Of a DNA stretch of 64,000 nt, positions 1-64,000 are shown piece by piece. The notes under the pieces are model-generated. The model did not search any database, was not told the DNA's origin, and saw only the letters and a list, made by a program, of their open reading frames with translations. Where the stretch lies: the IMG/VR virus record IMGVR_UViG_3300044644_001556; one strand, given 5' to 3'. The stretch comes from a virus. The position numbers and the translations under genes were made by a program. Numbering within the stretch: position 1 is the first letter of the stretch; each line of letters begins with the position of its first letter.

Positions 1-306
1 GTTATTAGATATTTCTAACCTTAGCGAGGCGAACTTAAAAAGTTCTTCGCAGATAAATTCGATCGTCGCTGCAAATTTAATCTACGTTACATACGAGTCA
101 ATAAAATCATATTATACTACGTTTTCCCATATAAATCAACTTATTTTTTTATAAAAATCCATCGGCCGATTGGCGGTATAATTAGCGGTAAACCCAAAGA
201 CAATATCAAAATTATCGATATTTCATCCGGAGTTAAAATATCAGTTAACCCAATGCTCAAGTATATAAAAATAATACTAAAAAAATAAACATCACCTCTG
301 CTCATT

Positions 307-1050
307 TTAATCTCCTAATAAAATATATTTGTCGATATATGAATGGAATTTTGGTTCATTCGGATAACTTCTAGGATTAGTTCGTATTTTACAATTATTA
401 TAATCAACATCATAACCTTCGTGCATATGTCCATAAAACCAATAATCAATATTATCCATATATCTAGTTAAATCACTGGAATAACAACCATTCGATTCAT
501 ATCGATCTTTAAATCGTTCATTGATTGTTAAATATGAGGGGGCGTGATGAGAGCATACTATATTCATATAATCGTTAGTTAGTTCTTGTTTTAATATCTT
601 TATAAATTTACTATGTTCTTCCAACCAATCATAAACAGTTAATATATTACCATCACTTCTAACTGATTTAAAATCACTAATCATACGAGGAGCTTTTTTC
701 ATAGTCATTGCGTCAGCTTTATGAAAATCGGACCAGCAAGTTCCACCAATAAATTTAACATTATCTATTACAATAGATTCATTATGTAATACTGTAATAT
801 TATTAGTAAAATAATTTTTAATTTTATCGACTTGATTTAAATCATATTGATAAAATTCATGATTACCTAAAATATACAAAACGCGATCAAATTTAGATGA
901 TATATCATTAAAAAACTTTTTTGCGAACCGCTCATTCAATAAATTCGCGGGAATAATATCTCCACATAAGATTAAAACATCGCCAGTATCATTGATCGTA
1001 AAATTCGGTGAAAATTCTAAATGGATATCAGATGTATAATTTATTTTCAT
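307..1050 (-). CDS. calcineurin-like metallophosphoesterase
   Basis: Motifs SDIHLE, CGDI, LGNHEFY, SHHAP, YGHMH. Confidence 0.9.
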   Translation of the reverse strand: MKINYTSDIHLEFSPNFTINDTGDVLILCGDIIPANLLNERFAKKFFNDISSKFDRVLYILGNHEFYQYDLNQVDKIKNYFTNNITVLHNESIVIDNVKFIGGTCWSDFHKADAMTMKKAPRMISDFKSVRSDGNILTVYDWLEEHSKFIKILKQELTNDYMNIVCSHHAPSYLTINERFKDRYESNGCYSSDLTRYMDNIDYWFYGHMHEGYDVDYNNCKIRTNPRSYPNEPKFHSYIDKYILLGD

Positions 1051-1076
1051 TAAATGACCTATTAATTTAAGTCATT

Positions 1077-1105
1077 ATTATATAGTATTACATTTTAAAG
1101 GTCAA
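1077..1105 (-). promoter_or_regulatory. sigma70-type early promoter
   Basis: TTGACC-17 nt-TATAAT upstream of 307..1050. Confidence 0.75.
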
Positions 1106-1127
1106 TAAATATCTATTTTTACTATGA

Positions 1128-1775
1128 TTGTTTACTATGAACCTTATTGAATTAGTCGAATCGAGCACAACTAATCTAAAATCATCCGCATATGATGAGT
1201 TATTAAAATATAAAGGAGATGATAATGCATTTATTCACTTCTCCGATATATCCATGGTAAGTTTATATCCGGATGCAAAATATCGCACTCCGGTTGGTTT
1301 ATATGGTTATCCATTAACTGCTACGTGGTCGTATTATAAAGTAGATCAAAGCAAATCATTTAAAACTTATCCTCAAGGTCATCGAAAATTTATTCATATT
1401 TTCAAAGTCAATAAATTAAATAAATTAATAAATGCGAATAATTACCACAAATCAAAAGAAGATATTGAAAAATTAATTAAAATTTATCCAGATATCGATA
1501 TTCGGGGTGAATGGGGGTGGTTATCCCAAAAACATTATAATCAATTTCAATTATTTTGGGAAATCACTAAATTTATTGCAAAGCAATTAGATAAAAAAAA
1601 TTACGAACAAAAATGGTCTAGTGTAATTAAAAAATTAGGTTATAATGGGGTAATTGAAACTAAACCATCAGGTTTAATTTTCGGTAGTGAACCGATTCAA
1701 ATGTTCGTTTTTAGTAGAGGTGATATTGAATTAATAGACTTTATTAAAAATGCGGATTATAAAGGAAAAAAATAG
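1128..1775 (+). CDS. hypothetical late protein, possible internal head protein
   Basis: 215 aa ORF; N-terminus MNLIELVES; ATAAATAT at 1105-1112. Confidence 0.6.
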   Translation: MFTMNLIELVESSTTNLKSSAYDELLKYKGDDNAFIHFSDISMVSLYPDAKYRTPVGLYGYPLTATWSYYKVDQSKSFKTYPQGHRKFIHIFKVNKLNKLINANNYHKSKEDIEKLIKIYPDIDIRGEWGWLSQKHYNQFQLFWEITKFIAKQLDKKNYEQKWSSVIKKLGYNGVIETKPSGLIFGSEPIQMFVFSRGDIELIDFIKNADYKGKK

Positions 1776-1794
1776 GGCGATCAGCCCTATTTTC
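1771..1794. terminator. intrinsic (bidirectional) terminator
   Basis: AATAGGGC-gatca-GCCCTATT hairpin with A/T tracts on both sides. Confidence 0.7.
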
Positions 1795-2102
1795 TTTTAT
1801 TCTTTTACGAAGGTGTAAGCACCATCATAATATGCATCCGCTAATGCGTCTTTTAATAACTTTAAAATATTTTCGTATTCTTCTTCTGGTATATCTAAAT
1901 TAGAAAATTTTTCGTATAATTTATCCAAATTAGTTTTATTCATATCATAGTCCCTATTTGTTGTTAAATTTAATTTTAAATTATTTATAAAAAAGAAGGA
2001 CTTATAATAAATTATAAGTCCTTTAGATGGATTTTAAAATTAATTTAAAATCAGTAGGAGAGCACAGAGATAAATCGGTATATTAATTAAAAAAGTATTT
2101 TG

Positions 2103-2176
2103 TGGGCCGGAAGGGACTTGAACCCCTAACCTGCCGATTATGAGTCGGATGCTCTAACCAATTGAGCTACGGGCCC
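2103..2176 (-). tRNA. tRNA with CAT anticodon (Ile2-like), no encoded CCA
   Basis: GGGCCCG-TAGCTCAATTGGTTAGAGC...GACTCATAATC...GGTTCAAGTCC; resembles bacterial tRNA-Ile2. Confidence 0.85.
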
Positions 2177-2207
2177 ACAAAATACTCTTAATTACTAATA
2201 TTTAATT

Positions 2208-2236
2208 ATTATATGTATTATTAATATAAAAGTCAA
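2208..2236 (-). promoter_or_regulatory. sigma70-type promoter for tRNA(CAT)
   Basis: TTGACT-17-TATAAT. Confidence 0.75.
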
Positions 2237-2697
2237 GCATTAAATTAAATCAAATGTATCTTTATCAATAACTGTATAAATGGTCGGATACTTATATCTT
2301 GCAATTTTGCTGCCTGGGTAAGTTAGACATATCAATCGAGATGCATAATACAATTCAATAAACTCACCTCCGCGAACTACGTATTGAATACGATCATTAT
2401 TTAATGTAATAGATTCATCATCGATTAATCGGATGGTACTATTTTGTGTGATCATACTAGTTATCCAAATCAAAATAAAAACATATTATAAAACAAATAA
2501 ATTTAAAATTCAATTTATTTTATGATTTGGTATATTCGGTGGATAAATATAATTAGATAATTTTAATTTTAGAGTATGCTTAGGTTATTTAATAGTATAA
2601 ATAGTACTTGATATAGCACATATTATATAGTGGTGTCTATAATAAATATGTAATACTCTAATATATTATACAAAACACAATTTTACGGAGCATATAT

Positions 2698-5289
2698 ATG
2701 ACTACAAATATTGCAATTAGTAATTGCGCAGTGGATGCAACCACAGCACCCCCAGGTAAAACGGATGTATTGCCAAATACTTCGATTATCCGTGCGGGTG
2801 TAACTACAAATTCACCAACACTAACCCAAAATATTGATAATTTTGGTGATGCAACTACTGTTGTACCAACTGGTTCATTCTGTACTGTAAATGAATTAAT
2901 TTGGGCGGTTCGTATGGCGGTTGAAGGTCGGGCGTACGGTACTCCGCCGGTAGATGCGGGCGGTAAAGTAACCTTAGCAAATGGTGGATCTAGAGGTGAT
3001 TTTACTCACAGCTATAAACCAGCTAATGGCGGTGCGTTAGTTGACGTCGATTCGGATTCATTTGGTCCATTTAAAGCAGATATAACCAATCCAGCGGGCG
3101 GCCCAATCGCCGGTTATGTTGGTTGGACAGGTTGGACTTTATATGATACTTTTCCGTTAACTGGAGATAATGATCCAAGTGGTATCGTTACTCAAGTTTA
3201 TCGTGCATTAAATAAAGACGGTGTTTCATACAAATATTCAATTTTCCGTTGGAATTTATTATTGAGTGAAATCAATATTACTTCTTGTGAAGCTTGGGAT
3301 AAAGTTACTAGAACGTCGACTAACGAAACTCATACATTCTTTGATTCATCACCGATTCCTTATAAATTAAACGAAACAAAATTAGTATTGATGATTAACC
3401 CGCGTTGGTTAGTTTTACAATCAATTATCTATGATGAACCATCTGTTTGGGCGGGCGTATTTGAAACTGCACGCGAAGATATTACTGACGTTGCAACTTC
3501 AACAAACCCAGGTTTGCCTTGCTGGGGTTGGATTTCATCTACTTTATGGTCGTTAGGTGCTAAATCATATTTAGAAAAACCGATGGGTGGTGGTGCTGGT
3601 GCTACCGGTACAGCAACCGCAAGTGATTATACATTATTAAGTATGCCTCGTACTAAATCTGGTGCGACTGGATTTGGTGCAGCTAAAGGTTGGGGTGCGG
3701 ATTACGGGGTAGCTCAATATCCAAACTGGTTGACTAGTACAACTCCTGCATTCGTTACTTATTTAAGTAATGATAATGTTGGTAATAAATTCCAAGCGAA
3801 CTCATGGGATACAACCAAACGTTTAGTATTACCGATTAAACCAATTCATGATTATGCAGCTAACTTCGTCGCTAACTATGGTACAATCTTTGGTTTAAAA
3901 GTATTGGCTCCAATTGGACCGATGATGACTAAAATTAAAGTTAATACCGATGCGGATGGTAACTATACACCGGTAGTAACTTCAACTTCAACTAAAATTC
4001 ATTGGTTATTAAATACTCACCATAAAGCGTCTGGTGGCGCCGTTGCATCAGGTAGTGATTCTAATTCATGGTTCCAAAATACACAATTAGGTATTACTAA
4101 TATTAATACTAGCCCAAATAAACCATTTGCTTTAGTTAATGTTGGTTCTATTTGTTATGCTATTGCGGTTGCGGGCGGTCAGTTAAATAAATTCTTAAAA
4201 ATCAATTTGGTAACTCAGCAAGTTGATGTAATATTTGATTTATTAACTTCTAGTGCTAGTAAAATAACGATTCCTACATTATCACCGGCCGATATCACTG
4301 ATCTAGGTTTAGCGACTGGTAACGAAACTGCAGTTCCGACTTTATTTTTTGATATTAAATATGATGGCGATCAATACATTTATTTAACAACAGACGTTGG
4401 TCTTATTCGTTATAGAATTACTGATGGTAAATGGGTTAATAGAAATAAAGTAGGTCCTGGCTGTCAAGCTATTTCATTAACAGCATCTAAAATTTACGTA
4501 GCGCCAAAAACCGCAAGCCCAGCACCAAAAATTTATTCATTAAATAGAGCTGATTTTTCGTGGCAACCACAATCAACTGATATCTTATTAACTGATTTTA
4601 CTGATGATGTTATTATGACTGATGCATGTACTGGTACTGACGGTAGTGTTTATTTTACGCCTGTTATACCTGCGACTAGTAATGGTTATTCAACAAGATA
4701 TCGCTTAATTAAAATTGATCCGGCGGGTGTAGTATCGTATCATCCGTTTACTGTCGGGACTGGTAATTTAGCGACGCGTCAAGCAGCACTTCAAGTATTA
4801 GATAGCAATAACTTATTATTATGGCAGGCGACTGGTGATGGTGGGGCATGTACATTATATGCAGTTCGTATTAATACCACTAAAATGACGATGATGAAAT
4901 CAATTGATACTATTCAATCAACTGGTATTGCATTGGCTGGGGCTGGTATTATTAGTAGCAAACGCATACAACATGCTAAAATCCAAGGTGTTATTATTGC
5001 CGCACCATATTACGTAACAACTATCGGTTCATATGCGACATTACAATTGTGTTCACAATCAACCTCTAATACATTAGGTGTATTATCTGCGGTTGCTGGA
5101 TTAAACGGCGTAGTTAATATTACGGATACTATCTCCCCGGCCGGCAATAACTTATTCGTTTGGGATGGCGTTCGTTTCTACGGTAATACCGATAGTAGTT
5201 TACATATCTTTAGTAAATTAAATAATGAATCATGTTTCTCTGATGGTTCAAAAAATATTTTATTAGGTCAAGTTACTTTACCGGCTTAA
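2698..5289 (+). CDS. putative virion structural protein (tail/baseplate-associated, probable C-terminal beta-propeller)
   Basis: 863 aa, G/T/S/A-rich; ATAAATAT at 2642-2649; first gene of a + strand structural operon. Confidence 0.6.
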   Translation: MTTNIAISNCAVDATTAPPGKTDVLPNTSIIRAGVTTNSPTLTQNIDNFGDATTVVPTGSFCTVNELIWAVRMAVEGRAYGTPPVDAGGKVTLANGGSRGDFTHSYKPANGGALVDVDSDSFGPFKADITNPAGGPIAGYVGWTGWTLYDTFPLTGDNDPSGIVTQVYRALNKDGVSYKYSIFRWNLLLSEINITSCEAWDKVTRTSTNETHTFFDSSPIPYKLNETKLVLMINPRWLVLQSIIYDEPSVWAGVFETAREDITDVATSTNPGLPCWGWISSTLWSLGAKSYLEKPMGGGAGATGTATASDYTLLSMPRTKSGATGFGAAKGWGADYGVAQYPNWLTSTTPAFVTYLSNDNVGNKFQANSWDTTKRLVLPIKPIHDYAANFVANYGTIFGLKVLAPIGPMMTKIKVNTDADGNYTPVVTSTSTKIHWLLNTHHKASGGAVASGSDSNSWFQNTQLGITNINTSPNKPFALVNVGSICYAIAVAGGQLNKFLKINLVTQQVDVIFDLLTSSASKITIPTLSPADITDLGLATGNETAVPTLFFDIKYDGDQYIYLTTDVGLIRYRITDGKWVNRNKVGPGCQAISLTASKIYVAPKTASPAPKIYSLNRADFSWQPQSTDILLTDFTDDVIMTDACTGTDGSVYFTPVIPATSNGYSTRYRLIKIDPAGVVSYHPFTVGTGNLATRQAALQVLDSNNLLLWQATGDGGACTLYAVRINTTKMTMMKSIDTIQSTGIALAGAGIISSKRIQHAKIQGVIIAAPYYVTTIGSYATLQLCSQSTSNTLGVLSAVAGLNGVVNITDTISPAGNNLFVWDGVRFYGNTDSSLHIFSKLNNESCFSDGSKNILLGQVTLPA

Positions 5290-5293
5290 TATT

Positions 5294-8200
5294 ATGATAA
5301 CTGGTAATGTTACATTAAATATACAATTTGTTGGTGGGATCGCTGGTAAGGCGGGTAAATGCTCTACAATTACCGAAACCCCACCGACTGTAGTTAGTAC
5401 TAGTAATGCTAGCATTACCACGACGTCAAAAACTCAGCTAATTGGGGTTGGTATTAAACCAGCTCCAATAGCTCAATCAATTACTCCTATTGTGGGCCAG
5501 CCGTCAATGGTCCGTAATATTTACTTACTTAGCTATCTCGGTTTAATTACTCCAGTAAAAACAACTGGAGTAAAATTACCTAAAATTGGGGCTGTTGGTC
5601 CTGGTTTATTAATCATTAATAATGGTATAGTTAAAAAAGTTATTATTAAATGGGGTGGTATAGTTTCAGTTAAAGTCGGAAAAACTCGAGTTTTATTTGC
5701 GGCTGATTATTTAAATATTAATCCACCCGATATTAATCGCGTTTTTAAACCCGGAAAAGGTGTCGGTATACGTTTACCGAAAGTTGGCCGCGCTACGGGC
5801 GGTAATCAAGATTTAATTCAATATTCAAATACTTTTACATTTAGTAGTCCAAATCCAGTAACTAAAAAAGTAACTGGTTTAAAAAGTAGTAAAGTTGGTT
5901 TTGTTAAATATCCAGCTATTACTCAAAGTACATTAAGTTTTGCGTTCAATACAAAAGTACAAGCAAATACAACATTATACGCATATAACAAATATCAAAC
6001 CAAGGGTTCAAAACTAGTCCTGCATTCAGGTATTAGACCCACTAAAGTTGGTTCTGCGACATTTAAAATATCGGATTCTTTTGCGGGTTACATATCATCG
6101 TACCTACAATCAAATACCAATATTAATTTTATATCGAAATATCAAATAGATCGTTTATTTAAAACTAAAATAGTTTATACTGGGTCTAAACCAGCAAAAG
6201 TAGGTTCAGCTACTTTTAATATAGGTGATTCATTTGCTGGGTATATCTCGCAATATACTCAAACTAATACTAATATTAATTACATATCGAAATATCAAAT
6301 AGATCGATTATTTAAAACTAAAATAGTTTTTGCTGGGACTATAAATCCTAGTATCGGTAGTGCTGAATTTAGAGTATCAGATACGTATACTGGATATATT
6401 TCTCGATATACCCAAACTAATACTAATATTAATTATGTATCTACTTATCAATTAAATAATTTATATCAAAATACTGTTTATAATGGTTGCACTCAGGCAT
6501 TAGTCGGTAGTGCTGAATTTAGAGTATCGGATACGTATACTGGATATATTTCTCGATATACCCAAACTAATACTAATATTAATTTCGTATCTGCATATCA
6601 ATTAAATAATTTATATCAATCTGTAGTTTATAACAGTTGTACGCTGCCATTAGTTGGTGGGGCCGAATTTAGAGTCGCTAATTCATTTGCTGGGTATCAA
6701 TCACAATACTCACAAATTAATACGAATATTAATTACGTATCTGGATATCAACTTTCTAATTTATATTTAAGTTCTACTTATAATATTTGCAATACTGCAT
6801 TAATTGGAACATTAACATATCCAATAACAAAAACAAAAAATACAATTAATGTTTATAATGCAGTCAATAATATTAGTTATATCCAAACTAATGTTCCGAT
6901 TATTAAAAATTATGTCGGTATTCCTGCACAAATAGTCGGTACCTTAATATATCCGGTAGCGAAAACAAAAACAGTCAAATATGTTTATAGTAATGATACA
7001 TTAACCTATATTCAATCTAATGCTCCAGTTATTAAAGATTATGTGGGGGTTTTAGATCAGACAGTCGGTACTTTAATATATCCGGTAATTAAAACCGCGA
7101 ATACGATTAACGTTTATAGTCAAGGATTCTCTAGATATACTCAAAATAATACACAATTAATTAAAGAGTATGTCGGAATTAATATACCTAAAGTAGGCGT
7201 TACTAAACGTTTAATCATTGGTTATGAATTATATATTTCTACAGCTATAGTTAATCAGCCGGGTGGCGGTTTTTCTTCTAGATATGCGGGGCCGTATAAA
7301 AAATCAATTGGTATAACTACGGATTCATTTACAGTTTCCAATCAAGTACCGCCACAAATACAAGCGGCTATTGCTAATATTACTAGTGTATTCCGCGGCG
7401 TTACTAAAAAAGCACCTCCGTTTAAATGTAATTATCCGCCGTCGTTATTATACACTCGACCATACAACGACCCCACACTTGCGCTTCGGCCGGGGCATTA
7501 TGCCGGTAAATTAGTCGCAAAATATGGCTCGTACGTAATATATGATCATATTTTATTACCACCATTAGCCAGCGAATTAGTTGTACAGAAACGTTCTGGT
7601 GCTGCTGATAAAGCTGGATTTGTCGGTTGCTTCGTACCTAGATTGGGTACTACCGCATTATACGATAGAATACCGCAGGTATTCGCAGATTACCTACCAA
7701 TTGTTGATCTTAAACAATTAGAAAAAGCTGGACGTATTAAAATCGTCGGTATAGTTAAAAAGGGAATCGGATCTACTACTAATGCATACGTATTAAATAG
7801 TGACGGAATTGCGTCATCTATTGCGAATATACAAGCAAGAGTTGCCGGCAAATCCGGGTTCTATAGTTCGTTAGTTGCAGCGCCTGGTCGCATGGAATCA
7901 TGTGAAATTATCCCAGGATTATTTAGATTTGATTATAGCTATACTCCAACTCATACGCCGACAAAATCATACGTCTATACGTTCGGTGGTTTTAATAAAA
8001 CGCAAGTTGGTTATTTACCGAAATTAATGTATTTGGGGTCACCCCAACAAGATTATTCATATTCGCCACCGAATAACCCGATTCTTAATCAGGCAGCTAT
8101 TGGTTTTGATGGTTTATTACCTAGTTTATTACCGGGGGCGGTAGCTACAGCGTATATTAGTAAACAACAAGATTCGACGACTAACAAATATACTTATACT

Positions 8201-11200
8201 CCACCACCACTTCAGCTTAACGAAGCCGGAATCCAAGGCTTCGCTGGGTGTATTTTACCACCAATTGGCTTAGGCGTTCCTAGTATTATTACTGATTTAT
8301 CAGTAATTTATAAAAATACTGGATTCTTCGATCAGACGACAAAAGCATCAGCTTGGTCGTATTGTGGATATAATTTTGTACCAGTTGGTACGGCATTAGA
8401 TAAGATAGTTGATTATTATTTCGACGATACGGCATTTTCGTATCGCCCGTCATTTATTAATGATGTTTCGGTATTTTATAATGCATGGGTTGGGACGATA
8501 TCTCCAGCCGTTGGGACTGGTTATTCGATAGATTATATACCATCATCTGATGGTAAATTATATTATGATTATGCAAATGATTACCTTAATGCTAAAGGTA
8601 TTGATTTACATGGTTATACCGGCTGTAAAATAAGCCCTATCGCTACAGTTTTCGTATCGGATATTATTATTCCGGAGGGTAAACACGAATATTATTATTA
8701 CCTACGTAATTTATTAGATAGTAATATTCGCGATAATATCCAACGAAATCAAGTTTATGAAACTGCTACTATTTCTATTGGTGGAATTCCGAGTCAATTT
8801 ATTGGTTCTATATTAGATGCATATCCAGTTGATAGTTCATTTATTAGTAATATTGGTCGTAATATCCAGCGAACGATATTACTCGATAATTTAATATGTT
8901 CTGGCGTTACGTCGACTATTAATAATATAGTCGGTAATACAATAAACCCATTTAAATTAAATAATGCAATCGATACTACATTGCGATACCAATCAAATAT
9001 CATCGCTGATATTTCTGCAGTATTTAATGTAATTAAAACGGTATTAGTCGGTAAATCAGTAAACGCAATTAAATTAAATAACTTAGCGTCAACTGAGTTT
9101 AGATATCAAGAAAATATAATCCCGGCATTTACTGGCGAATATAAAGGTATTATTAGTACTACTAATATAGTATGTTCAGCTATCGGTACTAAAAATTACA
9201 TATCTTATAATGATACTACTTTAGTTCAAACTAATATTATCACTACAGTATCAAATGGTATTGGTTTATCTAATTTTTATGTTGGTGGTGCTCCAGTAAA
9301 ATTATCATTAATTACTGGATTAACTACTAATGCGACTCAGACGAATATTTTACCGTTTGCTGTATCTACTGGTATTGGTTGCGTTAATGTTTATGTCGGT
9401 GGTACTCCGGTAAAATCATCGTTAATTGCGGGATTAACTACTGATGCGACTCAGACTAATATTTTACCGTTTGCCGTATCTACCGGTATCGGTTGCGTCA
9501 ATGTTTATGTTGGTGGTACTCCGGTAACCTCAGATCTAATTACTGGATTAATAACTAATACTTTACAAGATAATATAGTTCCAGATGCCGTATCTACTGG
9601 TATTGGTTGTGTCAATGTTTATGTTGGTGGTACTCCGGTAACCTCAGATCTAATTACCGGATTAATATCTAATACTTTACAAGATAATATAGTTCCGGCA
9701 GTTATATCTACTGGTATTGGTTGTGTTAATGTTTATGTCGGTAATACTCCGGTAACTTCAGATCTAATTACCGGATTAATAACTAATACTTTACAAGATA
9801 ATATAGTTCCGGATGCCGTATCTACTGGTATTGGTTGTGTCAATGTTTATGTTGGCGGCACTCCGGTAACCTCAGATCTAATTACCGGATTAATATCTAA
9901 TACTTTACAAGATAATATAGTTCCCGATGCGGTATCTACCGGTATCGGTTGTGTTAATGTCTATATAGGTAATACATTAGATAGTGTCAATGGTGTTGTT
10001 GGTACTATCAATACTGATAATATCCAAAATAATACAATACCTTCAGTTATTCGTGTTTATTCTGGGTTTATTAATATACCGATTGGCTTTACTGAATCTG
10101 ATTTAATTGCAGTAACTGGTGAATTAGATACTACCATAGTTCAGGATAATATAATACCAGATATTATAACTACAGGTATCGGATTAACTCAGTCATATAT
10201 TGGTTCTGCTAGTACGCCAGCTGAGTCGGTCGGGGAATTAACTAATAATATACAAGATAATATAGTACCTGCGGATATATCCGTCGGTATTGGTATTGTT
10301 AATGTTTATATCGGGGCGACATTAACTGCAGTCAAATCAGTCGGCGAATTAACTAATACTTTACAAGATAATATAATACCAGAAATTATTACTGTTGGTA
10401 TTAGCGTCGATAAAATCTTCGTCGGTAATGCATTCGTCGAAAGATTAGTTATTGAAGGTGAATTATCTAATACATTACAGGATAGTGTATTACCTAGTTC
10501 GATAACCGCCGGTATTGGTTTAATTAATACTTATGTCGGTAATGCATTAGCCGAACATTTAATAATAATTGGCGAGATAACCAATACATTACAAGATAAT
10601 ATAATACCTAGCATTATAAGTGACGGTGTTGGTTTTGTTACCTGTAATATTGGTTGGACTGAACATATATTAGTTGAAAATATTGGTGATTTGGGTGATA
10701 TCAATAATCACTATATTCAAACTAACGATAGATTAAAACCAATAAGTGATGGTGTTGGTTTTGTTACTAGCAATATTGGTTGGACCGAGCATATATTAGT
10801 TAAAAATATCGGCGAATTAGGCGATATCAATAATGTATACGTTCAAACTAATGATAGATTAAAACCGATAAGTGATGGTGTTGGTTTTGTTACTAGCAAT
10901 ATTGGTTGGACTGAGCATATATTAGTTGAAAATATTGGTGATTTGGGTGATATCAATAATCGCTATATTCAAACTAACGATAAATTAAAACCGATAAGTG
11001 ATGGTGTTGGTTTTGTTACTAGTAGTAATATTGGTCATACTATCGGTAATGCAATATCGTTAAATTTTGATGATATTATCATAACGAATTATAATAATCA
11101 AGATAATATTGTTCCAGAGTTAATATCTATCGGCGTTGGTTTAATATCTAATATAATTGGTAGTGCATTATATGAACATATAGAATCAATAGATATTGAT

Positions 11201-11662
11201 TCTGGTGTTGCGGTATTGACAAATGATATAGATAATGATATAATATTTGGTGTCGGTTTAATATCTAATATAATTGGTAGTGCATTATATGAACATATAG
11301 AATCAATAGATATTGATTCTGGTGTTGCGGTATTGACAAATGATATAGATAATGATATAATATTTGGTGTCGGTATTGTTTCCAAATACAGTATTGGTCA
11401 TTATGAAGTTGTATTACCGCCAGCACCTTGGTCGTACCCAGAACACCCAGAACTTATTATATTTAATAGTATTTCCACTCCAACCTACGGAATAATACTA
11501 GATAAATATAATAATGAATTTACTGTTATGCCAAAACAGCAGTTAGAATCTATTGGTATTCCACCTGAATATATAGATTTTAATTCAGTTGGCTATAAAG
11601 GGGTGGTAATTATTACTCAACCCGCAACAAAACCGTTTAAATTATATCAATATTGGAGTTAA
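5294..11662 (+). CDS. very large repeat-rich virion protein (fibre-like)
   Basis: 2122 aa with several families of 38-50 aa tandem repeats; ends YQYWS. Confidence 0.6.
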   Translation: MITGNVTLNIQFVGGIAGKAGKCSTITETPPTVVSTSNASITTTSKTQLIGVGIKPAPIAQSITPIVGQPSMVRNIYLLSYLGLITPVKTTGVKLPKIGAVGPGLLIINNGIVKKVIIKWGGIVSVKVGKTRVLFAADYLNINPPDINRVFKPGKGVGIRLPKVGRATGGNQDLIQYSNTFTFSSPNPVTKKVTGLKSSKVGFVKYPAITQSTLSFAFNTKVQANTTLYAYNKYQTKGSKLVLHSGIRPTKVGSATFKISDSFAGYISSYLQSNTNINFISKYQIDRLFKTKIVYTGSKPAKVGSATFNIGDSFAGYISQYTQTNTNINYISKYQIDRLFKTKIVFAGTINPSIGSAEFRVSDTYTGYISRYTQTNTNINYVSTYQLNNLYQNTVYNGCTQALVGSAEFRVSDTYTGYISRYTQTNTNINFVSAYQLNNLYQSVVYNSCTLPLVGGAEFRVANSFAGYQSQYSQINTNINYVSGYQLSNLYLSSTYNICNTALIGTLTYPITKTKNTINVYNAVNNISYIQTNVPIIKNYVGIPAQIVGTLIYPVAKTKTVKYVYSNDTLTYIQSNAPVIKDYVGVLDQTVGTLIYPVIKTANTINVYSQGFSRYTQNNTQLIKEYVGINIPKVGVTKRLIIGYELYISTAIVNQPGGGFSSRYAGPYKKSIGITTDSFTVSNQVPPQIQAAIANITSVFRGVTKKAPPFKCNYPPSLLYTRPYNDPTLALRPGHYAGKLVAKYGSYVIYDHILLPPLASELVVQKRSGAADKAGFVGCFVPRLGTTALYDRIPQVFADYLPIVDLKQLEKAGRIKIVGIVKKGIGSTTNAYVLNSDGIASSIANIQARVAGKSGFYSSLVAAPGRMESCEIIPGLFRFDYSYTPTHTPTKSYVYTFGGFNKTQVGYLPKLMYLGSPQQDYSYSPPNNPILNQAAIGFDGLLPSLLPGAVATAYISKQQDSTTNKYTYTPPPLQLNEAGIQGFAGCILPPIGLGVPSIITDLSVIYKNTGFFDQTTKASAWSYCGYNFVPVGTALDKIVDYYFDDTAFSYRPSFINDVSVFYNAWVGTISPAVGTGYSIDYIPSSDGKLYYDYANDYLNAKGIDLHGYTGCKISPIATVFVSDIIIPEGKHEYYYYLRNLLDSNIRDNIQRNQVYETATISIGGIPSQFIGSILDAYPVDSSFISNIGRNIQRTILLDNLICSGVTSTINNIVGNTINPFKLNNAIDTTLRYQSNIIADISAVFNVIKTVLVGKSVNAIKLNNLASTEFRYQENIIPAFTGEYKGIISTTNIVCSAIGTKNYISYNDTTLVQTNIITTVSNGIGLSNFYVGGAPVKLSLITGLTTNATQTNILPFAVSTGIGCVNVYVGGTPVKSSLIAGLTTDATQTNILPFAVSTGIGCVNVYVGGTPVTSDLITGLITNTLQDNIVPDAVSTGIGCVNVYVGGTPVTSDLITGLISNTLQDNIVPAVISTGIGCVNVYVGNTPVTSDLITGLITNTLQDNIVPDAVSTGIGCVNVYVGGTPVTSDLITGLISNTLQDNIVPDAVSTGIGCVNVYIGNTLDSVNGVVGTINTDNIQNNTIPSVIRVYSGFINIPIGFTESDLIAVTGELDTTIVQDNIIPDIITTGIGLTQSYIGSASTPAESVGELTNNIQDNIVPADISVGIGIVNVYIGATLTAVKSVGELTNTLQDNIIPEIITVGISVDKIFVGNAFVERLVIEGELSNTLQDSVLPSSITAGIGLINTYVGNALAEHLIIIGEITNTLQDNIIPSIISDGVGFVTCNIGWTEHILVENIGDLGDINNHYIQTNDRLKPISDGVGFVTSNIGWTEHILVKNIGELGDINNVYVQTNDRLKPISDGVGFVTSNIGWTEHILVENIGDLGDINNRYIQTNDKLKPISDGVGFVTSSNIGHTIGNAISLNFDDIIITNYNNQDNIVPELISIGVGLISNIIGSALYEHIESIDIDSGVAVLTNDIDNDIIFGVGLISNIIGSALYEHIESIDIDSGVAVLTNDIDNDIIFGVGIVSKYSIGHYEVVLPPAPWSYPEHPELIIFNSISTPTYGIILDKYNNEFTVMPKQQLESIGIPPEYIDFNSVGYKGVVIITQPATKPFKLYQYWS
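9250..9965 (+). repeat. 114-bp (38 aa) tandem repeats inside the 2122-aa gene
   Basis: AVSTGIGCVNVYVGGTPVTSDLITGLITNTLQDNIVP unit repeated about 6 times. Confidence 0.85.
11132..11372 (+). repeat. 117-bp (39 aa) near-exact tandem duplication
   Basis: GVGLISNIIGSALYEHIESIDIDSGVAVLTNDIDNDIIF twice. Confidence 0.9.
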
Positions 11663-11663
11663 T

Positions 11664-11858
11664 ATGTATAAAGTACTTAAAGAATTATTACCAAATTCAG
11701 ATCATCTTTATTATGAAGTTACTGATGAAGAATTAAGTTTAATTGAAGTTCATAAGTTCGTAACTGAATATCAAGGCTCGCGCGTTGTTGGTACTGATGT
11801 TCCAGTTCCTGCGATCGCCGGTAAAGAAGTTCGCGAACAAAATTTTTCATTCTTATAA
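11664..11858 (+). CDS. small hypothetical protein
   Basis: 64 aa, 1 nt after the previous stop, followed by a terminator. Confidence 0.6.
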   Translation: MYKVLKELLPNSDHLYYEVTDEELSLIEVHKFVTEYQGSRVVGTDVPVPAIAGKEVREQNFSFL

Positions 11859-11869
11859 AATTTTGTTTA

Positions 11870-11898
11870 ATATGGGGCTCTTTGAGCCCCATATTTTT
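11870..11898 (+). terminator. intrinsic terminator
   Basis: ATATGGGGCTC-ttt-GAGCCCCATAT followed by T-run. Confidence 0.8.
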
Positions 11899-12026
11899 TG
11901 GTTGTAATATTTTTATATTTAAAAACTAAATATAATCATATAGTTATATTTCTCGGTGGTAAACATAGTATATGATAAATATACTTTATTATGTATTTTA
12001 TTATGTTTATTCGGAGTTAAATTACT

Positions 12027-15000
12027 ATGCTATCAGATGGCTTTCGATATCTAGAAGGTTCGGTAAATACCAATCTTACACTACCATTAACTACTAGTCT
12101 GCCATCGGTTTATACTCCTAATGAAGGTGAAGTAGTTTATGTAACTACTGGCTCAAATCCCGGATTCTATTTATATAATGGCGTTAGATGGATATGTGTT
12201 TTAAGCACTATAACTAATTCAACTGGTCACGTTATTTTAGATATAAAAACATTACCGGCTTTTAATGGTGATGTTACTTCGGAGGAAGGTAAAAATACAT
12301 TAACCTTAAATCAAATTATTCCGGCATTAGCTGGAACAACTGGAACTTTTAATTCAGTTACCGTTAATGAAAAAGGTTTAGTTGTAGGTGGTCATAATTA
12401 TACCGAATTATCGGATATGGGGATTACCTCATCCGATCCATTATTATCGTCATTTATTACGTCTAGTGCTAAAGGTGAGCCGGATGGTTTAGCTGGTTTA
12501 GATTCTAATGGAAAATTATTTGTTAATAATTTCCCAGAATTTATTGGCGGCGATGTTACATCGAGTGGTATTAGTGGAACCACGAAATTATTATTAAATA
12601 AAATATATAAACCATTTACGCCCGTTAATCCTACTGATACTGATCCATTAATATCAATTGCCGGACAATATAATTTATTAACGGTTAATGATAAAGGTTT
12701 AGTAACTGACGGTACAAAGTTAGAGTTATATACAAAATCGGAAATTGATGCATTATTAGGAATTGCAGTTTTTGAAGTTCCTGATATTTCGGTTACGGTC
12801 GGAACTAAAGTAGAACCGATTGATATTACAAACGTTTTATATGCACTTAATAATTATCCGAATATATTAAATTCAGTTCGTGGTGCAATTGTATTATTTA
12901 CCGGATTAGGTTTATCGTATATTAGAAAAACTGTATCTGCGAATAATCCATTAACTGATTGGGTCGAATTACCTCAGATATTAAATAATATTAATGGTGC
13001 GATGGTCCATAATTTATTAGTCTCTGATATTCGATTAATTAATACATCACCAAAATTACAATTAGTTATTAGAACTGATTGGGATAAGCGATTTACCTTA
13101 CCTGCAGCCAAAACGTTACCGTTAGGTGGACCAATCTTCGTATTTAAAAATACGGATCCGAATAATAGATACGCAGTTTATTCACACAATGATACGTTAT
13201 TATCATACGTCGATGCGGTAACTGATGTTAGTTTCTACTTACATGGTAATACTGACGATGATTGGACTTTTATTATTCAATCATCCAAAGATCATGAATT
13301 TATAGAAAATAAATCACCTAATATTAATTTAGTAGATCCGATTAGTTTAGTACCTAGCGATAAATTATATCCGACGCAGCGTGCCGTTAAAATGTATGTA
13401 ACGGATACTATTAAAAGAGATATTCTTGATTTAAAAGGCAAATCGGAATTAGTAGTAGGTGCTACACCACCGAGATTAAAAATACCAGGTTTTGCTACAT
13501 TAGATGTAAATAATTTCTTAACGTTATCGCAATTACCACCAGAAGCGGTTAATAAAACTTATAGTATTCCAGATACTTTTTTAGATAATCATGTTTATGT
13601 TAATGTAACTCGAACTAATTATTTAGATGCAATCGATAATTATGCATCGGTTAATAACGTAACGTATCAAATTGGTGATATCGTTATTTTAGATATTATC
13701 AAAAAAGTTTATATTTTACAATCTAAAAATCCTAGCGTCTGGGTCGAATTAGCATCGGGTGTTTTATCTATAAACGGCAACAAAGTTGGTGACGTTCATT
13801 TAGATGCTAGTGATATAGAAACCGGAGTTTTTGATCCGGCTAGAATACCAAATATCAATTATCTTAATGGTGTATTTGATAATGATTATATCACTGCCGA
13901 TTTAATATTAACCAATACTTCAGCTCCAATTCAATCATTAAAAACATTAACTCCAAATATTGATGTGTTTTTACCTGATGCTACTACTATGAGTAGTGTT
14001 GGGGTTCGATTCGTAATTCGAAATACCGGTGCTAAAACAAAGCCGGTAACTGATAGATTAATCAATATTAAATCTAGCGATGGGTCTATTTTATATCCAT
14101 TATATCCGACGCAATCAGTTAATATTTTATTAGTTAATACGACTATTGATTCCGCTGATTGCTGGGAAGTAATTGGTCAGGCTACATATCACCGATTTGC
14201 TGAGTTAGATTCAAATGCTAGATTATTGACTATCCAATTACCGACATTTATCGGCGATGTTACATCGCCGGGCGGAACCAATACTTTAACATTAAAAGAT
14301 GCACCATTCTATAATAGTTCGTATGTTTCTAATTTTTACGAATATACAAAAATTAATAGATCCGGTATCGCAATTGATGTAAAAAATAAAGTTTTTTCAA
14401 TACCTGATGTTTCTGGCTTACCACTACAGTCTGATCCAAATTTTGACCCGACTGCAAAATATTTAATTGATAATTCAACTTGCTCATATAGATGGGATGG
14501 AGTTCGTTATGTTTTAGATGATGATTTAATTGCATCGCATGTTTACATAATCGAAACTCCGGGTGCTGATAAATCGCATATTATTTTACCGAATTCGCCT
14601 GCATTATTAGCCAAACCAAAAGATATTGTTTTCGTTCGCGAACTTAAACGATCTTACATATTAACTGCAGATCCAGCGTCCCATTTACCAAATTGGGATT
14701 TGTTAACTACTGAAGGTAATTATATATGCCAATCCCTTATATCAATTCCTTTAGCCGTAGATATTATTTTAGATAAAGATTCCGATCAATTTCATTTATT
14801 TAAAACTAGTACTCAAAATGGTTCCGATAATTGGAAGTTCGTTTTACCTAGAGCTCGCACATTATCAATGGGCGGGATGTTATTTGTATTTAAAAATGCG
14901 GGTATTCGATTAGTAGATAAAGGTGTTGATATTATATCATATACCGGCGAATTAGTTTATACTGTTGAACCTGGTAGATTTATTAGTTTATATTTAAATT

Positions 15001-16505
15001 CATTTAATGATCATACTGGATGGGAAGTTGGTGAATTAACTGCTGGGACTGAAATATTATCTAATAAAAACCAACCGTATGGTTATGCTGGTTTAGATCA
15101 AGATGGTTTAATTCCCGATGCGATTATGCCATTTAGTTATAAATTAAGCAATTATCATATGGATACGATATTTGCCGATGTTATTATTGATACTGCTTAT
15201 AAAACTCACATATACTTACCTAGAATAGATAATCTATCCGTTACCTTACGTGATGCGGCAACTTATCTATTAGGTAATATGACTCATATTATCGAAAATA
15301 GAGGGTCATATACTTTAACAGTTCGTGATTTTACTGGAATTATAGTAGCTGAGATTAAACCAAGAACTACAACTAATTTATTATTAGTTGATAATGCAAC
15401 TTCAGCTGGTATTTGGGTTCCTTTATTAGGAACTGCGACGTCAATTAATTTTAGATGGTATCAAGATACTAATTTAAATATATCATCAAATAATATTAAA
15501 GTAGTTTACTTATCACCAACGGAATTATATTTAGTTTACTTAGATGGTATTAATAATCTAATTGGTCAACGCATAATTATAGTTAATAATATTGCAACTC
15601 TTGATCCGCCGTCTATTATTGACTCGGTTGTTGATCCGATATTCGACGTAGTTTCAGTAACTAGTACTATAGTGTTGATTACTTATATTGGTGCTATTAA
15701 TTATATCTCGGTTTGTTTTTATGATGTTGCTAGATCAGTTCTATCTGCACCGACGACCATATACGTAGATCAATTAGTTACTATTGATCGATTAGCGAAT
15801 ATTGATGCTTATAATTCAGTAATTTTATATCGAACTGCAGATAAAATGTCTTCTACGTTAATGGTAGATACGGCAGTTTTCCCTATAGTATTATGGGGTC
15901 AAATGGATTTACGAAACGATTTAAATTGCGTTGATTTAGCGCCGGTTAGTATTAGTCAAATGATGGCTGTTTTTTCAATCAATGGTTTATTTAGAATTGG
16001 GGCTTTTGCATTAAATAGAGTTACTTTCGGTGCAACATTAAGTGTTTGTTATGATATAGCGCCCGAACCTGCCATTAATGTTACTTTAACTACGTTAGCT
16101 ACTGGTCATGCATTATGTACGTATATAAATCAAGACCATTTCGTAGTTTTAACTATATTAAAAAATACGACCTATCAAGCGAATATATCTCATGGCGTCG
16201 CTAATATAGTAACAGTCGGACCAAAATTAACTTTAACTGGAGCGATTGCACGCAGAGTTTCAGTCAGTGCATTCGCTAATGATATTGTTTCGTGTGCTAT
16301 TCTAAATGATGGTGATTATATATCAGTGTTTAATTTAATCATAGATGATAATAGTATTACTATTCGTGACGCATCTGAACGTATAGTCGAAACCGGTTCC
16401 AATTCTTCAGTTAATGTATGTGCAGTTACTGATACCTCGGCATTATTAACTTATAATAATAACGTTGATAATAAATTGACAGCTAAATATTTAACACTCA
16501 ATTAA
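12027..16505 (+). CDS. long tail-fibre-like protein
   Basis: 1492 aa; recurring fibre motifs GDVTS, VTVNEKGLV, GLAGLDSNGK, SINGNKVGDVHL; ATAAATAT at 11975-11982. Confidence 0.7.
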   Translation: MLSDGFRYLEGSVNTNLTLPLTTSLPSVYTPNEGEVVYVTTGSNPGFYLYNGVRWICVLSTITNSTGHVILDIKTLPAFNGDVTSEEGKNTLTLNQIIPALAGTTGTFNSVTVNEKGLVVGGHNYTELSDMGITSSDPLLSSFITSSAKGEPDGLAGLDSNGKLFVNNFPEFIGGDVTSSGISGTTKLLLNKIYKPFTPVNPTDTDPLISIAGQYNLLTVNDKGLVTDGTKLELYTKSEIDALLGIAVFEVPDISVTVGTKVEPIDITNVLYALNNYPNILNSVRGAIVLFTGLGLSYIRKTVSANNPLTDWVELPQILNNINGAMVHNLLVSDIRLINTSPKLQLVIRTDWDKRFTLPAAKTLPLGGPIFVFKNTDPNNRYAVYSHNDTLLSYVDAVTDVSFYLHGNTDDDWTFIIQSSKDHEFIENKSPNINLVDPISLVPSDKLYPTQRAVKMYVTDTIKRDILDLKGKSELVVGATPPRLKIPGFATLDVNNFLTLSQLPPEAVNKTYSIPDTFLDNHVYVNVTRTNYLDAIDNYASVNNVTYQIGDIVILDIIKKVYILQSKNPSVWVELASGVLSINGNKVGDVHLDASDIETGVFDPARIPNINYLNGVFDNDYITADLILTNTSAPIQSLKTLTPNIDVFLPDATTMSSVGVRFVIRNTGAKTKPVTDRLINIKSSDGSILYPLYPTQSVNILLVNTTIDSADCWEVIGQATYHRFAELDSNARLLTIQLPTFIGDVTSPGGTNTLTLKDAPFYNSSYVSNFYEYTKINRSGIAIDVKNKVFSIPDVSGLPLQSDPNFDPTAKYLIDNSTCSYRWDGVRYVLDDDLIASHVYIIETPGADKSHIILPNSPALLAKPKDIVFVRELKRSYILTADPASHLPNWDLLTTEGNYICQSLISIPLAVDIILDKDSDQFHLFKTSTQNGSDNWKFVLPRARTLSMGGMLFVFKNAGIRLVDKGVDIISYTGELVYTVEPGRFISLYLNSFNDHTGWEVGELTAGTEILSNKNQPYGYAGLDQDGLIPDAIMPFSYKLSNYHMDTIFADVIIDTAYKTHIYLPRIDNLSVTLRDAATYLLGNMTHIIENRGSYTLTVRDFTGIIVAEIKPRTTTNLLLVDNATSAGIWVPLLGTATSINFRWYQDTNLNISSNNIKVVYLSPTELYLVYLDGINNLIGQRIIIVNNIATLDPPSIIDSVVDPIFDVVSVTSTIVLITYIGAINYISVCFYDVARSVLSAPTTIYVDQLVTIDRLANIDAYNSVILYRTADKMSSTLMVDTAVFPIVLWGQMDLRNDLNCVDLAPVSISQMMAVFSINGLFRIGAFALNRVTFGATLSVCYDIAPEPAINVTLTTLATGHALCTYINQDHFVVLTILKNTTYQANISHGVANIVTVGPKLTLTGAIARRVSVSAFANDIVSCAILNDGDYISVFNLIIDDNSITIRDASERIVETGSNSSVNVCAVTDTSALLTYNNNVDNKLTAKYLTLN

Positions 16506-16514
16506 GAGATTTTT

Positions 16515-17057
16515 ATGCGATTACCTAATATTACAATTAATGATCATGTAATACAAATACCAGCAGTATCATATACTAATGCAAATAAGCCCAGCAACCC
16601 AGTTTTAGGCGACTACTATTATCAAACTGACGGTATTACTGGTTTATATAAATTTACTGGTTTAAAATGGGATCATATGGGTGATTCGGTTCAACCAGCG
16701 AATCCATGGACTGTAGATTATAATAATAAAAAATTGATTAAATCATCATTTGTTGGTGAATTAGAAGATTTAACTGGCGCTGCTAGATATTATCCGGAAG
16801 AAGATATTTTATTAACCGATATTTGGGCTACTATTGGAGTTCCGTCTAATTTAGGAACTCGTATTAATCTATATAAAAACGGAAATACTTTATTAGAGTC
16901 AGTTTATATCCATCCAAATACTCATAAATCGATAATTATGAGTAATAATATACGATTAACCCCCGCTGATTATTTAACTATGGATTTACAAGCAACTGGT
17001 GGTTCTGATTTATTATTTACTGCAGTTTATTATGCGGTTATATATAGTGCGATATAA
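16515..17057 (+). CDS. tail-fibre-associated protein
   Basis: KPSNPVLGDYYY motif typical of fibre modules; cotranscribed with the fibre gene. Confidence 0.55.
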   Translation: MRLPNITINDHVIQIPAVSYTNANKPSNPVLGDYYYQTDGITGLYKFTGLKWDHMGDSVQPANPWTVDYNNKKLIKSSFVGELEDLTGAARYYPEEDILLTDIWATIGVPSNLGTRINLYKNGNTLLESVYIHPNTHKSIIMSNNIRLTPADYLTMDLQATGGSDLLFTAVYYAVIYSAI

Positions 17058-17084
17058 GAAAAGCCGACATCAGTCGGCTTTTCT
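17057..17084. terminator. bidirectional terminator between convergent genes
   Basis: AGAAAAGCCGAC-atca-GTCGGCTTTTCT. Confidence 0.8.
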
Positions 17085-17094
17085 AATTATTTAA

Positions 17095-17301
17095 TTACGA
17101 TAAAAACTCAGCCATTACAAAACGCATTAATTGATTACCTTCGCCAATAAATCTACGTTCCCGATCATATGTCTTATTACGCTGCTTATCATAAAAAGCT
17201 AAAGTTCGTTGATTACGATCAGTAATAGCAACTTCGGCTCCACCATGAATATCATTAAAATAACCGATAGTTTGTTGACGTCTATTATAAATAGGTTGCA
17301 T
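17095..17301 (-). CDS. small beta-hairpin repeat (beta-flower-like) protein
   Basis: Repeated IYNRRQQTIGY / ITDRNQRTLAF / TYDRERRFIG units; own promoter at 17347-17375. Confidence 0.55.
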   Translation of the reverse strand: MQPIYNRRQQTIGYFNDIHGGAEVAITDRNQRTLAFYDKQRNKTYDRERRFIGEGNQLMRFVMAEFLS

Positions 17302-17346
17302 AATTTTTTCCTTTAAATATTATTAGTTAATACAAACAACAAATAT

Positions 17347-17375
17347 ATTATAATGTAATACTATACTACAGTCAA
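17347..17375 (-). promoter_or_regulatory. sigma70-type early promoter
   Basis: TTGACT-17-TATAAT. Confidence 0.75.
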
Positions 17376-17448
17376 GTTATTTTTAATCAGATAATAACCA
17401 TAAAAATGGGGTTAATTATTATAATAACCCCATTTAAGTTAATAGTAA

Positions 17449-17805
17449 TTAAATCATTAAAACTTCTAATAACTTTCTAGATTTTGATGGGGTTGCTGTA
17501 AATAATTCATCGAATTTTTCTTTAGGTAAATTCGCTTTTGCTGCAGTGGTCGAAATAGTTAATGATTCATACGATCCGGTTTCGGCGATAAAGTCGTATA
17601 CTGATAATGAGCATGTATTTGTCATTGTTGGTTTCGAATAAATTATTGTAAATAATTCGCTACTTAATTCTATTTGTGATAATGACTCATTATTGCCAGC
17701 TTCTTTAGCTAATTGTTTTTTTAACTCTTCGTATCTTATTTGAAGTGGTTTTATTTTATTATGTAATTCCGCAAATTCATTAATCAATTCATTAATTTCT
17801 GACAT
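17449..17805 (-). CDS. hypothetical protein (N-terminal coiled coil)
   Basis: 118 aa ORF with RBS. Confidence 0.6.
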   Translation of the reverse strand: MSEINELINEFAELHNKIKPLQIRYEELKKQLAKEAGNNESLSQIELSSELFTIIYSKPTMTNTCSLSVYDFIAETGSYESLTISTTAAKANLPKEKFDELFTATPSKSRKLLEVLMI

Positions 17806-18043
17806 TTTTAATTCCTATTGTTAAATTATTACTACATTATTAGCCGATACCTAATTCATCAACCATTTCACCGTACTGTTTTTCTAATTGATTTAATAAT
17901 GTTTTATTCGATTCTATTTTTTTAGCGGCATTCGGATCGAACATATGTATATACCCATGATAATGAATTGGGTAAGTTGTATTTTGTTCTTGCTTCTCTA
18001 TTTCCTCTGTCATTATTATGTTTCCATTGAAATTTTAATATTA

Positions 18044-18478
18044 CTAGGTTATTCGTCTTATTGGTCGAACGTTATTATATTGCGATAGATATTGGTTTCG
18101 CTTATCGAATGTAACTACATCATATCGATTATTAGTTTTTGTAGAAGTCCAATAGGAGCCATGCATTTGAGCAATTATATTAGTGATAATATTTTCTGAA
18201 ATACTAATTAATTCATACATAGATGGTAAATACCAATCATTATATCCACCGTAAACTAATCGATTACAATAATCATTAGCTTCATCCCAAGACATATTAA
18301 CTTTATTAACTGAAAATGGAGCTACAATAATATCAGCATTTACATTATGTTCGTTTATTTGAACATTAGATATCATTAACCCACCATATTCAGCGATTAT
18401 ATGTTTAATCTTAGATGGAATAAACAACACTTCAGGGTTTGTATGATAATTATATAAATTTAATGGCGGATTTACCAT
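18044..18478 (-). CDS. DUF1566/Lcl-type CLec-like domain protein with N-terminal LNLYxY motif
   Basis: MSWDEANDYC...GGYNDWYLPS..EL...YWTS...VRPIR. Confidence 0.75.
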   Translation of the reverse strand: MVNPPLNLYNYHTNPEVLFIPSKIKHIIAEYGGLMISNVQINEHNVNADIIVAPFSVNKVNMSWDEANDYCNRLVYGGYNDWYLPSMYELISISENIITNIIAQMHGSYWTSTKTNNRYDVVTFDKRNQYLSQYNNVRPIRRIT

Positions 18479-18593
18479 TTAACAAAACCTCTATAATACA
18501 ATAAATTTATATTTATACTATAATCGATTGATTTTATTAATAAAATCCCGACATATTTTAAAAATATGTCGGGATATATTTTAAGTACGGTTA

Positions 18594-19073
18594 TTATGAT
18601 TCGACGTACGTAGATTTATCCGGAACTGAATAAAATAATAAATCATCGTTCGTCGCATTGGCGCCTACTATAGTCGCAACTTCTGGACCAATTTCATGTT
18701 TATACATGATTTTAATATTACCATTAAAATATTCGATAACCGCAGCTAAATGCTGATCTTTATTCTCTATATAATTATAATCCGGATTATACTGTAAAAC
18801 GTCACTTAATAAAAAAGCCGAGGCAGTTCCGGTATTTACGTGAAATTTACCGATTGGTTTAAATGGGTTCTTTTCATTTCCGGTTGGTTGAATAATAGTC
18901 CAGGACATATTAGGTTGGACGTTAAACATAGTTGCGTAGGTATCCAAACCTAGCAATTCCATTTTATTACCTCTCGCGCATTTATCCCAATCACCCGGAT
19001 TATTCGGATTTAAAATATACGATGGGTCGGTAATAATAATGGTACCATTAAAATATTGTGTTATATCGTGCAT
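18594..19073 (-). CDS. conserved phage hypothetical protein
   Basis: GTIIITDPSY motif; 159 aa. Confidence 0.55.
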   Translation of the reverse strand: MHDITQYFNGTIIITDPSYILNPNNPGDWDKCARGNKMELLGLDTYATMFNVQPNMSWTIIQPTGNEKNPFKPIGKFHVNTGTASAFLLSDVLQYNPDYNYIENKDQHLAAVIEYFNGNIKIMYKHEIGPEVATIVGANATNDDLLFYSVPDKSTYVES

Positions 19074-19085
19074 AATTTATTATCT

Positions 19086-19550
19086 CTATTCATTATAAAA
19101 TCGATTAATGCTATCTAACATATCATCTAAGCTATTATAAACTAATACACTTGGATTAATCAATCCTAACTGAGTAATTACATCTATTTTTCTTACGTAA
19201 TTTGGATGGCATGCTACAAATATTTTTTTATATGTTGGTTTAGCATGGACGCCTAATTCATATAATGTAATTGGGCATACGGTTTCTTCAGTAAAATAGA
19301 ATAAGATAGCATTAGCTTCAATTAAATGATTATATTCCCACATAATTTGATTAACTGTCATATTGATATCAGTTATATCAAAATCTGATCTACGGGGGTT
19401 TATGAGCTGAATATCTAAATTAGACAATCGTTGCACTGCATAATCTTGCCAGTCAGAACAATTAGATATACCGCCAGCTAAAAATATAGATGGCCTATCA
19501 TCTGCTTTATATATTTCAGGACATTTTACTTCATACATGAGGAGTACCAA
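19086..19550 (-). CDS. nucleoside 2-deoxyribosyltransferase-like protein
   Basis: SIFLAGGI...WQ...INPRR...QIMWE...CPITLYELG. Confidence 0.8.
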   Translation of the reverse strand: MVLLMYEVKCPEIYKADDRPSIFLAGGISNCSDWQDYAVQRLSNLDIQLINPRRSDFDITDINMTVNQIMWEYNHLIEANAILFYFTEETVCPITLYELGVHAKPTYKKIFVACHPNYVRKIDVITQLGLINPSVLVYNSLDDMLDSINRFYNE

Positions 19551-19830
19551 ATGGATTTAATGCATATTCTAATGCCGTATTTGCAGTCCCTGTTTTATCC
19601 GTTGCCGAGACTTCTCGAACTTTTGGATATTTAATATCAAATACTGGTATACTCTCCTTTATAGTACTAGATTCTGTTTCGGATTGATCTAATTTAATTT
19701 CCGATAATATTTGTTTACTTCGTTTCTCGTAATCAAGACTTTTTGCTTTCAATTCGTCACTTTGCTCTGCATACATTTTAGCTAAATATGCAAATTCTAA
19801 GGCAGACTCAATTTGATTTACTAATTTCAT
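19531..19830 (-). CDS. hypothetical protein
   Basis: 99 aa ORF within operon. Confidence 0.5.
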   Translation of the reverse strand: MKLVNQIESALEFAYLAKMYAEQSDELKAKSLDYEKRSKQILSEIKLDQSETESSTIKESIPVFDIKYPKVREVSATDKTGTANTALEYALNPFGTPHV

Positions 19831-19867
19831 ATTATTTCTCAGTTGATTAAAATTTAGTGGTTGTTTT

Positions 19868-21190
19868 TTAAATTCCAGTAATAGCTCTGGCTCGAATTAT
19901 ATCTAATGATTCATCTATTAATAATTTACCATTTTCATAATAAGTTACTAAATTAGCGTCGTCAAATCGACCACCTTTTGATTTTTTACCAGAATCAGTA
20001 ATTGGGTCTTTAACTGTATCGATCCACGCACCATTAATTTCCATTGCTGATGTTTTTTGGGCGAAGCTATACGTATCTCGATTAACTTTTTGTAATAAGC
20101 CGCCACCTGAACCGTAAACTAAAGTTTCAGCTGCAAAACCAAGGGTACTTATTCTAGCACTTAAACCTTCAATCGCATCAGAGTCAATTCCATCACCTTG
20201 AATTAAACTTATATTATTTAAAACATTATAACCTTTACTATTTGAAGTATGGCCAAAATGATAATCGATTACTCTAATTAATTTAGGAATAATATCGTAA
20301 GGATCTCCGCTATCCGGGCGGATAACTACATGCAAATTCTTTTCTAAAATTAAATTTTTAAAATGGATACATAATGCTTCCGTATCTCGGTAAATATCAT
20401 AACCATCTAAAACTATTGATATAACTTCTTCGTTTTTGCAGCTATTTAATATATTGCCGATATAATCAATCTGATTATGTTTACCGTAAGCGCATTGAAT
20501 ACTATGTTCTGTTGCTCGAATTGAATGCCCAGCCATTGGTTCATTATAATATTTTCTTGCAGCTCTTAACGCAACTAAATTATCAGTACCTCTAAAATAT
20601 AATAAATGAGCCAAACCACCAATTTCTGACGTTTCTTGAGAAGAGACGCCCCGAGCTCCAAAATCATGCAATGCATAATTTAAATTATGCATATTATCTG
20701 ATGATCGGCTATATTCTTTTTTTAATCTAGAATAGTTAATATAATCATTAGAAGCAATGGTAGTCGGATACCAGACACTACGCTGCCACATAGACTCGAT
20801 ATATGAAGGTAACCAATATAATTCCGGATCATTACTTTCGATTGAATATAATGGAGTTCTCGATTGAGTTATAGAACCTTCGGGTACGCACTTAATAGTA
20901 ATCGGTAATAAACCACCATATTCATTTAATATCTTTTCCCAACCACTTCTATTAAAAGGTAATCCGTGGGCTGCTAATAATTCTTCAGCTTCATCTATAT
21001 TATCCTGAGTGATAGGATTTAATAGATGTTTTTTAATACTCATTTGAAAACCAAATGGTATAATAGTTTTATTAGGTTTTCTTGCTTCACCATATGCATA
21101 TTGAGCTGTAGTTCCGCTCGGATACATATTAAAATGGCTAGGTTTATAACTATCTGCGTCTAAGATAATATTCTGTACTAATTGAGTCAT
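19868..21190 (-). CDS. nadV: nicotinamide phosphoribosyltransferase (NAMPT)
   Basis: DSYKPSH, LHDFGARG, ATEHS, IRPDSGD, IQGDG, GSGGGLLQKVNRDT, KDPITDSGKKSKGG. Confidence 0.93.
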   Translation of the reverse strand: MTQLVQNIILDADSYKPSHFNMYPSGTTAQYAYGEARKPNKTIIPFGFQMSIKKHLLNPITQDNIDEAEELLAAHGLPFNRSGWEKILNEYGGLLPITIKCVPEGSITQSRTPLYSIESNDPELYWLPSYIESMWQRSVWYPTTIASNDYINYSRLKKEYSRSSDNMHNLNYALHDFGARGVSSQETSEIGGLAHLLYFRGTDNLVALRAARKYYNEPMAGHSIRATEHSIQCAYGKHNQIDYIGNILNSCKNEEVISIVLDGYDIYRDTEALCIHFKNLILEKNLHVVIRPDSGDPYDIIPKLIRVIDYHFGHTSNSKGYNVLNNISLIQGDGIDSDAIEGLSARISTLGFAAETLVYGSGGGLLQKVNRDTYSFAQKTSAMEINGAWIDTVKDPITDSGKKSKGGRFDDANLVTYYENGKLLIDESLDIIRARAITGI

Positions 21191-21500
21191 CGTTTTTCTC
21201 CCGTTGTTTCATCTCTTGCACTACGTTTCTAACTGGTATTACATATGATTCGGATATGCTATTATATAAAGAAGATTCAATCCAATAACCAACATTCCCC
21301 ATTCCGTATCTAGTTAAAAAGCTATTGATTTCCGCTATTTCCATTGCCTTAGGTAATCGCCAATCAGTATAACCACCGTAATTTAAGAATTGACAATATA
21401 TTGCAGCTTCTTCTTGATTTTGTAATTTAATAAATGCGTCGGATGCAATATCTAAAAAATAGTCTTGATATAAAAGTTCTTTTATCAATATCGTATTCAT
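21150..21500 (-). CDS. mini DUF1566/Lcl-like protein
   Basis: EAAIYCQFLNYGGYTDWRLP...VIPVR. Confidence 0.7.
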   Translation of the reverse strand: MNTILIKELLYQDYFLDIASDAFIKLQNQEEAAIYCQFLNYGGYTDWRLPKAMEIAEINSFLTRYGMGNVGYWIESSLYNSISESYVIPVRNVVQEMKQREKNDDSISTEYYLRRR

Positions 21501-22462
21501 TTATATCGATCATTTAAATAAGCTGGTTTTAAAAATTCAGCAGTCATAGCCATAATTATATCTCTATGATCATGAAATAAATTTAAATTATTGATTGCAT
21601 ATGATATATCGAACCACTGAACTTCGCTTGCGTCGTCGGCAGCTTTAATTTTAGGTTCGTATATTTCAGGAACTAATACTTGAAATAAAAAGCAATTAGT
21701 TACCCGCATTAAACCACCAAATTTGCGTTTTGGTGAATCAAATATATTATTAAATATCGTATAATCAATCGATTCGCGCTGATCTTTTTCTTTTATTTGA
21801 ATTCCGGCTTCTTCGAATAATTCGCGTTTCGCACAATCAAAGAAAGTTTCATCGTGATTTTTAAATCCGCCAGGTAATGCCCAAGTATCTTTCCCTGGTG
21901 CAAATTTGCGTTTAATTAATAAAATTTTACCGTCATTATAAATTAAAGCATCTGCACAATTAAACTGTAAGGTTTCAGGAAATGGATAACTAGCAAATAA
22001 TTCTTTTTCTTTATTGAAGAAATTGTATTCTTCTTGGACGCTAGGATGCAATAATCCGCACTCTAATAAATTATTACGTATATCTGTCGCGGTAGTATCA
22101 ATATCAGTATAAACTTCTACATATCTATAAGTCGGGAACCATTTTAGGTAATGATTATCTGGTTTAGTATGACCGTAAATTCGAACGTCATTAAATTTGC
22201 ATAATATTTCATTTACTTCGACTTTCCATAAATCGTCGTCATATAGATAATCATTTAATGGGAAAATCGTTACATCGGGAAACTCTTTTAATATCATATC
22301 TCGACGTTCTTGATATGTATAAGGGTTGCGTAGATTTCTCGATTGATTAGCTGAGCCTAATAAAATTACATGATTATCAGTTTCTTCGATCATTTTACTA
22401 ATAACTGCAATATGGCCGGCATGCAATGGTTGGCATCTACCTATAAAAACACCAGTTTTCAT
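21497..22462 (-). CDS. nadM: bifunctional NMN adenylyltransferase / Nudix (ADP-ribose pyrophosphatase)
   Basis: GRCQPLHAGH (HxGH), RNPYT, ATDIR; Nudix box WALPGGF...RELFEEAG; AADDA. Confidence 0.9.
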   Translation of the reverse strand: MKTGVFIGRCQPLHAGHIAVISKMIEETDNHVILLGSANQSRNLRNPYTYQERRDMILKEFPDVTIFPLNDYLYDDDLWKVEVNEILCKFNDVRIYGHTKPDNHYLKWFPTYRYVEVYTDIDTTATDIRNNLLECGLLHPSVQEEYNFFNKEKELFASYPFPETLQFNCADALIYNDGKILLIKRKFAPGKDTWALPGGFKNHDETFFDCAKRELFEEAGIQIKEKDQRESIDYTIFNNIFDSPKRKFGGLMRVTNCFLFQVLVPEIYEPKIKAADDASEVQWFDISYAINNLNLFHDHRDIIMAMTAEFLKPAYLNDRYK

Positions 22463-22810
22463 TTAATTACCTTTAATTTTATTAAATTTTTTAACATCAT
22501 CTAAAATAGTATGCGCTAAATTTACGGCTGATTGTTCATTTAATATTAAATGCGCTTGTTCTTTATGATAACCGGTAGTTAAAACTTCCCAAATAATTTT
22601 AAAACGATTATATGAACTAGACCAAAAATTAGAAGTAGATTCAACGTAAAAACTAAGCGTTATATCTTTAAATTCAGTTTCAGTATCTAATTCAATCCAA
22701 GCATGAACTTGATGTTCTGGGGAGCTACAAGCACAATTGATTATATAATTAGTAGCATTATCAAAATCAGTTCCTCTTGAAATACCTTCTGCCGGTTTTT
22801 GAACTTCCAT
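22463..22810 (-). CDS. hypothetical protein (CxC..H motif)
   Basis: 115 aa, CACSSPEH. Confidence 0.55.
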   Translation of the reverse strand: MEVQKPAEGISRGTDFDNATNYIINCACSSPEHQVHAWIELDTETEFKDITLSFYVESTSNFWSSSYNRFKIIWEVLTTGYHKEQAHLILNEQSAVNLAHTILDDVKKFNKIKGN

Positions 22811-23256
22811 TATCTTTTACTCCAATGTGAATAAATTAATTCATCGAATGGAATTTGAGTTGCATTATAATCAGTAGTTACCAATGCATTACCATCTGTT
22901 AAATTTACAAATTTATATAATACATTATTTTTCGTATAAAATATATCGATCAGTGGTAATTTATTTTGCAATGTTTTAGTATGAATTAAATATCGAATTT
23001 GGGTTTCGTTAGTTAGATAATCATTAATCGTTTCCATTTTACGAATAATACTTTTGGGGACTAAAACCGGTCGTATTTTATAATCAATACGCAATGTAAT
23101 TAAAATCGCTTTTTCAAACTCTTTATGAAACGCAACTAATTCATACCAATCGTGATAATATAATGGATCTAATCTACGGGATGGTTCGAAATCATCATAC
23201 TCATCCGCATAATATAATTCATATAAATCGTCATCAAAATCAAAACAATCACTCAT
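22810..23256 (-). CDS. hypothetical protein
   Basis: Likely start MSDCFD after a GGAGG RBS rather than at 23298. Confidence 0.5.
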   Translation of the reverse strand: MSDCFDFDDDLYELYYADEYDDFEPSRRLDPLYYHDWYELVAFHKEFEKAILITLRIDYKIRPVLVPKSIIRKMETINDYLTNETQIRYLIHTKTLQNKLPLIDIFYTKNNVLYKFVNLTDGNALVTTDYNATQIPFDELIYSHWSKR

Positions 23257-23279
23257 ATAGCCTCCAAAATAAATTAAAA

Positions 23280-23302
23280 GAGTGGGGTCTAACCCCACTC
23301 TA
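23280..23302 (-). terminator. intrinsic terminator
   Basis: AGAGTGGGG/CCCCACTCT hairpin. Confidence 0.65.
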
Positions 23303-23311
23303 TATTAAAAA

Positions 23312-24373
23312 TTAGATACCGAAGAATGCTTGATCTGGATTACTAAATGCACTTAATAATGGTGCAGTATTTAAATTATGCGATTTATTATTATTAGCTG
23401 GAAATAATAAGCCGTTAGCTAATCGTTGTAATGCTCCGGATGTACTTTCTTCCGTCTCTGCAGTATGAGTACTTAATTCCGTTGCTAAATTATAACAATC
23501 AAATTGAGTTAAATGACCTTTTACTTGAGCGGCGATATTTTTATCTTGGAAAACATTATCTTGATAATAATCACGCAGATGAATAATTGGATCACTAATT
23601 TTCATAATAGCATCTAATCTACGAACTTCGGCTGCACTATTAGATATTGCTCTTCTAGCTGCCGCATGTTTAGTTACTAACTGTAGATCAGATACCATTG
23701 CTCTTTCACGACCCATAATACTCAATCGATCGCGGACTAAACTACTTACTTTATTTTGCATTTGAATATTTGCAATTTGTAAATGTTCTTCCCAACGATT
23801 AACTAATGGAATACGACTATTAATTAATTCCGTACTACCTACCATTCCATTAGTACAAATCTGACGCACTAACTCAAATGATCCTTTAATAAATGAAGTA
23901 AACGGATTCCAATTAAAAATCATATTCGAAGTAAAATCTCCACCTTGTTGATAACCAGGAACGTCAAAATCTTGAGCACTCCATTTTTTCATTAACATAT
24001 AATCCGATGGAACAGTATTTAACCGCAATCCAGATCTGATATTACGTTCGTTTGTACTAACTCCAATATGAGCCATTAAATTATCAATGGCATTATCATC
24101 ATGAACAAAGCCGTTATATCCATTATCTCGAAAATCAATTAATTGATCTTCTACGAAAAAATAATTACCGCCAGTTAATCTCGCTTGCAATTGACTAGTA
24201 GCTAACTCAATATGCGGACTATTTAAAGCTTTTGAAATGCGTGAAGTTGAATCGAATAAATGCTCATGAGCTCCATTGATTACGATATGAGCTTGTACGT
24301 TACCAGCTTCATCAAAAACGTTAGATAATTTTACATCTGCATTGCGGTATAATGAATAATTTTGTTGGTTCAT
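23312..24373 (-). CDS. DUF932-like protein
   Basis: VRQICTNGM motif and C-terminal FDCYNLATELSTH. Confidence 0.6.
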   Translation of the reverse strand: MNQQNYSLYRNADVKLSNVFDEAGNVQAHIVINGAHEHLFDSTSRISKALNSPHIELATSQLQARLTGGNYFFVEDQLIDFRDNGYNGFVHDDNAIDNLMAHIGVSTNERNIRSGLRLNTVPSDYMLMKKWSAQDFDVPGYQQGGDFTSNMIFNWNPFTSFIKGSFELVRQICTNGMVGSTELINSRIPLVNRWEEHLQIANIQMQNKVSSLVRDRLSIMGRERAMVSDLQLVTKHAAARRAISNSAAEVRRLDAIMKISDPIIHLRDYYQDNVFQDKNIAAQVKGHLTQFDCYNLATELSTHTAETEESTSGALQRLANGLLFPANNNKSHNLNTAPLLSAFSNPDQAFFGI

Positions 24374-24434
24374 AATAATTAACTCCGATACGTTGTTATA
24401 TAAATTTAAATTGGTTATTTGTTACTACAAAGAA

Positions 24435-24463
24435 ATTATATCATACTTTCATACTACGGTCAA
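24435..24463 (-). promoter_or_regulatory. early promoter with conserved spacer
   Basis: TTGACC-gtagtatgaaagtatga-TATAAT. Confidence 0.75.
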
Positions 24464-24475
24464 GCTTTTTGTCCA

Positions 24476-25501
24476 TTAATCTTCTTTTAATAAAAAAGTA
24501 TTGGAAATAGTTTTAAAAGTAAAGTCGCTATCATGACTCTTATATACTAAACCTTCTCTAATCTTATGATTAATAGATGGGCCTTCGGCGAATGCTAATA
24601 AATCTACTAAATTAGTTGCAGAAACTTGTGATTTTTCACTAATAATAGGAACATGATTTCCAGTAAACCCAAGCTCAACCAAATCGTTATAAATTGATTT
24701 GCGTTCATCTGGTTTAGCATACCGTTTTTCGTCGATTAAAAAGATATCAAACACAAATAGTTGAGTTGTTTCGAATTTTTCGCGATTACCTTGGATGTTC
24801 GGACCCATTAATTCACCTTGAACCGCAATATTTTTGCCGTAACTTAGTAAAACTTGATCTAATTTACTATTTGAGAACATACGGACAAATGAATTATCTT
24901 TATTATCTTCGTCAATCTTTAATTCTAAATTTCTAGAACAAACACCCAACTCGCCATTGAAATAATATCCGGTAAATGAACTACCATCTAATTTAATAGT
25001 AATCTCATAGGATTCATTGATACGTTTTTCGAAAATATCACGAACTAAATTTTGACAACGCTCTTGATCGGTTTTGTGAATAAATGATGGAAAATTACCT
25101 TTAGCGTTACCGGCTAATTGCCCGTTGATAGGACGTTCCCATTTTTCAATACCTAATAGTTCAGCTATATCAGTTTCTGGCGTTACATCGATTAATTCCG
25201 GATATAATGATAATGGTAAGATTAAACCTTGAGAAATTTGCCCTCGTAATTTAATAGTTCTAATTCTCATACCATCTTTACCTTCCCATCGAATCGCTTT
25301 GCTTGCTAAAAAAGCGTACCGTTCATCAGTTAATGGTAAAAAACTATCGATCTCAAAATAAACACCTTTATCTCCGACTTGAAATTCTCCTTTTTTTACG
25401 ACGACCGGCCAACCACCATCTATAATCGCGCATTCAATTGCATCAGCATTTTCAATCGGAAGTAATTCTGTGATTGGTTTAATAGTTACTAATTGTCTCA
25501 T
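24476..25501 (-). CDS. RNA ligase (DRB0094/Rnl2-like family) with N-terminal OB-like domain
   Basis: PIENADAIE, KLRGQISQGL, motif I KLDGSS, GELMGPNIQGN, FVFDI, REGLVYK, FKTISN. Confidence 0.88.
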   Translation of the reverse strand: MRQLVTIKPITELLPIENADAIECAIIDGGWPVVVKKGEFQVGDKGVYFEIDSFLPLTDERYAFLASKAIRWEGKDGMRIRTIKLRGQISQGLILPLSLYPELIDVTPETDIAELLGIEKWERPINGQLAGNAKGNFPSFIHKTDQERCQNLVRDIFEKRINESYEITIKLDGSSFTGYYFNGELGVCSRNLELKIDEDNKDNSFVRMFSNSKLDQVLLSYGKNIAVQGELMGPNIQGNREKFETTQLFVFDIFLIDEKRYAKPDERKSIYNDLVELGFTGNHVPIISEKSQVSATNLVDLLAFAEGPSINHKIREGLVYKSHDSDFTFKTISNTFLLKED

Positions 25502-25529
25502 TTATTTTACCTTATATTTTAAAGATTAA

Positions 25530-26573
25530 TTAAACTGCGGTTGATAACGAAGATAAATCTAATAATGGCAAATCAATATGTTCATCTTTTACGATATTAT
25601 GAATATCTTTTTTACCGAAAATTCCATTCGTACTTAAATATCTAAATAATTTTTTCATAGTCATCATTTCATCATAAGTAGCTACTTTTTTATTAAGCCC
25701 CAATAACCAAGCCATCGCCTGAGTAAAAGTTAAACCGATATCAAACGTCTGCTTTACTTCAGTTGGAATCTGCGGTAAGTTAACCGTTCTTAATTGAACC
25801 ATTAATTTCGGTAATTGTAATGGTTCAATTGATTGATATCCAAACTGTCTAGTTAATATAGTACCCGCATAAATAGCAAATTGTAAATTAACCATCAGAT
25901 TATTATCAACTTTATCAAATTGAGTAGATAAACCGATATATTCCTGGCTATCAGCGGCTTTTAATTTATTATTGCCTATTCCATCTAATGTTTTCCAAAC
26001 CGGCGTAGAGACTGAATATGCTCCATTATTAGCGATATAAGCCAAACAGTTACGATCTTCGATATAAACATCATCAGCAAAGCCGATATAATTTACGAAA
26101 ATAGAATGAGCTATTACTGCTCTAAAATTTCCGTTTTCGGATAGATGCTTTCCGCCCACTACCGCTAAATCAATACCGTCATAGAATGAATAAATGTAAC
26201 TACCGTCAAAAAACCATCTATATTCCGGTTTTAACATAGATAAGATTTTATCGAACACTGATTGCATTTGCGGAATCCATTCAATAGACTCATCAAATAA
26301 ACCAATAGTAAATCTTGAATTAACTGGAGCTCGTTCTAATGCTATAATATTACCGTCGTATAACATAATCGCACATTCTTGTGGGATAGTATAATTCGTA
26401 ACACCATGTACTTTTTTATAAAAACCAGTTATCGCTTTAGGGCAATCCATTTTATATGTCTTTTCGCGATCAGTTACGGTTTCATCGATAATCTGTAATG
26501 CACCAGACATAGAATTTAAAGATTTTACTTTAATACGTTTAATTTTAATTTTAGATGGTTCGAAAGTAATCAT
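25530..26573 (-). CDS. hypothetical protein
   Basis: 347 aa ORF. Confidence 0.6.
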   Translation of the reverse strand: MITFEPSKIKIKRIKVKSLNSMSGALQIIDETVTDREKTYKMDCPKAITGFYKKVHGVTNYTIPQECAIMLYDGNIIALERAPVNSRFTIGLFDESIEWIPQMQSVFDKILSMLKPEYRWFFDGSYIYSFYDGIDLAVVGGKHLSENGNFRAVIAHSIFVNYIGFADDVYIEDRNCLAYIANNGAYSVSTPVWKTLDGIGNNKLKAADSQEYIGLSTQFDKVDNNLMVNLQFAIYAGTILTRQFGYQSIEPLQLPKLMVQLRTVNLPQIPTEVKQTFDIGLTFTQAMAWLLGLNKKVATYDEMMTMKKLFRYLSTNGIFGKKDIHNIVKDEHIDLPLLDLSSLSTAV

Positions 26574-26713
26574 AATGGCCTCATGTAATTTGGTTTAATT
26601 TAAACAACAATTTATTTTATCAAATATAAAGGAGAAAGTCAAGCCAAATCCAAGCCTATATATTATATTATTGTGTTAGCTTGATTTTAACTTAACTTAA
26701 GTTGTTGTTTTAA

Positions 26714-27790
26714 TTAGAAATGGGTGTAATCAAAAAGTTCTTCATTCCATTGATGTTTTGCATAGTAAATAATTTTATGAGAAGATGGAGTTCCAACTAC
26801 GCAAGTAGTATCTAGATTATCTTTCGATAATGGATTTACAATTTCATAGATATGGCACGGGCAATCTGGTCTCGCGGCGCGGCCAATCAATTGATTTAAA
26901 AAGCTATAACTACCGACATTAAGACCGATAACGACAGTATGACAATTTTTAACGTCAATACCTTCGCTTAATTTTTTACAACTAACTATAAATTTAACGG
27001 TTCCTTCACTAAATTGTTCTAAAATATCTTCAACTTCCTGTTTATTTTGATCTAATAATGCGACTGACGAATATCCTTTAGATAAGATATGATCATTAAT
27101 TCTGGTTACTTCTTTTTTAGTTTTAGCAAAGATCAAAGTACCATTCATCTGATCCGCATAATTATCGAATATATCAATAATAATTTCGGCCTTAGACCGT
27201 TCCGAACCATCAACTATAGTATGTAGATGAGTATCAGCTAAAAACCCTTGATTAACTGCTTCTTCGCGGCTAATAGGATTAATGATTTCTTCGAATTTAA
27301 TAATCATACCATCAGCTCGATCAGGAGTCGCAGTTAAACCAATTAATGGAATCTCACCTACCAACGTATCCAATTGATACTGCATTGAACTACATGCTTC
27401 ATGATGGGCCTCATCTAAGACCGTAATATCCCAACCTTCATCTATAACCGATTGTGGAATATCCGACATCATTGATTGTAAAATTAATTCTACATTACTA
27501 TCACCGATAAATGTTTTTTCAGCCTGAGTTAATAATCGATGAGTATGAGCAATAAACATTACTCTTAATTTACGATCAGTTACCCCTAATATTTCAGCTA
27601 ATTCTGGGCATCCTAAAGTACAAGCAATAGTTAATGTTTTCCCAGTTCCAGTCGGTAATACAACTAAGATTCTTTTTTTACCATCATTAATAGCTTGGAT
27701 AGATTGATTTCGAGCTGCAATTTGATACCAACGAACCGACTTATCACCATATAATTCATCAACAGATAATTCTTGGACTTGTTCAGACAT
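26714..27790 (-). CDS. superfamily II helicase (ResIII/UvsW-like)
   Basis: LPTGTGKT, DEAHH, TATPDR, EGIDV, QLIGRAAR. Confidence 0.9.
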   Translation of the reverse strand: MSEQVQELSVDELYGDKSVRWYQIAARNQSIQAINDGKKRILVVLPTGTGKTLTIACTLGCPELAEILGVTDRKLRVMFIAHTHRLLTQAEKTFIGDSNVELILQSMMSDIPQSVIDEGWDITVLDEAHHEACSSMQYQLDTLVGEIPLIGLTATPDRADGMIIKFEEIINPISREEAVNQGFLADTHLHTIVDGSERSKAEIIIDIFDNYADQMNGTLIFAKTKKEVTRINDHILSKGYSSVALLDQNKQEVEDILEQFSEGTVKFIVSCKKLSEGIDVKNCHTVVIGLNVGSYSFLNQLIGRAARPDCPCHIYEIVNPLSKDNLDTTCVVGTPSSHKIIYYAKHQWNEELFDYTHF

Positions 27791-27877
27791 ATATTCACCT
27801 TTTTTAAATTAGTTAAATGATACAACAAAAACATATTATAACTGATCTAATAAGGTAGATCAATCAAAAAGTAGACA

Positions 27878-28117
27878 TTAACCGATAGCAATCGTTTCAA
27901 TCATTAATTGATTTTTAAATGATCTGATATTTACAAAAATTTCACGATCGACTAAAACTCGTTCTAATAATTCGCATTCATATAAACCAGGATTAATATC
28001 ACTAAATCTTAATTTACGACCCTGATCAGATTTTCGGTTATCTGGTAATGCATGATCACCAAATAATTCAGTTACTAAGTTACGGATAATGGTTGTTGTG
28101 TTTTGGTTAGTAGTCAT
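27878..28117 (-). CDS. small protein, paralog family B
   Basis: TTIIRNLV...G...GRKLRF pattern shared with 29163, 30506, 36647, 50777. Confidence 0.55.
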   Translation of the reverse strand: MTTNQNTTTIIRNLVTELFGDHALPDNRKSDQGRKLRFSDINPGLYECELLERVLVDREIFVNIRSFKNQLMIETIAIG

Positions 28118-28144
28118 ATTAATCTCCAGATAGGTTAGTTTAAA

Positions 28145-28363
28145 TTAACGATTTTCTAATTCAATTAGTTTATATGCTTTACCGTTCTTAAATGCAAAAA
28201 ACCCAACATTTGATTTATGAATCAATAAGTAATTGGCATCAACATGTACGTAATAACTAAAGCCGGTAATAATAGTTCCCAAAAACAAACCGATTATAAT
28301 ACCCCAAGAACCGGCTTTAATTTCATTGGAAGTATAACTTGGTAATTTTTCGCCCTTTTCCAT
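28145..28363 (-). CDS. small membrane protein
   Basis: Start MEKGEK after AGGAG; one TM helix; the upstream extension of the ORF-track call is the promoter. Confidence 0.55.
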   Translation of the reverse strand: MEKGEKLPSYTSNEIKAGSWGIIIGLFLGTIITGFSYYVHVDANYLLIHKSNVGFFAFKNGKAYKLIELENR

Positions 28364-28409
28364 AATAATCTCCTTTATTAAATTGAAGTTAATATCCGAC
28401 AACAAATAT

Positions 28410-28438
28410 ATTATATCATACTTTAATACTTTGATCAA
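28410..28438 (-). promoter_or_regulatory. early promoter with conserved spacer
   Basis: TTGATC-aaagtattaaagtatga-TATAAT. Confidence 0.75.
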
Positions 28439-28497
28439 TCCGGTAGGCATAAAAATAGCCCATTAGTTATAACTAATGGGCTATTTAATATAAAATA

Positions 28498-28749
28498 TTA
28501 AGATATTGCTATTTGAGCAACAGTAGCTATAATTTTAACTGGAACTGTTGTTTCTACTGTAATTGTAGTTGCCGATGCAATTTTAATGCGCGATGATGCA
28601 GTAATATCTTGTTTGTAATTTACGTTATCCGCAGAATCACACCATACTGCAACAACTGGGCTAGTTAATGTTCCTAAACCATGTGTAATTGTGTGCAATG
28701 TATTTGCTGCTACCGCAGTATATCTATATCCGGTTACCGTAGTTGCCAT
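28498..28749 (-). CDS. small fibre/virion-domain protein
   Basis: HTITHGLG motif, Thr/Ala/Val-rich; ATAAATA upstream; terminator at 28453-28486. Confidence 0.5.
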   Translation of the reverse strand: MATTVTGYRYTAVAANTLHTITHGLGTLTSPVVAVWCDSADNVNYKQDITASSRIKIASATTITVETTVPVKIIATVAQIAIS

Positions 28750-28786
28750 AAGAATTCCTATTAATAATAAAAAATTAAACTATATA

Positions 28787-29083
28787 TTATTTATTCTCAA
28801 TGCTTTCAATTACATCCCGGACTGCTATTACAAATAATTCATCTTTTTCTCGCCGCTTATTTTTACCCACATCATCACTAGCCCAGCATAAATCATACCA
28901 TTGTATTCCTTGAACTTCATTTTTGATCATCACTCTAATGGGTCTGGGTAATTTCTGTAGTTCAAAATTAGTAGGAAACCGCCAATCTTTATGATCATTA
29001 TAATCTAAAAACTGAACGTATAAAAAAGCATCACTCCAATTAAGCATTTTATTAAAAAATGGAGCTATTTCGATTTCATTCAT
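28787..29083 (-). CDS. mini DUF1566/Lcl-like protein
   Basis: IEIAP...LNWSDAFLYVQFLDYNDHKDWRFPT...VIAVRDV. Confidence 0.7.
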   Translation of the reverse strand: MNEIEIAPFFNKMLNWSDAFLYVQFLDYNDHKDWRFPTNFELQKLPRPIRVMIKNEVQGIQWYDLCWASDDVGKNKRREKDELFVIAVRDVIESIENK

Positions 29084-29162
29084 GTTAACCTTTTACTATA
29101 ATAAGTTAATTTACTAACAAATTATATTAGCAGATTATATAATCTGCTAATATTAAAATATT

Positions 29163-29399
29163 TTATTCGGAAAAATAATAAACCCGAATTTCTAAATTAC
29201 TACCGTTAATAATAGCACGCCCTCTAAACGGAGCAATTTTTTCATTAATTTCTTGTAATTGTTGATCAGTTACTTTAACATCTGAATAAATTAATAAACT
29301 ACCAGAACTAGTCCGTTCATTATTAAATTTTTTAAGTTGCTTCCCACCAACATAACTTACAATAGAACTAATTTCTTTAATTTGATCTTTACCGCTCAT
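29163..29399 (-). CDS. small protein, paralog family B
   Basis: ISSIV...GG...NNERTSSG.LLIY...VTDQQL.EI. Confidence 0.55.
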   Translation of the reverse strand: MSGKDQIKEISSIVSYVGGKQLKKFNNERTSSGSLLIYSDVKVTDQQLQEINEKIAPFRGRAIINGSNLEIRVYYFSE

Positions 29400-29430
29400 A
29401 ATTATCCTCTATGGTTCGTTAACCAAGTAT

Positions 29431-29811
29431 TTATTTTTCTGCAGAAAACGAAATAGCAAATTGAACAATATCTTCTAATTTTTCAGCAATTAAATCATAT
29501 TCATCACAGTCTTTACTAGCTAAATTATAACATAATTGCCATTGATTATCAGACAAGTAATCATACTCGGTTCGCAGCCAATTAAACCATAATTTAAAAG
29601 TCTGGGCTAAACAATCAGTATGCTGTTTATAAAATTCATTGTATTCGACTTCGTTTATAAAAACTCGCTCTACACCAGCATCTGAAAAATTAACTGCTTC
29701 AAAATGACTATTGCATAGTTTAGATTCACCGCGCCTATAACCCCACCATCCATATTGCGGAACAATAGTTTTCGGAAATTGAACTTGAGATCGAAAATCA
29801 TAAAATAACAT
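29431..29811 (-). CDS. hypothetical protein
   Basis: 126 aa, GGAGG RBS. Confidence 0.6.
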   Translation of the reverse strand: MLFYDFRSQVQFPKTIVPQYGWWGYRRGESKLCNSHFEAVNFSDAGVERVFINEVEYNEFYKQHTDCLAQTFKLWFNWLRTEYDYLSDNQWQLCYNLASKDCDEYDLIAEKLEDIVQFAISFSAEK

Positions 29812-29859
29812 AGCACCTCCAATTAAAAAATATTATTATAATACATTAATACTATAAAA

Positions 29860-30210
29860 TCAATCTATTGTTTTAACCGGTCTAACACCGTGAATATAAT
29901 GTTTACCGCAACTTTGACTAAAACCTTTTAAACTTTCAACCCAAGCATAATACATACTTTCTTCGGTCGACGTCCAATAATAAGGTAAATAAAATTTATA
30001 TTTTTCGTATCGAATATTCATTAAATTAGATTCAATAAACAATAACTCTTTCCTAGTTGGTAATCGCCAGTTTTTAAATCCATTAATTATTAATTTATCG
30101 CAATAAATTATCGACTGATCCCAATTTAATTCAGTCGCATAATCAGTCGGCGATATAATAATATTACCGCCGATATATAATCCACCTTGGTATTCTAAAT
30201 ATTTTTTCAT
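29860..30210 (-). CDS. DUF1566/Lcl-like protein
   Basis: LNWDQSIIYC...NWRLPTRKEL...YWTSTE...AW...VRPVK. Confidence 0.8.
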   Translation of the reverse strand: MKKYLEYQGGLYIGGNIIISPTDYATELNWDQSIIYCDKLIINGFKNWRLPTRKELLFIESNLMNIRYEKYKFYLPYYWTSTEESMYYAWVESLKGFSQSCGKHYIHGVRPVKTID

Positions 30211-30497
30211 TACTCTAATATAGCTAAGATATCTTCTTCTTTAATTAAAATAATTTCTTCTTTATTAACAGTTACTTCTTGACCAGCATATCGACCAAAT
30301 AAAACTCGATTTCCGACTTGAGTTTTTAAAGGACGCCAAGTTTCATCGGGCATAAATTTACCGATACCTGCTGCTATAACTTCACCGACTCCTGGTTTTT
30401 CAGCTGATTTGCCTGGTAAAATAATTCCGGATTCAGTTTCTTTTTCTTCCGGATCACGTTTAATAGCAATATAGTCAAATAATGGTTTAATATTCAT
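30210..30497 (-). CDS. groES: co-chaperonin GroES
   Basis: MNIKPLFDY...TESGIILPG...EKP..GEVIAAG...EEDILAIL. Confidence 0.95.
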   Translation of the reverse strand: MNIKPLFDYIAIKRDPEEKETESGIILPGKSAEKPGVGEVIAAGIGKFMPDETWRPLKTQVGNRVLFGRYAGQEVTVNKEEIILIKEEDILAILE

Positions 30498-30505
30498 AAA
30501 AGCTC

Positions 30506-30784
30506 CTAGTTTGTGTATTCGATAATTTGATCATTCGCTCTAAATAAAACATGAATTGTTAATACTCGTTTATTGTATAATGAATTATACACTTTAATAT
30601 CACAATATTGTTTTACTAGACTATTTTTTAATTGGTTTACTTGATTATCGGTAATATCAATACCTTTATAAGTTAATCGTTTACCCAAAGAATCAACTTT
30701 TGTATTACATTTACTTTTACCGATAATAGATCTAACTATAGTATGAACGGTTGTCGTTCTAAGATCGCATTCTATTCTGCTCAT
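30506..30784 (-). CDS. small protein, paralog family B
   Basis: VHTIVRSIIG...GKRLTYKGIDITDNQVNQL. Confidence 0.55.
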   Translation of the reverse strand: MSRIECDLRTTTVHTIVRSIIGKSKCNTKVDSLGKRLTYKGIDITDNQVNQLKNSLVKQYCDIKVYNSLYNKRVLTIHVLFRANDQIIEYTN

Positions 30785-30813
30785 ATTACCTCTTTAAAAT
30801 CGATATTTAAAAA

Positions 30814-31038
30814 CTACAAATTTCGAACTGCCCTAACATCCCATGCATATCCCTGATCATTAAATGTCGAATCATGAGTATCCCAACAATATGGAAGATC
30901 GTACACTTTACGTTCTACCGGAGTCGGTAATCGCCAATCTCGTTTACCATCTATATCTAAAAAAATTACATACGTTAATGCTTCATGATAAGTTTTACAT
31001 CTAACCCTCGTAAAATCGGGCGATATTTCAATACTCAT
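30814..31038 (-). CDS. mini DUF1566/Lcl-like protein
   Basis: IEISP...TYHEAL.YV.FLDIDGKRDWRLPT...VRAVR. Confidence 0.7.
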   Translation of the reverse strand: MSIEISPDFTRVRCKTYHEALTYVIFLDIDGKRDWRLPTPVERKVYDLPYCWDTHDSTFNDQGYAWDVRAVRNL

Positions 31039-31062
31039 TTGGACGTCCGTGTCCGGTTTAAT

Positions 31063-31236
31063 CTAACGACTTTTTAAAACTAAAATACGACTGCGGATTT
31101 TATTTTTATCTCTAAGTCTGCTAGTTTTTTCAAATAATGCTTCTAATTGCGTTAAATTTAAGATCTTAATTCTCTGTTTGCCATTTTTCGTTAACGCTGG
31201 ATTAGCGCGTCTTTTCGCTTTGCTTACATTTGCCAT
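31063..31236 (-). CDS. small very basic protein (57 aa, below ORF-track cutoff)
   Basis: AAGGAG RBS; MANVSKAKRRANPALTKNGKQRIKILNLTQLEALL... Confidence 0.6.
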   Translation of the reverse strand: MANVSKAKRRANPALTKNGKQRIKILNLTQLEALFEKTSRLRDKNKIRSRILVLKSR

Positions 31237-31297
31237 ACTTACTCCTTATAATGCATATTAAAACTTTATTATATGTTAATACATTAAAAATAACTAA

Positions 31298-31585
31298 CTA
31301 TTTGTAACGCAAAACATAACAATCAATCGGAATGTTTATTGGCTTGTCTGATTTAATATTACAGAATAAATTAATACTTTTACTGTCAGCCGAGATTATC
31401 GGCTGTGATATGGTTACTTTACTCATATACGTATCTTCGTTACCTTGCTCGTCTAAACTATCGACTATTACTGTAATTTGATTGCCGGGTCGTAATTTAG
31501 TAGCTAAAACACAGCCCGGTAATTCAATGTCTGATATATGAGAAGCTGGAATGCGTGCTAATATACTCTTCATTATAAATCTCAT
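31298..31585 (-). CDS. hypothetical protein
   Basis: 95 aa ORF. Confidence 0.45.
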   Translation of the reverse strand: MRFIMKSILARIPASHISDIELPGCVLATKLRPGNQITVIVDSLDEQGNEDTYMSKVTISQPIISADSKSINLFCNIKSDKPINIPIDCYVLRYK

Positions 31586-31608
31586 TTTTGTTGATATTAG
31601 TTTATATA

Positions 31609-32910
31609 TTATTCCTTCGCCGTATAATCATCGACCAATGATTTAATAATATTAGCATAATCAACATACCACGAACGAGGTAATCCTTTTTCACCACCAA
31701 TTGCATTTACCTTGGGTTTATCTCTTGTAAATTTTTCATCCGTTATATTAGTTTGTGGGGCCCCTAAAGTAACAGTTCCATTCTCGATAATAAAAGTACA
31801 TATTGGCGACGTATATGATTCGCATTCCTCACCATCAAACAAGGTAGCTTCTATTTGTAAAAATGGAAAAGCTTCTGCTATTTGAACCCAATCATCATAA
31901 ACTTCAGAAACCTCAGGCCACTTACCGATATTATGCGAATAGTAAATATTACCGGATGGATTGCACCATCCATTCGGCCCAAAGATAAACGAACAAGATC
32001 CGTAATTATTACTTAAGTATCGCAAACTAAGAAACTTAATTTTTTCGCGTAAATAATCAGATAGATTCCAATCATCAGTAGAAATATTAGCAGTTTCTCG
32101 ATACCATTTATTAAACGATTGATCATTACCCCCAGCATAACAATACGTGTCAGTAAAAAAACTATCGGTTCTAAAAATAATATCTTTCGCTTGCTCTTGA
32201 GTTATTGATTTCCCAACCACTAATAACTGAGGCCATTTCGGTAATGATTTATCCATATATTTGTTATATGCAATATCGGCATCCGATAAAAATAATGGTC
32301 TTAATTCATCGATGCGATTATTTAATTCCGCCGATTTTAATTTACCGTAATCGGTATACCAAGTTACTTTATTAAAAAATGATTTATTAGAATCCCAAAA
32401 TTCTAATCTGGTTAAATTATTAGATAGTGATATTTCTTTATATAAACCATTCAATGCTTCAATTGCTTCTTCGTCCGGTAAAAAGACTGACATCAAATCC
32501 GCATCGCGAATTGCTTTTTCTTCGAACGTAATAGGCTCAACCGGAAAAGTTCCTTTAATAAACGCGGTGCATCTAATAATAGAAACTATTTTAGCTATAT
32601 GTCCCGGATTATAATAATCCCATTGATTGATATGTTGATTAGCCCATTTTGCATAAAATAAATTAAAACCGGTTACTGCATATAATAAATTTATATTATC
32701 GTCAACGCGGCCGCCAGAATGGTCAAAATCATGAAATAATGCGGCCCATTGCAATTCAATAGCAAATTCTTTATTTTCGTGGGCTGCTATTTTCTCACAC
32801 CATTTATAAACATTAATACAATGTTGTAAATTATGATATGGATTTGCGTTCGGTTCTTTATTGCAAGATGAATCATCAATTGTAATATCAATTTGATCGA
32901 GAAGTCTCAT
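31609..32910 (-). CDS. HD-domain phosphohydrolase fused to an unknown C-terminal domain
   Basis: PYHNLQH, ALFHDFDH, IRDADL in the N-terminal half. Confidence 0.75.
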   Translation of the reverse strand: MRLLDQIDITIDDSSCNKEPNANPYHNLQHCINVYKWCEKIAAHENKEFAIELQWAALFHDFDHSGGRVDDNINLLYAVTGFNLFYAKWANQHINQWDYYNPGHIAKIVSIIRCTAFIKGTFPVEPITFEEKAIRDADLMSVFLPDEEAIEALNGLYKEISLSNNLTRLEFWDSNKSFFNKVTWYTDYGKLKSAELNNRIDELRPLFLSDADIAYNKYMDKSLPKWPQLLVVGKSITQEQAKDIIFRTDSFFTDTYCYAGGNDQSFNKWYRETANISTDDWNLSDYLREKIKFLSLRYLSNNYGSCSFIFGPNGWCNPSGNIYYSHNIGKWPEVSEVYDDWVQIAEAFPFLQIEATLFDGEECESYTSPICTFIIENGTVTLGAPQTNITDEKFTRDKPKVNAIGGEKGLPRSWYVDYANIIKSLVDDYTAKE

Positions 32911-32972
32911 TTATTTACCTTTTTTAAATCGGTTAATCGAACAACTATTATATAATACTTTAATACAAAAAA

Positions 32973-33224
32973 TCAATCTATATCTCTTACCGCCCTTACA
33001 TATCGAACATTTAAAAAATCCGTGGTATCATAATAATCATCTAAATCCCAATAGACTGAATCTCTAGATGTTCCGTATATTCCCCATTGAGCTCGTTCTA
33101 ATCTAGTCGGTAATCTCCAATTGCGTTTATCGTCTATTATTAAAAAATCGACGTACATTACTGCCTCAGCAAAGGTATTGCATTTATGTATCGTATCCTC
33201 TGGTGCTAATTCAATTTTACTCAT
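32973..33224 (-). CDS. mini DUF1566/Lcl-like protein
   Basis: IELAP...TFAEAVMYV.FL...NWRLPT...VRAVRDI. Confidence 0.7.
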   Translation of the reverse strand: MSKIELAPEDTIHKCNTFAEAVMYVDFLIIDDKRNWRLPTRLERAQWGIYGTSRDSVYWDLDDYYDTTDFLNVRYVRAVRDID

Positions 33225-33570
33225 TATTAATGCGGATAGGCCTAACCGCTATTATATTCGAATTTTTATATAAACTACACGGCGAAGAAGCAAAAGCGGG
33301 AATAGTCATAGCCGAAGTATTAGAATATTCAAAATCAGTCCAATAATGCGATTCTCGTAATTCGTAATTACCATATTGTTTTATATCATAAAATTTACGC
33401 AATATAAATTCTAATTCTCCTCTATTCGGTAATCGCCAATCATTATAACCATCAATATTTAAAAATTGGCAATATAATATAGCCTCATACCAAGTCATTA
33501 GTTTTTCATATTGTTTTTCAGCAATAATTATATCATAGCCAACATTTAAACCACCAAAATATGATTTCAT
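33217..33570 (-). CDS. DUF1566/Lcl-like protein
   Basis: MTWYEAILYCQFLNIDGYNDWRLPN..EL...YWT...VRPIR. Confidence 0.8.
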   Translation of the reverse strand: MKSYFGGLNVGYDIIIAEKQYEKLMTWYEAILYCQFLNIDGYNDWRLPNRGELEFILRKFYDIKQYGNYELRESHYWTDFEYSNTSAMTIPAFASSPCSLYKNSNIIAVRPIRINNE

Positions 33571-34241
33571 TTTCTATGCCTAAAACTTTGTTTTAAATCA
33601 AATCCATGACCTTCGATTCGTAAATTATTTTCAATTTCGACCGGAGGTTTAATATCTGGTGAATCTTTCATTACATTACCTATAAAATATGAAATATCTT
33701 GAAATAATTTTTCAGCGGAAATATAACTAGGAATACCCAAGTCCGCTAATACCGGTACTTTATAGTAATTATAAACAATATCATGACCATGAGTCAATAC
33801 TTCACCAAAACTATACAAACCAGAATACTCAAATATTGGTGTTTGTAATTTATTTGATATTGCGATTAATTTATCGGTAAGTGATTCATTTCCGATATAC
33901 TGTTCATATGATGCAATTCTACGCCAATAAAAATGAGTCTCGAAATATTCTTTTAAATCATAATAATCATTCTGGGTAAATAATTTAAAATTAACCTTAT
34001 CCTCAGCATACAATAAGTATAATTTCGCATTGATAATTAACCATTTAAATTTTTCTTGTAATGATGAAGCTTCACGCTGGCCCGGATGGTAAATATCAGC
34101 AAGTCTCATTATATTTTGCATTTCGCGTTGTATTGTAGGATCAACGAAAAATGGTTTTCTATTATATACAATTAATGGATCTACCCCATATTGATAGGCT
34201 ATATGATCGTAATAATCTTTATAGTTACTAATAATTTTCAT
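33567..34241 (-). CDS. conserved phage hypothetical protein
   Basis: MKIISNYKDYYD N-terminus, HGFD...SFR C-terminus. Confidence 0.6.
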   Translation of the reverse strand: MKIISNYKDYYDHIAYQYGVDPLIVYNRKPFFVDPTIQREMQNIMRLADIYHPGQREASSLQEKFKWLIINAKLYLLYAEDKVNFKLFTQNDYYDLKEYFETHFYWRRIASYEQYIGNESLTDKLIAISNKLQTPIFEYSGLYSFGEVLTHGHDIVYNYYKVPVLADLGIPSYISAEKLFQDISYFIGNVMKDSPDIKPPVEIENNLRIEGHGFDLKQSFRHRK

Positions 34242-34532
34242 TTAAACTCCGTAATCTCGAACTGCTCTTACCCACCCGCCGCCAAGCTGCTGCCGTTGGC
34301 AATAAAAATATAAGGTACGATCCACGACTGAATATTGATACATTAAATCGCGTTCGTGAACTGTAGGTAGTCGCCAATTATTATTACCATTTATTGTTAA
34401 AAATTGACAATATAATTTAGCTTGGTCCCAGCCATCCATTAATTCATTATCACAATTAATTCTAATTTCCGAAGAGATATGGCATATCTCTATTGCACGT
34501 TTATTGATGTTTAAAATAGTTTTTTGCATCAT
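34242..34532 (-). CDS. mini DUF1566/Lcl-like protein
   Basis: WDQAKLYCQFL..NGNNNWRLPT...VRAVRD. Confidence 0.7.
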   Translation of the reverse strand: MMQKTILNINKRAIEICHISSEIRINCDNELMDGWDQAKLYCQFLTINGNNNWRLPTVHERDLMYQYSVVDRTLYFYCQRQQLGGGWVRAVRDYGV

Positions 34533-34936
34533 AAAGCTTGCGACTTTTTCCCTAATGTTTTTAAATCAGTTCCTTCCGTAATATACTGATACCCACCTTT
34601 CGAAAATGCAATACCAATACGTTTAGATTTAGCCATTACTGCATCGGCAGCATCTCCAGTAATTTCACCTCGAGCTACTTTTTCGACCATAGAATTACGA
34701 GACATATTAGTTTTACTATTACTAACAACCGACGGGATATGTTCATTATTAGCCCAACTAGGTCTTCCGAATGTATTAGAGATATCAGTTTGTTTTTTAG
34801 GTTTAATTAATTTAGTAGTACCCATGACCCAATTATAATATTCTTCGTAAGTCATTCGTAATTTAGGCTGAGCTTTATATTGAGCATTATATTGTTTCCA
34901 ATCAGCTTTTAATTGAGCGGCTTGATTTTTCGTCAT
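34529..34936 (-). CDS. conserved T4-like phage hypothetical protein
   Basis: C-terminal IAFSKGGYQYI motif. Confidence 0.55.
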   Translation of the reverse strand: MTKNQAAQLKADWKQYNAQYKAQPKLRMTYEEYYNWVMGTTKLIKPKKQTDISNTFGRPSWANNEHIPSVVSNSKTNMSRNSMVEKVARGEITGDAADAVMAKSKRIGIAFSKGGYQYITEGTDLKTLGKKSQAL

Positions 34937-34998
34937 AGGTTCCTCTTTATTTAATCAAGTTAATTATACAACAAAGATATTATATGATATTTTAATGA

Positions 34999-35409
34999 TT
35001 AAATCGATCGAATAGCTAACATAAAACTCGAAGTATTATCGATTACCCATGCAGTTGAATAACCAGATCGTTGTTCACTCATATCAATAGTACCGTACGT
35101 ACCTGCATTCAGTTTTAATGATTTATTTGGGATTTGATCGTATAAAAAATAAATGTTATTAATTCTATTGCACTTTGAATTAGTTCGCAAATATTGTTGT
35201 GTAAATGGGAAGCGCCTAATATAATCTAATTCTTTCCAAGTCGGCATACGCCAATCGATATACCCATTAATACGGATAAACTGACAATATATATAACCAT
35301 CAGATAACGTCATGCGAGGTATATATCCGGGCGCTACTACAAAATCACCACCCAAATATACACCCCCAGCAAACTCATCACCCAAACATAAGGATGATGC
35401 ATCAATCAT
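34999..35409 (-). CDS. DUF1566/Lcl-like protein
   Basis: GDEFAGGVY, YCQF..INGYIDWRMPT.KEL. Confidence 0.75.
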   Translation of the reverse strand: MIDASSLCLGDEFAGGVYLGGDFVVAPGYIPRMTLSDGYIYCQFIRINGYIDWRMPTWKELDYIRRFPFTQQYLRTNSKCNRINNIYFLYDQIPNKSLKLNAGTYGTIDMSEQRSGYSTAWVIDNTSSFMLAIRSI

Positions 35410-36101
35410 AATTTTGAATAATCATAAACTGTTAAATCTATTTCGCTTCGCACTTTAACACCAATAATTGATTTATTAATAAAAATTGGGCGAATTTCAA
35501 ATCGATAGATAGAACTTTTCTTAAATATAGTATCATAATCTTCACAAACCTCCATTAATGGATACCAATCATCAATAGATTCTTGTAATTTAGCCTCCGC
35601 TAAAGTTTTAACGAAAACCCATTTGCGTTTTTTTGCTAAGTATCCGTAATTCGGAACATGCATAGCAAATTTAATCGATTGTGGAATTATATCGGATTGT
35701 TGTAATTTATATACCTTACGATCAACATCCCATGCTCGAGCTTCTAATGCCTTAGCTACAATCAAATTAGCTGGGTCATTTAATGCTTGATAATCATTAT
35801 AATCAAACCCAAGTTTAGAATATGCGGCTGCTCTAATAGTAGCAGAAACATCATTTAATGCACTAGCTGGCCATTCACCCCGCATCCGATACGCAGTATA
35901 TCGAATATCGCTATCCGGGTCTTGATATGCAATTTCAGGCCATTCGGCTCTGATAAATGCTATTCTGCGAATCTCCTTATCCGGATCACTAAATGCACTG
36001 GCATTAAAACCATATTCTAAATAAAATGCACGACGATATTCTTTATCAGTATATAACTCACCGAGACATTCACGAATATCTAAATCATTTACTTGTTCCA
36101 T
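35406..36101 (-). CDS. HEAT-like repeat protein
   Basis: Repeated AxxDPD..IR..AY units. Confidence 0.55.
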   Translation of the reverse strand: MEQVNDLDIRECLGELYTDKEYRRAFYLEYGFNASAFSDPDKEIRRIAFIRAEWPEIAYQDPDSDIRYTAYRMRGEWPASALNDVSATIRAAAYSKLGFDYNDYQALNDPANLIVAKALEARAWDVDRKVYKLQQSDIIPQSIKFAMHVPNYGYLAKKRKWVFVKTLAEAKLQESIDDWYPLMEVCEDYDTIFKKSSIYRFEIRPIFINKSIIGVKVRSEIDLTVYDYSKL

Positions 36102-36157
36102 TTTAAATCCTCTTATAAATTGAATTAATAAAAACTTATTATATCATACTTTAATAC

Positions 36158-36430
36158 TTATGTCGATATATCTCGAACTAAATGTACTGGATGACTAGTT
36201 TTGGGCGTTAACATATAATCTGATTCCTGCCACCACCCCTGAAAAAAAGAATAATACATTAATGCACTATATTCATCATTACTAGGCAATCGCCAATTCA
36301 TAATACCATCATAATCATAAAAATAACTATAGATTAATGCTTCGTCGTAAGTTAAAACCTTGATCGCACTATCGATCGGTGCTAATTCAAGCTTTAATTT
36401 AGGAAGCGGTATTTTGGATTGAGTAAACAT
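36158..36430 (-). CDS. mini DUF1566/Lcl-like protein
   Basis: LELAP...LTYDEAL.Y...NWRLPS...VHLVRDI. Confidence 0.7.
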   Translation of the reverse strand: MFTQSKIPLPKLKLELAPIDSAIKVLTYDEALIYSYFYDYDGIMNWRLPSNDEYSALMYYSFFQGWWQESDYMLTPKTSHPVHLVRDIST

Positions 36431-36431
36431 A

Positions 36432-36644
36432 TTAGTTACGGTCGCGATTTGTAACTAGCGGATTTTCGTTACTCGGATCAAATATTTGTTCTAATGCTTT
36501 TTGTAGTTCATCTAATTCATCCTTAGTCCATTTATTAGCAGTCGAGGGTAAACCTAACCGACTCATCTCACACGGACAATACGGTTCATTATTTAATGGA
36601 CCTAAACAAGCACATAATAGTAAATCATTTGGTAAATCAATCAT
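36432..36644 (-). CDS. small Cys-motif protein
   Basis: CACLGP..NEPYCPCEM. Confidence 0.55.
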   Translation of the reverse strand: MIDLPNDLLLCACLGPLNNEPYCPCEMSRLGLPSTANKWTKDELDELQKALEQIFDPSNENPLVTNRDRN

Positions 36645-36646
36645 AG

Positions 36647-36946
36647 TTATTCAACCGTTTCGTAAATTCGGATTTGTAAAATTTGGTCGTATTTTTTATT
36701 GCTTCTTAGTTTAACTTTACTTTGATATGGGGCAATAATTTTAGCAATTTGATTAACCTGATCTTCGGAAATATTAACACCTCGATATTCTAATCGATGA
36801 CCATTATCTCTAGGATCTTTATATATTCGTTTAAATGAACCGATAACTGGTTCAGTTAAATCTCGAACTAACCAAACCCGATTTAGTTGAGTTAAATTTT
36901 CATTCATATTTGCATTATGAACCATAAATCCTCCGATATTAATCAT
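36647..36946 (-). CDS. small protein, paralog family B
   Basis: VRDL..PVIG...KDPRDNGHRLEYRGVNISEDQVNQI. Confidence 0.55.
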   Translation of the reverse strand: MINIGGFMVHNANMNENLTQLNRVWLVRDLTEPVIGSFKRIYKDPRDNGHRLEYRGVNISEDQVNQIAKIIAPYQSKVKLRSNKKYDQILQIRIYETVE

Positions 36947-37129
36947 TTAATTTTTTAATAATATTATCTAATAATTCTCGATGATCATCATCCGGGCTTT
37001 TTCTCAGAGCCGATCGCATCTGCTTTTTAATCGCATCCATAGTATATAAATCAAAACGATGAACGGATTCCGTACTAGTAATTATTTTCCCATTTAAATT
37101 AACCGTAACTGTAGTATTAATAGTTATAT

Positions 37130-37417
37130 TCATTTAGATTCTCTTACCGGTAATAATCGTCTTGTTCGCCACTTAAATCGCGAGTTATCATCTACCATAA
37201 CCAAGCTGCAATGTTCCGCATCCCAACAACGTTCGAGTATAATTGGATTTATTTGCGGATTCATTTTAATTATAAATGATAATTCTTTTTGAGTCGGTAA
37301 CCGCCAATCAGTATGATCATTATATCGAAAAAATTGACAATATAATAATGCATTGGAGGCGGTTAATTCTGGTTTATTTAACTGTGTCAAATTATACTCT
37401 AGCATTTTTATTACCAA
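37130..37417 (-). CDS. mini DUF1566/Lcl-like protein
   Basis: ALLYCQFF.YNDHTDWRLPTQKEL...LLPVR. Confidence 0.7.
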   Translation of the reverse strand: MVIKMLEYNLTQLNKPELTASNALLYCQFFRYNDHTDWRLPTQKELSFIIKMNPQINPIILERCWDAEHCSLVMVDDNSRFKWRTRRLLPVRESK

Positions 37418-37870
37418 CTGTTAATAAAAATAATATTATATAATACTATCATACATTTTACGAGCAAAAAAATACCCGAACTAATCCGGGTATTTCCTTT
37501 TTGTTTTAGATTAATGTCGTTACCCGATATCGATCCAAATTAAAGACAAGATTATCTACGATAACGCGAATCGGATTCATCACCGACTAACGCAGTAGCG
37601 CGCATTGATGCCCATATCATTGAATCAATTTGATTTGAATCTTTCTTTTTTTCATCAGTTACTTGACGATCTGATGATTTTTTACGACCTAAAATAAATT
37701 TTTTAAACATGGCTTTCTCTCTTTGGTTTGAGATGCAAGTACCTACTGGTATATTAGACCTTGTGAGTCTACGCACTAAAACTTATGCTAACTTGCAAAA
37801 ATAATAGAATGGTTACGGATAGCTAAACATCCATAAAATATTTATTTAATATACGTAACCATAATTTTAA

Positions 37871-38146
37871 TTAAGCCGTCCGTCTAATAACATGCCAACC
37901 AAATTGAGTTTCAACTGGTTTGCTAATTTCACCGATTTCTAAAGCGAATGCAGCATCTTCGAATGGTTTAACCATTTGACCGCGACCAAACAAACCCAAA
38001 TCACCACCATTCGCACCACTTGGGCATTTGCTACTAGTCATTGCTAACGCAGCAAAATCAGCACCTTCGTTAATTTTTTTAATTAATTGCAATACTTCAG
38101 CTTCAGACGAAACTAAAATGTGGCTTGCTTTAATATGCGTAGTCAT
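37871..38146 (-). CDS. ppiC: parvulin-type peptidyl-prolyl cis-trans isomerase
   Basis: ASHILV, S.CPSG..GGDLG.F.RGQMV.PFE.AAF.L, VETQFGWHVI. Confidence 0.95.
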   Translation of the reverse strand: MTTHIKASHILVSSEAEVLQLIKKINEGADFAALAMTSSKCPSGANGGDLGLFGRGQMVKPFEDAAFALEIGEISKPVETQFGWHVIRRTA

Positions 38147-38208
38147 TAAATTACTCCTAAGATTAAAAATTATTTGATATTTAATTATATCGTCTCATCG
38201 CAAATAAA

Positions 38209-38625
38209 TCAATGATAATTTTCATCTTCTTCATCGTAATCCCAATTTTCATCTTCTTCTTCATCGTTTTCTTCTTCATCGTTGTAGAATGCATGGGCCA
38301 TATCTAATTCATGTTTTAAAATAGATATTACTTCATCTAAATCATGAGTTGATTCTATCGAACCTACACGATCCATAAATTGAGCTATAAGTCGATTTTC
38401 GGGTATTTCTATATTCATAGTTCCGTGTTCAAGTCGACCATTCCATTTAACTGTAAATTTATTAGTATTTGGATGACGGGCGATATTTACATCATATGAA
38501 TCTTGCAATTCGTATAAATCAGACTCAAAATCTTTTACTTTAGCATTATACTCAGCTTGATGTTGATCGTAACCTTGCTGATTTAAATCCGATGGCTTAT
38601 CGTAGTAGTGATATAAATTAAGCAT
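38209..38625 (-). CDS. acidic-tailed late protein with LNLYxY N-terminal motif
   Basis: MLNLYHYYDKP; TATAAATA at 38650-38657. Confidence 0.6.
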   Translation of the reverse strand: MLNLYHYYDKPSDLNQQGYDQHQAEYNAKVKDFESDLYELQDSYDVNIARHPNTNKFTVKWNGRLEHGTMNIEIPENRLIAQFMDRVGSIESTHDLDEVISILKHELDMAHAFYNDEEENDEEEDENWDYDEEDENYH

Positions 38626-38695
38626 AACTAATTCTCTTTTTAAATTAGTTATTTATATGACGGTTTTATTAAATTTAACCAGATAAATATTTTAT

Positions 38696-38929
38696 TTGAT
38701 TAATGAGATTACTATGAAATTTTACGAAATTTGTGAGGGATATGATAAAAAACATAAATGTTTAACTCCGGGTACTATGTATCATATTAAATTTAAAGAT
38801 AATAAAATTAAAATAACGCTAGATCTTCCAAAATCAGTTGATGATATCGAAATTAAAAATTATGATGATTTAGAAGCTGACTTGCATTATGCAGTCGAGA
38901 AAGTATTAGCGAAATATTATTTTAAATGA
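38696..38929 (+). CDS. small late protein (likely start MKFYEICE)
   Basis: ATAAATAT at 38683-38690; MKxxExxE N-terminus. Confidence 0.55.
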   Translation: MINEITMKFYEICEGYDKKHKCLTPGTMYHIKFKDNKIKITLDLPKSVDDIEIKNYDDLEADLHYAVEKVLAKYYFK

Positions 38930-38938
38930 TTTACTAAT

Positions 38939-39013
38939 TGGAGATCCGTATCGGATTTGAACCAACACCTCAAGGCTTTGCAGGCCTGTGCACTACCATT
39001 ATACTAACGGATC
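38939..39013 (-). tRNA. tRNA-Cys(GCA)
   Basis: Cloverleaf, loop CTGCAAA, encoded CCA. Confidence 0.85.
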
Positions 39014-39018
39014 GAATT

Positions 39019-39093
39019 TGGCATGCCAGTAAGGATTTGAACCCTAATCTCAAGGCTTTGGAGGCCCGTATGCTACCGTTACACCACTGACAT
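39019..39093 (-). tRNA. tRNA-Trp(CCA)
   Basis: Cloverleaf, loop CTCCAAA, encoded CCA. Confidence 0.88.
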
Positions 39094-39137
39094 ATAAATT
39101 TACTATTGATTAATTTAAATTTAAAAAAGTATTTAGG

Positions 39138-39211
39138 GGCGAACGGCGGGACTTGAACCCGCAACCTCTCGAATCACAATCGAGGACGTCTACCAATTCC
39201 GCCACGTCCGC
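39138..39211 (-). tRNA. tRNA-His(GTG), no encoded CCA or G-1
   Basis: Loop TTGTGAT, C73 discriminator, T-arm GCGGGTTCAAGTCCCGC. Confidence 0.85.
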
Positions 39212-39315
39212 ACCTAAATACTCTTAAAAAATAATGCCCGACCGTACCACGGAAACCTTCTCGAGTTTCGATTTCCATACTAAACTATCTTACGATATAG
39301 TTCTGCGGTAATAGA

Positions 39316-39390
39316 TGGAGCCCCATTCCGGAATCGAACCGAAATCTAAAGATTACAAGTCAATTGTAATAACCATTATACTAATAGGGC
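39316..39390 (-). tRNA. tRNA-Thr(TGT)
   Basis: Loop CTTGTAA, encoded CCA. Confidence 0.85.
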
Positions 39391-39411
39391 GAATGATATA
39401 TTTATATAGGT

Positions 39412-39445
39412 TGCGGTATCGGTTAAAATTTAGACCGATACCGCA
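39412..39445 (-). terminator. hairpin downstream of pmoC
   Basis: 12-bp perfect stem TGCGGTATCGGT/ACCGATACCGCA. Confidence 0.65.
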
Positions 39446-39468
39446 TTTAAACTACGAGTTAATTACGA

Positions 39469-40227
39469 CTAAGCAGCTAAATCAGCTTTCAATAATCTAG
39501 CAATTGCTTTAACTTCAATATTTACAACACCTAATACACCTAATGCGGCCCATCCGAAGAATACGAAGCCGTAGTGTAAAGGAGCAACAAATAATTCTTC
39601 CATAAACCAGAAAGTGTGACCCCATTCATTCAAACCTACGTTTGGAAGAATCATGAAAGGTCCAATTACTGATACCATGTACTGTAATGGCAAACCTTGT
39701 TGATAGGTTGGCAATCTTGTTTTTGCATATAAGAAAGATGCAACACCAGTAATGATATAGATTGGGTAGCTCAAATAGAATTCAATAACATGACTTGGAG
39801 TGAAGTCAGTGTCACGAACGATAGTTTGATGCCATGTACCATCTTGTTCTGTAAAGTAAGAAGCACCGTAATAAATTGCGATACCGTACATTACCAACCA
39901 TACCCAGTGTGTAAAATGACGACGTAATTCTTCGCGTGGTGTGATCGACATTACTTTACGATCACGACTTTTCCAGATATATCCCCATAATACTGAAGCG
40001 GTTACGATTTCTAGAACCATTTCAATATAAAGGAAGTTCATCCAGTATGTTTCGAATTCTGGTGCAAATGAGTCTAAACCAGCTGACCAACCGTAAACTC
40101 CTTCATACCAACGAACCCAACCGTAGAATACAACATAAAGTGCAGCACCAGCGAACATATTTTTTTTGTTTAAAAGTGGTGCTTCTGTAACTGACGATAC
40201 AACGTCTGATTTAATTGTAGCTGACAT
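39469..40227 (-). CDS. pmoC: particulate methane monooxygenase subunit C (auxiliary metabolic gene)
   Basis: GWSAGLDSFAPEF, EQDGTWHQTIVRDTDFTPSH, PNVGLNEWGHTFWFMEELFVAPLH: hallmark PmoC motifs with metal ligands intact. Confidence 0.97.
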   Translation of the reverse strand: MSATIKSDVVSSVTEAPLLNKKNMFAGAALYVVFYGWVRWYEGVYGWSAGLDSFAPEFETYWMNFLYIEMVLEIVTASVLWGYIWKSRDRKVMSITPREELRRHFTHWVWLVMYGIAIYYGASYFTEQDGTWHQTIVRDTDFTPSHVIEFYLSYPIYIITGVASFLYAKTRLPTYQQGLPLQYMVSVIGPFMILPNVGLNEWGHTFWFMEELFVAPLHYGFVFFGWAALGVLGVVNIEVKAIARLLKADLAA

Positions 40228-40289
40228 TATAATTCTCCCAAAGGAAATTTAAATATTGAATCCAATAAATTTGAATCATGACAAGCCAT

Positions 40290-40520
40290 TTATAATAACC
40301 TAGTATTTTACTAGGTTAATTATCCTACATTCTTCCCCTAGGTGATTCATACAAAAATAGCTTAAAGTATGAATCAATGTAGGCATCGATACTAATTACA
40401 TCTCATAAGATGTAATTATAACTCATTATTAGCAATCGATGGTATAAATCTTCCGTGATGGATTTGTGTCGCTAAATCGAGCTATTAATAAATGATTGAT
40501 ACCGTAGTATCAATCTATTA
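40290..40520 (-). ncRNA. structured leader RNA upstream of pmoC
   Basis: At least five perfect 8-11 bp stems, one capped by cUACGg; TATAAATA at 40526-40533. Confidence 0.6.
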
Positions 40521-40577
40521 GCATTTATTTATAATCTATTATAGATATTGTTTTAATAAAAATTTAGTAATTTTAAA

Positions 40578-41195
40578 TTAGCAATTCCATTTTTTTAAAG
40601 CTAATGCTTTACGAGTAGGTTTGCCGTGTTCATCCTTCATCGGACCTTTTACACCACCCATTCGTGCACAAAAGCTTTTACGTCTTTTGTAAGCTTTACT
40701 GCCTTTTTTTAATTTACTAGGTTTAGTGGTTACTGCAGTCTGTAATTTACTACCAGGATGTGCTCTGCGATAACTAGCAACACCTTTTGCATTTAACCCA
40801 CCATTTTTATTTTTGCCTTCTTTTCGAGTCCATGCTGCAGCTTCAAAAAGTTCTTGGTCACTAACCGATTCAAAATCAGCCCAAATTATTTCACTATCAA
40901 CACCATGGTGTATAGCTAAATTTTCAACCATATCTTCGATAAGGTCAAACATTTCATTGACTGTTGGATTAATACCGCGTTGTTCTTGACTCTGCAAATA
41001 ATCCCAAACCGATACTAACATATTTTCGGCATTAGCGATTTTTTCTTGAGCCCATTCTGGTAAATTTTCGTTGCGATCGATGGTTCGCATTAGACCTGAG
41101 GCTGCTCGAGAAATAGTTATTAAATGACCGTGAGCTGTACCAGCTTCGTCATTATACTCAGAATCGGAACCTTCAAATAATTCATTTAATTTCAT
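40578..41195 (-). CDS. late head-associated protein with C-terminal DUF6321-like domain
   Basis: MKLNELFE start; AAAWTRKEGKNKNGGLNAKG...RRKSFCARM...KWNC; ATAAATAT at 41223-41230. Confidence 0.7.
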   Translation of the reverse strand: MKLNELFEGSDSEYNDEAGTAHGHLITISRAASGLMRTIDRNENLPEWAQEKIANAENMLVSVWDYLQSQEQRGINPTVNEMFDLIEDMVENLAIHHGVDSEIIWADFESVSDQELFEAAAWTRKEGKNKNGGLNAKGVASYRRAHPGSKLQTAVTTKPSKLKKGSKAYKRRKSFCARMGGVKGPMKDEHGKPTRKALALKKWNC

Positions 41196-41249
41196 ACATA
41201 GTTACCTTTTGTTGTGTTTGAGATATTTATGTACGAAATTAAACATTTA

Positions 41250-41324
41250 TGGCTCCCTAGGATGGATTCGAACCACCGACCAGACGATTAACAGTCGTCG
41301 GCTCTGCCACTGAGCTACTAGGGA
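41250..41324 (-). tRNA. tRNA-Asn(GTT)
   Basis: Loop CTGTTAA, encoded CCA. Confidence 0.92.
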
Positions 41325-41341
41325 ATATATTTTATATAACT

Positions 41342-41453
41342 AGATTCTATTTATTTCAAATACTCTACCAACTGAGCTACGCGAGGCTTTAATTCACGGT
41401 CGGAATCGAACCGACGACACTTTGATTCGCTAAATTTTTTGCTGTTAGAATCT
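41342..41453 (-). ncRNA. circularly permuted tRNA mimic (YrlA/Y-RNA-like topology)
   Basis: T-arm precedes D-arm, acceptor stem closed by a loop, outer stem AGATTCTA/TAGAATCT. Confidence 0.7.
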
Positions 41454-41462
41454 TATTTAATT

Positions 41463-41491
41463 ATTATACTTGACTTATTCTAATATATCAA
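41463..41491 (-). promoter_or_regulatory. sigma70 promoter for the permuted tRNA mimic
   Basis: TTGATA-17-TATAAT, about 10 nt before the outer stem. Confidence 0.75.
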
Positions 41492-41568
41492 GCATTAATT
41501 ATCTCATTTGAATTAATCTACCTATAAACCTAATTCTACCTCAATTAAAGGTTGATATTGATTATAAT

Positions 41569-41658
41569 TGGTGGAAGAGAAGAGATTCGAACTCTTGGAC
41601 CCCTCTCGGAGCCGGCGGTTTTCAAGACCGCTGCCTTAAGCCACTCGGCCACTCTTCC
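41569..41658 (-). tRNA. tRNA-Ser(TGA)
   Basis: Loop CTTGAAA, long variable arm, CCA. Confidence 0.92.
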
Positions 41659-41671
41659 ATTTGTTATGTCA

Positions 41672-41857
41672 TTACAGAAAAGCTAAACTAATACTGGCGA
41701 TACCTTCAATTAAAATCTCAGTAAAATCAGATGAGTTATTCGATGTTTTTTGTTGTTTGGTATTTTTAATATGCGTATCGATATAAGATTTAACTTCATC
41801 TCGTGGCATATCACCCACATCAATATAAAATATTTTTCTTTCAATCACATCATTCAT
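41672..41857 (-). CDS. small hypothetical protein (start MNDVIER)
   Basis: AGGAG RBS; ERKIFYIDVGDMP resembles a segment of T4-like portal proteins; the upstream part of the ORF-track call overlaps tRNAs. Confidence 0.5.
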   Translation of the reverse strand: MNDVIERKIFYIDVGDMPRDEVKSYIDTHIKNTKQQKTSNNSSDFTEILIEGIASISLAFL

Positions 41858-41877
41858 ATTAATACTCCTAATATATT

Positions 41878-41951
41878 TGGCAGTCTCTACAGGGCTCGAA
41901 CCTATACTAACACAGTCAAAGTGTGTTGTGCTACCATTACACAAAGAGACA
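41878..41951 (-). tRNA. tRNA-Gln(TTG)
   Basis: Loop CTTTGAC, CCA. Confidence 0.88.
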
Positions 41952-41958
41952 ATAATCT

Positions 41959-42043
41959 TGGTGCGAATAGACAGAATCGAACTGTCACGCCCGAAGGCAA
42001 TAGATTTTAAGTCTACAGCGTCTACCAGTTCCGCCATACTCGC
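41959..42043 (-). tRNA. tRNA-Leu(TAA)
   Basis: Loop CTTAAAA, variable arm, CCA. Confidence 0.92.
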
Positions 42044-42051
42044 TTTATAAT

Positions 42052-42137
42052 TGGTGGGTAAGGTAGGATTCGAACCTACTCAGCCAAAGGCGACAGATTT
42101 ACAGTCTGCTGCGACTCTCCCACTTCGCCGCTTACCC
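42052..42137 (-). tRNA. tRNA-Tyr(GTA)
   Basis: Loop CTGTAAA, variable arm, CCA. Confidence 0.9.
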
Positions 42138-42143
42138 GATATT

Positions 42144-42220
42144 TGGTCTCCCATGAAGGATTTGAACCTCCGACCTGTCCGCCCCAAACGGACCGCCCTA
42201 CCAGACTGAGCTAATGGGAG
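42144..42220 (-). tRNA. tRNA-Pro(TGG)
   Basis: Loop TTTGGGG, C1-G72, CCA. Confidence 0.92.
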
Positions 42221-42236
42221 AAAATTAATCTTTTAT

Positions 42237-42626
42237 TTATAACAACTTAAGGTGCTTGGTTAAAAAATCGATATTATCTGGATAATCAGGCCCTATCGCT
42301 AAACAAGTTAGTGTAGGAATTCCATTAAATTCAGTTAATCCAGCATCGGTTATTAACTTAACATTAACATTTGCGGCTAATGTATTATCATAAATTTCTA
42401 ATAATTCTGCTTCGCTATCTACCGAAACACATATTTTTGTAAATAAGCCATTAATCCATTGTTCAAGTGCGTAATTCTCAGTAAGATTAATTTCTATGCG
42501 ATCATCATTATAAGATCTATAATTTAAAACTGCTCCCATTGACGCATGAGCTACTTGGGCTGCAATTTTACCTTTGCGCATATTAAGATCTTTACGAACT
42601 ACGATTACTTGTTTTGGTAATGTCAT
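42237..42626 (-). CDS. pth2: peptidyl-tRNA hydrolase, Pth2 family
   Basis: KQVIVVRKDLNMRKGKIAAQVAHA, KICV, DAGLTEF, TCLAIGP. Confidence 0.93.
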   Translation of the reverse strand: MTLPKQVIVVRKDLNMRKGKIAAQVAHASMGAVLNYRSYNDDRIEINLTENYALEQWINGLFTKICVSVDSEAELLEIYDNTLAANVNVKLITDAGLTEFNGIPTLTCLAIGPDYPDNIDFLTKHLKLL

Positions 42627-42641
42627 ATTTATTCCGTTAAT

Positions 42642-42728
42642 TGGCGGAAGGTATAGGATTCGAACCTATACAACGATTTCTCGTTGACGGATTAGCAATC
42701 CGCTCTATTACCATTCTAGCAACCTTCC
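42642..42728 (-). tRNA. tRNA-Ser(GCT)
   Basis: Loop TTGCTAA, long variable arm, CCA. Confidence 0.9.
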
Positions 42729-42742
42729 GTTTATTTCTAACA

Positions 42743-42935
42743 AGATACATTTTAATTTCGCCAATGAAAGTTTTTGAAATTGCTGTTAGTATCTTTAAAT
42801 TATCTAGATATCATCTTTCAATTATAAAATTGATATCTATAACTCGGAGTGAGTTTTATTTTTTTTAAAAATCCATTTTAACTAGATACATTTTAATTTC
42901 GCCAATGAAAGTTTTTGAAATTGCTGTTAGTATCT
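42743..42935 (-). repeat. two identical 52-nt hairpin units (AGATACTAACAGCAA...GTATCT)
   Basis: 42743-42794 equals 42884-42935. Confidence 0.9.
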
Positions 42936-42986
42936 AAATTTGATACTAAGAAAGTAAATAATTCACTTTCTTAATAAATTAAAGAT

Positions 42987-43015
42987 ATTATATATTAAGA
43001 TATCTTTAATGTCAA
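42987..43015 (-). promoter_or_regulatory. consensus sigma70 promoter driving the ACAGCAA hairpins and tRNA cluster
   Basis: TTGACA-17-TATAAT. Confidence 0.85.
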
Positions 43016-43356
43016 TCTTTTTTTTAATACTTAGGTTAATCTTTAAAAATATTAATTATAATTTTAGCAATATCTAACAGTCCGAGTATTGAAAATCGCA
43101 ATAATATTATGGGCCATCCGAAAACGCTAGCAACTCGCATCAGTTAAATGTTTTAATATATAGTCTTCATCGTGGAAATAGATCTGTAACATATCTTGAT
43201 CCGATTCGATAGTCCAATCAGCTAAATCAACATCTTGGTTTGATATATCTATATTTTCGACTGTTATTTTATTATTCATCTAATTTCTGCATTAACGAAA
43301 TATTTGGTGATTAAGGTATTCCTATTGTTAGGTTCTAATAAAACAGCTAGAATTTT

Positions 43357-44028
43357 ACTATCATACATCTCCACTAGTGGGACTTGAACCCACGCCCGAT
43401 ATTGTCCGGTAGCCGGCATGTTCATGCATCCGAACATCGTAAGGTCTACTCCTCCCATGGCTCTAACCAACTGAGCTATAGTGGAGATGTATGATAGTGC
43501 TTGTCTTTCCAAGCCGTCATGAAGGTCTCCGTTACTATCAATAATTGCCACCGCAAGGAATCGAACCTAGATTTACCGGTTTGTTAGCAAGTTGCCTTAC
43601 ACCATTTAGACGACAATAGCAATTATTGATAGTGCTTGTCTTTCCAAGCGGTCACCACACATTAAATATTAATAAAACGCTGATGGGATTCGCACCCATA
43701 TTTCAAACCGCGCTGGGTAAGTGTACTTCAAGTCTTATACGACAGCGTTTTATTTCTAATCTGAAAGTTGTCTTAAGTAGACGGTTCAGCTCCCCTACAG
43801 CCGTTGGTTACCGAGTCGGTGGTCGGTTGATAATTATAATATAACTATCAATAAAATGCACGTTACTTCTTCCGAAATATAATATCTTAAGCTACTATAC
43901 TCGGCTTTACTGAGCTTTCCCCACTTGCGTGCTTTATACTCGAATCTGTACGCGCGTAACATATCGAATAAGGCCTCTACTATCTTTCGATGCATTTTAT
44001 TGATGGTGCTTGTCTTTCCAAACTGTCA
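43357..44028 (-). ncRNA. three-unit structured RNA array with tRNA-like cargo
   Basis: TGACnG(C/T)TTGGAAAGACAAGC three times, each followed by a 15-20 bp clamp stem. Confidence 0.75.
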
Positions 44029-44390
44029 TATAGTAGCGAACTATAATATTGCTTTGTACCTATACGATATAACCGGCATGTATAGGCTTTTCCCAGTGAG
44101 GTTATCCGCAATTACTTCAGATGCCTTATCTCTATTGCGTGTACTGACAGATTATATAGGGGCGACCTATACCGCACACTTTTCACTAGCAACAGCGGGT
44201 AAATTCTATTAACTCTTAGTCTAATCCATTAAATGGCCCATCTTTTCCATAGGCCCATAATGCATTTTTTTCATGAATAGTTCGAGCTAATTTACGGGGT
44301 AAAAATGGCAAAATAGGATGAACTATTACATTATGAATAATGCTCTTAATTAAACTCATATAAACTCCATATAATTAAGTTAATATAAGT

Positions 44391-44530
44391 AATAGTGCCG
44401 GTACTGATCTCCAGCTTCGGTAAATTCACGCAGACTATTTAATTGTTTACCATTTAATGATGCCTACCAAAACTATTTGGGTCTATCATCCTCTGCGTTA
44501 TTAAGCGTATCAGTCTACGCACTAACTATT
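44391..44530 (-). ncRNA. structured RNA with kissing loops (CUGAU/AUCAG)
   Basis: Hairpins GCGTA-gactga-TACGC and GCTGG-agatcagta-CCGGC; own TTGATT-17-TATAAT promoter at 44538-44566. Confidence 0.55.
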
Positions 44531-44582
44531 TAAATATATTATACTATTATGTTGCGATAAAATCAAACCTTTTGTTCGAATT

Positions 44583-44912
44583 TTACCACCAATATCCACG
44601 CTTAGGTTTTTTTAAGATTTGAATTTCATAATCCGCATCTCTTATATATCGGTGTATTTGTTGCTTTACATCTCTACGGTAAGGTCGTTGAGCATATAAA
44701 TTATGAAACCACCCAGGACCTCTATAAAGCCAAGCACCCCATTTTTTATCGGAACTAAATCTAGCTACTCTTTTTTTATATTCATCACTAGATTTGTCTA
44801 ATTTTACCCGAACCTCATTATATTTAAATTCAGATATTGGAACCCAAATATATGTTATATTATTATATTTTAACATAAATTGAGCTTTTTTAAATCTATA
44901 AGTACGACTCAT
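44583..44912 (-). CDS. basic hypothetical protein
   Basis: MSRTYR...PGWF...YWW, a pattern typical of small phage proteins. Confidence 0.6.
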   Translation of the reverse strand: MSRTYRFKKAQFMLKYNNITYIWVPISEFKYNEVRVKLDKSSDEYKKRVARFSSDKKWGAWLYRGPGWFHNLYAQRPYRRDVKQQIHRYIRDADYEIQILKKPKRGYWW

Positions 44913-45088
44913 TTTTTTTCTCCGTTAGTTAAGTTAACTAATGAAAAAATACTTTTTTATTTTTCATATAATCTCCAAAAATAATAAGAAGTTCTATATG
45001 GATATATCCATGACTAAGCAATTCATCTTTCTGGTAATAGTTATATTACTTACGCACATATAGAACTTCTTATTATTTTAAATAGAAA

Positions 45089-45113
45089 GGCGCCGAATTT
45101 AATATTCGGCGCC
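45089..45113 (-). terminator. terminator of the FN3 gene
   Basis: GGCGCCGAAT/ATTCGGCGCC stem. Confidence 0.65.
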
Positions 45114-45167
45114 CAAACCACTGTTTTAAAAAATATTATATCAAATAACTTAATATAAAATCAATCA

Positions 45168-48005
45168 TTAGACACCAGGTGTTGTACTAGCACTAACTAA
45201 ACTATCTAAACTAGTACCCACTGAGTTAGTAGCAGTTACTGTAAATGTATACGCAGTTCCGTTAGTTAATCCGGTTACTGTAATTGGCGATGCAATTCCA
45301 GTAGCTGTTATATTATCAGGATTTGATGTTACGGTATAACTAGTAATTGCACTACCACCATCGTTAGCTGGCGGAGTAAATTCTACCGTTACTTCAGCAT
45401 CGCCATTAATAGTAGTAATTATACTTGGAGCATCGGCGATAGTCACCGGAGTTACTCCACCACTTGGTAAACTTGCAGCACTAACACCAACTGAGTTAGT
45501 AGCGGTTACTGTAAATGTATACGCAGTTCCGTTAGTTAATCCGGTTACTGTAATTGGTGACGCAGTTCCAGTAGCTGTTATATTACCAGGATTTGATGTT
45601 ATGGTATAACCAGTAATTGCACTACCACCATTGTTAGTTGGTGGCGTAAATTCTACCGTAGCTTGGGCATTACCGACAACAATATTACCTACAGTTGGGG
45701 CGTCAGCGATAGTTGCTGGTGCTATCGGGGCGATACTAGAGCTAGCTGTGCTTGCAGCACTAACACCAACTGAGTTAGTAGCGGTTACTGTAAATGTATA
45801 TGCAGTTCCGTTAGTTAATCCAGTTACCGTAATTGGCGATACAGTTCCAGTAGCTGTTATATTGCCGGGATTTGATGTTACTGTATAACCGGTAATTGTA
45901 CTACCACCATTGTTAGTTGGTGGAGTAAATTCAACTGTTACTTCGGTATTACCAGCAACTACATTACCAATGGTCGGTGCAGCAGCTACCGTAATTGGAA
46001 CAATTGGAGTAATACTAGAGCTAGCGGCACTAGCAGTACTGATACCAATTGCGTTAGTCGCAGTTACTGTAAATGTATATGCTGTTCCGTTAGTTAAACC
46101 AGTTACTATAATAGGAGACGAAGTTCCTACTGCTGTTATATTGCCGGGATTTGATGTTACCGTATAACTAGTAATTGCACTACCGCCATTGTTAGTTGGC
46201 GGTGTAAATTCTACGGTTACTTCGGCATTACCGACAGTCGCAGTTCCAATAGTTGGTGCACCAGCTACAGTAATTGGTATCACTGGGGTTATACTATTAC
46301 TTGCTGCACTTGCAGCACTAACACCAACTGAGTTAGTAGCGGTTACTGTAAATGTATATGCAGTTCCGTTAGTTAATCCAGTTACGGTAATTGGTGATGC
46401 AGTTCCGGTAGCTGTTATGTTACCCGGATTTGATGTTACGGTATAACCAGTAATTGCACTGCCGCCATCATTAACTGGAGGTATAAATTCAACAGTAGCT
46501 TGAGTATTACCGACAGTCGCAGTTCCAATAGTTGGTGCATCAGCTACAGTAATTGGTATCACTGGGGTTATACTATTACTTACTGCACTTGAGTTACTAG
46601 TACCAGCTAAATTAACAGCAGCAATTGTAAATGTATACGCCGTTCCTGTTGTTAAACCAGTCACCGTAATAGGTGAAGTTAAGCCAGAAGCTGTTATATT
46701 ACCGGGATTTGAAGTCGCTACGTAACTAGTAATTGTACTTCCGCCGTCATTAACTGGCGGATTAAATCCAACTGTTGCTGAGGTAGGAGTAGCCATAACC
46801 GCCGTTCCGATAATTGGTGCATCGGCGATAGTAATCGGCGTTACTGAATTACTTGGGATACTAGATGGACTAGATCCGGCTGCATTAACAGCAGAAACAG
46901 TAAATGTATAAACTGTTCCGTATGTTAACCCAGAAATCATAGTCGGCGATGAACTATCAGTTATCGTTATATTGCCTGGGTTTGATGTTACGATATAATT
47001 TGCTATAGCACTGCCGCCTGTATTTGCGGGTACGGTATAAGTTATAGTTGCTGTGTTATTATTTAACGCCACGTTCGTTATCGATGGTGCAGTCGGTATA
47101 GTAATTGGCGTAATACTAGCACTAGCAGTACTTACTGAACTTACGCCGACTGAGTTAGTTGCGGTTATAGTAAACGTATATGGAGTCCCGTTAGTTAAAC
47201 CAGAAACCACTATAGGTGATGCAGTTCCAGTAGCCATTATATTTCCTGGATTTGAGGTTACCGTATATTGAGTTATTACGGCTCCGCCATTATCCATTGG
47301 GGGTGTAAATTCTATGGATGCTTGAGCATTACCTCCGGTGACTGTATTAATACTTGGTGCGCCCGGTATAGTATTTGGTCGGAATGGAGTTATACTATTG
47401 CTCGGTAAACTAGCTGGGCTGTTGCCGCCAGCATTGATAGCAGAAACAGTAAAAGTATACGGTATTCCGTTAGTTAAACCAGTTATTACAATAGGAGACT
47501 CAGTACCTGTTGCCGTTATATTACCAGGTATTGATTTTACTAAAAATCCAGTAATTGGATTTCCTCCGTCGTAATATGGTTCCGCGAACGAAACTGTAGC
47601 TCTCGCATCGCCAACGACCGCTACGACTGAAGTTGGAGCATCAGATACGGCCGGTAATTTTATACCGATTGCGTATTCTACGGTAATTGGATCAGTCGAA
47701 TCAGTTGATATACTAATAGTTGTTTCGGCACCGTCGTAAGCGAATAATTTAGTAGTAACAGGTATCGATTGACTAGTCGTTACGTCAATCAAATCACTAC
47801 TTAGTATAACGCCGGCTCCGAGATTACCTAATACCATAGGACTATCAACATTAGTTAAATCTACAGAACCGATGGTATAACTACCGAACGGTAACTGCAT
47901 ATTACTAGCGATAATTCTATTCGTAGTTATACGACCATAGGCATTCTCGGTTTTAAGATCTGAGTTAAAATCAACTGCCAACGTAGTTGGGTTTCTTATC
48001 GCCAT
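45168..48005 (-). CDS. fibronectin type III repeat virion-surface protein (9 FN3 domains)
   Basis: Nine ~93-aa repeats AP...PxxNGGSAITGYTVTSNPG...GLTNGTAYTFTVTATNSVG; ATAAATAT at 48031-48038. Confidence 0.9.
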   Translation of the reverse strand: MAIRNPTTLAVDFNSDLKTENAYGRITTNRIIASNMQLPFGSYTIGSVDLTNVDSPMVLGNLGAGVILSSDLIDVTTSQSIPVTTKLFAYDGAETTISISTDSTDPITVEYAIGIKLPAVSDAPTSVVAVVGDARATVSFAEPYYDGGNPITGFLVKSIPGNITATGTESPIVITGLTNGIPYTFTVSAINAGGNSPASLPSNSITPFRPNTIPGAPSINTVTGGNAQASIEFTPPMDNGGAVITQYTVTSNPGNIMATGTASPIVVSGLTNGTPYTFTITATNSVGVSSVSTASASITPITIPTAPSITNVALNNNTATITYTVPANTGGSAIANYIVTSNPGNITITDSSSPTMISGLTYGTVYTFTVSAVNAAGSSPSSIPSNSVTPITIADAPIIGTAVMATPTSATVGFNPPVNDGGSTITSYVATSNPGNITASGLTSPITVTGLTTGTAYTFTIAAVNLAGTSNSSAVSNSITPVIPITVADAPTIGTATVGNTQATVEFIPPVNDGGSAITGYTVTSNPGNITATGTASPITVTGLTNGTAYTFTVTATNSVGVSAASAASNSITPVIPITVAGAPTIGTATVGNAEVTVEFTPPTNNGGSAITSYTVTSNPGNITAVGTSSPIIVTGLTNGTAYTFTVTATNAIGISTASAASSSITPIVPITVAAAPTIGNVVAGNTEVTVEFTPPTNNGGSTITGYTVTSNPGNITATGTVSPITVTGLTNGTAYTFTVTATNSVGVSAASTASSSIAPIAPATIADAPTVGNIVVGNAQATVEFTPPTNNGGSAITGYTITSNPGNITATGTASPITVTGLTNGTAYTFTVTATNSVGVSAASLPSGGVTPVTIADAPSIITTINGDAEVTVEFTPPANDGGSAITSYTVTSNPDNITATGIASPITVTGLTNGTAYTFTVTATNSVGTSLDSLVSASTTPGV

Positions 48006-48058
48006 TATAAATCTCCTCGATTAAATAACGATATTTATGTGTTAATTTTAAATAATGC

Positions 48059-48121
48059 GCCGGGTATAGGATTCAAACCTATAACTCTAATTAGTATTTT
48101 ATCAACTTAAACTAACCCGGG
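48059..48121 (-). pseudogene. degenerate tRNA lacking a normal anticodon arm
   Basis: CCGGGT/ACCCGG acceptor and ATAGG-TTTGAAT-CCTAT T-arm; only ~14 nt between the D and T arms. Confidence 0.5.
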
Positions 48122-48352
48122 TAATTTGATAAGTATTACTTCGATTTACTTTTTAAAACTCGCGATTTTGCTAATTGATCATCGATAATTTGCTGAGCTT
48201 TAGCATCAACTTTCGATTTCGTATCATCTGTTTTTTTCTCGGCGCCTTTAACATCAGCTTTTAGTATTGCTGATTTATATACATCTTTAAAACTCATAAC
48301 ATCTCCCTAATTTAAATATAGTATATAGTAGCAATTTAAAAAAGTGTCACAA

Positions 48353-48697
48353 TTATTGAACTGGCGTTTGTGATACTGGTTCATTTGAGTTTTGAACTTC
48401 TGCCTCATCTATTGATTTTTCGATTTTAGTTACTTCTTGTTCAGCATTTGATATTGCTTTTTCAACAGTAACCGATTCTTCCTCGTCTATTTCATTAGAA
48501 TATACTTTAATGCATTGTTCTGCTTCGTCGAATGAAACTGCGGACGATAAACATTGTCTAAATTTTAATTCGTTTGGTGTTGGTGGTTCAGATTCGATTA
48601 GATTAAACTTTAATGCGACACCGTAACCTACGAATAATACGAATATCGCCAATCCCGTAATAAAGGAATATTTTATTAATTTTATCAAACTGTTCAT
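48353..48697 (-). CDS. membrane-anchored hypothetical protein
   Basis: N-terminal TM helix, acidic tail. Confidence 0.55.
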   Translation of the reverse strand: MNSLIKLIKYSFITGLAIFVLFVGYGVALKFNLIESEPPTPNELKFRQCLSSAVSFDEAEQCIKVYSNEIDEEESVTVEKAISNAEQEVTKIEKSIDEAEVQNSNEPVSQTPVQ

Positions 48698-49219
48698 TTT
48701 AACTCCTAATTAAAAATAATATTAAAGAAATTTACTTAATGTGTAATTTATAGTCCATCTAATATATGGGCCGCTAGGATCGTGTTTATTTAAAAACTTA
48801 CGTTCTACTTTATGCCATTTATTTCGAACTGGTAATGGTGCATGGCTTCCCATATAATGTAGATATCTAAAGATGTCACATTGAGTTCTTTTGTTTATCG
48901 TATTAGCATCAGCCATATACCGTTTAGTATTATCGAACCAATTATATTTGGCGTACGATCTAATTGATCCATTTTTAACTCTGTTTATAGGTCTAAATAA
49001 TATCATAAAATTAATCCATTTAAAATAAATTATTACGTGTGCGGTCAAAAACTTTATATTCAATCGAATATCGTTCCATTAATGGTTCGATATAGGTTAT
49101 AGCGTCATTTAAATCATTAAATATTTTATTATCTAATTCGTTAATATATTCATCCATCATTATTAATATACTATCATCATTTGGAAAAATAATATTATAA
49201 CTAATTCTTCTAACCATAA

Positions 49220-49552
49220 CTACATCTCCGCTTCTCGAACCGGAATTACTACATTGTTAGTAAATGTTTTTTTACAAAAAGGTGGATGACTACGTTTAAC
49301 TAATCGACGAGATGTATATATAAAATCATTAATATTTTCGCCTAATGATAATATTAAATTACAATTCGTATTTGGATTAAGTTCAGAACTAGTCCAATAA
49401 TACTCATTCGTCGGTTTTAAAATATTTAACATTTCATCGAAAGTCGGTAAACGCCAACCAATTTTATTATCGATATTTAAGAATCGACAGTACAAAACCG
49501 AATCATACCAATTTAATCGTTTATAATATTGCGGTAATGCAACTTCAATCAT
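49220..49552 (-). CDS. DUF1566/Lcl-like protein
   Basis: LNWYDSVLYCRFL...GWRLPT.DE...YWTSS...VIPVR. Confidence 0.75.
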   Translation of the reverse strand: MIEVALPQYYKRLNWYDSVLYCRFLNIDNKIGWRLPTFDEMLNILKPTNEYYWTSSELNPNTNCNLILSLGENINDFIYTSRRLVKRSHPPFCKKTFTNNVVIPVREAEM

Positions 49553-49983
49553 ATAAAAAAATAAGATAGATCTTGAATATCAATTGCTTTCCATTTACCG
49601 TTCAAAAACAAATAATGATAGTTTTTAGGATTATCTAAAATTGATGCAATATAAGAACCGACAGATTCATATAAATCATATAAAACTATATCGCCCCGAT
49701 CTCTACTATATAATACCGTTACATCATCGGCTGGAGTTTCAAACGAATGTTTACTATGCGAATCAAACTTATGTTTATTCCTTGACGTAACTTCAATAGG
49801 ATTATAATACATCCCTAATGAATATATAGCTCCACCACTAACTAAAGTTTCGGCATCTTCTTGTTCGCTATAAAATTGATTTAGTAATTTGCCGGCGTGT
49901 TTAATATCACCATCTAATTGTAAATGAACTACTTTAATTGTGCAGTCGGATAATTGGACTGCTAATGATGCATTCGTTCCCAT
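49549..49983 (-). CDS. conserved phage hypothetical protein
   Basis: MGTNASL...LDG...GKLL...YSRDRG...YLF..GKW pattern. Confidence 0.55.
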   Translation of the reverse strand: MGTNASLAVQLSDCTIKVVHLQLDGDIKHAGKLLNQFYSEQEDAETLVSGGAIYSLGMYYNPIEVTSRNKHKFDSHSKHSFETPADDVTVLYSRDRGDIVLYDLYESVGSYIASILDNPKNYHYLFLNGKWKAIDIQDLSYFFI

Positions 49984-50008
49984 TTAAAGCTCCTACCCGT
50001 AAAAATAT

Positions 50009-50037
50009 ATTATATCATACTATAATACTTTAGTCAA
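50009..50037 (-). promoter_or_regulatory. early promoter with conserved spacer
   Basis: TTGACT-aaagtattatagtatga-TATAAT. Confidence 0.75.
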
Positions 50038-50078
50038 TCATAAATAAAACGATTATATTTTAATTAATCGGATTAGTT

Positions 50079-50339
50079 ATGAGAAAAAATGAAAATGTCG
50101 GTCATAAATGGCGAGAAGCATTAGCTTGGTCTTATGTTGTAATTTGTTTATATGATTTTATGATAGGTCCGATCATTTATAATGTTTTGCAATTTTATAA
50201 TCCGGATCAACAAATTGGGATGTGGCAAGCAATTACGTTACAGGGTGGGGGTTTGTATCACTTATCGATGGGTGCGGTAATCGGTATTAGCGCTCACGGA
50301 AGAACTCAAGAAAAATTAGCGGATAAAGAAAATACTTAA
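50079..50339 (+). CDS. holin-like membrane protein
   Basis: KWR.ALAW.Y..IC..DF...P; W..ITLQGGGL.HLSMGA..G.SA.GRT.EK; late-type ATAAATA upstream. Confidence 0.55.
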   Translation: MRKNENVGHKWREALAWSYVVICLYDFMIGPIIYNVLQFYNPDQQIGMWQAITLQGGGLYHLSMGAVIGISAHGRTQEKLADKENT

Positions 50340-50711
50340 TTAGACCTCTTCGGGTAATTCACTATCTAAAATATAGTCGATAAATTCACTAAGTTCGCCT
50401 GCGTTGTAATTAGGGTATTCGTTTCGTATTTCATCTTCCGATCCAGTAATGGGTTTATCATTATAAGAAACGATTACTGTACCATCACTGAGTAATAATA
50501 ATTGAATTGTTGATATTTTACCTAATTCGGAATTATATGCAATAACCTTAGTATCTGATTTCCAATTAACTTGATCGTAATCATATTGTTTTAACTTTGG
50601 ATTAACAACTTCATAAAATTTACGTTTTTGTTTTTCGTAAAATTGATTTATACCTTTTATTCCACCGAATAATAAATCTGGAGTTTTATAATATTTGTAT
50701 AAATTTAACAT
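50340..50711 (-). CDS. late protein with LNLYxY N-terminal motif
   Basis: MLNLYKYYKTP; TATAAATA at 50736-50743. Confidence 0.55.
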   Translation of the reverse strand: MLNLYKYYKTPDLLFGGIKGINQFYEKQKRKFYEVVNPKLKQYDYDQVNWKSDTKVIAYNSELGKISTIQLLLLSDGTVIVSYNDKPITGSEDEIRNEYPNYNAGELSEFIDYILDSELPEEV

Positions 50712-50776
50712 TGATATTTACCGGATCAAATAACATATTTATATATTATTCGATCCGATAATCACATATCATAATA

Positions 50777-51025
50777 TTAAAATGATATAATTAACGAAGT
50801 AATTGTTTCTTCATTTTCTTTAGTGTCGACTAATTTAACATTGGCATTAAAGCCGCTTAAATCGGCTGTAAGCTGGTTAATACTATCTTCATCAAATGAT
50901 ATTGATAGATTATAAAACTTTAATCTACGGCCGGTTTTGCGCTTATCATTAACCATTTTCTGGTATGATCTACCGATAGCGGCCTCAACGATAGATCTTA
51001 CATGAGTAGTTGGGTTTGCTTCCAT
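50777..51025 (-). CDS. small protein, paralog family B
   Basis: THVRSIV..AIG...NDKRKTGRRLKFY...SINQL. Confidence 0.55.
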   Translation of the reverse strand: MEANPTTHVRSIVEAAIGRSYQKMVNDKRKTGRRLKFYNLSISFDEDSINQLTADLSGFNANVKLVDTKENEETITSLIISF

Positions 51026-51899
51026 TTTAATTTTCCTTAAATGTCTTATTAATTCAATTAATTGTTAGGATTCTGGATTACTTAGTTGCTTCAATTGTTC
51101 GTGGGTTTTATACCCGAAATAAAATATATTATTTTCTGCGACACAGAACGAATAACCATCACGTTCAATAAGCAATAGATAATCAATACTACCTTCAGGA
51201 TTCGATAACCAACCACTTTCTGAAATTTCATTGACTAATTCAGTTAACTCAACAGCATCTTGAATATCTTCGAAAAAAGCATCTTGATCTTCATTATCTT
51301 TATCTTTTAATTCCGTGGCGAATTTAATAACCGATAATGGAACCGCAAATTGTTCGTAATGCGTTTTACCCTGATTTTTTTTAATAGCTAAAACATTTAA
51401 CATATATTCTCTCCTATTCTGCGATGGTTAAATTAAACAATTGAACATTCCAAACAACGCCACCGGCGGCTTCAACTTTAGCATACTTAGCAAATAATTC
51501 TACTATTTTACCGGTCATTACTCGATCGTCAGGAACCCAAGTTACATTCATTCCAACTTTATATGGGTTACTAACTTGTTGTTGGTATGGGTTAATGTGA
51601 TGTGCGTACGAAACTGGTCCAACTCTCATATATTTCTCCTATATTATATCTAATTTAGACTACAATGTCTACCTATTTTACAAATTAATTAATCCAGTTA
51701 CTAAAAAAATAAGAAATAATATTCCTATTATTGCAGCAATACTAATTCTATGAATAAATGTTTCTTGACTTAATCGAAACTTCGAAAAATTATGCAATTG
51801 TTTTTGACGTCTATTAATCCGTCTGTGTTTTATATGACGTTTTATTTTATTCAATCTACTCATATTATTTCCTTTTTAAAATCGGACTCTAAAAAAACA

Positions 51900-52047
51900 A
51901 ACCGATGTATTACTATTAGTATCCCAAATCGGTTACCAGATACGTTATATAGAAGTGTGACTATCTATACCTTGAAATGCAAAAATAAAAGTGATAGATA
52001 AACGCAAGTTCACTTTTATCATAATAAAATATCGATAGTAATCGCAA
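51900..52047 (-). ncRNA. double-pseudoknot leader RNA, copy A
   Basis: Homologous to 56278-56443, with compensatory stem changes. Confidence 0.6.
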
Positions 52048-52061
52048 TAATTTTATTATGT

Positions 52062-52667
52062 TTATCTAATTCTAGGAATCAATATATGATTTCTAATGAC
52101 ATCACATACGATAGGCTTATAGTTACCATTGGTATCTAATGATGCCATTCCATTATTACTTAACCAATTACTTAGTTGATTAGCATTTTCAAACGATATT
52201 TGTTCGTATGTATTACCTGATTTGCCGTATACGAACCCGTTACCCACACCGGGATATACGGTAACGACTTTATCATGATCGACATTAAAATTTAATCGGA
52301 TCAGACTATTTGGTCGTTCCATCGACGTATCAATGTAATCGATTATTTCAGCCTCAATAATTTTATTGCTGCTACCGGATCGAATAAATCTAACCATTAT
52401 TAAATTTGGGCCAGTATACTTAGATCCTCCGGGGATATAACCTATCATTATCGGTTTACCGATAGATTCAGAATCAAATAATGTATTAGAAGCATATACT
52501 TGAACTGCATCAGGATCATGTCGATTAGTCGGTTCGTGTTTTAACCAACCAATATCGCCAGTACGAATATTACTATATACTGCATTTGCTTCTACATCTC
52601 GATAATAATTACCGACTACTCGATATTTAGTTCCAACCCACTGATTAACTAATGCCTCGCGGACCAT
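52062..52667 (-). CDS. HIRAN-domain protein
   Basis: VVG..YR...LKHEPTNRHDPDAVQVY...IGYIP. Confidence 0.7.
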   Translation of the reverse strand: MVREALVNQWVGTKYRVVGNYYRDVEANAVYSNIRTGDIGWLKHEPTNRHDPDAVQVYASNTLFDSESIGKPIMIGYIPGGSKYTGPNLIMVRFIRSGSSNKIIEAEIIDYIDTSMERPNSLIRLNFNVDHDKVVTVYPGVGNGFVYGKSGNTYEQISFENANQLSNWLSNNGMASLDTNGNYKPIVCDVIRNHILIPRIR

Positions 52668-52813
52668 ATCTATAGTTTGGAAACCGTAATACTTAATACC
52701 ATCTGGATCTGATGGTGCGTCTTTATACGGATCTGATTGAGATATACCATTATCTTCTATTTCACGACAAATAGATTTACTATATGGCGATATCGTTTCA
52801 ATCGGATCCGATT

Positions 52814-53458
52814 TTACTTTTTTCCGAAGCCGCCATTCATCATCATCATTAATGGCAACATCTGAGCCATAGGATTAGCCGTACCCCCACCCATAGTTTG
52901 ACTCATTAATAACATAGGAATCATTTTATCCGCAGTATCAGAATCATCTAACATACCCATCATCATCATTGGCATTAAACTTTGTTGGAAATTATTTACA
53001 CCATCTGAAGGCATCATATTAAATAAGCTACGCAAAATCATCACACCACTTTCAATACCAAGCATTGAAACTTTAGGTGGAGTCCAATCACTACGCGTTC
53101 CATCTTGTTTTAATAATTTAAAGCTTTTTTCTCGAATCTGAACGACCCAACCTAATGCTTTACCAGTTGAACTAGAATAAACTAAATCGCCTAATGAAAT
53201 AGAATTAACTGGAATGCTTTGAGCGAATGCTGGAATACTCATACCCATCTGATCAAACATATTAACACATACTTGGGGTTCTAACGCTTCTTTTTTATCG
53301 TCAGTTAATTCGCCAAGTTCTAAACTTAGAATACCTTCTGATGTATTAAAGCCGATATTACCAGTACCTAAATCCCAAACCATATTATCTACTTTTTTAA
53401 ATAATCGATCTACGAATTTTGAATTAAATTGATTTGAAAAATTATTTACATTATTCAT
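52814..53458 (-). CDS. conserved phage protein with Met-rich C-terminus
   Basis: IPAFAQ...GD; repeated PMMMM tail; promoter at 53500-53528. Confidence 0.6.
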   Translation of the reverse strand: MNNVNNFSNQFNSKFVDRLFKKVDNMVWDLGTGNIGFNTSEGILSLELGELTDDKKEALEPQVCVNMFDQMGMSIPAFAQSIPVNSISLGDLVYSSSTGKALGWVVQIREKSFKLLKQDGTRSDWTPPKVSMLGIESGVMILRSLFNMMPSDGVNNFQQSLMPMMMMGMLDDSDTADKMIPMLLMSQTMGGGTANPMAQMLPLMMMMNGGFGKK

Positions 53459-53499
53459 ATTATTACCTTTTAATAAGTGTTATTTGTTACTACCTAAAT

Positions 53500-53528
53500 A
53501 TTATATCATACTTTAATACTTAGATCAA
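53500..53528 (-). promoter_or_regulatory. early promoter with conserved spacer
   Basis: TTGATC-taagtattaaagtatga-TATAAT. Confidence 0.75.
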
Positions 53529-53932
53529 CTAAAATCTTTATCTGATGGGTTGACTTCGAATCCGTAACTGTCGATATCGAATCCAGATTGTCGATATGAA
53601 TCGGCGATTATCTTTTGCGGCATTAAATTTCGTTGTTTACAACACCAAATATCAACACCTTCATTTAAATAATGTTGATATAGATTGATTATTTGATGAT
53701 ATTGAAGTTGGATTGCGTCCGCACTACCCCAAAAGAATAAATCATTGCAATTTACATATATCCCGATTGCATTGCGGGCGTATTTTGATAATTTTTTATC
53801 TTCTACTTCATCATCGAAGGTTAATGTGTTTATGAAAACTATTCCTTTAGCCAATAAAAATGCTAAAATATCAGTAGTATCATCTTCATCTATTTCTGAC
53901 GGATCGATAGTAACTAAATCTAATTTACTCAT
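53525..53932 (-). CDS. conserved phage hypothetical protein
   Basis: VNCNDLFFWGSADA motif. Confidence 0.55.
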   Translation of the reverse strand: MSKLDLVTIDPSEIDEDDTTDILAFLLAKGIVFINTLTFDDEVEDKKLSKYARNAIGIYVNCNDLFFWGSADAIQLQYHQIINLYQHYLNEGVDIWCCKQRNLMPQKIIADSYRQSGFDIDSYGFEVNPSDKDFS

Positions 53933-54148
53933 TATTGCTCACCTTATGGTATTAAATGAACTCTATTAGCAGCTATTCGAATATTGACTCCATCGCTGCG
54001 TTTAATACATAGAGTCGGAATTTCGGTATAAATTACTTTAGTAATAACGCCAGTCGAATTCGGTTGGTTTTTAACTAACCAATAAACTTTATCACCGGGT
54101 TGTAATTTTTTACGTAATTTTGACATAACTCATTTCCTAAATAAAACA

Positions 54149-55045
54149 TTAATCAATATCGTGTTCTAAATTATATAATTCAGTATCTAATATTTTAGTG
54201 GTCGCTTCAATTAACATCCGATAGCCCCCATGATCGCAAGCTTGACTACCTTCATGACAACCAGGTAACCATTGCTTACGAGTTTTATCTATCAAATTAT
54301 TAACAAACGTACCTTTAATATAATCAGTAAGAAATACAGTTAATTCTTCAACCTTGTTTTTGACTATTAATTCAATAATATGATCATTCAAATTAAAGAA
54401 TGTATTTCTAATATCATGCATCAATGTAACAACTACTAAATTAACTCTATTAGTTATTGGTGATTTTTCAAAGTAGCTTGAAAAACTGCTACTACTATTC
54501 AATTTAAATATAGAAAACATGATACTGTGGGTTGGATCATCTGGATCCGCCATACCACTTACCTTGTTTGTTAATACCTCAATAAATTCTGGTATTTCAC
54601 TAAGAACTTCTTGATATGTATATGGTTGATAACCTGATGCCTCAGCTATATAAACTTCCCGTACCCAATTGTCTAATACATAATCAACTACGTCTTTACG
54701 CATCATAACGAAATCGATCAATCCTCCACCATAAGGATTATTGTATGTGATTTCATTGTCATGAACTAAATCAAAGAATTGATCGACATCAAATTCATCA
54801 TCGTTAGATATATTACATTTTTCCTTGATCGCACGCATCAATGGATCCAATATCACTCCATGTGCATTATTACCACCACCGTAATCATTATAGTTACATT
54901 CAAACGGTACTAATACTGGTGTGAAGAACGATGTGCTGTAACATCTACCTACACCGCTATTCTGGACCAATATAAATGTATAAACTGGTTTATTATCAGT
55001 TATATGCAAATTCGATAAACCACATGTCTTATTCCAGCAACCCAT
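54149..55045 (-). CDS. conserved phage hypothetical protein
   Basis: MGCWNKTCGLSNL...YNDYG...GSQ. Confidence 0.6.
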   Translation of the reverse strand: MGCWNKTCGLSNLHITDNKPVYTFILVQNSGVGRCYSTSFFTPVLVPFECNYNDYGGGNNAHGVILDPLMRAIKEKCNISNDDEFDVDQFFDLVHDNEITYNNPYGGGLIDFVMMRKDVVDYVLDNWVREVYIAEASGYQPYTYQEVLSEIPEFIEVLTNKVSGMADPDDPTHSIMFSIFKLNSSSSFSSYFEKSPITNRVNLVVVTLMHDIRNTFFNLNDHIIELIVKNKVEELTVFLTDYIKGTFVNNLIDKTRKQWLPGCHEGSQACDHGGYRMLIEATTKILDTELYNLEHDID

Positions 55046-55243
55046 TATATTTTCCTAATTTTGACTTACGTAAAAAACGGTTTTGCAATCATTGCATTCA
55101 TACATAATTACTCGGTTATCGTAAATTTCAGTGACTACTGGAGTAAAATGTTCGTGGACTTCTAAAATTCCGCCATTCGGACTAATTGTTTTATCTAATT
55201 GATCACTTGAACAATCTGGGCATTGCATAATTATATTCTCCGT

Positions 55244-55537
55244 TTAACTATATCGTACTAGCAAAAGTAAAGCTGGATTTGGTCTTCTTCGATCTTTTGG
55301 AAATGTGGTCCAGTAGTTAGATATTATACGTCTATTATACGATTTATCTAGCTCTATTTTATTAGTTAATTGTTTAGTAATAATTAACGTATTGATATAT
55401 AAACTTAAATCTTGATAATTAGGAACTTGCCAATGCCTATACCCATCATGATTAAAAAACTGACGATATAATTGGACCTCAGACCAATTATTAATTACTT
55501 TAATTGAATCTATTGGCGCCCATATTAATTCATTCAT
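55244..55537 (-). CDS. divergent mini DUF1566/Lcl-like protein
   Basis: WAP...NWSE..LY.QFF.HDGYRHWQVP...YWT...LLVR. Confidence 0.6.
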   Translation of the reverse strand: MNELIWAPIDSIKVINNWSEVQLYRQFFNHDGYRHWQVPNYQDLSLYINTLIITKQLTNKIELDKSYNRRIISNYWTTFPKDRRRPNPALLLLVRYS

Positions 55538-55545
55538 ATTTTAAA

Positions 55546-56226
55546 TTAAGCAGGAACTAAAACTGCAGCTAAAGCTTCTAATTGTTCTTTAGATAATCCA
55601 GAATTATTAGTTATTGATTGGACTTGTCGTTCTTCCTCGAAATCATTTACGAATTGTTTATATTGATGATATAAGCGACTATTTTGCTTGATTACATCTT
55701 CACCTAATTCAAATCGACCTTTTAAAACTTCTTTCGCGTAACTTAATGCAAATCTATCTTCGGTTGCAATAGCCGCTTCGCCTAACGGAAATGGTTCTTT
55801 TAATATATTTCTAGAGTAATAAAATGCATAATGCGGATCAGATGCGATTATAGGCTCACCTAATTCAAATCGTTCTTTAATTACTTCGGCGTAAGTAAAT
55901 GCATATCCCGGATTATCGATGAATAAATGATCTGCTAAATGGAATCGACCTTTTAAAATAGTTTTTGCATAATTTAAACTAAATAGTTCATTTGTCGCAA
56001 TAATATCTTCGCCTAATGTAAATGGACCTTTTAAAACTTTATATGCATATTCGTAGCTATATTCTGCCGATAACGCAATTATCTGTTCTAATTCATCATT
56101 CGGTTCTTCTAACGCTAATGCAATTTGGAATGCGGCTTTCGGACTAATAACTTTAACTAATATTTCTTTAGCTGGAAAATCATTAGATTGATCTTTAATT
56201 TCATCTACTTGTGTAATTTCGGTCAT
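55546..56226 (-). CDS. helical repeat protein (~24 aa units)
   Basis: Repeats Y.YA..VLKGRF.LGE..IA. Confidence 0.7.
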   Translation of the reverse strand: MTEITQVDEIKDQSNDFPAKEILVKVISPKAAFQIALALEEPNDELEQIIALSAEYSYEYAYKVLKGPFTLGEDIIATNELFSLNYAKTILKGRFHLADHLFIDNPGYAFTYAEVIKERFELGEPIIASDPHYAFYYSRNILKEPFPLGEAAIATEDRFALSYAKEVLKGRFELGEDVIKQNSRLYHQYKQFVNDFEEERQVQSITNNSGLSKEQLEALAAVLVPA

Positions 56227-56277
56227 AAATATTCCTTTTTATAAATCGGTTAAGTCATAGAACTTTAAATTAATAAA

Positions 56278-56443
56278 TGACTGATGTATTACTATTTGTA
56301 TCCCAGATCAGTCAATAGATACGTTATACTCAATCTAACTCGAACCAAGGCAATGGTGTAAATTAAATTAGTACCTTATAAGGAGAGTGGACGCCCAAAC
56401 TATCCACTACTTATGATAAACGAACTTTCGATAGTAATTGCAA
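56278..56443 (-). ncRNA. double-pseudoknot leader RNA, copy B
   Basis: Homologous to 51900-52047. Confidence 0.6.
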
Positions 56444-56502
56444 AATTTGTCCGTACACCATGAACATATGAAGTCACTCATCATGCCATATTCTTTAAAT
56501 CG

Positions 56503-56973
56503 TTAGCCGTCCCATTCGACTAACGTTGCGTTATTTCCGATCGCAAATTCTTCTAATAATTCAATAACTCGATTTTCATCCCCGCCTGCTAATCCGCAGC
56601 CGATTAATGGGAATCCGAATCGTTTACCTTTTAATGCGTCGATACTACCTAATTGTCTTAAGATATTTTTAAAACCATCATATTCAAAAACATCTTCACC
56701 TCGACTAAAATCATATTGTGTATATGCATTACAAATAATAAATATCCGACCGTTCCGCTCTACTGTCGTAAAATTATAAGTCCCGACTTTATTTGCGCCT
56801 TTTACTGTTAAATTATCACTAACTACGACTTCGGGAAATAATTTAGCGATCTGACCAGCAATACCACTAGCCATCACATTAAAACAATTACACCCATGAA
56901 CAATTACATCAAATTTTCCATCAGTTGCTAATTGTAATAAATCGCCGGTTACTCGTTTTAAATGTTTAGTCAT
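56503..56973 (-). CDS. macro domain (ADP-ribose binding/hydrolase) protein
   Basis: GDLL, HGCNC...MASGIA.QI, NAYTQ, PLIGCGLAGG. Confidence 0.88.
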   Translation of the reverse strand: MTKHLKRVTGDLLQLATDGKFDVIVHGCNCFNVMASGIAGQIAKLFPEVVVSDNLTVKGANKVGTYNFTTVERNGRIFIICNAYTQYDFSRGEDVFEYDGFKNILRQLGSIDALKGKRFGFPLIGCGLAGGDENRVIELLEEFAIGNNATLVEWDG

Positions 56974-57037
56974 TATCTATTCCGTTTATTTTTAATTCAA
57001 TATATTATAATACGATAATACACATAAGTCAACAAAA

Positions 57038-57613
57038 TTATTCATTATATGCGGCCATTACTAAACCAACATAATTTTTCGTTTCTGGATATGGTGGGAT
57101 ACTATTATTATGGCGCATTACGGCATGTTCGCCAGCATTATAACCAGCAATTGCTAATTTAGTATCCTTAAATGTATCTAATAAAAATTTAAGAAATTTT
57201 ACTCCACCGTCGATATTTTGTTTAGCGTCGGCTCGATCAGATACTCCAAATCGAGTAGCAGTTGCCGGCATTAATTGCATTAAACCAACAGCTCCTTTTT
57301 TACTGACCGCTTTAGTCCTATATGTACTTTCAGTTTTAATAACCGCATGTATTAATTTTTCATCAACATTATATTTTAATGATGCTTTATGAATATAACT
57401 ATTAATTTCTTGTGCAGTTAAAACTTTAGGTTTTATTTTCGGTTTAGTCGATGCTTTTATAATAGGTTGTATTATTTTTATAGTCGGACTATTATTGGGT
57501 AAAACAATCGGATCACTAGTTATAAACAATCTACCGGAATTATCAGATTCTATATAAACATTCGCACTAACCGGCGTTATAATTAATGCAGATACTATTA
57601 ATGCTTTTATCAT
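57038..57613 (-). CDS. lytic transglycosylase (SLT domain)
   Basis: AVIKTES, A.S.KGAVGLMQLMP.TA, NI.GG, AGYNAG, IPPY.ET.NYV; N-terminal signal. Confidence 0.92.
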   Translation of the reverse strand: MIKALIVSALIITPVSANVYIESDNSGRLFITSDPIVLPNNSPTIKIIQPIIKASTKPKIKPKVLTAQEINSYIHKASLKYNVDEKLIHAVIKTESTYRTKAVSKKGAVGLMQLMPATATRFGVSDRADAKQNIDGGVKFLKFLLDTFKDTKLAIAGYNAGEHAVMRHNNSIPPYPETKNYVGLVMAAYNE

Positions 57614-57749
57614 ATAATTTACCTTTTATTAAATAAGTTAGTTAATACAACAATATTAATTATACAGCATTTACCGATAAATGACTAACAATAAATCCAA
57701 AACATCTTCATCGTTAGTCTAATATAATCATAAGATGAGATTATTAACA

Positions 57750-58256
57750 TTAATTATAGCAAATTTTATTAACTAAGTTATTTACGGTAGATAAACCATT
57801 TTTACCAGTTATCTCAAATACTAATTTTTGATTTGTTAGATAAATTAAAAGTATATTAATATTAGAAGTATTTTCGTAAATATTAATTGCGCTAATATTA
57901 GCTAACGGAATAATATATAGTCCGCCACTAGTAGAAAGAACTAATGGTGTTTTGCATCCACCAGGTTGAATATTTTTTATATTATCTGTTTTAATAATTT
58001 CATTATCGGAATGGTCCGAATCATCTTTCGTTGTAGTAGTGGTTACTGATGCTACTATTTGTGGATCAGTTTTAATAATTTCATTATCCGAATGACCCGA
58101 ATCGTCTTCCGTTGTAGTAGTGGTTGTAGTTACTGATGCTACTATTTGTGGATCAGTTTTATGTCGGGCATTATTTTGGGCGATCGTTCCCGCAACGACT
58201 GTAATCCCGAAAATAATTATCGATACTAGACATACTTTTGCTATATCATCAATCAT
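57750..58256 (-). CDS. membrane protein with internal Thr-rich duplication
   Basis: N-terminal TM; KTDPQIVASVTTTTT..DDS.HSDNEII twice. Confidence 0.6.
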   Translation of the reverse strand: MIDDIAKVCLVSIIIFGITVVAGTIAQNNARHKTDPQIVASVTTTTTTTEDDSGHSDNEIIKTDPQIVASVTTTTTKDDSDHSDNEIIKTDNIKNIQPGGCKTPLVLSTSGGLYIIPLANISAINIYENTSNINILLIYLTNQKLVFEITGKNGLSTVNNLVNKICYN

Positions 58257-58674
58257 TTACTAATTCCTTATTCGTTTTATCTTTAATTAATATTACGTTA
58301 TTTTTACTACTTTTACCAAAAAAATCTATTAATCCAGTTTCGAAATCATAAACCCAAGCTAATGGACTATGATGTTCAACACTAGACCAATATCTCTTAT
58401 TGTATAAATCACCGACCGCATTATATATTTGACCTAATTCATCAATATCTGGTAATCGCCATCCATCTAAATTAGCTTGCTGGATTTCATGCCAAGTTAA
58501 TGGAATATCGTAACCTAGTGATACTTCAAATGGTAAACCTAATAACTTACCTGAGGCGGCTTTTTGCTTTAATGCGATTATTCGATCAAAAAATTCATCA
58601 CTTAACGGCTTTGCTTGTTCTACTAATAACTGATTATCTAATAACGTCAAAATAGCAGCTTCAAAATCATTCAT
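58249..58674 (-). CDS. DUF1566/Lcl-like protein
   Basis: LTWHE...GWRLP.IDEL...YWSS...AW.YDF..G. Confidence 0.75.
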   Translation of the reverse strand: MNDFEAAILTLLDNQLLVEQAKPLSDEFFDRIIALKQKAASGKLLGLPFEVSLGYDIPLTWHEIQQANLDGWRLPDIDELGQIYNAVGDLYNKRYWSSVEHHSPLAWVYDFETGLIDFFGKSSKNNVILIKDKTNKELVND

Positions 58675-58861
58675 AATAATACTCGATTACTTATATTCGC
58701 CAATTTCGGATTCGTAGGTTAAATCGCAGCAATTACAAACATGCCATTCAACATTTTTTGGCGCATCAGGCCAATAATGAAACATTTTACATCCACACTG
58801 ACATGTAAATACATTTCCTTTTATTTTAATAAAATGAGAATCAATTACAGTATCCATATTA

Positions 58862-59308
58862 TCATTTAAACCAATTTAATATATTATCGATGAATGACGG
58901 TAACGGTTTAGGTTTACTGATAGGTATATCCCATGTTATAGTCAGCCCATCTACGATTTTGGAAACCGCTATTAAAAATGAATTTGGCTCGACGATATAA
59001 CCGGCATTAATAAAATCATTAGTTAATTGAAGTTCGAACCAAGTTATTTCAAACGGATTAACTTCTTTTAAATGTTCGTAACACCACGGCATTAATAATT
59101 GAGTATCTCTAATGTAATATGTTTTCGGCGTAAAACAAATATGAACCGACATATGACCGTCGGCACCCAAGTTTTCCATCGTGGTTAATAATCGTGATAC
59201 GATTCTACTATAATCGGGTAATAAATTACGGTTCTTCGCCTCAATCGATATTTTTTTTAATTCTTGAGCTGCCGTTATTTTCGGAATTGAAACCATAATA
59301 CCTCTCAT
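58862..59308 (-). CDS. hypothetical protein
   Basis: 148 aa ORF. Confidence 0.5.
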   Translation of the reverse strand: MRGIMVSIPKITAAQELKKISIEAKNRNLLPDYSRIVSRLLTTMENLGADGHMSVHICFTPKTYYIRDTQLLMPWCYEHLKEVNPFEITWFELQLTNDFINAGYIVEPNSFLIAVSKIVDGLTITWDIPISKPKPLPSFIDNILNWFK

Positions 59309-59368
59309 TTATAAAATAATTAAAAATAATATTATAATACAATCATAATATTAAATCAATACAAAAAA

Positions 59369-59626
59369 TTAATTATATCGTATTGGAACAATAACGAACG
59401 TGCGACCAGTCTTTAAAATCATTTCTATTAATAATGGATTATCATCGCGAAACATCATATCTGTAATATTTAAATCTACTGGTAGTATATGACGCATAGC
59501 TAAAATATTATCGAAAGTGGGTAATATCCAATCTTGATGTCCATTATATTCCAAAAATTGACAATATAATTCAGCTTGGTAATACCCCATGGTTTGATTT
59601 GTTAAGGGTGGGGCATATTCTATCAT
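59369..59626 (-). CDS. mini DUF1566/Lcl-like protein
   Basis: MIEYAP...LYCQFLEYNGHQDWILPT...IVPIR. Confidence 0.7.
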   Translation of the reverse strand: MIEYAPPLTNQTMGYYQAELYCQFLEYNGHQDWILPTFDNILAMRHILPVDLNITDMMFRDDNPLLIEMILKTGRTFVIVPIRYN

Positions 59627-59914
59627 AAATTAAAACTACGGAAGTGACTCATTCTTTTATAAATCGTATTTTTGTTAATTTAGTAACAAATGTAGTCGGT
59701 CTTAATTTAGTAATGCATATAGTTTCTAATTTATCATCAACTGTTATATGACTAATATCGTATTCTCTACCTTTATAATTTGCTATACATCTATAGCCAG
59801 ATGAAATGCGATATGCTTCTTTTTGATATGAATTATATTCATTATTAAAATTATCGACGTCAGTCGAATAAATTTTTTGTTCTTTTATTAAATCTGAAAT
59901 ATTCATTGTTTATT

Positions 59915-60124
59915 TTAGTTATCAATTGACCTTACTGGAGTAACGGTAAATTTACCGCGAGTCTGATCATCTAAATACCAACCATAAATTCCGTGAGTAT
60001 TATGATATTCTTCTTTAGTAGGTAATCGCCAATTATTAAACCCGTCATGATTACAAAAAGTACAATACAATAACGCATCATCATAAGTCATCTCTTTTTC
60101 CGTTCTCGGAGCTTGTATAAACAT
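59915..60124 (-). CDS. mini DUF1566/Lcl-like protein
   Basis: MTYDDALLYC.F..HDGFNNWRLPT...VTPVR. Confidence 0.72.
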   Translation of the reverse strand: MFIQAPRTEKEMTYDDALLYCTFCNHDGFNNWRLPTKEEYHNTHGIYGWYLDDQTRGKFTVTPVRSIDN

Positions 60125-60443
60125 AATTTACCATATAAATTTAGCTCCGCATATTAAGGCGGAGCTAATAACATTAAGCTGCGTCTAATAGTTGTATTTG
60201 AATATCGTTTTTTGCTTCCGCTATATGAGTATCTACGTAATGATCAGCGATTCTCATAATTTGAAATGTATTGATATCGCCTTCTACTTCACCTTCAGTC
60301 ATTTTTTCGTAGATAGCGTCTAATAACCAATCACCTAACATTAAATCGTTATCTTTAACTGTTATTGTAGTTACTACTTTATATGTCTTTGCCATGTTTT
60401 TCCTTTACTATTAATTAATCTCAAGTTATTTATATTCGAGTAA

Positions 60444-60677
60444 TTATTGATCGATGCTTATATTTTTATTGCGGACTGGATAAACAACTAACGATAGACC
60501 TTTTCGATTATATAGACTTTGGCTTTGATTATGCCAACCATGAATTTGAGTATATTCTATCCATTCGGTCCATGTCGGCATTCGCCAATCAGCATATCCA
60601 TTATAATTTAAAAATTGACAATATAATATCGCATCTTCTAATAAAACTAAACCTGATCTAGGAGCTATTTCTATCAT
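60444..60677 (-). CDS. mini DUF1566/Lcl-like protein
   Basis: MIEIAP...DAILYCQFLNYNGYADWRMPT...VYPVR. Confidence 0.72.
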   Translation of the reverse strand: MIEIAPRSGLVLLEDAILYCQFLNYNGYADWRMPTWTEWIEYTQIHGWHNQSQSLYNRKGLSLVVYPVRNKNISIDQ

Positions 60678-60898
60678 GCAGTTCTAATTGGCGTTACTAT
60701 CCGCACAAATCTAACATTAATACTACCCTCGTACCAAATATTAATCATTGATCCTCTACTCTTACTGTTAATATAATAATATTCTTCTTTAGTAGGCATT
60801 CGCCAATCATTATATCCATTATAATTTAAAAATTGACAATATAATAATGCATCAGCATATACCATTTTATTTTTTGGGGATGGGGCTATTTCTATCAT
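60674..60898 (-). CDS. mini DUF1566/Lcl-like protein
   Basis: Start MIEIAPS in an ATGA overlap; DALLYCQFLNYNGYNDWRMPT...VTPIR. Confidence 0.72.
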   Translation of the reverse strand: MIEIAPSPKNKMVYADALLYCQFLNYNGYNDWRMPTKEEYYYINSKSRGSMINIWYEGSINVRFVRIVTPIRTA

Positions 60899-61101
60899 AT
60901 ATCTCGCACCGGAACTATAGCCCAATCCCCATCATCAAATTGAATAATCATCTGACACCAACTTATAATATGATAATCATCACATTCTTTTTTAGTCGGC
61001 ATTCGCCAATCATTATGGCCCCGGTATTCTAAAAATTGGCAATATAATATAGCGTTATTATATGTCATTAATTCCGATAATTCTTCCGCTATCTCGATCA
61101 T
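60895..61101 (-). CDS. mini DUF1566/Lcl-like protein
   Basis: MIEIAE...AILYCQFLEYRGHNDWRMPT...IVPVRDI. Confidence 0.72.
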   Translation of the reverse strand: MIEIAEELSELMTYNNAILYCQFLEYRGHNDWRMPTKKECDDYHIISWCQMIIQFDDGDWAIVPVRDI

Positions 61102-61313
61102 ATATCACGAACTGGATTTACCGGAGCTAATAACCCAGGTCGAAACTTCATATCAACCTGCCACCAATGATCATACCCGAGACCATATTCTTTACATTCA
61201 GCAAATGTCGGTAATCGCCAATCAGTATAACCATTATAATTTAAAAATTGGCAATATAATATTGCATCATCATACGATAATAGTTTTTTACATTTTGGCG
61301 CTATTTCTATCAT
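61098..61313 (-). CDS. mini DUF1566/Lcl-like protein
   Basis: MIEIAPK...DAILYCQFLNYNGYTDWRLPT...VNPVRDI. Confidence 0.72.
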   Translation of the reverse strand: MIEIAPKCKKLLSYDDAILYCQFLNYNGYTDWRLPTFAECKEYGLGYDHWWQVDMKFRPGLLAPVNPVRDI

Positions 61314-61476
61314 TATTTCCAATTGTTACAAAAAATACCTTGATGTAATCTTACAATTCCGTATAAGATATATTTGTAAATTGTCGCCCATAATGGTAAT
61401 TTGTTATTAGTGAAACATAACATTTCGAAATGTTCATATATTGTTTGCATATTTAATTTTCCTTGATATAAATGTA

Positions 61477-61725
61477 TTAATGATACTTGATAACACAATT
61501 ACCACTAACTTCGACCATACTGTTCGATTCTTTATCTATAAAATAATAACCGTCGGATTCATGGCTATTCATAATCTTACCAGTACTATCACCATCGTAA
61601 ATTACAGTATCACCCGAATAACATTTGACATGCCCTGATTCACCTAATGATTTAAATTTACCGATATTCGCATCAGTACATGCACTTACCATCAATGTAA
61701 AAATTATAATTAAACTTTGTTTCAT
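61477..61725 (-). CDS. small lipoprotein
   Basis: Lipobox MVSAC; CYSG...GY.F...VSG.C. Confidence 0.65.
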   Translation of the reverse strand: MKQSLIIIFTLMVSACTDANIGKFKSLGESGHVKCYSGDTVIYDGDSTGKIMNSHESDGYYFIDKESNSMVEVSGNCVIKYH

Positions 61726-61734
61726 TTTATTTTC

Positions 61735-61956
61735 CTATTTTATATCTCGAACTGGTGTTATATGTAATTTAAAATCTTTACCGGAATAATGATCTGCATC
61801 GTATAACCACCCCCATACTTCAATCGTATTTTGATGCCAATCAAACATATTCGGCATCCGCCAATCGGTATACCCATCATACTCTAAAAATCGACAATAT
61901 AATAACGCTTCATCATAAGTCATTTTTTTATCAGCAATCGGAGCTATTTGAATCAT
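61735..61956 (-). CDS. mini DUF1566/Lcl-like protein
   Basis: MIQIAP...MTYDEALLYCRFLEYDGYTDWRMP...ITPVRDI. Confidence 0.72.
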   Translation of the reverse strand: MIQIAPIADKKMTYDEALLYCRFLEYDGYTDWRMPNMFDWHQNTIEVWGWLYDADHYSGKDFKLHITPVRDIK

Positions 61957-62301
61957 TATTCATTCACTGAATAAACAAAATCATTAATATTAAATTGGTC
62001 GGTGTAATACCGCAACTCAATATCTCGATCTAAATACAATAACATCCCATCACCGTTTAATGGATCAATCTCTAAATCTAATGATTTAACTTCGCATATA
62101 TTCATACCAGTAATAAATTTTACGGAGCAATTATCATTAACGATTAAATAATTACCAGAACCACTAGCAATACCTTTTTCTTTTAACTCAATTAAAAAAT
62201 CATGATACGTCATTTTTATTAACCTCTAAAAAATAAACTACACATACAAATACAAATGATTGTATTATACAAAATATATCTACTATTTTTTCTGGTTCCA
62301 T

Positions 62302-62520
62302 TTAAATATCCCTTACTGGTACAACATACCAACCATCCGAGTCGTCTTTTAATGCATCATCCAAATACCAAACATCAGATTGATATAAATCAGCATCATC
62401 ATATTCTGGTTTCGTTAATAACCGCCAATCGTTATAACCACCGTAAGTACAAAATGCACAATATAAAACTGCATCATCATACGACATTCGATTGTCTGAT
62501 TTAATTCCCCATTCTAACAT
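62302..62520 (-). CDS. mini DUF1566/Lcl-like protein
   Basis: MSYDDAVLYC.FC.YGGYNDWRL...VVPVRDI. Confidence 0.7.
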   Translation of the reverse strand: MLEWGIKSDNRMSYDDAVLYCAFCTYGGYNDWRLLTKPEYDDADLYQSDVWYLDDALKDDSDGWYVVPVRDI

Positions 62521-62829
62521 GCAATCTCTCGCTGTAATTCTTGTTCTAATATTTCAACTTGATTATCAGTTAAATTCAACTTGTATAATAAGATATTTAA
62601 ATTACCGATACTCCGGCCAAATGCGTTAGCATAATAAACATAATTAGCTGCTCCTTCATTTTCTTTTTGAGTCGCTAATCTATGACAATCATCAGAATGT
62701 CTATTAACGTACGCATTAATTTTATGATATTTTGTTAATACTGTAGTTTCGTTAAATATATCTAATTGTTCCATTTTATAGTCTCTTATTAAATTAGTTA
62801 ATTAATACAACTAATATATTATAATACAG

Positions 62830-63342
62830 CTAATCAATATTATCAATATTTTTATTTGTAACGATAATACACGGCAACCTATCTGAGGGGGCGACCGGTA
62901 TTTCGTAATATGAATGATAACTATGCCTACCCATTAGCGCCTCATGCCAAATTATACTAGAACGTTTCGCATCAATTAACGGAATTGAACCGACATAATA
63001 TTTTTCTGGTATATCAGCTTTAGTATTACTAATCCAGATAAATCGACCCCGAGGTATATCAGTTCGATTATTATATAAGTTCGTTATTGCGTATATTTCA
63101 TCATTATTAGGTAATCGCCAATCAATATTAAAACAAAGCAATAATTTTACTTCATCATGGGTTAATAAATTATCAATTACCTTATACTCAAGTTTATCAT
63201 CAATTGCTAATAAATCATCTATAACTCGTTGTTGAATTGATAATAGCCGGCGTTTATCGTACCAAAACCATAAACTTACAGATAACCATATGATTGCAGT
63301 AAGACCGACTGCAAAAAGACCATGCATAATATTTACCCACAT
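62830..63342 (-). CDS. membrane-anchored divergent DUF1566/Lcl-like protein
   Basis: N-terminal TM helix, then LTHDE...DWRLPN.DEI...IWIS. Confidence 0.55.
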   Translation of the reverse strand: MWVNIMHGLFAVGLTAIIWLSVSLWFWYDKRRLLSIQQRVIDDLLAIDDKLEYKVIDNLLTHDEVKLLLCFNIDWRLPNNDEIYAITNLYNNRTDIPRGRFIWISNTKADIPEKYYVGSIPLIDAKRSSIIWHEALMGRHSYHSYYEIPVAPSDRLPCIIVTNKNIDNID

Positions 63343-63875
63343 TATTGTATAAAATATGGTATATCGCGTTTAGTCCATTTAAATATATGACGCTTTCCGT
63401 TATTGTAATAATTATGGTACGCTTTAACCGAACTACTATCCTTATACTCATCTGGCATGGCGGGTGGAGGCTCACTAAATGCATTTGATGAAATATTAGC
63501 AGGCAAATTAACTAAATACTTTAATAATCTAGATGAAGCATGTACTTTACCATAACGATACGTATACTCTTCCATTAATTTAACCCACAAATTATACAAC
63601 CATGTATAATTATCACGACTTTGTCTTACCCAGGCACTAGAGGGGTGATTTGTATGCGAATCTTGATATAAATTTTCATTTAATTCTAAATCAGCTAAAA
63701 CATAACGTTTAACTTTTTTACCAGAGTTAGATAATACCTGCATTTGTTCACCATCTAACACTCGATGAGCTACTGATAATAATTGCGCGTATTCTAATAT
63801 CATTTTAACGCAATGTTTATCGGTATGATACCGAGCACATAATTCTACATCATGATCTAAATAAAATATATTCAT
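63342..63875 (-). CDS. pyrimidine-dimer DNA glycosylase / endonuclease V-like protein
   Basis: MNIFYLD...HTDKHCVKMILEYAQLL...H.NHPS..W...EY..RYGK.H...AMPDEYK. Confidence 0.75.
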   Translation of the reverse strand: MNIFYLDHDVELCARYHTDKHCVKMILEYAQLLSVAHRVLDGEQMQVLSNSGKKVKRYVLADLELNENLYQDSHTNHPSSAWVRQSRDNYTWLYNLWVKLMEEYTYRYGKVHASSRLLKYLVNLPANISSNAFSEPPPAMPDEYKDSSSVKAYHNYYNNGKRHIFKWTKRDIPYFIQ

Positions 63876-64000
63876 CCTAACTTCTCCATTTAATTAGTTA
63901 ATTTTTCAATACCAATATATTATAAGATATCTAGACAAATTAGTCTACCATTCCCTAGCTAATATATTATATTATTGTGTTATTTTGATTTTAATTTGGA

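Follow-up and report, generated by a model that had tools for sequence, protein, structure and literature searches.

Sixty-two small Lcl_C/DUF1566-fold genes form a candidate repertoire of binding proteins in an uncultured freshwater phage

Introduction

The C-terminal domain of Legionella pneumophila Lcl (Lcl-CTD, PDB 8q4e) belongs to the DUF1566 sequence family (PF07603). Lcl itself, a trimeric adhesin with a collagen stalk, is secreted and binds glycosaminoglycans through a basic surface. Its C-terminal domain contains a salt bridge between Arg338 and Glu344 (PMC11162425). The same fold is found in proteins varied by diversity-generating retroelements (DGRs), namely the CLec2 or 'category d' proteins (DUF1566/DUF823/Fib_succ_major; prototype Legionella LdtA), Mtd and TvpA, in which a fixed scaffold displays a variable C-terminal surface (PMC5758913). 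Naturally shortened versions of about 80-100 residues, with no long loop region, occur in poxvirus A33/A35 and in Link modules (TSG-6, aggrecan G1), which are eukaryotic or from eukaryotic viruses, extracellular and mostly equipped with disulfides.

Here, we describe a large family of such domains in a phage, based on a 64,000-nucleotide stretch of its DNA (the window; IMG/VR record IMGVR_UViG_3300044644_001556). The source is a large, AT-rich, uncultured freshwater phage that also carries the ammonia-oxidation gene amoC.

Results

Size and membership of the family

A preliminary description of the window had listed 23 paralogous genes. We found all 23 ORFs in place on the minus strand, and a family HMM run on the six-frame translation of the window returned exactly these ORFs at 39.7-92.9 bits, with the best non-member ORF at 8 bits; the HMM was trained on the members, making the scores circular, but not the gap to the next ORF. 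Independent support comes from Pfam Lcl_C (PF07603), which matches 18 of the 23 at E <= 0.01. The same HMM identified 39 additional family ORFs past the window end (extrapolated coordinates 64,015-78,715) and no members at 1-18 kb or at 78.7-93.5 kb. The original count therefore holds for the window but not for the whole family, which comprises 62 genes with 63 domains between 18.0 and 78.7 kb, including a dense array at 59.4-78.7 kb. About 18 kb is devoted to the 62 small genes, most of them reduced to about 70 residues.

Roughly 40 of the domains are a mini form of 66-80 aa and roughly 20 are full length; profiles of the two forms align with 99.8% probability (E 4e-28). Many of the 23 window members had been described as only 68-85 aa long; ten have at most 85 aa, and three of the listed starts need revision: in the ORFs listed with TTG (37130, 60674 and 61098) an internal ATG is the likelier start, and in the latter two it falls at the conserved MIEIAP, giving 60674-60898 and 61098-61313. 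The members in the window are as follows.

18044..18478, minus strand: long-form Lcl_C paralog, 144 aa, ~55-aa N-terminal extension; family HMM 79.8 bits; Pfam Lcl_C E 3.3e-11, 44 bits (cut-off 34.9), profile positions 19-117 of 117
21150..21500, minus strand: long-form paralog, 116 aa; family HMM 79.9 bits
28787..29083, minus strand: long-form paralog, 98 aa, in the starred long-form clade of the tree; family HMM 81.3 bits
29860..30210, minus strand: long-form paralog, 116 aa; family HMM 78.3 bits
30814..31038, minus strand: mini-form paralog, 74 aa; family HMM 67.0 bits, Pfam Lcl_C only 15.4 bits (E 0.024)
32973..33224, minus strand: short paralog, 83 aa, sister of 30814 in the tree (support 100/99); family HMM 70.8 bits, no Pfam match alone
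33217..33570, minus strand: long-form paralog, 117 aa, used for the full-length reference model; Pfam Lcl_C 43.3 bits, profile positions 19-117
34242..34532, minus strand: paralog, 96 aa; family HMM 74.3 bits
34999..35409, minus strand: long-form paralog, 136 aa, variable segment of 72 residues; family HMM 73.6 bits
36158..36430, minus strand: paralog, 90 aa; family HMM 73.8 bits
37130..37417, minus strand: paralog, 95 aa from the listed TTG, internal ATG likelier; family HMM 78.4 bits
49220..49552, minus strand: long-form paralog, 110 aa; family HMM 79.1 bits
55244..55537, minus strand: divergent paralog, 97 aa, with WQVPN replacing WRLPT; family HMM 55.5 bits, orthologue dN/dS 0.14
58249..58674, minus strand: long-form paralog, 141 aa, N-terminal extension; family HMM 39.7 bits, orthologue dN/dS 0.11; partial match to NCBIfam adhesin_Lcl (E 4.9e-7)
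59369..59626, minus strand: paralog, 85 aa, opening the dense array; family HMM 68.3 bits, dN/dS 0.18
59915..60124, minus strand: mini-form paralog, 69 aa; family HMM 80.1 bits, dN/dS 0.13; Pfam 24.8 bits, profile positions 18-54 only
60444..60677, minus strand: mini-form paralog, 77 aa; family HMM 81.1 bits, dN/dS 0.24
60674..60925, minus strand: mini-form paralog, likely ATG start at 60898 (74 aa); family HMM 87.4 bits, dN/dS 0.23
60895..61101, minus strand: mini-form paralog, 68 aa, smallest in the window; family HMM 81.7 bits, dN/dS 0.13
61098..61322, minus strand: mini-form paralog, likely ATG start at 61313 (71 aa), modelled; dN/dS 0.06
61735..61956, minus strand: mini-form paralog, 73 aa; family HMM 78.9 bits, dN/dS 0.35
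62302..62520, minus strand: mini-form paralog, 72 aa, WRLLT variant; family HMM 73.3 bits, dN/dS 0.13
62830..63342, minus strand: paralog, 170 aa, one N-terminal hydrophobic helix followed by DKRR; family HMM 42.4 bits, dN/dS 0.25

A C-type-lectin fold and its reduced form

The long members are true Lcl_C/DUF1566 C-type-lectin-fold domains, scoring 43-44 bits against the Pfam cut-off of 34.9. An AlphaFold2 model of 33217..33570 (pLDDT 90.3) had Lcl-CTD (8q4e) as its best Foldseek match (E 3.3e-6, TM 0.65), followed by C-type-lectin-like domains. In the long form, the core of about 95-100 residues includes three additional beta-strands that follow helix 2 and precede the last strand. The mini is a derived form that arose within the DUF1566 family, retaining only strand 1, helix 1, WRLPT, helix 2, a conserved Trp and the last strand, with a loop of about 20 residues around that Trp taking the place of the long-form sheet; the ~40 minis lack profile positions ~55-110, and each falls below the Pfam cut-off by itself.

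The mini 61098 was also modelled with AlphaFold2 (pLDDT 91.7, pTM 0.78), and in a structure search independent of Foldseek its best 50 matches were all C-type-lectin-like domains, led by Bd2740 (Z 6.9) and including Lcl-CTD (Z 6.7, 73 residues aligned), MPXV A35 (Z 6.5) and TvpA (Z 6.5). These scores are middling, with Z below 8 and Foldseek E above 0.1, and they count only because all matches belong to one fold and the sequence profiles agree. Pfam, the AlphaFold2 models and the fold searches thus bear out the original assignment to the DUF1566/Lcl C-type-lectin fold.

The segment between WRLP and the last strand had been said to differ completely among members. Variable parts do exist there, but so do a near-invariant Glu (WRLPTxxE) and an aromatic residue, (G)W(Y), that is conserved, so that 'completely' goes too far. 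Truly variable are about 7 residues following helix 2 and 10-14 residues preceding VxPVR. Fold-forming residues are common to all copies, the shared residues mapping to the fold core (PMC11162425), while paralog differences cluster in these two short exposed segments.

Old paralogs under purifying selection

For 26 orthologue pairs from one phage pair, the relative being about 93% identical, pooled dN/dS was 0.156, compared to 0.124 in 20 neighbouring genes. A comparison of the constant and variable halves, proposed in the preliminary description, gave 0.141 for the N-terminal constant half and 0.174 for the variable half, both indicative of purifying selection. These low values show that the genes are coding and conserved, neither neutral nor hypermutated, and since the variable segments are kept between orthologues, each copy is a distinct selected gene. 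Paralog identity has a median of 35% and a maximum of 61%; by sequence, the diversity sits among old paralogs.

Family ORFs in the same region number 50 versus 38 between close relatives, with 29 orthologues common to both, showing that whole units are gained and lost. Recombination between similar 5' halves would most likely account for this.

Gene layout, expression and location

The units are arranged head to tail, with 5' halves 65-88% identical in paralog blastn matches, and all of them are intact ORFs that begin with their own start codon. In 22 of 61 neighbouring pairs the overlap is exactly 4 nt, and 20 junctions carry GT(G/A)AG(G/A)GA..ATG(A/T) within the PVRD codons; the conserved C-terminal PVRD(V/I) codons therefore double as the ribosome-binding site of the next gene and its ATGA stop/start overlap. 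This layout of the dense array suits coupled translation in one transcript, as predicted from the junctions. Read from its ATG at 60898, the 60674 gene shares 4 nt with the stop of its upstream neighbour and is kept in the relative at 97% identity; the 61098 gene has a 71-aa orthologue, also 97% identical. One RNA library contains a 218-nt contig with an exact match to 60939-61154, only a weak hint of transcription, since the few exact short contigs in this library may represent contaminating DNA. Promoter-like sites were no more frequent than in shuffled sequence.

Members are mostly acidic (median pI 5.1). A scan for export signals (19-residue hydropathy window above 1.6) detected a hydrophobic segment in one of 62 members, at 62830-63342. 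The suggested cytoplasmic location fits this hydropathy result, and the exception is probably a membrane-anchored member with its domain on the cytoplasmic side. Taken together, the fold is CLec-like, no member is a pseudogene and the variable regions do not evolve neutrally.

Genomic context and relatives

The surroundings are non-structural (NAMPT, NMNAT/Nudix, RNA ligase, helicase, tRNAs, amoC). The member at 21150..21500 lies inside a NARP2-type NAD+ salvage pair (NARP2 per PMC13464706), flanked by, and overlapping, both the NMNAT/Nudix and the NAMPT gene. Directly upstream of 29860..30210, in the direction of transcription, lies a gene judged GroES-like by eye. Large ORFs of 863, 2122 and 1492 aa at 2.7-16.5 kb adjoin the first member; they match no protein family and lie on the strand opposite to the lectin-fold genes. 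One member beyond the window has a 270-aa N-terminal domain. Elsewhere, an unrelated phage contig carries 14 family members within 17 kb, and the ESM Atlas has five clusters of 97-124 aa proteins, 76-100% of them viral, whose sole or predominant Pfam family is Lcl_C.

Discussion

With its own selection-kept loop in each copy, the family looks like a hard-wired library of binding proteins. We consider it likely, though well short of certain, that the 62 genes encode translated, leaderless Lcl_C/DUF1566-fold proteins acting as a germline-encoded binder repertoire, a function deduced solely from the fold and the conservation pattern. Each protein would remain in the cytoplasm and, in the manner of C-type-lectin-fold proteins, bind a different ligand through the surface of its own loop, and gene number would achieve what a DGR achieves through mutagenesis. 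The repertoire would most likely be used against variable components of the host or of rival phages during infection, in host takeover or counter-defence. The earlier term 'antibody-like' overstates the case because the copies are fixed and conserved, not somatically varied.

DUF1566-type domains being a recognised DGR target class (PMC5758913), a DGR elsewhere in the genome might write, or have recently written, the variable C-terminal segments of an array of variable-protein genes; the search covered part of the genome, from the window start to ~103.5 kb. In four genes just beyond the window (extrapolated 68.8-69.4 and 76.2-78.7 kb), five domains terminate in YWSST...AW...VRAVR and have a DGR-like composition, with 51% GC and 31% NNC codons in these segments versus 31% and 8.5% in the rest of the same genes. 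Yet these segments are identical across samples, and one shows a single-residue change in the relative despite dS ~0.2. The mini variable halves have the GC and NNC content of their constant halves and of the background, with a dN/dS of 0.17, and the footprint is absent from all 23 window genes. As previously noted, no reverse transcriptase (RT) matched among window ORFs >= 200 aa; neither an RT-sized ORF nor a recorded RT domain was present up to ~103.5 kb, nor a template-like repeat in the ~94 kb searched (window position 1 to ~93.5 kb). A DGR origin of the 23 window genes is thus largely refuted by the missing footprint, the absence of an RT and a template from the DNA searched, and purifying selection, and an active or recent DGR is very improbable. 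The initial suggestion of duplication rather than a DGR agrees with old paralogs, purifying selection and the lack of an RT or template in ~103 kb; of 'in addition to a DGR', only a weak echo survives in the five static domains. Use of the minis as silent gene-conversion donors for one expressed lectin-fold gene, as in antigenic variation, is still harder to credit: head-to-tail units with similar 5' halves, whole-unit gain and loss, and longer members whose extra domains could mark expression sites would suit such a scheme, but all units are intact ORFs with their own starts, many with a ribosome-binding site and ATGA coupling overlap, both halves are under purifying selection, larger window ORFs have no Pfam invertase or recombinase match, and paralogs at most 61% identical give no sign of recent conversion.

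Alternatively, the proteins could be detachable receptor-binding adhesins or virion decorations that dock on tail-fibre tips, as gp38 does in T2-type phages, so that the virions would form a mixture covering many host specificities. C-type-lectin-fold domains do form receptor-binding tips of phage and predator fibres, such as Mtd (PMC5758913) and Bd2740, the top structural hit for the mini; the three large ORFs could be fibres, and the out-of-window member with the 270-aa domain could be read in the same way. Against this, the genes sit among non-structural genes and tRNAs, opposite in strand to the large ORFs, their products lack an anchoring or trimerising N-terminal part, the shared residues form the fold core with no obvious docking surface, and 62 competing tips would dilute one another, which makes this decidedly unlikely. 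Somewhat less so, but still unlikely, is that these small cytoplasmic proteins use the lectin fold otherwise, in a structural, chaperone-like or oligomerising role, with copy differences that are not target differences. The sheet that bears the binding site of Mtd, TvpA and Lcl is missing from the mini, which may not bind their way, DUF1566 has been proposed to act in trimer formation (PMC11162425), and none of the phage members has a known ligand; nevertheless, 62 distinct copies with conserved variable segments poorly fit one shared function, and their differences are concentrated in two exposed segments around a fixed core.

Comparison with known systems

Among known systems, the proposed repertoire shares its sequence family with Lcl-CTD: long members pass the Pfam cut-off, the phage WRxPxxxE spacing equals that of the Arg338-Glu344 salt bridge, Lcl-CTD ranks first among the structural matches for the long form and high among those for the mini, and disulfides are needed in neither. 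In contrast to Lcl with its basic surface, the phage proteins are mostly acidic single domains with no stalk or signal. With the DGR variable proteins they share the principle of a fixed scaffold, but no RT, template repeat, adenine-specific variation or between-strain variation was found, and whereas the characterised target LdtA is a surface lipoprotein and Mtd a fibre tip, the phage proteins lack export signals. The shortened domains are among the mini's best structural hits (A35, Z 6.5 over 62 aligned residues, rmsd 2.2; A33, TM 0.59-0.66 normalised by query), yet A33/A35 and Link modules have 7-15% identity and no detectable sequence relationship to it, and the mini is smaller still. Small phage proteins with the same Lcl_C domain occur in the ESM Atlas clusters and in PHROGs phrog_16004 and phrog_4245. 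The Atlas clusters represent the long form, and phrog_4245, a profile of 583 positions, is matched only over its C-terminal end; we found no literature description of these small Lcl_C-only viral proteins, nor a published one of such arrays. Among the sequences reached, a mini form of 66-80 aa and a family as large as 62 genes appear specific to this phage lineage.

Extent of the gene family

All 23 minus-strand open reading frames (ORFs) that a preliminary description had assigned to the family are present where it placed them, and an HMM built from the 23 recovered exactly those ORFs in a six-frame translation of the window, at 39.7-92.9 bits compared with 8 bits for the next ORF. Pfam Lcl_C (PF07603, formerly DUF1566) gave independent matches for 18 of the 23. 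We extended the search past the window end on a 99.8-kb metagenome contig, which was located by exact protein look-up and matches the window at 100% identity across 10.7 kb. There, the same HMM found 39 further family ORFs at extrapolated window positions 64,015-78,715, and no members between 78.7 and 93.5 kb. Altogether the family comprises 62 genes with 63 domains and 17.7 kb of coding sequence, including a dense array in which 48 genes lie within 19.3 kb. This confirms that the original observation was real and enlarges it, the number of members first given having been too low. To our knowledge, phage genomes very rarely hold a paralog family as large as 62 members.

Pfam scores separate the long form of the protein (core of ~95-100 residues) from the mini form (66-80 aa). 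The long forms at 18044-18478 (44 bits) and 33217-33570 (43.3 bits) exceed the Lcl_C gathering score of 34.9 bits, and both span profile positions 19-117 of 117. Short members fall below that score, at 15.4-24.8 bits in seven of the eight scanned; 60674-60925 (83 aa with the listed TTG start) also stays below it at 30.3 bits, and 32973-33224, scanned singly against Lcl_C, gave no match. The minis cover only profile positions ~19-54. Because these scores lie under the cut-off, yet the minis align with the long forms profile to profile over their full length (99.8%, E 4e-28), we read the minis as truncated derivatives of the Lcl_C family and not as standard members of it. The motif WR[LM]P[TSNKD]xxE was found in 51 of 62 members, and our alignments show little or no variation at its W, R, P and E.

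Structure of the long and mini forms

The predicted model of the long form 33217-33570 (pLDDT 90.3) gave 8q4e, the C-terminal domain of Legionella Lcl (Lcl-CTD), as its best Foldseek match (E 3.3e-6, TM 0.65); numerous C-type-lectin-like domains come next, including snake-venom and NK-receptor CTLDs. The mini 61098-61322 (pLDDT 91.7) is modelled with strand 1, helices 1 and 2, then a loop and the last strand; the long form's three additional strands between helix 2 and the last strand are lacking. Foldseek alone returned weak matches for the mini (E > 0.1); in a structural search of 48,161 chains that was independent of Foldseek, the best 50 matches were all C-type-lectin-like (Z 4.4-6.9), among them Bd2740 (Z 6.9), Lcl-CTD (Z 6.7), monkeypox A35 (Z 6.5) and the DGR protein TvpA (Z 6.5). 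We give weight to these middling Z values because the matches all belong to one fold and the sequence evidence agrees with them. The DUF1566/C-type-lectin fold proposed in the preliminary description is thus upheld by Pfam for the long form and by predicted models and structure searches for both forms.

In a family tree with 37 of 60 forks unresolved, from which we used the long/mini split alone, 20 long domains form a clade (support 95/91) apart from the rest, which are mostly minis. The split fits an origin of the minis by a single loop deletion, or a few, and subsequent expansion. Beyond the window end, a 372-aa member (10273-11391 on L004, the DNA past that end; extrapolated 72455-73573) joins a ~270-residue N-terminal domain to a long-form lectin domain. 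This member is also conserved in the related phage, and its N-terminal domain, for which Pfam and PHROG gave no match, might point to a partner function.

Near-invariant residues of the family are Y, F, W, R, P, E, a second W and the last R, and variation between paralogs is concentrated in ~7 residues past helix 2 and in 10-14 residues ahead of VxPVR. The earlier statement that the segment between WRLP and the last strand differs completely was somewhat overstated, since the second W and the E are near-invariant and the variation is limited to those two stretches. The conserved residues of DUF1566 belong mostly to the core of Lcl-CTD, where Arg338-Glu344 form a salt bridge (PMC11162425); the WRxPxxxE of the phage family has equal spacing, with Glu six residues past Arg. 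Additionally, 21 of the 62 members, such as 59915-60124 and 62302-62520, have YCxFC, a CxxC motif ending helix 1, and six of the 21 have an extra Cys adjoining or just past the final PVR strand. These cysteines may form a metal site or a redox pair.

Selection and turnover

Paralogs share a median identity of 35% (maximum 61%), and we consider them old by this measure. As they are too diverged from one another, selection was measured on orthologues from a second, syntenic phage (an ENA contig) with ~93% nucleotide identity. Pooled dN/dS was 0.156 for 26 family orthologue pairs, compared to 0.124 for 20 neighbouring genes, and by half it was 0.141 for the constant and 0.174 for the variable part; the latter value indicates that selection keeps each copy's own variable segment. 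With dN/dS low in both halves, the pseudogenes or neutrally evolving variable regions that the preliminary description had raised against its own reading were not found, and the family genes are neither pseudogenes nor neutral, nor are they undergoing hypermutation. The content of the array differs between the two phages: the region common to both holds 50 family ORFs here and 38 in the relative, only 29 orthologues reach at least 80% identity, and whole units have been gained and lost at junctions.

Search for a diversity-generating retroelement

Among recognised DGR targets, DUF1566-type domains make up one class (CLec2, category d; PMC5758913). The preliminary description had reported no reverse transcriptase (RT) in the window, which holds for ORFs of at least 200 aa, and none was found among called genes and ORFs out to ~103.5 kb. 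The template repeat that it had also proposed to look for was likewise absent: a relaxed blastn search of ~94 kb with five DGR-like segments returned paralogous coding segments only and no non-coding template. The loci are 99.98-100% identical across samples, as judged on assemblies, which hide rare variants, and hypervariation in the variable region beside a constant remainder was not seen between strains or samples.

Codon composition was examined for the GC-rich, NNC/NNT-rich footprint of DGRs (AAC-derived codons), which is absent from the minis. In these, nine window genes among them, the C-terminal half has 35.8% GC and 8.3% NNC and the N-terminal half 35.6% and 8.0%, against a background of 33.5% and 10.9%; window long forms have a whole-gene GC of 29-35%. 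By contrast with the rest of the same genes (31% GC, 8.5% NNC), the terminal segments of five long-form domains, in four genes outside the window, have 51% GC and 31% NNC.

Genes with DGR-like segments (coordinates on L004; extrapolated window coordinates; product)
5131-5838; 78008-78715; two-domain protein, 235 aa
7406-7693; 76153-76440; 95 aa
14404-14745; 69101-69442; 113 aa
14742-15032; 68814-69104; 96 aa

These segments are of the type YWSST...AW...VRAVR and are identical across samples, the one in the 113-aa gene differing by one residue in the relative. They resemble DGR-type variable regions of fossil or imported origin. Within the stretch searched, no sign of an active DGR was seen for the family.

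Gene layout and genomic setting

In the dense array, an exact 4-nt overlap (ATGA) joins 22 of 61 neighbouring pairs, and the junction sequence GT(G/A)AG(G/A)GA..ATG(A/T) occurs 20 times, so that the codons of the conserved PVRD(V/I) end (Arg as AGG/AGA) are also the ribosome-binding site of the next gene. The sequence thus gives direct evidence of units arranged for coupled translation off a shared transcript. A promoter scan of 54-64 kb was uninformative (64 sites, 70 expected), both 11-of-12 matches lying on the minus strand. One metatranscriptome contained a handful of short assembled contigs, and four of these match the window exactly, at most a weak hint of transcription.

The window derives from a large uncultured phage present in freshwater and lake metagenomes, its DNA being contained in lake metagenomes released 2016-2024. 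It is AT-rich, with 30-35% GC along most of the sequence, and holds 13 tRNA genes.

Features of the window
19868-22462 (-): NAMPT and NMNAT/Nudix fusion, NARP2-type NAD+ reconstitution pair
21150-21500 (-): family member between the two, overlapping both
39469-40227 (-): bacterial-type amoC (NCBIfam AmoC_BACT equivalog, 393.8 bits, cut-off 319)
43545-43621 (-): tRNA-like gene at the end of the tRNA cluster, four-base anticodon aaca, amino acid undetermined (ARAGORN)
45168-48005 (-): 945-aa protein, ~ten tandem repeats of ~90 residues, FN3-like by eye
57750-58256 (-): 168-aa protein with N-terminal hydrophobic helix
27878-28117 (-): second paralog family
29163-29399 (-): second paralog family
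30506-30784 (-): second paralog family
36647-36946 (-): second paralog family
50777-51025 (-): second paralog family

Freshwater amoC-phages have been placed in three groups with 36.1-39.3% GC and 1-6 tRNAs (2026 preprint, 10.64898/2026.06.18.733297). Given its ~30-35% GC and 13 tRNA genes, the phage studied here may belong to a different group. Neither the preprint nor the pmoC-phage paper mentions a lectin-fold gene family.

Several other genes were seen along the way. Besides NAMPT and NMNAT/Nudix, the window encodes an RNA ligase, a DEAD-type helicase and an HD-domain protein, as well as GroES-like and parvulin-like genes assigned by eye; three very large ORFs at 2.7-16.5 kb matched no family. 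The 945-aa repeat protein has PHROG minor tail protein matches and lies where the window's GC content is highest (38.5%), and the 168-aa protein contains an internal direct repeat of ~90 nt (TTTT..DDS.HSDNEIIKTD; 87.6% self-match). Members of the second paralog family (five genes, 78-99 aa, function unassigned) are interspersed among the lectin-fold genes and have invariant Gly residues and a G.RL motif in common, at 15-25% identity to the first member. In the related phage L008, a 335-aa glycosyltransferase gene (14253-15260; PF13439/PF00534) lies between a lytic transglycosylase gene and a 226-aa gene and is absent from the corresponding place in the window phage.

Possible function

A hydrophobic segment is present in one of the 62 members and is followed by DKRR; under the positive-inside rule, DKRR past such a segment would put the domain in the cytoplasm. 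We infer a cytoplasmic location for the family proteins. By analogy with proteins of the same fold, they would bind ligands through the variable loop surface, and they might be used against variable components of hosts or rivals, a suggestion that draws on weak evidence by association: the family's neighbours are non-structural genes, and one member sits inside the NARP2-type pair. NARP2 is a phage counter-defence that works by NAD+ reconstitution (PMC13464706).

The preliminary description had seen in these genes a paralog-encoded, antibody-like repertoire of small cytoplasmic binders. Its structural part and its evolutionary mode are upheld by the fold, selection and DGR-negative results, while the binders themselves are putative. 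We put forward only tentatively that the family may be a germline-encoded repertoire, in which dozens of minimal lectin-fold modules of fixed specificity would be co-expressed in the infected cell and bind variable host or competitor molecules, for example defence proteins or other strain-variable targets. Such a repertoire would be a hard-wired counterpart to DGR diversification, growing and shrinking by unit recombination as hosts change.

Other readings of the same genes were weighed against this repertoire. The lectin fold, found in both forms, might serve some other role shared by all copies, which we regard as rather improbable. That the proteins are detachable fibre-tip adhesins is unlikely; the phage genes stand among non-structural genes. 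Active DGR targeting has in its favour the target class and the five GC-rich segments, and against it the lack of an RT and a template in the stretch searched and the identity of the loci across samples; we hold it to be very unlikely. Silent recombination cassettes would agree with the gain and loss of whole units between the two phages, and the low dN/dS of the individual copies speaks the other way, leaving this the most improbable reading of all.

Whichever role applies, the phage spends ~17.7 kb on one small domain, and every copy tested is kept by selection. If the repertoire of binders is real, it would represent a second phage route to a diversified lectin-fold repertoire, through gene number instead of retroelement mutagenesis, and dozens of its proteins would be candidates for inhibiting or sensing host functions in ammonia-oxidising bacteria, a group difficult to study. 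The minis would then also provide a natural scaffold of ~70 residues, free of disulfides and bearing a single variable loop surface, that protein engineering might exploit. Array turnover between phages 93% identical marks an ongoing arms race that is traceable in long lake time series.

Comparison with known systems

Related arrays were sought in several collections. An unrelated phage contig has 14 long-form members in 17 kb, and the ESM Atlas contains five clusters of 97-124 aa with Lcl_C as the main or only Pfam family, four of them 90-100% viral and one 76%. INPHARED phages gave no megablast match to 21.5 kb and no tblastn match to one mini and one long member, and a protein-pattern scan and an exact 43-mer search of viral contigs gave none either. 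HMMER against 1.84 billion representatives returned 18,170 hits, and nearly all of the 150 listed are giant multi-domain proteins with 3-18 stretches, a result that is silent on how widespread the mini form is; word-indexed searches gave only 3 and 40 small relatives. One of the window's mini proteins is also encoded on a recorded contig of 144.8 kb. We found no description of such arrays in the literature.

Legionella Lcl-type adhesins have a collagen-like stalk, are secreted and present a basic glycosaminoglycan-binding surface, whereas the phage family has neither collagen repeats nor an export signal, and 45 of its 62 members are acidic (median pI 5.1). NCBIfam adhesin_Lcl gave partial C-terminal matches only, far under the cut-off. 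Poxvirus A33/A35 and Link modules are naturally compact lectin-like domains, which the phage minis resemble while being smaller. New here are the miniaturised stand-alone form of the Lcl_C/DUF1566 lectin fold and the very large expansion of that fold in phage-encoded proteins.

What the first reader, a model, noticed from the sequence alone, without database searches (positions are those of the whole stretch)
41342..41491. Circularly permuted tRNA mimic (YrlA/Y-RNA topology) with its own promoter and a non-canonical outer stem
Seen (minus strand): AGATTCTA-ACAGCAA...TCAAA-GTGTC-GTCGG-TTCGATT-CCGAC-CGTGA-attaaagcc-TCGCG-TA-GCTC-AGTTGGTA-GAGT-A-TTTGA...TAGAATCT. The T-arm comes first, the acceptor stem (CGTGA/TCGCG) is sealed by a loop, the D-arm follows, and the anticodon stem (TCAAA/TTTGA) continues into an 8-bp terminal stem instead of a loop. 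A TTGATA-17-TATAAT promoter sits directly upstream. Established: this permutation is the architecture of bacterial YrlA Y RNAs, which bind Ro60/Rsr (TROVE) proteins. Inference: the outer stem carries an ACAGCAA internal loop rather than a recognisable Ro60 site, so this may be a distinct Y-like RNA class whose partner (TROVE/vWA-type) is encoded elsewhere. No such ORF is in this window.
Basis: partly seen in the sequence, partly recalled or inferred. Interest (0 to 1): 0.82.

Follow-up and report, generated by a model that had tools for sequence, protein, structure and literature searches.

The report
Sealed inside-out tRNA mimic, Y-RNA-like
This lake phage encodes a 114-base RNA that is a tRNA body written inside-out, sealed at its amino-acid end and clamped by a short conserved "handle", a design that in hundreds of phages sits beside the gene of a Ro60-shaped ring protein and so probably marks an undescribed kind of Y RNA.

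Summary
On the minus strand at 41453-41340 lies a T arm, a loop-sealed 5-bp acceptor stem, a D arm and a 5-bp anticodon-type stem. That stem opens through an asymmetric loop into a perfect 8-bp closing helix followed by ACAGCAA.

It is not a decoding tRNA and not an Rfam YrlA member (32.7 bits against a cut-off of 69). It belongs to an uncatalogued family of phage small RNAs that share a covarying helix plus an invariant ACAGCAA "handle".

- In 79 viral loci the handle occurs 156 times on the strand of a DUF2828/DUF7788 gene, almost always upstream, and never on the other strand.
- That protein is predicted to fold like Ro60: the top 12 PDB matches are all Ro60/Rsr.
- Thirteen RNAs built like this one support every helix by compensatory changes.
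- Close homologues lie upstream of DUF2828 in pmoC-phage relatives.
- Five of five cultured phages tested carry handle RNAs beside the gene.

Best reading: a Y-RNA-like partner RNA whose handle docks the Ro60-like ring and whose sealed tRNA body is the effector or decoy module.

The partner gene is not in this window, and I could not check the rest of the genome. This scan has already met the same family on other DNA; 100 earlier findings in at least 84 genomes matched my word look-up.

The parts
41463..41491 (-). Sigma-70-like promoter candidate: TTGATA, 17 nt, TATAAT. The -10 box ends 9 nt upstream of the RNA's first helix base.
   Evidence: 11 of 12 consensus positions. Promoter-like sites are common in this AT-rich region (14 found, 9.3 expected), so this is only suggestive.
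41446..41453 (-). 5' strand of the closing helix (AGATTCTA), part of the handle.
   Evidence: Perfectly complementary to 41342-41349. The first six pairs covary in 13 homologous RNAs.
41439..41445 (-). ACAGCAA, the invariant single-stranded part of the handle.
   Evidence: Invariant in A3. In DUF2828 loci, 219 distinct copies lie on the gene strand and 68 on the other strand; 71% of the former have a complementary partner helix, against 22% on the other strand and 26% with shuffled helix sequence.
41426..41438 (-). Linker AAAATTTAGCGAA. Probably the remnant of an anticodon arm; TTTAG-CGAA could pair weakly with TCAAA. It contains the CGAA core of the Y-RNA motif.
   Evidence: Direct reading. 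The Rfam YrlA alignment places GCGAAU on the model's gCgaAU. The motif is not enriched family-wide.
41421..41425 (-). 3' strand of the anticodon-type stem (TCAAA), followed by variable loop GTGTC (41416-41420).
   Evidence: Pairs with TTTGA at 41356-41360. All 5 pairs show changes on both sides in A3.
41399..41415 (-). T arm: GTCGG / TTCGATT / CCGAC.
   Evidence: 100% paired in A3, with 4 of 5 pairs compensatory.
41380..41398 (-). Sealed acceptor-type stem: CGTGA, loop ATTAAAGCC, TCGCG. Five pairs, one of them G-U; no CCA.
   Evidence: All 5 pairs show compensatory changes in A3. The closest homologues have 7-bp stems closed by the tetraloops GCAA or GTAA.
41362..41379 (-). U8-A9 (TA) and D arm: GCTC / AGTTGGTA / GAGT.
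41356..41360 (-). 5' strand of the anticodon-type stem (TTTGA), preceded by A26 at 41361.
41340..41355 (-). 3' side of the junction (AATAAA), 3' strand of the closing helix (TAGAATCT, 41342-41349) and the conserved trailing N-G (AG, 41340-41341).
   Evidence: C, T and the final G are invariant in A3.
42882..42935 (-). Sibling handle RNA: a 54-nt hairpin, AGATAC-TA-ACAGCAA...GGCGAAA...AAAAT-GTATCT-AG.
   Evidence: Homologous hairpins with UUUCAUUGGCGAAA occur in the pmoC-phage relative G014.
42741..42794 (-). Second copy of the 54-nt handle hairpin.
41250..41324 (-). tRNA-Asn, 15 nt downstream of the RNA. RNase P cleavage at its 5' end would free the RNA's 3' end.
   Evidence: The processing step is inferred.

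Best explanation
The element is a stable non-coding RNA of about 114 nt. It is either transcribed from the promoter-like site just upstream or cut out of a transcript shared with tRNA-Asn.

It has two modules:
1. A handle: an 8-bp closing helix formed by the two ends, plus single-stranded ACAGCAA and a trailing N-G.
2. A complete tRNA elbow (T arm, D arm, variable loop and anticodon-type stem) whose acceptor end is sealed by a loop and which has no anticodon loop. It can be neither charged nor used for decoding.

The handle is the docking site for a phage-encoded ring protein of the Ro60 fold: the DUF2828/DUF7788 family, a TROVE-like helical ring plus a vWA domain with a MIDAS site. The tRNA-shaped body is the effector module. 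By mimicry it would engage, or occupy, proteins that recognise tRNA. Candidates are processing and modification enzymes, exonucleases as in the Ro60-Y RNA-PNPase machine, RNA repair ligases, or host tRNA-cleaving defence nucleases.

Shown here: the structure and its covariation, the handle family, its genetic linkage to DUF2828, and the Ro60-like predicted fold.

Inferred: physical binding, the presence of the partner in this phage, and the role of the tRNA body.
For: Anatomy:
- Sequence reading.
- YrlA covariance model match with E 2.2e-5 over the T arm, sealed stem and D arm.

Family:
- The strict handle pattern occurs 156 times on the gene strand and 0 times on the other strand, in 67 of 79 DUF2828 loci. 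Nearly all copies are upstream of the gene, 36 of them in the last kilobase.
- 71% of ACAGCAA copies on the gene strand have a complementary partner helix, against 22-26% in the controls, and 64 different helix sequences are used.

The class built like this element:
- In 13 RNAs from different contigs, 90.1% of cells are paired against 36-42% when the partners are slid, and 21 of 25 pairs show compensatory changes in every helix.

Partner protein:
- The ORF next to the RNA array hits DUF2828 and DUF7788.
- The MIDAS motif DxSxS...T...D is invariant.
- The AlphaFold model has pLDDT 85 and pTM 0.83.
- The top 12 Foldseek PDB hits are all Ro60/Rsr/TROVE, aligned over the full length, and include the Ro60 of Thermus phage phiLo.

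Co-occurrence:
- DUF2828 is present in 4 of 4 large contigs with true handle hits, against 1 of 5 contigs with chance hits.

Cultured phages:
- Handle RNAs lie beside the gene in Shigella phage Sf14, Mycobacterium phage Archie, Listeria phage LP-Mix_6.2, Campylobacter phage CP81 and Aeromonas phage PX29.

This phage's own group:
- 4 of 5 pmoC-phage contigs (PmoC 91-93% identical) encode DUF2828.
- Two of them carry close homologues of this RNA, and one of these also homologues of the window's hairpins, upstream of the gene.

Precedent:
- Ro60 binds Y RNAs through the stem formed by their two ends, and bacterial YrlA carries a tRNA-like domain (Chen et al. 2014, PMC4201824).
- A phage Ro60 binds phage Y-like RNAs and host PNPase (PMC12135203).
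Against: - No DUF2828 or TROVE gene is in this 64-kb window (tblastn).
- No binding data exist for any DUF2828 protein.
- The canonical Ro60 motif GNCGAAN0-1G is not a family feature, and the canonical TROVE profile does not hit the partner.
- Single-sequence folding is not significantly better than shuffles (z = -1.5).
- This element lies in a variable part of the tRNA array. One contig that shares the adjacent pmoC, tRNA-Asn and tRNA-Pro lacks this stretch of the array, so it is dispensable at least there.
Confidence: 0.66

Rival explanations
1. A true circularly permuted tRNA gene. The two ends would be cut and ligated at the anticodon side, the sealed acceptor opened by RNase P and 3' processing, and a decoding tRNA produced, as in Cyanidioschyzon merolae and Thermofilum pendens.
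For: - The order 3' half, linker, 5' half matches permuted tRNA genes.
- Some family members keep a 7-8-bp acceptor, an encoded CCA and even an intact CUGUAAA anticodon loop.
- M. smegmatis YrlA is cut by RNase P and receives CCA (PMC4201824).
- An RtcB-type ligase lies 1.3 kb from DUF2828 in a Listeria phage.
Against: - The acceptor here is only 5 bp, with C-A and C-U mismatches at positions 1-2, and has no CCA.
- No joining of the ends yields a 7-nt loop with U33.
- The ends form a perfect 8-bp helix with a 20/6-nt loop, not a bulge-helix-bulge.
- The host is bacterial: the pmoC is of bacterial type, and no tRNA-splicing endonuclease of that kind is known in bacteria.
- The closest homologues seal the acceptor with the stable tetraloops GCAA and GTAA, the opposite of what a processing substrate needs.
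- In one lineage the anticodon loop has decayed (A33).
Confidence: 0.04
2. The handle is a processing or ligation signal rather than a protein-docking tag. It would act as an intron-like or cassette boundary recognised by an RNA endonuclease or ligase, and the DUF2828 protein would be only an accessory chaperone.
For: - In L071/L129 and in Aeromonas phage PX29 the same handle sits inside the anticodon region of tRNA bodies of normal topology. GenBank annotates the PX29 case as a two-piece tRNA-Leu.
- Units stand in tandem about 10 nt apart, with an invariant trailing G.
Against: - After removing the handle, no canonical anticodon loop results in the cases I read.
- Many handle RNAs are plain hairpins with nothing to splice.
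- The tightest and most general link is to the Ro60-like gene, not to a nuclease or ligase.
Confidence: 0.1
3. A free-standing tRNA decoy that works without the Ro60-like protein, for example as bait for host anticodon nucleases or other tRNA-binding defence proteins. The handle would only provide stability.
For: - The tRNA elbow is intact.
- The element is embedded in a phage tRNA array next to a Pth2-type peptidyl-tRNA hydrolase.
- In this phage it lies far from any DUF2828 gene.
Against: A stabilising helix would not need an invariant single-stranded ACAGCAA, nor a strand-specific linkage to one protein family across very different phages.
Confidence: 0.1
4. A decaying by-product of rearrangement in the tRNA array, namely the junction of two tandem tRNA genes, with no function of its own.
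For: - The module looks derived from a tRNA dimer junction. Relatives keep a duplicated 5' anticodon-stem strand.
- The element lies in a variable stretch of the array.
- The acceptor is degenerate compared with its homologues.
Against: - Compensatory changes occur in every helix across 13 RNAs.
- The closing helix is a perfect 8 bp, and the exact handle is shared with two other RNAs in the window.
- All tertiary-contact bases are conserved.
Confidence: 0.05

Closest known systems
YrlA-type bacterial and mycobacteriophage Y RNAs bound by Ro60/Rsr (Rfam RF02553; Chen et al. 2014, PMC4201824)
   Same: - Two-module design: a stem formed by the 5' and 3' ends, plus a tRNA-like domain in the order T arm, sealed acceptor-like stem, D arm, joined through the anticodon-stem position.
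- Conserved tRNA tertiary bases.
- Genes of the family lie on the same strand within a few kb of a ring protein with the Ro60 fold and a vWA/MIDAS domain.
   Different: - Scores 32.7 bits against a gathering score of 69. Relatives score nothing.
- The protein-side module is a covarying helix plus invariant ACAGCAA, not GNCGAAN0-1G.
- The partner family is DUF2828/DUF7788, which the TROVE profile PF05731 does not detect.
- The handle also carries non-tRNA cargo, and is found inserted in tRNA bodies of normal topology.
Thermus phage phiLo Ro60 with Yrl1/Yrl2 (PMC12135203; PDB 9KOP, 9L5Y)
   Same: A phage-encoded Ro60-fold protein with small partner RNAs encoded just upstream. The structure is among the top fold matches of the DUF2828 model.
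   Different: The phiLo RNAs were identified by the CGAA motif and are not described there as tRNA mimics. No ACAGCAA handle is reported in the passages I read.
Circularly permuted tRNA genes of Cyanidioschyzon merolae and Thermofilum pendens (from my own knowledge; Soma et al. 2007, Chan et al. 2011; not read here)
   Same: The 3' half is encoded before the 5' half, and a short linker joins the acceptor ends.
   Different: There is no bulge-helix-bulge, the acceptor is 5 bp, there is no anticodon loop, and the context is a phage of a bacterial host.
Phage T4 stable RNAs species 1 and 2 (rnaD, rnaC) in the T4 tRNA cluster (from my own knowledge)
   Same: Small stable non-tRNA RNAs encoded inside a phage tRNA cluster and processed with it.
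   Different: No sequence comparison was made here, and no Ro60-like partner is known for them.

Membership tests
YrlA (Rfam RF02553) | Covariance-model score at or above the curated gathering score (69 bits) | tested here: not met
   32.7 bits, E 2.2e-5 on 451 nt. No YrlA hit at gathering in 8 related loci, nor at E <= 0.1 in the Archie and Sf14 loci.
YrlA (Rfam RF02553) | tRNA-like domain in the order T arm, closed acceptor-like stem, D arm, with tRNA tertiary bases | tested here: met
   Covariation in all arms.
YrlA (Rfam RF02553) | GNCGAAN0-1G motif near the 5' end (Chen et al. 2014) | tested here: not met
   The window has AGCGAAU: the CGAA core is there, but the first and last G are missing. 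Its two sibling hairpins have GGCGAAA. Across 158 family RNAs, 30 contain CGAA against about 41 expected by shuffling.
YrlA (Rfam RF02553) | Encoded within about 4 kb of, and on the same strand as, a TROVE-domain Ro60 orthologue | tested here: not met
   No DUF2828 in the window by tblastn, and no TROVE or DUF2828 hit among the ten window ORFs scanned against Pfam. PF05731 was found in 0 of 5 contigs that carry handle RNAs.
YrlA (Rfam RF02553) | Bound by Rsr; carries T54, pseudouridine 55 and D modifications | not testable with these tools
   Needs immunoprecipitation and modification mapping.
Helix + ACAGCAA handle RNAs linked to DUF2828 (uncatalogued; defined operationally here) | Closing helix of at least 6 bp formed by the RNA ends, ACAGCAA two bases after the 5' strand, and N-G after the 3' strand | tested here: met
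   AGATTCTA...TAGAATCT-AG with ACAGCAA. The same pattern defines 156 units in DUF2828 loci. Helix positions 3-6 covary.
Helix + ACAGCAA handle RNAs linked to DUF2828 (uncatalogued; defined operationally here) | A DUF2828/DUF7788 (Ro60-fold) gene in the same genome, usually downstream on the same strand | not testable with these tools
Indirect support: 4 of 5 related pmoC-phage contigs have the gene, with homologous RNAs upstream of it.
Circularly permuted tRNA genes | Bulge-helix-bulge formed by leader and trailer at the junction | tested here: not met
   By reading: a perfect 8-bp helix and a 20/6-nt internal loop, with no pair of 3-nt bulges 4 bp apart.
Circularly permuted tRNA genes | A 7-bp acceptor that can be opened to give a chargeable end, and a 7-nt anticodon loop with U33 after joining | tested here: not met
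   5-bp acceptor, no CCA, and no reading of the junction gives U33.
Ro60/TROVE proteins (for the inferred partner) | TROVE helical ring plus vWA domain with MIDAS motif | tested here: met
   At the fold level: the top 12 PDB hits are Ro60/Rsr, TM 0.49-0.61 over about 520-570 columns. The DxSxS, T and D of MIDAS are invariant. At the sequence-profile level PF05731 does not hit.

The most novel reading that the evidence does not exclude
The helix+ACAGCAA handle is a portable docking tag. With it, phages load many interchangeable tRNA-derived cargos onto one Ro60-like ring: sealed inside-out tRNAs like this one, anticodon arms, and whole tRNA bodies. The result would be a phage-built tRNA-surveillance or decoy particle used in the conflict over host and phage tRNAs. 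In one group of phages the same cassette also includes a true homologue of the major vault protein, which would make it a prokaryotic-virus counterpart of the Ro and vault particles.
Probability: 0.2. Interest if true: 0.85.

Novelty: new variant of a known kind. Interest (0 to 1): 0.7.

Why it matters
Y RNAs and Ro60 are known from animals, about 5% of bacteria and a few phages, and their function is still debated.

- **How widespread the partner is.** DUF2828 has relatives in 711 cultured phage records and in more than 500 viral contigs. They include relatives of Felix O1, Listeria P100/A511-type phages, Campylobacter phages and mycobacteriophages. If its partner is this handle family, Ro60-type particles are far more common in phages than the TROVE annotation suggests. 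They also use a different RNA recognition element.
- **How to find the RNAs.** The handle gives a simple sequence rule for finding them.
- **How to test the idea.** The sealed tRNA bodies give a concrete hypothesis (tRNA mimicry as effector or bait) that can be tested in laboratory phage-host pairs.
- **A practical annotation point.** Some of these RNAs are currently annotated as intron-containing tRNAs, or are covered by spurious small ORFs.

Tried and rejected
- Exact and near-exact pattern scans for the window's own contig found nothing in viral contigs or metagenome contigs.
The partner gene in this phage therefore could not be checked.
- Megablast of 22 kb against cultured phages found only tRNA matches.
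- My first idea, an archaeal virus with a BHB-spliced permuted tRNA, was dropped. The AmoC/PmoC is of bacterial type and there is no BHB.
- The alternative outer pairing proposed by the Rfam alignment (UAGCGA with UAGUUA) was rejected in favour of the covarying AGATTC/GAATCT helix.
- The CGAA/GNCGAA motif as a family feature was rejected.
- A search for an orthologue next to pmoC in 80 pmoC loci found none. Homologues were found instead upstream of DUF2828.
- The vault reading does not apply to this phage group. An MVP-like gene is present in 30 of 79 DUF2828 loci, but absent from three pmoC-phage contigs, a 373-kb phage and Sf14.
- Blast of the two tRNA halves found no recent donor tRNA.
- Burroughs and Aravind 2016 on TROVE and RNA repair is not held. 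What I say of it is from memory.
- The supplements of Chen et al. 2014 are not held. I therefore could not check whether any of their 22 phages belong to the DUF2828 type.

Full report
**1. The observation**

On the minus strand from 41453 to 41340 the sequence reads: AGATTCTA, ACAGCAA, AAAATTTAGCGAA, TCAAA, GTGTC, GTCGG-TTCGATT-CCGAC, CGTGA-ATTAAAGCC-TCGCG, TA, GCTC-AGTTGGTA-GAGT, A, TTTGA, AATAAA, TAGAATCT, AG.

In tRNA terms this is:
- the 3' strand of an anticodon stem, the variable loop and the T arm;
- a 5-bp acceptor stem closed by a 9-nt loop;
- U8-A9, the D arm and position 26;
- the 5' strand of the anticodon stem.

The two ends then form a perfect 8-bp helix. The bases that build the tRNA elbow are all present: U8, A14, G15-C48, G18G19, T54-T55-C56, A58 and G53-C61.

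ARAGORN and Rfam find 12-13 ordinary tRNAs in the window but none here. The only family that matches is YrlA, whose model encodes exactly this inverted order. It scores 32.7 bits, E = 2.2e-5 for the 451 nt searched, well under the curated 69 bits.

Such matches are frequent in this AT-rich DNA.

RNAfold on the single sequence finds the outer helix but not the cloverleaf, and the energy is unremarkable (z = -1.5).

**2. Context**

The window comes from a large phage of a bacterial host. It carries:
- a bacterial-type pmoC/amoC (NF041641, 394 bits);
- a Pth2 peptidyl-tRNA hydrolase;
- NAMPT and an NMNAT-Nudix protein;
- a 945-aa FN3-repeat tail-like protein;
- 13 tRNA genes.

No whole genome is held and no close relative exists among cultured phages.

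Two identical-design 54-nt hairpins at 42935-42882 and 42794-42741 share the element's outer module: AGATAC-TA-ACAGCAA ... Everything below I tested myself.

**3. A family defined by the handle**

A scan of viral contigs for AGATNCTAACAGCAA returned mostly chance hits, but also clear relatives in large phage contigs, next to tRNA genes.

In L071 three tRNA bodies of normal topology stand in tandem, with perfect 7-bp acceptors. Their anticodon loops are replaced by AAAAAU-GUAUCU-loop-AGAUAC-UAACAGCAA plus 13-14 nt. This is the same two-dimensional structure as the window element, circularly permuted.

Immediately downstream lies a 491-aa ORF that hits DUF2828 (PF11443) and DUF7788 (PF25043). 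DUF2828 was present in 4 of 4 large contigs with true handle hits, and the canonical TROVE profile in 0 of 5. Of five contigs whose hits looked like chance matches in coding DNA, one had DUF2828.

**4. Linkage**

With an alignment of the phage DUF2828 proteins I fetched 79 viral loci centred on the gene.

- A strict handle pattern (AGR-NNN-NN-ACAGCA[A/T], then a complementary hexamer followed by N-G within 300 nt) occurs 156 times on the gene's strand and never on the other strand.
- It is found in 67 of the 79 loci.
- All but three copies in the full-length loci lie upstream of the gene, and 36 lie in the last kilobase.

I also dropped the complementarity requirement. ACAGCAA is then three times more frequent on the gene strand (219 against 68 distinct copies). 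On that strand 71% have a partner helix. The figure is 22% on the other strand and 26% when the helix sequence is shuffled. Sixty-four different hexamers are used. The helix is therefore maintained by compensation while ACAGCAA stays fixed.

**5. The partner's fold**

An alignment of 51 phage DUF2828 proteins shows an invariant MIDAS signature: D301-x-S303-x-S305, T366 and D398. The AlphaFold model has pLDDT 85.3 and pTM 0.83.

Foldseek against the PDB gives Ro60/Rsr/TROVE structures as the 12 best hits. They align over 517-567 columns with TM 0.49-0.61, and include Xenopus and human Ro60, Deinococcus Rsr and the Ro60 of Thermus phage phiLo. After them come only isolated vWA domains. A sequence profile finds nothing in the PDB. 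The relationship is thus visible at the fold level only.

Some GenBank records already call these proteins "RNA-binding protein" or "Ro-like RNA binding protein". I found no paper that links DUF2828 to partner RNAs.

**6. The class built like the window element**

Of 163 distinct strict-handle RNAs, 55 contain a T arm. Many have the full order handle, T arm, sealed acceptor, D arm, handle.

I aligned thirteen such RNAs from different contigs with MAFFT, without any structural guidance, and scored them against the structure read from the window element:
- 90.1% of cells form standard pairs, against 36-42% when the 3' partners are slid by 1-3 columns.
- 21 of 25 pairs show changes on both sides.
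- No shuffle of 500 reaches the observed covariation score.
- Every helix is supported: the closing helix, the long-range anticodon-type stem (5 of 5 pairs compensatory), the T arm, the sealed acceptor and the D arm.

Acceptor stems range from 4 to 8 bp. Some members keep an encoded CCA. A tRNA-Tyr-like group keeps the CUGUAAA loop and a duplicated 5' stem strand. This suggests the modules arose from the junction of two tandem tRNA genes.

None of these RNAs reaches the YrlA gathering score. The YrlA/Y-RNA motif GNCGAAN0-1G (PMC4201824) is not enriched in the family. The window element has only AGCGAAU.

**7. Relatives of this phage**

PmoC relatives at 91-93% identity occur on large viral contigs. 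Four of the five I tested encode DUF2828.

In the complete 372-kb contig G014 and in G012, eight handle RNAs each lie among tRNA genes upstream of the DUF2828 gene, on its strand. They include close homologues of the window element (L296:9889-10001 minus; L297:2912-3026 plus). These share its variable loop GTGTC and its D arm. Their acceptors are 7 bp long and closed by the tetraloops GCAA and GTAA.

G014 also carries a hairpin with the window hairpins' UUUCAUUGGCGAAA; G012 has a related one with UUUUGGUGAAAA. Sealing by a stable tetraloop argues for a deliberately closed acceptor.

The window itself has no DUF2828 gene.

**8. Cultured phages**

tblastn finds DUF2828 relatives in 711 phage records. 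All five records I opened have handle RNAs on the gene's strand within a few kb:

| Phage | Handle RNAs found |
|---|---|
| Shigella phage Sf14 (Felix O1 relative) | Four, one with a T arm and sealed stem |
| Mycobacterium phage Archie | Three; L209:7501-7622 is a permuted tRNA mimic with a 7-bp sealed acceptor |
| Listeria phage LP-Mix_6.2 | Three; an RtcB-type ligase lies 1.3 kb downstream of the gene |
| Campylobacter phage CP81 | Two, partly under a small annotated ORF |
| Aeromonas phage PX29 | Handle inside a tRNA body annotated as a two-piece tRNA-Leu |

**9. Mechanism**

What is established elsewhere:
- Ro60 binds Y RNAs through the stem formed by their ends.
- The rest of the Y RNA gates the ring or tethers other proteins such as PNPase.
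- Bacterial YrlA uses a tRNA-like domain as that second module. The domain is modified by tRNA enzymes and, when its stem has 7 bp, is cut by RNase P (PMC4201824).
- A phage Ro60 binds phage Y-like RNAs and host PNPase (PMC12135203).

By analogy I propose that the helix+ACAGCAA handle docks the DUF2828 ring, and that the sealed tRNA body is the effector or bait.

The structure, the family, the linkage and the fold are shown here. Binding and function are inferred.

The rivals are set out in their own section with the evidence for and against each. They are a true permuted tRNA gene, a processing or intron-like signal, a free-standing decoy, and a decaying remnant.

**10. Novelty**

The topology and the general idea are those of YrlA, so this is not a new kind of system. 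The RNA recognition module, the partner protein family and the modular use of the handle are not in Rfam or in the literature I could search. That modular use covers hairpins, inside-out tRNAs, and tRNA bodies with the handle in the anticodon arm. I file it as a new variant of a known kind.

This scan has already reported the same family on other DNA; 100 earlier findings in at least 84 genomes held my search words. My tests were made independently of those reports and agree with them.

Noticed in passing
L139:11329-13803 (+), L147:10037-12163 (+), and 28 further DUF2828 loci: A 709-825-aa protein hits Pfam MVP_shoulder and Vault_3. In the PDB it matches only major vault proteins (E 8e-18, residues 427-770). 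Homologues are present in 30 of 79 DUF2828 loci, in most of them 0.1-3.5 kb downstream of the Ro60-like gene. It is absent from pmoC-phage contigs, a 373-kb phage and Sf14. This may be a phage vault-like gene set: TROVE-like protein, small RNAs and MVP.
   Followed up: partly
L071:2740-3130 (= L129:7340-7740); L298:6886-7002 (Aeromonas phage PX29): tRNA bodies of normal topology with 7-bp acceptors carry the handle, closed by a short loop, in place of the anticodon loop. This is the circular permutation of the window element. GenBank annotates the PX29 case as a two-piece tRNA-Leu.
   Followed up: partly
L122/L128 (contig IMGVR_UViG_3300012165_000002, about 73.5-75.1 kb): The DUF2828 gene is split into a 155-aa and a 367-aa part by a 278-aa ORF with a LAGLIDADG-like motif (YLLGYIYADG). 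This looks like a homing endonuclease or intein-type insertion.
   Followed up: no
L299:5831-7042 (Listeria phage LP-Mix_6.2): An RtcB-type RNA ligase, annotated RNA-2',3'-PO4:RNA-5'-OH ligase, lies 1.3 kb downstream of the DUF2828 gene. This recalls the rsr-yrlBA-rtcBA operon of Salmonella.
   Followed up: no
L176:9575-11420 and six related loci: DUF7192 and a MoxR-like AAA_5 ATPase lie directly downstream of DUF2828, the usual partner type of vWA/MIDAS proteins.
   Followed up: no
L071:2618-2695, L068:1432-1509, L011:5407-5497: ARAGORN calls suppressor-type tRNAs (anticodons CUA and UUA) in handle-bearing phages. This hints at stop-codon recoding in these phages.
   Followed up: no
window 43545-43621 (-): ARAGORN reports a tRNA-like gene with a four-base anticodon (aaca). 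Rfam does not call it at gathering score.
   Followed up: no
window 39469-40227 (-): A stand-alone, full-length, bacterial-type PmoC/AmoC gene lies 1.1 kb downstream of the element. The gene and a few neighbours recur at about 81-87% DNA identity in other phage contigs, but the tRNA array around it differs.
   Followed up: partly
L300:2843-2980 (Campylobacter phage CP81 ORF140): This small annotated ORF overlaps two handle RNAs (2806-2869, 2878-2956) and is probably spurious.
   Followed up: no
L200:4205-4488: A phage-encoded tmRNA (Rfam RF00023, 75 bits) lies inside the tRNA/handle-RNA array upstream of DUF2828.
   Followed up: no

What the first reader, a model, noticed from the sequence alone, without database searches (positions are those of the whole stretch)
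42743..42935. Duplicated 52-nt ACAGCAA hairpin RNAs sharing the outer motif of the permuted tRNA mimic
Seen: two identical 52-mers (minus strand AGATAC-TAACAGC-AATTTC-aaaaactttcattggc-GAAATT-aaaat-GTATCT) downstream of a perfect TTGACA-17-TATAAT promoter (42987-43015). The AGAT(A/T)C-TAACAGCAA start and the complementary end match the RNA at 41342-41453 with a compensatory change (AGATAC/GTATCT vs AGATTC/GAATCT). The apical loop contains CTTTCAT, close to a tRNA-Glu anticodon loop (CUUUCAC). Inference: one RNA family with a constant protein-binding stem and exchangeable tRNA-derived heads (elbow in one member, possible anticodon loop in the other two).
Basis: partly seen in the sequence, partly recalled or inferred. 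Interest (0 to 1): 0.7.

Follow-up and report, generated by a model that had tools for sequence, protein, structure and literature searches.

The report
Phage Y-like small RNAs, ACAGCAA handle
Two identical ~54-base hairpins in this phage's tRNA cluster belong to a large, uncatalogued family of viral small RNAs that share one "handle", carry copies of tRNA parts, and occur in phages that encode a Ro60-shaped RNA-binding protein, so they are probably that protein's missing partner RNAs.

Summary
Two identical 52-mers (54 nt with a seventh covarying pair) lie on the minus strand at 42743-42794 and 42884-42935, behind a 12/12 sigma-70 promoter. They share their handle with the YrlA-like RNA at 41342-41453.

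They are not chance hairpins. A covariance model built only from 34 elements of other phages finds them at 59.9 and 56.4 bits (E about 1e-10) and the YrlA-like RNA at 29.7 bits.

The family is common in tRNA clusters of large phages, with up to 11 copies per genome. Its stem covaries; a flanking pair that I never selected on pairs in 71 of 89 elements, against 37 in shuffles. Its heads are tRNA parts: anticodon-arm-like hairpins (17 of 54 against 2.4 in shuffles, Lys-UUU commonest), permuted tRNA bodies and whole tRNAs.

Nine of ten motif-bearing phage records encode a DUF2828 protein, which I show has the Ro60 fold. The handle has the design of the Class I RNAs of Dictyostelium.

Not shown: expression, binding, and a Ro60-like gene in this phage itself. 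None lies in the window or in the 37 kb upstream. The anticodon-loop reading of these two copies is weak.

This scan had already noted the family in at least 41 other genomes. I found no paper that describes it.

The parts
42987..43015 (-). Sigma-70-type promoter TTGACA-17-TATAAT that heads the array
   Evidence: 12 of 12 consensus positions, the best match in 41000-44700; sequence read.
42944..42976 (-). Leader hairpin between the promoter and copy A
   Evidence: Inverted repeat I9. Folding of 42936-42985 gives -13.7 kcal/mol, z -4.6, and 0 of 200 shuffles fold as well.
42883..42936 (-). Handle RNA copy A: a 7-bp terminal helix (U-A, then AGAUAC/GUAUCU), unpaired UAACAGCAA, an inner 6-bp helix, a 16-nt loop holding CUUUCAU, AAAAU, and the tail AGUU
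   Evidence: Model R1, built without any window sequence, scores 56.4 bits, E 8.8e-10; fold.
42802..42841 (-). Handle-like hairpin between the two copies. It has the same AGAUAU.../...AUAUCU-AG frame but lacks ACAGCAA; possibly a decayed copy
   Evidence: R1 scores 15.6 bits, E 0.76. It is a strong hairpin in the fold of 42795-42883, z -3.0.
42742..42795 (-). Handle RNA copy B: core identical to copy A, seventh pair A-U, tail UGUU. It ends 14 nt before tRNA-Ser(GCU)
   Evidence: R1 scores 59.9 bits, E 1.5e-10; tRNA at 42642-42728.
42642..42728 (-). tRNA-Ser(GCU), directly downstream and probably co-transcribed. Its RNase P cut would set the 3' side of copy B's precursor
   Evidence: ARAGORN; Rfam tRNA 58 bits. 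The RNase P step is inference.
41338..41456 (-). Third family member in the window: the same handle (AGAUUC/GAAUCU, UAACAGCAA) around a permuted tRNA-like body with T arm, closed 5-bp acceptor and D arm, as in YrlA
   Evidence: R1 scores 29.7 bits, E 6e-4. Rfam YrlA RF02553 scores 32.7 bits, below its gathering score of 69, and only the tRNA-like module aligns.
41463..41491 (-). Own promoter of the YrlA-like member, TTGATA-17-TATAAT. The expected start site lies 2-3 nt before the handle
   Evidence: 11 of 12 consensus positions; sequence.

Best explanation
The two elements are genes for small non-coding RNAs of a widespread viral family. Each RNA has a constant handle: a 6-7 bp helix that joins its 5' and 3' ends, an unpaired (U)AACAGCAA just after the 5' strand, an A-rich AAAAU before the 3' strand, and a short NG(U) tail. 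The handle most likely serves as the docking site for a phage Ro60-fold protein of the DUF2828/DUF7788 family, much as the terminal stem of a Y RNA docks on Ro60/Rsr. The variable head copies a part of a tRNA. In this phage one member carries the T/D elbow, and the two 52-mers carry a loop holding a tRNA-Glu-like CUUUCAU heptamer.

Here the RNAs would be transcribed from the sigma-70 promoter at 43015 together with tRNA-Ser and then cut out by tRNA-processing and trimming nucleases. The resulting RNP would present tRNA look-alikes to enzymes that act on tRNA. It could act as a decoy for, or recruiter of, tRNA-cleaving defence nucleases or repair and decay enzymes.

Shown: family membership, stem covariation, tRNA-like heads across the family, co-occurrence with DUF2828, and the Ro60 fold of DUF2828. 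Inferred: transcription and processing, binding, and the biological role.
For: - **Membership.** Model R1, built from 34 elements of other phages, finds the two copies at 59.9 and 56.4 bits (E 1.5e-10, 8.8e-10) and the YrlA-like RNA at 29.7 bits. Nothing else in the 64 kb scores below E 0.5.
- **Structure.** Five of the six stem pairs show changes on both sides. Perfect closure of the stem is found at 100 of 235 sites carrying the 5' motif, against 46.5 +/- 5.7 for shuffled stems. The pair just outside the stem, never used in selection, pairs in 71 of 89 elements against 37.3 +/- 3.8 in shuffles, as AU, UA, GC and CG. The two window copies differ by exactly such a swap. The tail G occurs in 70 of 87 elements against 19% in controls.
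- **Context.** The elements lie in tRNA clusters on the tRNA strand, with up to 11 copies in 7 kb.
- **Heads.** Of 54 short members, 17 have a 7-nt Y-U-NNN-R-N loop closed by 4 or more base pairs, against 2.4 +/- 1.5 in shuffles. Other members carry permuted or whole tRNA bodies.
- **Partner.** PF11443 (DUF2828) is present in 9 of 10 motif-bearing IMG/VR records, and the one miss is only 29% complete. It is absent from 14 control genomes and from five records related by their portal gene; the three of those scanned for the RNA, two of them near-complete genomes, also lack it. The gene lies within 1 kb of an element in three records.
- **Cultured phages.** In Mycobacterium phage Wilder two R1 hits (E 3e-6, 4e-5) flank the tRNA right after the gene annotated 'Ro-like RNA binding protein'. 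In Felix O1-like phage UAB_Phi87 a handle with a permuted tRNA body lies 1 kb downstream of the homologue.
- **Fold of the partner.** The DUF2828 model (pLDDT 82) has Ro60 or Rsr structures, including that of a Thermus phage, as its 12 best PDB matches, aligned over the full length with TM 0.48-0.57. HHalign against TROVE proteins gives 92.5% probability, E 4.8e-7.
- **Literature.** The PhageMaP preprint reports that Bas63 gp130, which is Ro60-like and lies upstream of tRNA genes, counters the ppl defence; its authors guess that some of the 'tRNAs' are Y RNAs (PMC11482910). The Ro60 of Thermus phage phiLo binds two phage-encoded Y-like RNAs (PMC12135203).
Against: - No DUF2828 or TROVE gene lies in the window or in the 37 kb upstream that I recovered.
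- The 52-mer alone folds weakly: -5.3 kcal/mol, z -1.07.
- The handle lacks the GNCGAA(N)G or GGUCCGA motif that Ro60/Rsr is known to contact (PMC4201824).
- Plasmid-borne gp130 alone rescued T7 on a ppl host, so the protein can act without its own phage's RNAs.
- R1 found nothing within 17 kb around the Aeromonas phage Aeh1 homologue.
- The co-occurrence sample is small: 10 motif-bearing records and 5 related by portal gene, of which 3 were scanned for the RNA.
Confidence: 0.55

Rival explanations
1. Stand-alone tRNA-part decoys. The RNAs act without a dedicated protein partner as competitive mimics of anticodon arms or tRNA elbows. Possible targets are host anticodon nucleases (PrrC-, PARIS-, RloC- or colicin-like) or tRNA-modifying enzymes. 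The handle then serves only as a clamp that protects the ends and marks the RNA for excision from the tRNA precursor.
For: Anticodon-like loops are strongly enriched, and Lys-UUU, the classic target of anticodon nucleases, is the commonest, in 8 of the 20 loops with U33 and a purine at 37. The elements sit between tRNA genes and usually begin 4-13 nt after a tRNA 3' end. This phage also carries an RNA ligase and a PTH2 peptidyl-tRNA hydrolase. No Ro60-like gene was found in the window or the 37 kb upstream.
Against: A mere clamp would not need nine near-invariant unpaired bases, a conserved AAU and a conserved tail G across very different phages. The co-occurrence with DUF2828 would be left unexplained. 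The window's own 52-mers are poor anticodon-arm mimics.
Confidence: 0.17
2. A processing signal for fragmented tRNA genes. The handle would be the bacterial-virus counterpart of the archaeal bulge-helix-bulge motif. It would be cut and the ends religated to remove an insert from the anticodon loop, or to join permuted or split tRNA pieces, perhaps swapping anticodon arms into tRNA bodies.
For: In locus L071 three tandem tRNA genes (Rfam tRNA 42.8-51.2 bits) carry the handle as a capped hairpin exactly where the anticodon loop should be. L177:10498 is a permuted tRNA-Tyr with an intact GUA anticodon arm, a long variable arm and a 7-bp acceptor stem. Open-ended and capped forms of one motif are what circular permutation predicts. 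The phage encodes an Rnl-type RNA ligase.
Against: No single cut-and-join rule restores a 7-nt anticodon loop in all three L071 genes (my reading). The permutation points differ between elements: between the D and anticodon arms, between the T stem and the acceptor, or outside the acceptor. The window's tRNA-like member has only a 5-bp closed acceptor and no CCA. The short members have no tRNA body at all. No endonuclease candidate is known.
Confidence: 0.1
3. A DNA-level or trivial feature: a recent local duplication of an AT-rich palindrome that serves as an operator, terminator or recombination site, or does nothing.
For: The two copies are identical over 52 nt, which points to a recent duplication. 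The fold energy is unremarkable. GATATC-like words recur nearby.
Against: The elements lie on the same strand as the tRNA genes in every locus where both were mapped. Compensatory changes keep the pairing while the sequence drifts. There is no T-run terminator. A model from unrelated phages recognises the copies at E about 1e-10.
Confidence: 0.04

Closest known systems
Class I RNAs of dictyostelid social amoebae (Rfam RF01414; Kjellin et al. 2021, PMC7919456)
   Same: Both are about 50-60 nt. In both a 6-bp helix joins the 5' and 3' ends and covaries, and a conserved G preceded by A opens the helix. An unpaired conserved motif ending in ACAGCAA follows the 5' strand, with the near-invariant U3, C6, C9, A10 and A11 all present here. 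The 3' end is C-U-G-U-like and the interior is variable. The Rfam consensus GaUcuC-CUUACAGCAAU...GagAuC-UG even resembles the phage GAUAC-UAACAGCAAU...GUAUC-U-UG.
   Different: The distance from the conserved G to ACAGCAA is 2 nt shorter, and there is one extra base before the UG tail. The promoter is a bacterial sigma-70 type, not DUSE. The phage heads mimic tRNA parts. The only reported direct-binding partner in Dictyostelium is the RRM protein Rnp1A, not a Ro60-like protein. RF01414 gives no hit on the window copies at E up to 10 and 15.4 bits, against a gathering score of 41.5, on a sister element. Class I RNAs were reported as unique to Dictyostelia.
Bacterial and phage Y RNAs (YrlA, YrlB, Yrn1; Rfam RF02553) bound by Ro60/Rsr (Chen et al. 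2014, PMC4201824; Thermus phage phiLo Ro60 with Yrl1/Yrl2, PMC12135203)
   Same: Both are modular small RNAs whose ends pair into a protein-docking stem and whose other module mimics tRNA. Several different RNAs occur per genome, including short ones without the tRNA body, as with YrlB. They are encoded with a Ro60-fold protein and often beside tRNA or RNA-repair genes. The window's third member matches the tRNA-like module of YrlA at 32.7 bits.
   Different: The docking motif differs: ACAGCAA rather than GNCGAA(N)G or CGAA. The protein partner is DUF2828/DUF7788, not a Pfam TROVE protein; TROVE is absent from the records tested. The heads include bare anticodon arms and whole tRNAs. There can be up to about 11 copies scattered through a tRNA cluster rather than 1-2 beside rsr. 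The score is below the Rfam threshold.
Bas63 gp130, a Ro60-like counter-defence protein of a Felix O1-like coliphage (PhageMaP preprint, PMC11482910)
   Same: It is a Ro60-fold protein encoded directly upstream of a phage tRNA cluster, and its authors suspected unrecognised Y RNAs among the tRNAs. I found a handle with a permuted tRNA body 1 kb downstream of the homologous gene in the Felix O1-like phage UAB_Phi87. That element is conserved and unannotated in 234 Felix O1-type records.
   Different: No RNA was identified in that work, and gp130 alone sufficed in trans against ppl. I did not examine Bas63 itself. The present phage is a T4-like, pmoC-carrying environmental phage.

Membership tests
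   59.9 and 56.4 bits, E 1.5e-10 and 8.8e-10 over 64 kb on both strands. No window sequence was used to build the model.
   AGAUAC/GUAUCU plus a flanking U-A or A-U pair, then UAACAGCAA, AAAAU, and tails AG and UG.
   Both copies are on the minus strand, between the promoter at 43015 and tRNA-Ser at 42728. Thirteen tRNA genes were called in the window.
None in the window or the 37 kb upstream. Exact-word scans of metagenome and genome contigs found nothing.
Dictyostelium Class I RNA (RF01414) | Score at or above the Rfam gathering threshold of 41.5 bits | tested here: not met
   No RF01414 hit at E up to 10 on 42730-43030. A sister element in L071 reaches 15.4 bits.
Dictyostelium Class I RNA (RF01414) | A 6-bp terminal stem with a conserved 5' G, then an 11-nt motif with U3, C6, C9, A10 and A11, and a 3' CUGU | tested here: inconclusive
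   The stem, the G and all five near-invariant motif bases are present if the motif is taken to start two bases inside the stem. The spacing is 2 nt shorter and the 3' end reads C-U-(U/A)-G-U.
Dictyostelium Class I RNA (RF01414) | A DUSE promoter element upstream; restricted to Dictyostelia | tested here: not met
   A bacterial TTGACA-17-TATAAT promoter is found instead, in a phage genome with T4-type portal, gp32 and UvsX/UvsW genes.
YrlA / bacterial Y RNA (RF02553) | tRNA-like T and D arm module; score at or above 69 bits | tested here: not met
   The 52-mers have no T or D arm and give no RF02553 hit. The neighbour at 41342-41453 has the module but reaches only 32.7 bits.
YrlA / bacterial Y RNA (RF02553) | GNCGAA(N0-1)G motif near the 5' end (the proposed Rsr contact) | tested here: not met
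   ACAGCAA follows the 5' strand instead. GGCGAA does occur, but on the 3' side of the loop and without the trailing G. CGAA is not enriched in the family: 6 elements against 4.3 +/- 2.0 in shuffles.
YrlA / bacterial Y RNA (RF02553) | Encoded within about 4 kb of a Ro60 (TROVE) gene on the same strand | tested here: not met
   No TROVE or DUF2828 match among the window ORFs that were scanned, and none by tblastn with DUF2828 proteins.
Anticodon stem-loop mimic | A 7-nt loop Y32-U33-NNN-R37-N38 closed by a 4-5 bp stem | tested here: not met
   CUUUCAU fits the loop pattern but sits inside a 16-nt loop, and its flanks AAAAA and UGGC cannot pair. The window element is not among the 20 positives. 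Across the family the feature is enriched: 17 of 54 against 2.4 in shuffles.

The most novel reading that the evidence does not exclude
The ACAGCAA handle marks one ancient RNP class shared by phages, giant viruses and social amoebae. In this reading the DUF2828 proteins are a second, very large branch of Ro60, and these RNAs are their Y RNAs. The long-orphan Class I RNAs of Dictyostelium belong to the same class, whether by descent or by viral transfer. Phages would use interchangeable heads (anticodon arms of chosen tRNAs, elbows, whole tRNA bodies) as a programmable set of tRNA look-alikes to defeat tRNA-targeting immunity or to steer RNA decay and repair.
Probability: 0.25. Interest if true: 0.88.

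Novelty: new variant of a known kind. Interest (0 to 1): 0.72.

Why it matters
Ro60-fold DUF2828 proteins are encoded by at least 711 sequenced cultured phages, including Felix O1-like, mycobacterial, Listeria, Staphylococcus, Campylobacter and Vibrio phages. One of them, Bas63 gp130, is a proven counter-defence factor, yet its RNA partners are unknown.

This family offers concrete, testable candidates for those partners. They lie unannotated in hundreds of GenBank phage records. They also widen the Y RNA idea from 'tRNA elbow mimic' to a set of tRNA-part mimics.

For annotation, several 'odd tRNAs' and small 'hypothetical proteins' in phage tRNA clusters are probably these RNAs.

Tried and rejected
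- **Rfam.** No known family covers the 52-mers at E up to 10.
- **Antisense target.** The apical loop has no complementary site elsewhere in the window.
- **Pseudoknot.** The tail UGUUAG of copy B is complementary to CUAACA, which suggested a pseudoknot. The two helices would have no linkers, so this is sterically implausible, and the complementarity is not kept across the family (my reading).
- **Retron-like and ToxI-like readings.** I considered an AGC branch point or AAAU cleavage sites. I dropped both: the elements are many, dissimilar and interspersed with tRNA genes rather than in tandem, and the evidence pointed to Ro60.
- **Archaeal host.** I first suspected one because of the AmoC hit. 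The protein is full-length and bacterial-type (252 aa), and the promoters are sigma-70 type.
- **CGAA (Rsr-type) motif as a family feature.** It is not enriched.
- **Finding this phage's own Ro60-like gene.** Ten exact-protein look-ups walked 37 kb upstream. Word scans of metagenome and genome contigs found nothing. Relatives found through the portal gene share no synteny and have no DUF2828.
- **Sequence-only PDB search with the DUF2828 profile.** It saw only a vWA domain; the fold search was needed.
- **Scan of prokaryotic genomes.** It gave 121 pattern matches, about as many with complementary stems as chance predicts (22 against roughly 17). Only about six look real, and those sit on phage-like contigs within MAGs.

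Full report
**The window.** The window is a 31% GC stretch of a T4-like phage. Its T4-type genes include a gp32, a UvsX-like RecA, UvsW and a portal with an intein; those four lie just upstream of the window. The window also carries auxiliary genes: a full-length bacterial-type PmoC/AmoC (401.8 bits), NAMPT, an NMNAT-Nudix protein, an Rnl-type RNA ligase and a PTH2 peptidyl-tRNA hydrolase. A cluster of 13 tRNA genes lies on the minus strand. Exact-protein look-ups place the window on a 132-kb metagenomic contig, NCBI GCA_043534795.1 JBFDLI010001121.1.

**The observation.**
- A 60-nt direct repeat, 97% identical, at 42735-42794 and 42876-42935 contains two identical 52-mers. On the minus strand each reads AGAUAC-UAACAGCAA, then a 6-bp inner helix around a 16-nt loop, then AAAAU-GUAUCU.
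- The TTGACA-17-TATAAT promoter at 43015-42987 is a 12/12 match. The next best match in the region, 11/12 at 41491-41463, sits directly before the tRNA-like RNA at 41342-41453.
- That RNA opens AGAUUC-UAACAGCAA and closes GAAUCU.
- The 15-nt word AGAUNCUAACAGCAA occurs three times in the 64 kb, all here; 0.48 are expected by chance.
- Taken alone the 52-mer is an unimpressive fold (-5.3 kcal/mol, z -1.07), and no Rfam family covers it. The case therefore rests on comparison with other genomes.

**The family.** A scan of IMG/VR for the 15-nt word returned mostly coding-sequence chance hits. About fifteen of 120 loci, however, had a complementary closing hexamer 44-68 nt downstream, and all of those I checked with ARAGORN lay in phage tRNA clusters. 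Further pattern scans and searches of whole records showed many more.
- One 243-kb phage has at least 11 copies in 7 kb. They usually begin 4-13 nt after one tRNA and end a few bases before the next.
- The stems vary widely: AGAUNN, AGACRC, GGAUNN, GGCUGC and GGUUAC.
- The core NN-AC(A/U/C)GCAA is kept throughout.

I aligned 34 short members from other phages (A2) and built covariance model R1 from them. R1 finds the two window copies at 59.9 and 56.4 bits (E 1.5e-10 and 8.8e-10), the tRNA-like RNA at 29.7 bits (E 6e-4), and nothing else convincing in the window.

**Is it an RNA structure?**
- Five of the six stem pairs show double changes. I had selected elements for stem closure, so I ran unbiased tests.
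- Sites defined by the 5' motif alone close perfectly in 100 of 235 cases, against 46.5 +/- 5.7 for shuffled stems.
- RNAalifold proposed a seventh pair between the base before the stem and the base after it. I never selected on these two positions. They pair in 71 of 89 elements (AU 37, UA 20, GC 11, CG 2, GU 1), against 37.3 +/- 3.8 in 2000 shuffles with a maximum of 50.
- The two otherwise identical window copies differ by exactly this swap: U...A in copy A and A...U in copy B.
- Other unselected features are conserved too. A G is the second base after the stem in 70 of 87 elements, against 19% in chance 'elements', and AAU precedes the 3' strand.
- In every locus where I mapped both, the elements lie on the same strand as the tRNA genes. 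This speaks for an RNA and against a DNA site.

**The heads.** The variable interior is tRNA-derived far more often than chance allows.
- Of 54 short members, 17 have a hairpin of at least 4 bp closing a 7-nt loop of the anticodon-loop form Y-U-NNN-R-N, against 2.4 +/- 1.5 (maximum 8) in 300 shuffles. UUU (lysine) is the commonest triplet; GAU, GUU, GAA, UCA, UGA and GCU are among the others. CAU (L043) shows.
- Longer members enclose permuted tRNA bodies of the YrlA type (T arm, closed acceptor, D arm). One is a permuted tRNA-Tyr with an intact GUA arm. Others are bodies permuted at a different point, or a normal-order tRNA.
- In one phage three tandem tRNA genes carry the handle as a capped hairpin in place of the anticodon loop.
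- For the two window copies it is weaker. CUUUCAU has the loop pattern and resembles the loop of tRNA-Glu, a tRNA that ARAGORN does not call in the window. But it lies in a 16-nt loop with no closing stem.

**The likely partner.** Notes from earlier runs of this scan pointed to a DUF2828 protein and to the Class I RNAs of Dictyostelium. I tested both leads.
- PF11443 is present in 9 of 10 motif-bearing IMG/VR records, and the exception is only 29% complete. It is absent from 14 control genomes and from five records related by their portal gene. Three of those five were also scanned with R1 and lack the RNA, among them two near-complete genomes.
- Pfam TROVE is absent from the records tested.
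- In three records an element lies within 1 kb of the gene.
- An AlphaFold model of one member (25-sequence alignment, pLDDT 82, pTM 0.77) has as its 12 best PDB matches only Ro60 structures: Xenopus and human Ro60, Deinococcus Rsr and the Thermus phage phiLo Ro60. They align over the full length at TM 0.48-0.57 and E 1e-7 to 5e-5. After them come bare vWA domains at TM about 0.23.
- HHalign against eleven Bacteroidota TROVE proteins gives 92.5% probability, E 4.8e-7. Language-model features point the same way.
- tblastn finds homologues in 711 cultured-phage records. Mycobacteriophage annotators already call them 'Ro-like RNA binding protein'.
- In Mycobacterium phage Wilder two R1 hits flank the tRNA directly after that gene.
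- In Felix O1-like UAB_Phi87 the gene heads the tRNA cluster. A handle around a permuted tRNA body lies 1 kb downstream, conserved but unannotated in 234 records.

**What is known.**
- Bacterial Y RNAs dock on Ro60/Rsr through a terminal stem with a GNCGAA(N)G motif and carry a tRNA-like module (PMC4201824).
- A Thermus phage Ro60 binds two phage-encoded Y-like RNAs with a CGAA motif and assembles with the host PNPase (PMC12135203).
- The PhageMaP preprint shows that Bas63 gp130, which is Ro60-like and lies upstream of tRNA genes, counters the ppl defence. Its authors speculate that some 'tRNAs' are Y RNAs (PMC11482910).
- None of these papers describes the ACAGCAA handle, and my text searches found no paper that does.
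- The Class I RNAs of Dictyostelia have the same design: a covarying 6-bp terminal stem opened by a conserved G, an unpaired motif ending in ACAGCAA, a CUGU end and a length of about 60 nt. The Rfam consensus is strikingly alike.
- The spacing differs by 2 nt, however, and the window copies do not reach the RF01414 threshold.

**Reading.** The most likely account (about 0.55) is that the two 54-mers and the YrlA-like RNA are Y-RNA-like partners of a phage Ro60-fold protein, with the handle as docking site and the head as a tRNA look-alike. That the elements are members of a real structured-RNA family I hold at about 0.9. That the handle binds DUF2828 I hold at about 0.5. A role in countering tRNA-directed defence, or in steering RNA repair and decay, I hold at about 0.25.

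The main weakness is local. I found no Ro60-like gene in the window or in the 37 kb upstream. There are also no expression data, and gp130 can act without its phage's RNAs.

The rivals are stand-alone tRNA-part decoys (0.17), an intron-like or permutation processing signal (0.10), and a DNA-level or trivial repeat (0.04).

**Verdict.** This is a further instance, with three members in the window, of a family that this scan has already noted in at least 41 other genomes and that appears undescribed in the literature. I class it as a new variant of the Ro60/Y RNA kind.

Noticed in passing
window 43357-44028 (minus strand): A second kind of odd tRNA-like unit lies upstream of the finding. Rfam calls a tRNA of 117 nt with an insert at 43369-43485, and ARAGORN calls a 'tRNA' with a 4-base anticodon at 43545-43621. 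A 28-nt word is repeated at 43492-43519 and 43627-43654. Perfect inverted repeats of 20 and 15 nt bracket the units. None carries the ACAGCAA handle.
   Followed up: no
window 41400-41430 and 42760-42775 (minus strand): Both RNA types in the window contain GCGAA: AGCGAAUC in the spacer of the YrlA-like RNA, and GGCGAAAU in the loop and inner stem of the 52-mers. This resembles the GNCGAA motif proposed to contact Rsr. CGAA is not enriched in the family as a whole, so this may be chance, or a second docking site for a host Rsr.
   Followed up: partly
L071:2745-3131 (IMGVR_UViG_3300045988_134815), also L068 and L098:~560-740: Three tandem tRNA genes with full 7-bp acceptor stems carry the handle as a capped hairpin (for example AAAAU-GUAUCU, an 8-nt loop, then AGAUAC-UAACAGCAA) where the anticodon loop should be. 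ARAGORN misses them; Rfam scores them 42.8-51.2 bits with inserts of 49-71 nt.
   Followed up: partly
L177:10498-10624 (G002, 243-kb phage): A permuted tRNA-Tyr sits inside the handle: an intact GUA anticodon arm, a long variable arm, a T arm, a 7-bp acceptor closed by a 6-nt loop, and a D arm. After the D arm comes a second copy of the 5' strand of the anticodon stem, as if the gene had been cut out of a tandem duplication.
   Followed up: no
L363:10386-10509 (Enterobacteria phage UAB_Phi87, NC_027360.1 about 3145-3268): A handle RNA with a permuted tRNA body lies in a Felix O1-like coliphage. It overlaps an annotated 'hypothetical protein' (Phi87_08) that is probably spurious. It is at least 97% identical in most of 234 phage records and is not annotated as an RNA in any of the 25 records listed.
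   Followed up: partly
window 39469-40227 (minus strand): A stand-alone full-length PmoC/AmoC gene (Pfam AmoC 401.8 bits) lies inside the tRNA cluster. No pmoA or pmoB appeared among the large window ORFs that I scanned against Pfam.
   Followed up: no
window 41672-42037 (minus strand): A small ORF between tRNA genes gives a weak match to an internal segment of the T4 portal protein (Pfam Portal_T4, 22.7 bits against a cut-off of 22.9, residues 65-101).
   Followed up: no
L241:12068-15217 (same phage, about 34-37 kb before the window start): The portal gene of this phage is 1049 aa and carries a weak intein-splicing match between two Portal_T4 segments. UvsW shows a weak Hint match, and a neighbouring 304-aa gene a weak intein-splicing match.
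   Followed up: no
L364:5498-5568 (Mycobacterium phage Wilder tRNA-Asn): The 5' end of this tRNA reads GGACUCC-UA-CAGCAA. A real acceptor stem followed by U8, A9 and the D stem thus fits the handle pattern by sequence. This hints that the handle may itself derive from, or imitate, the acceptor/D junction of a tRNA.
   Followed up: no
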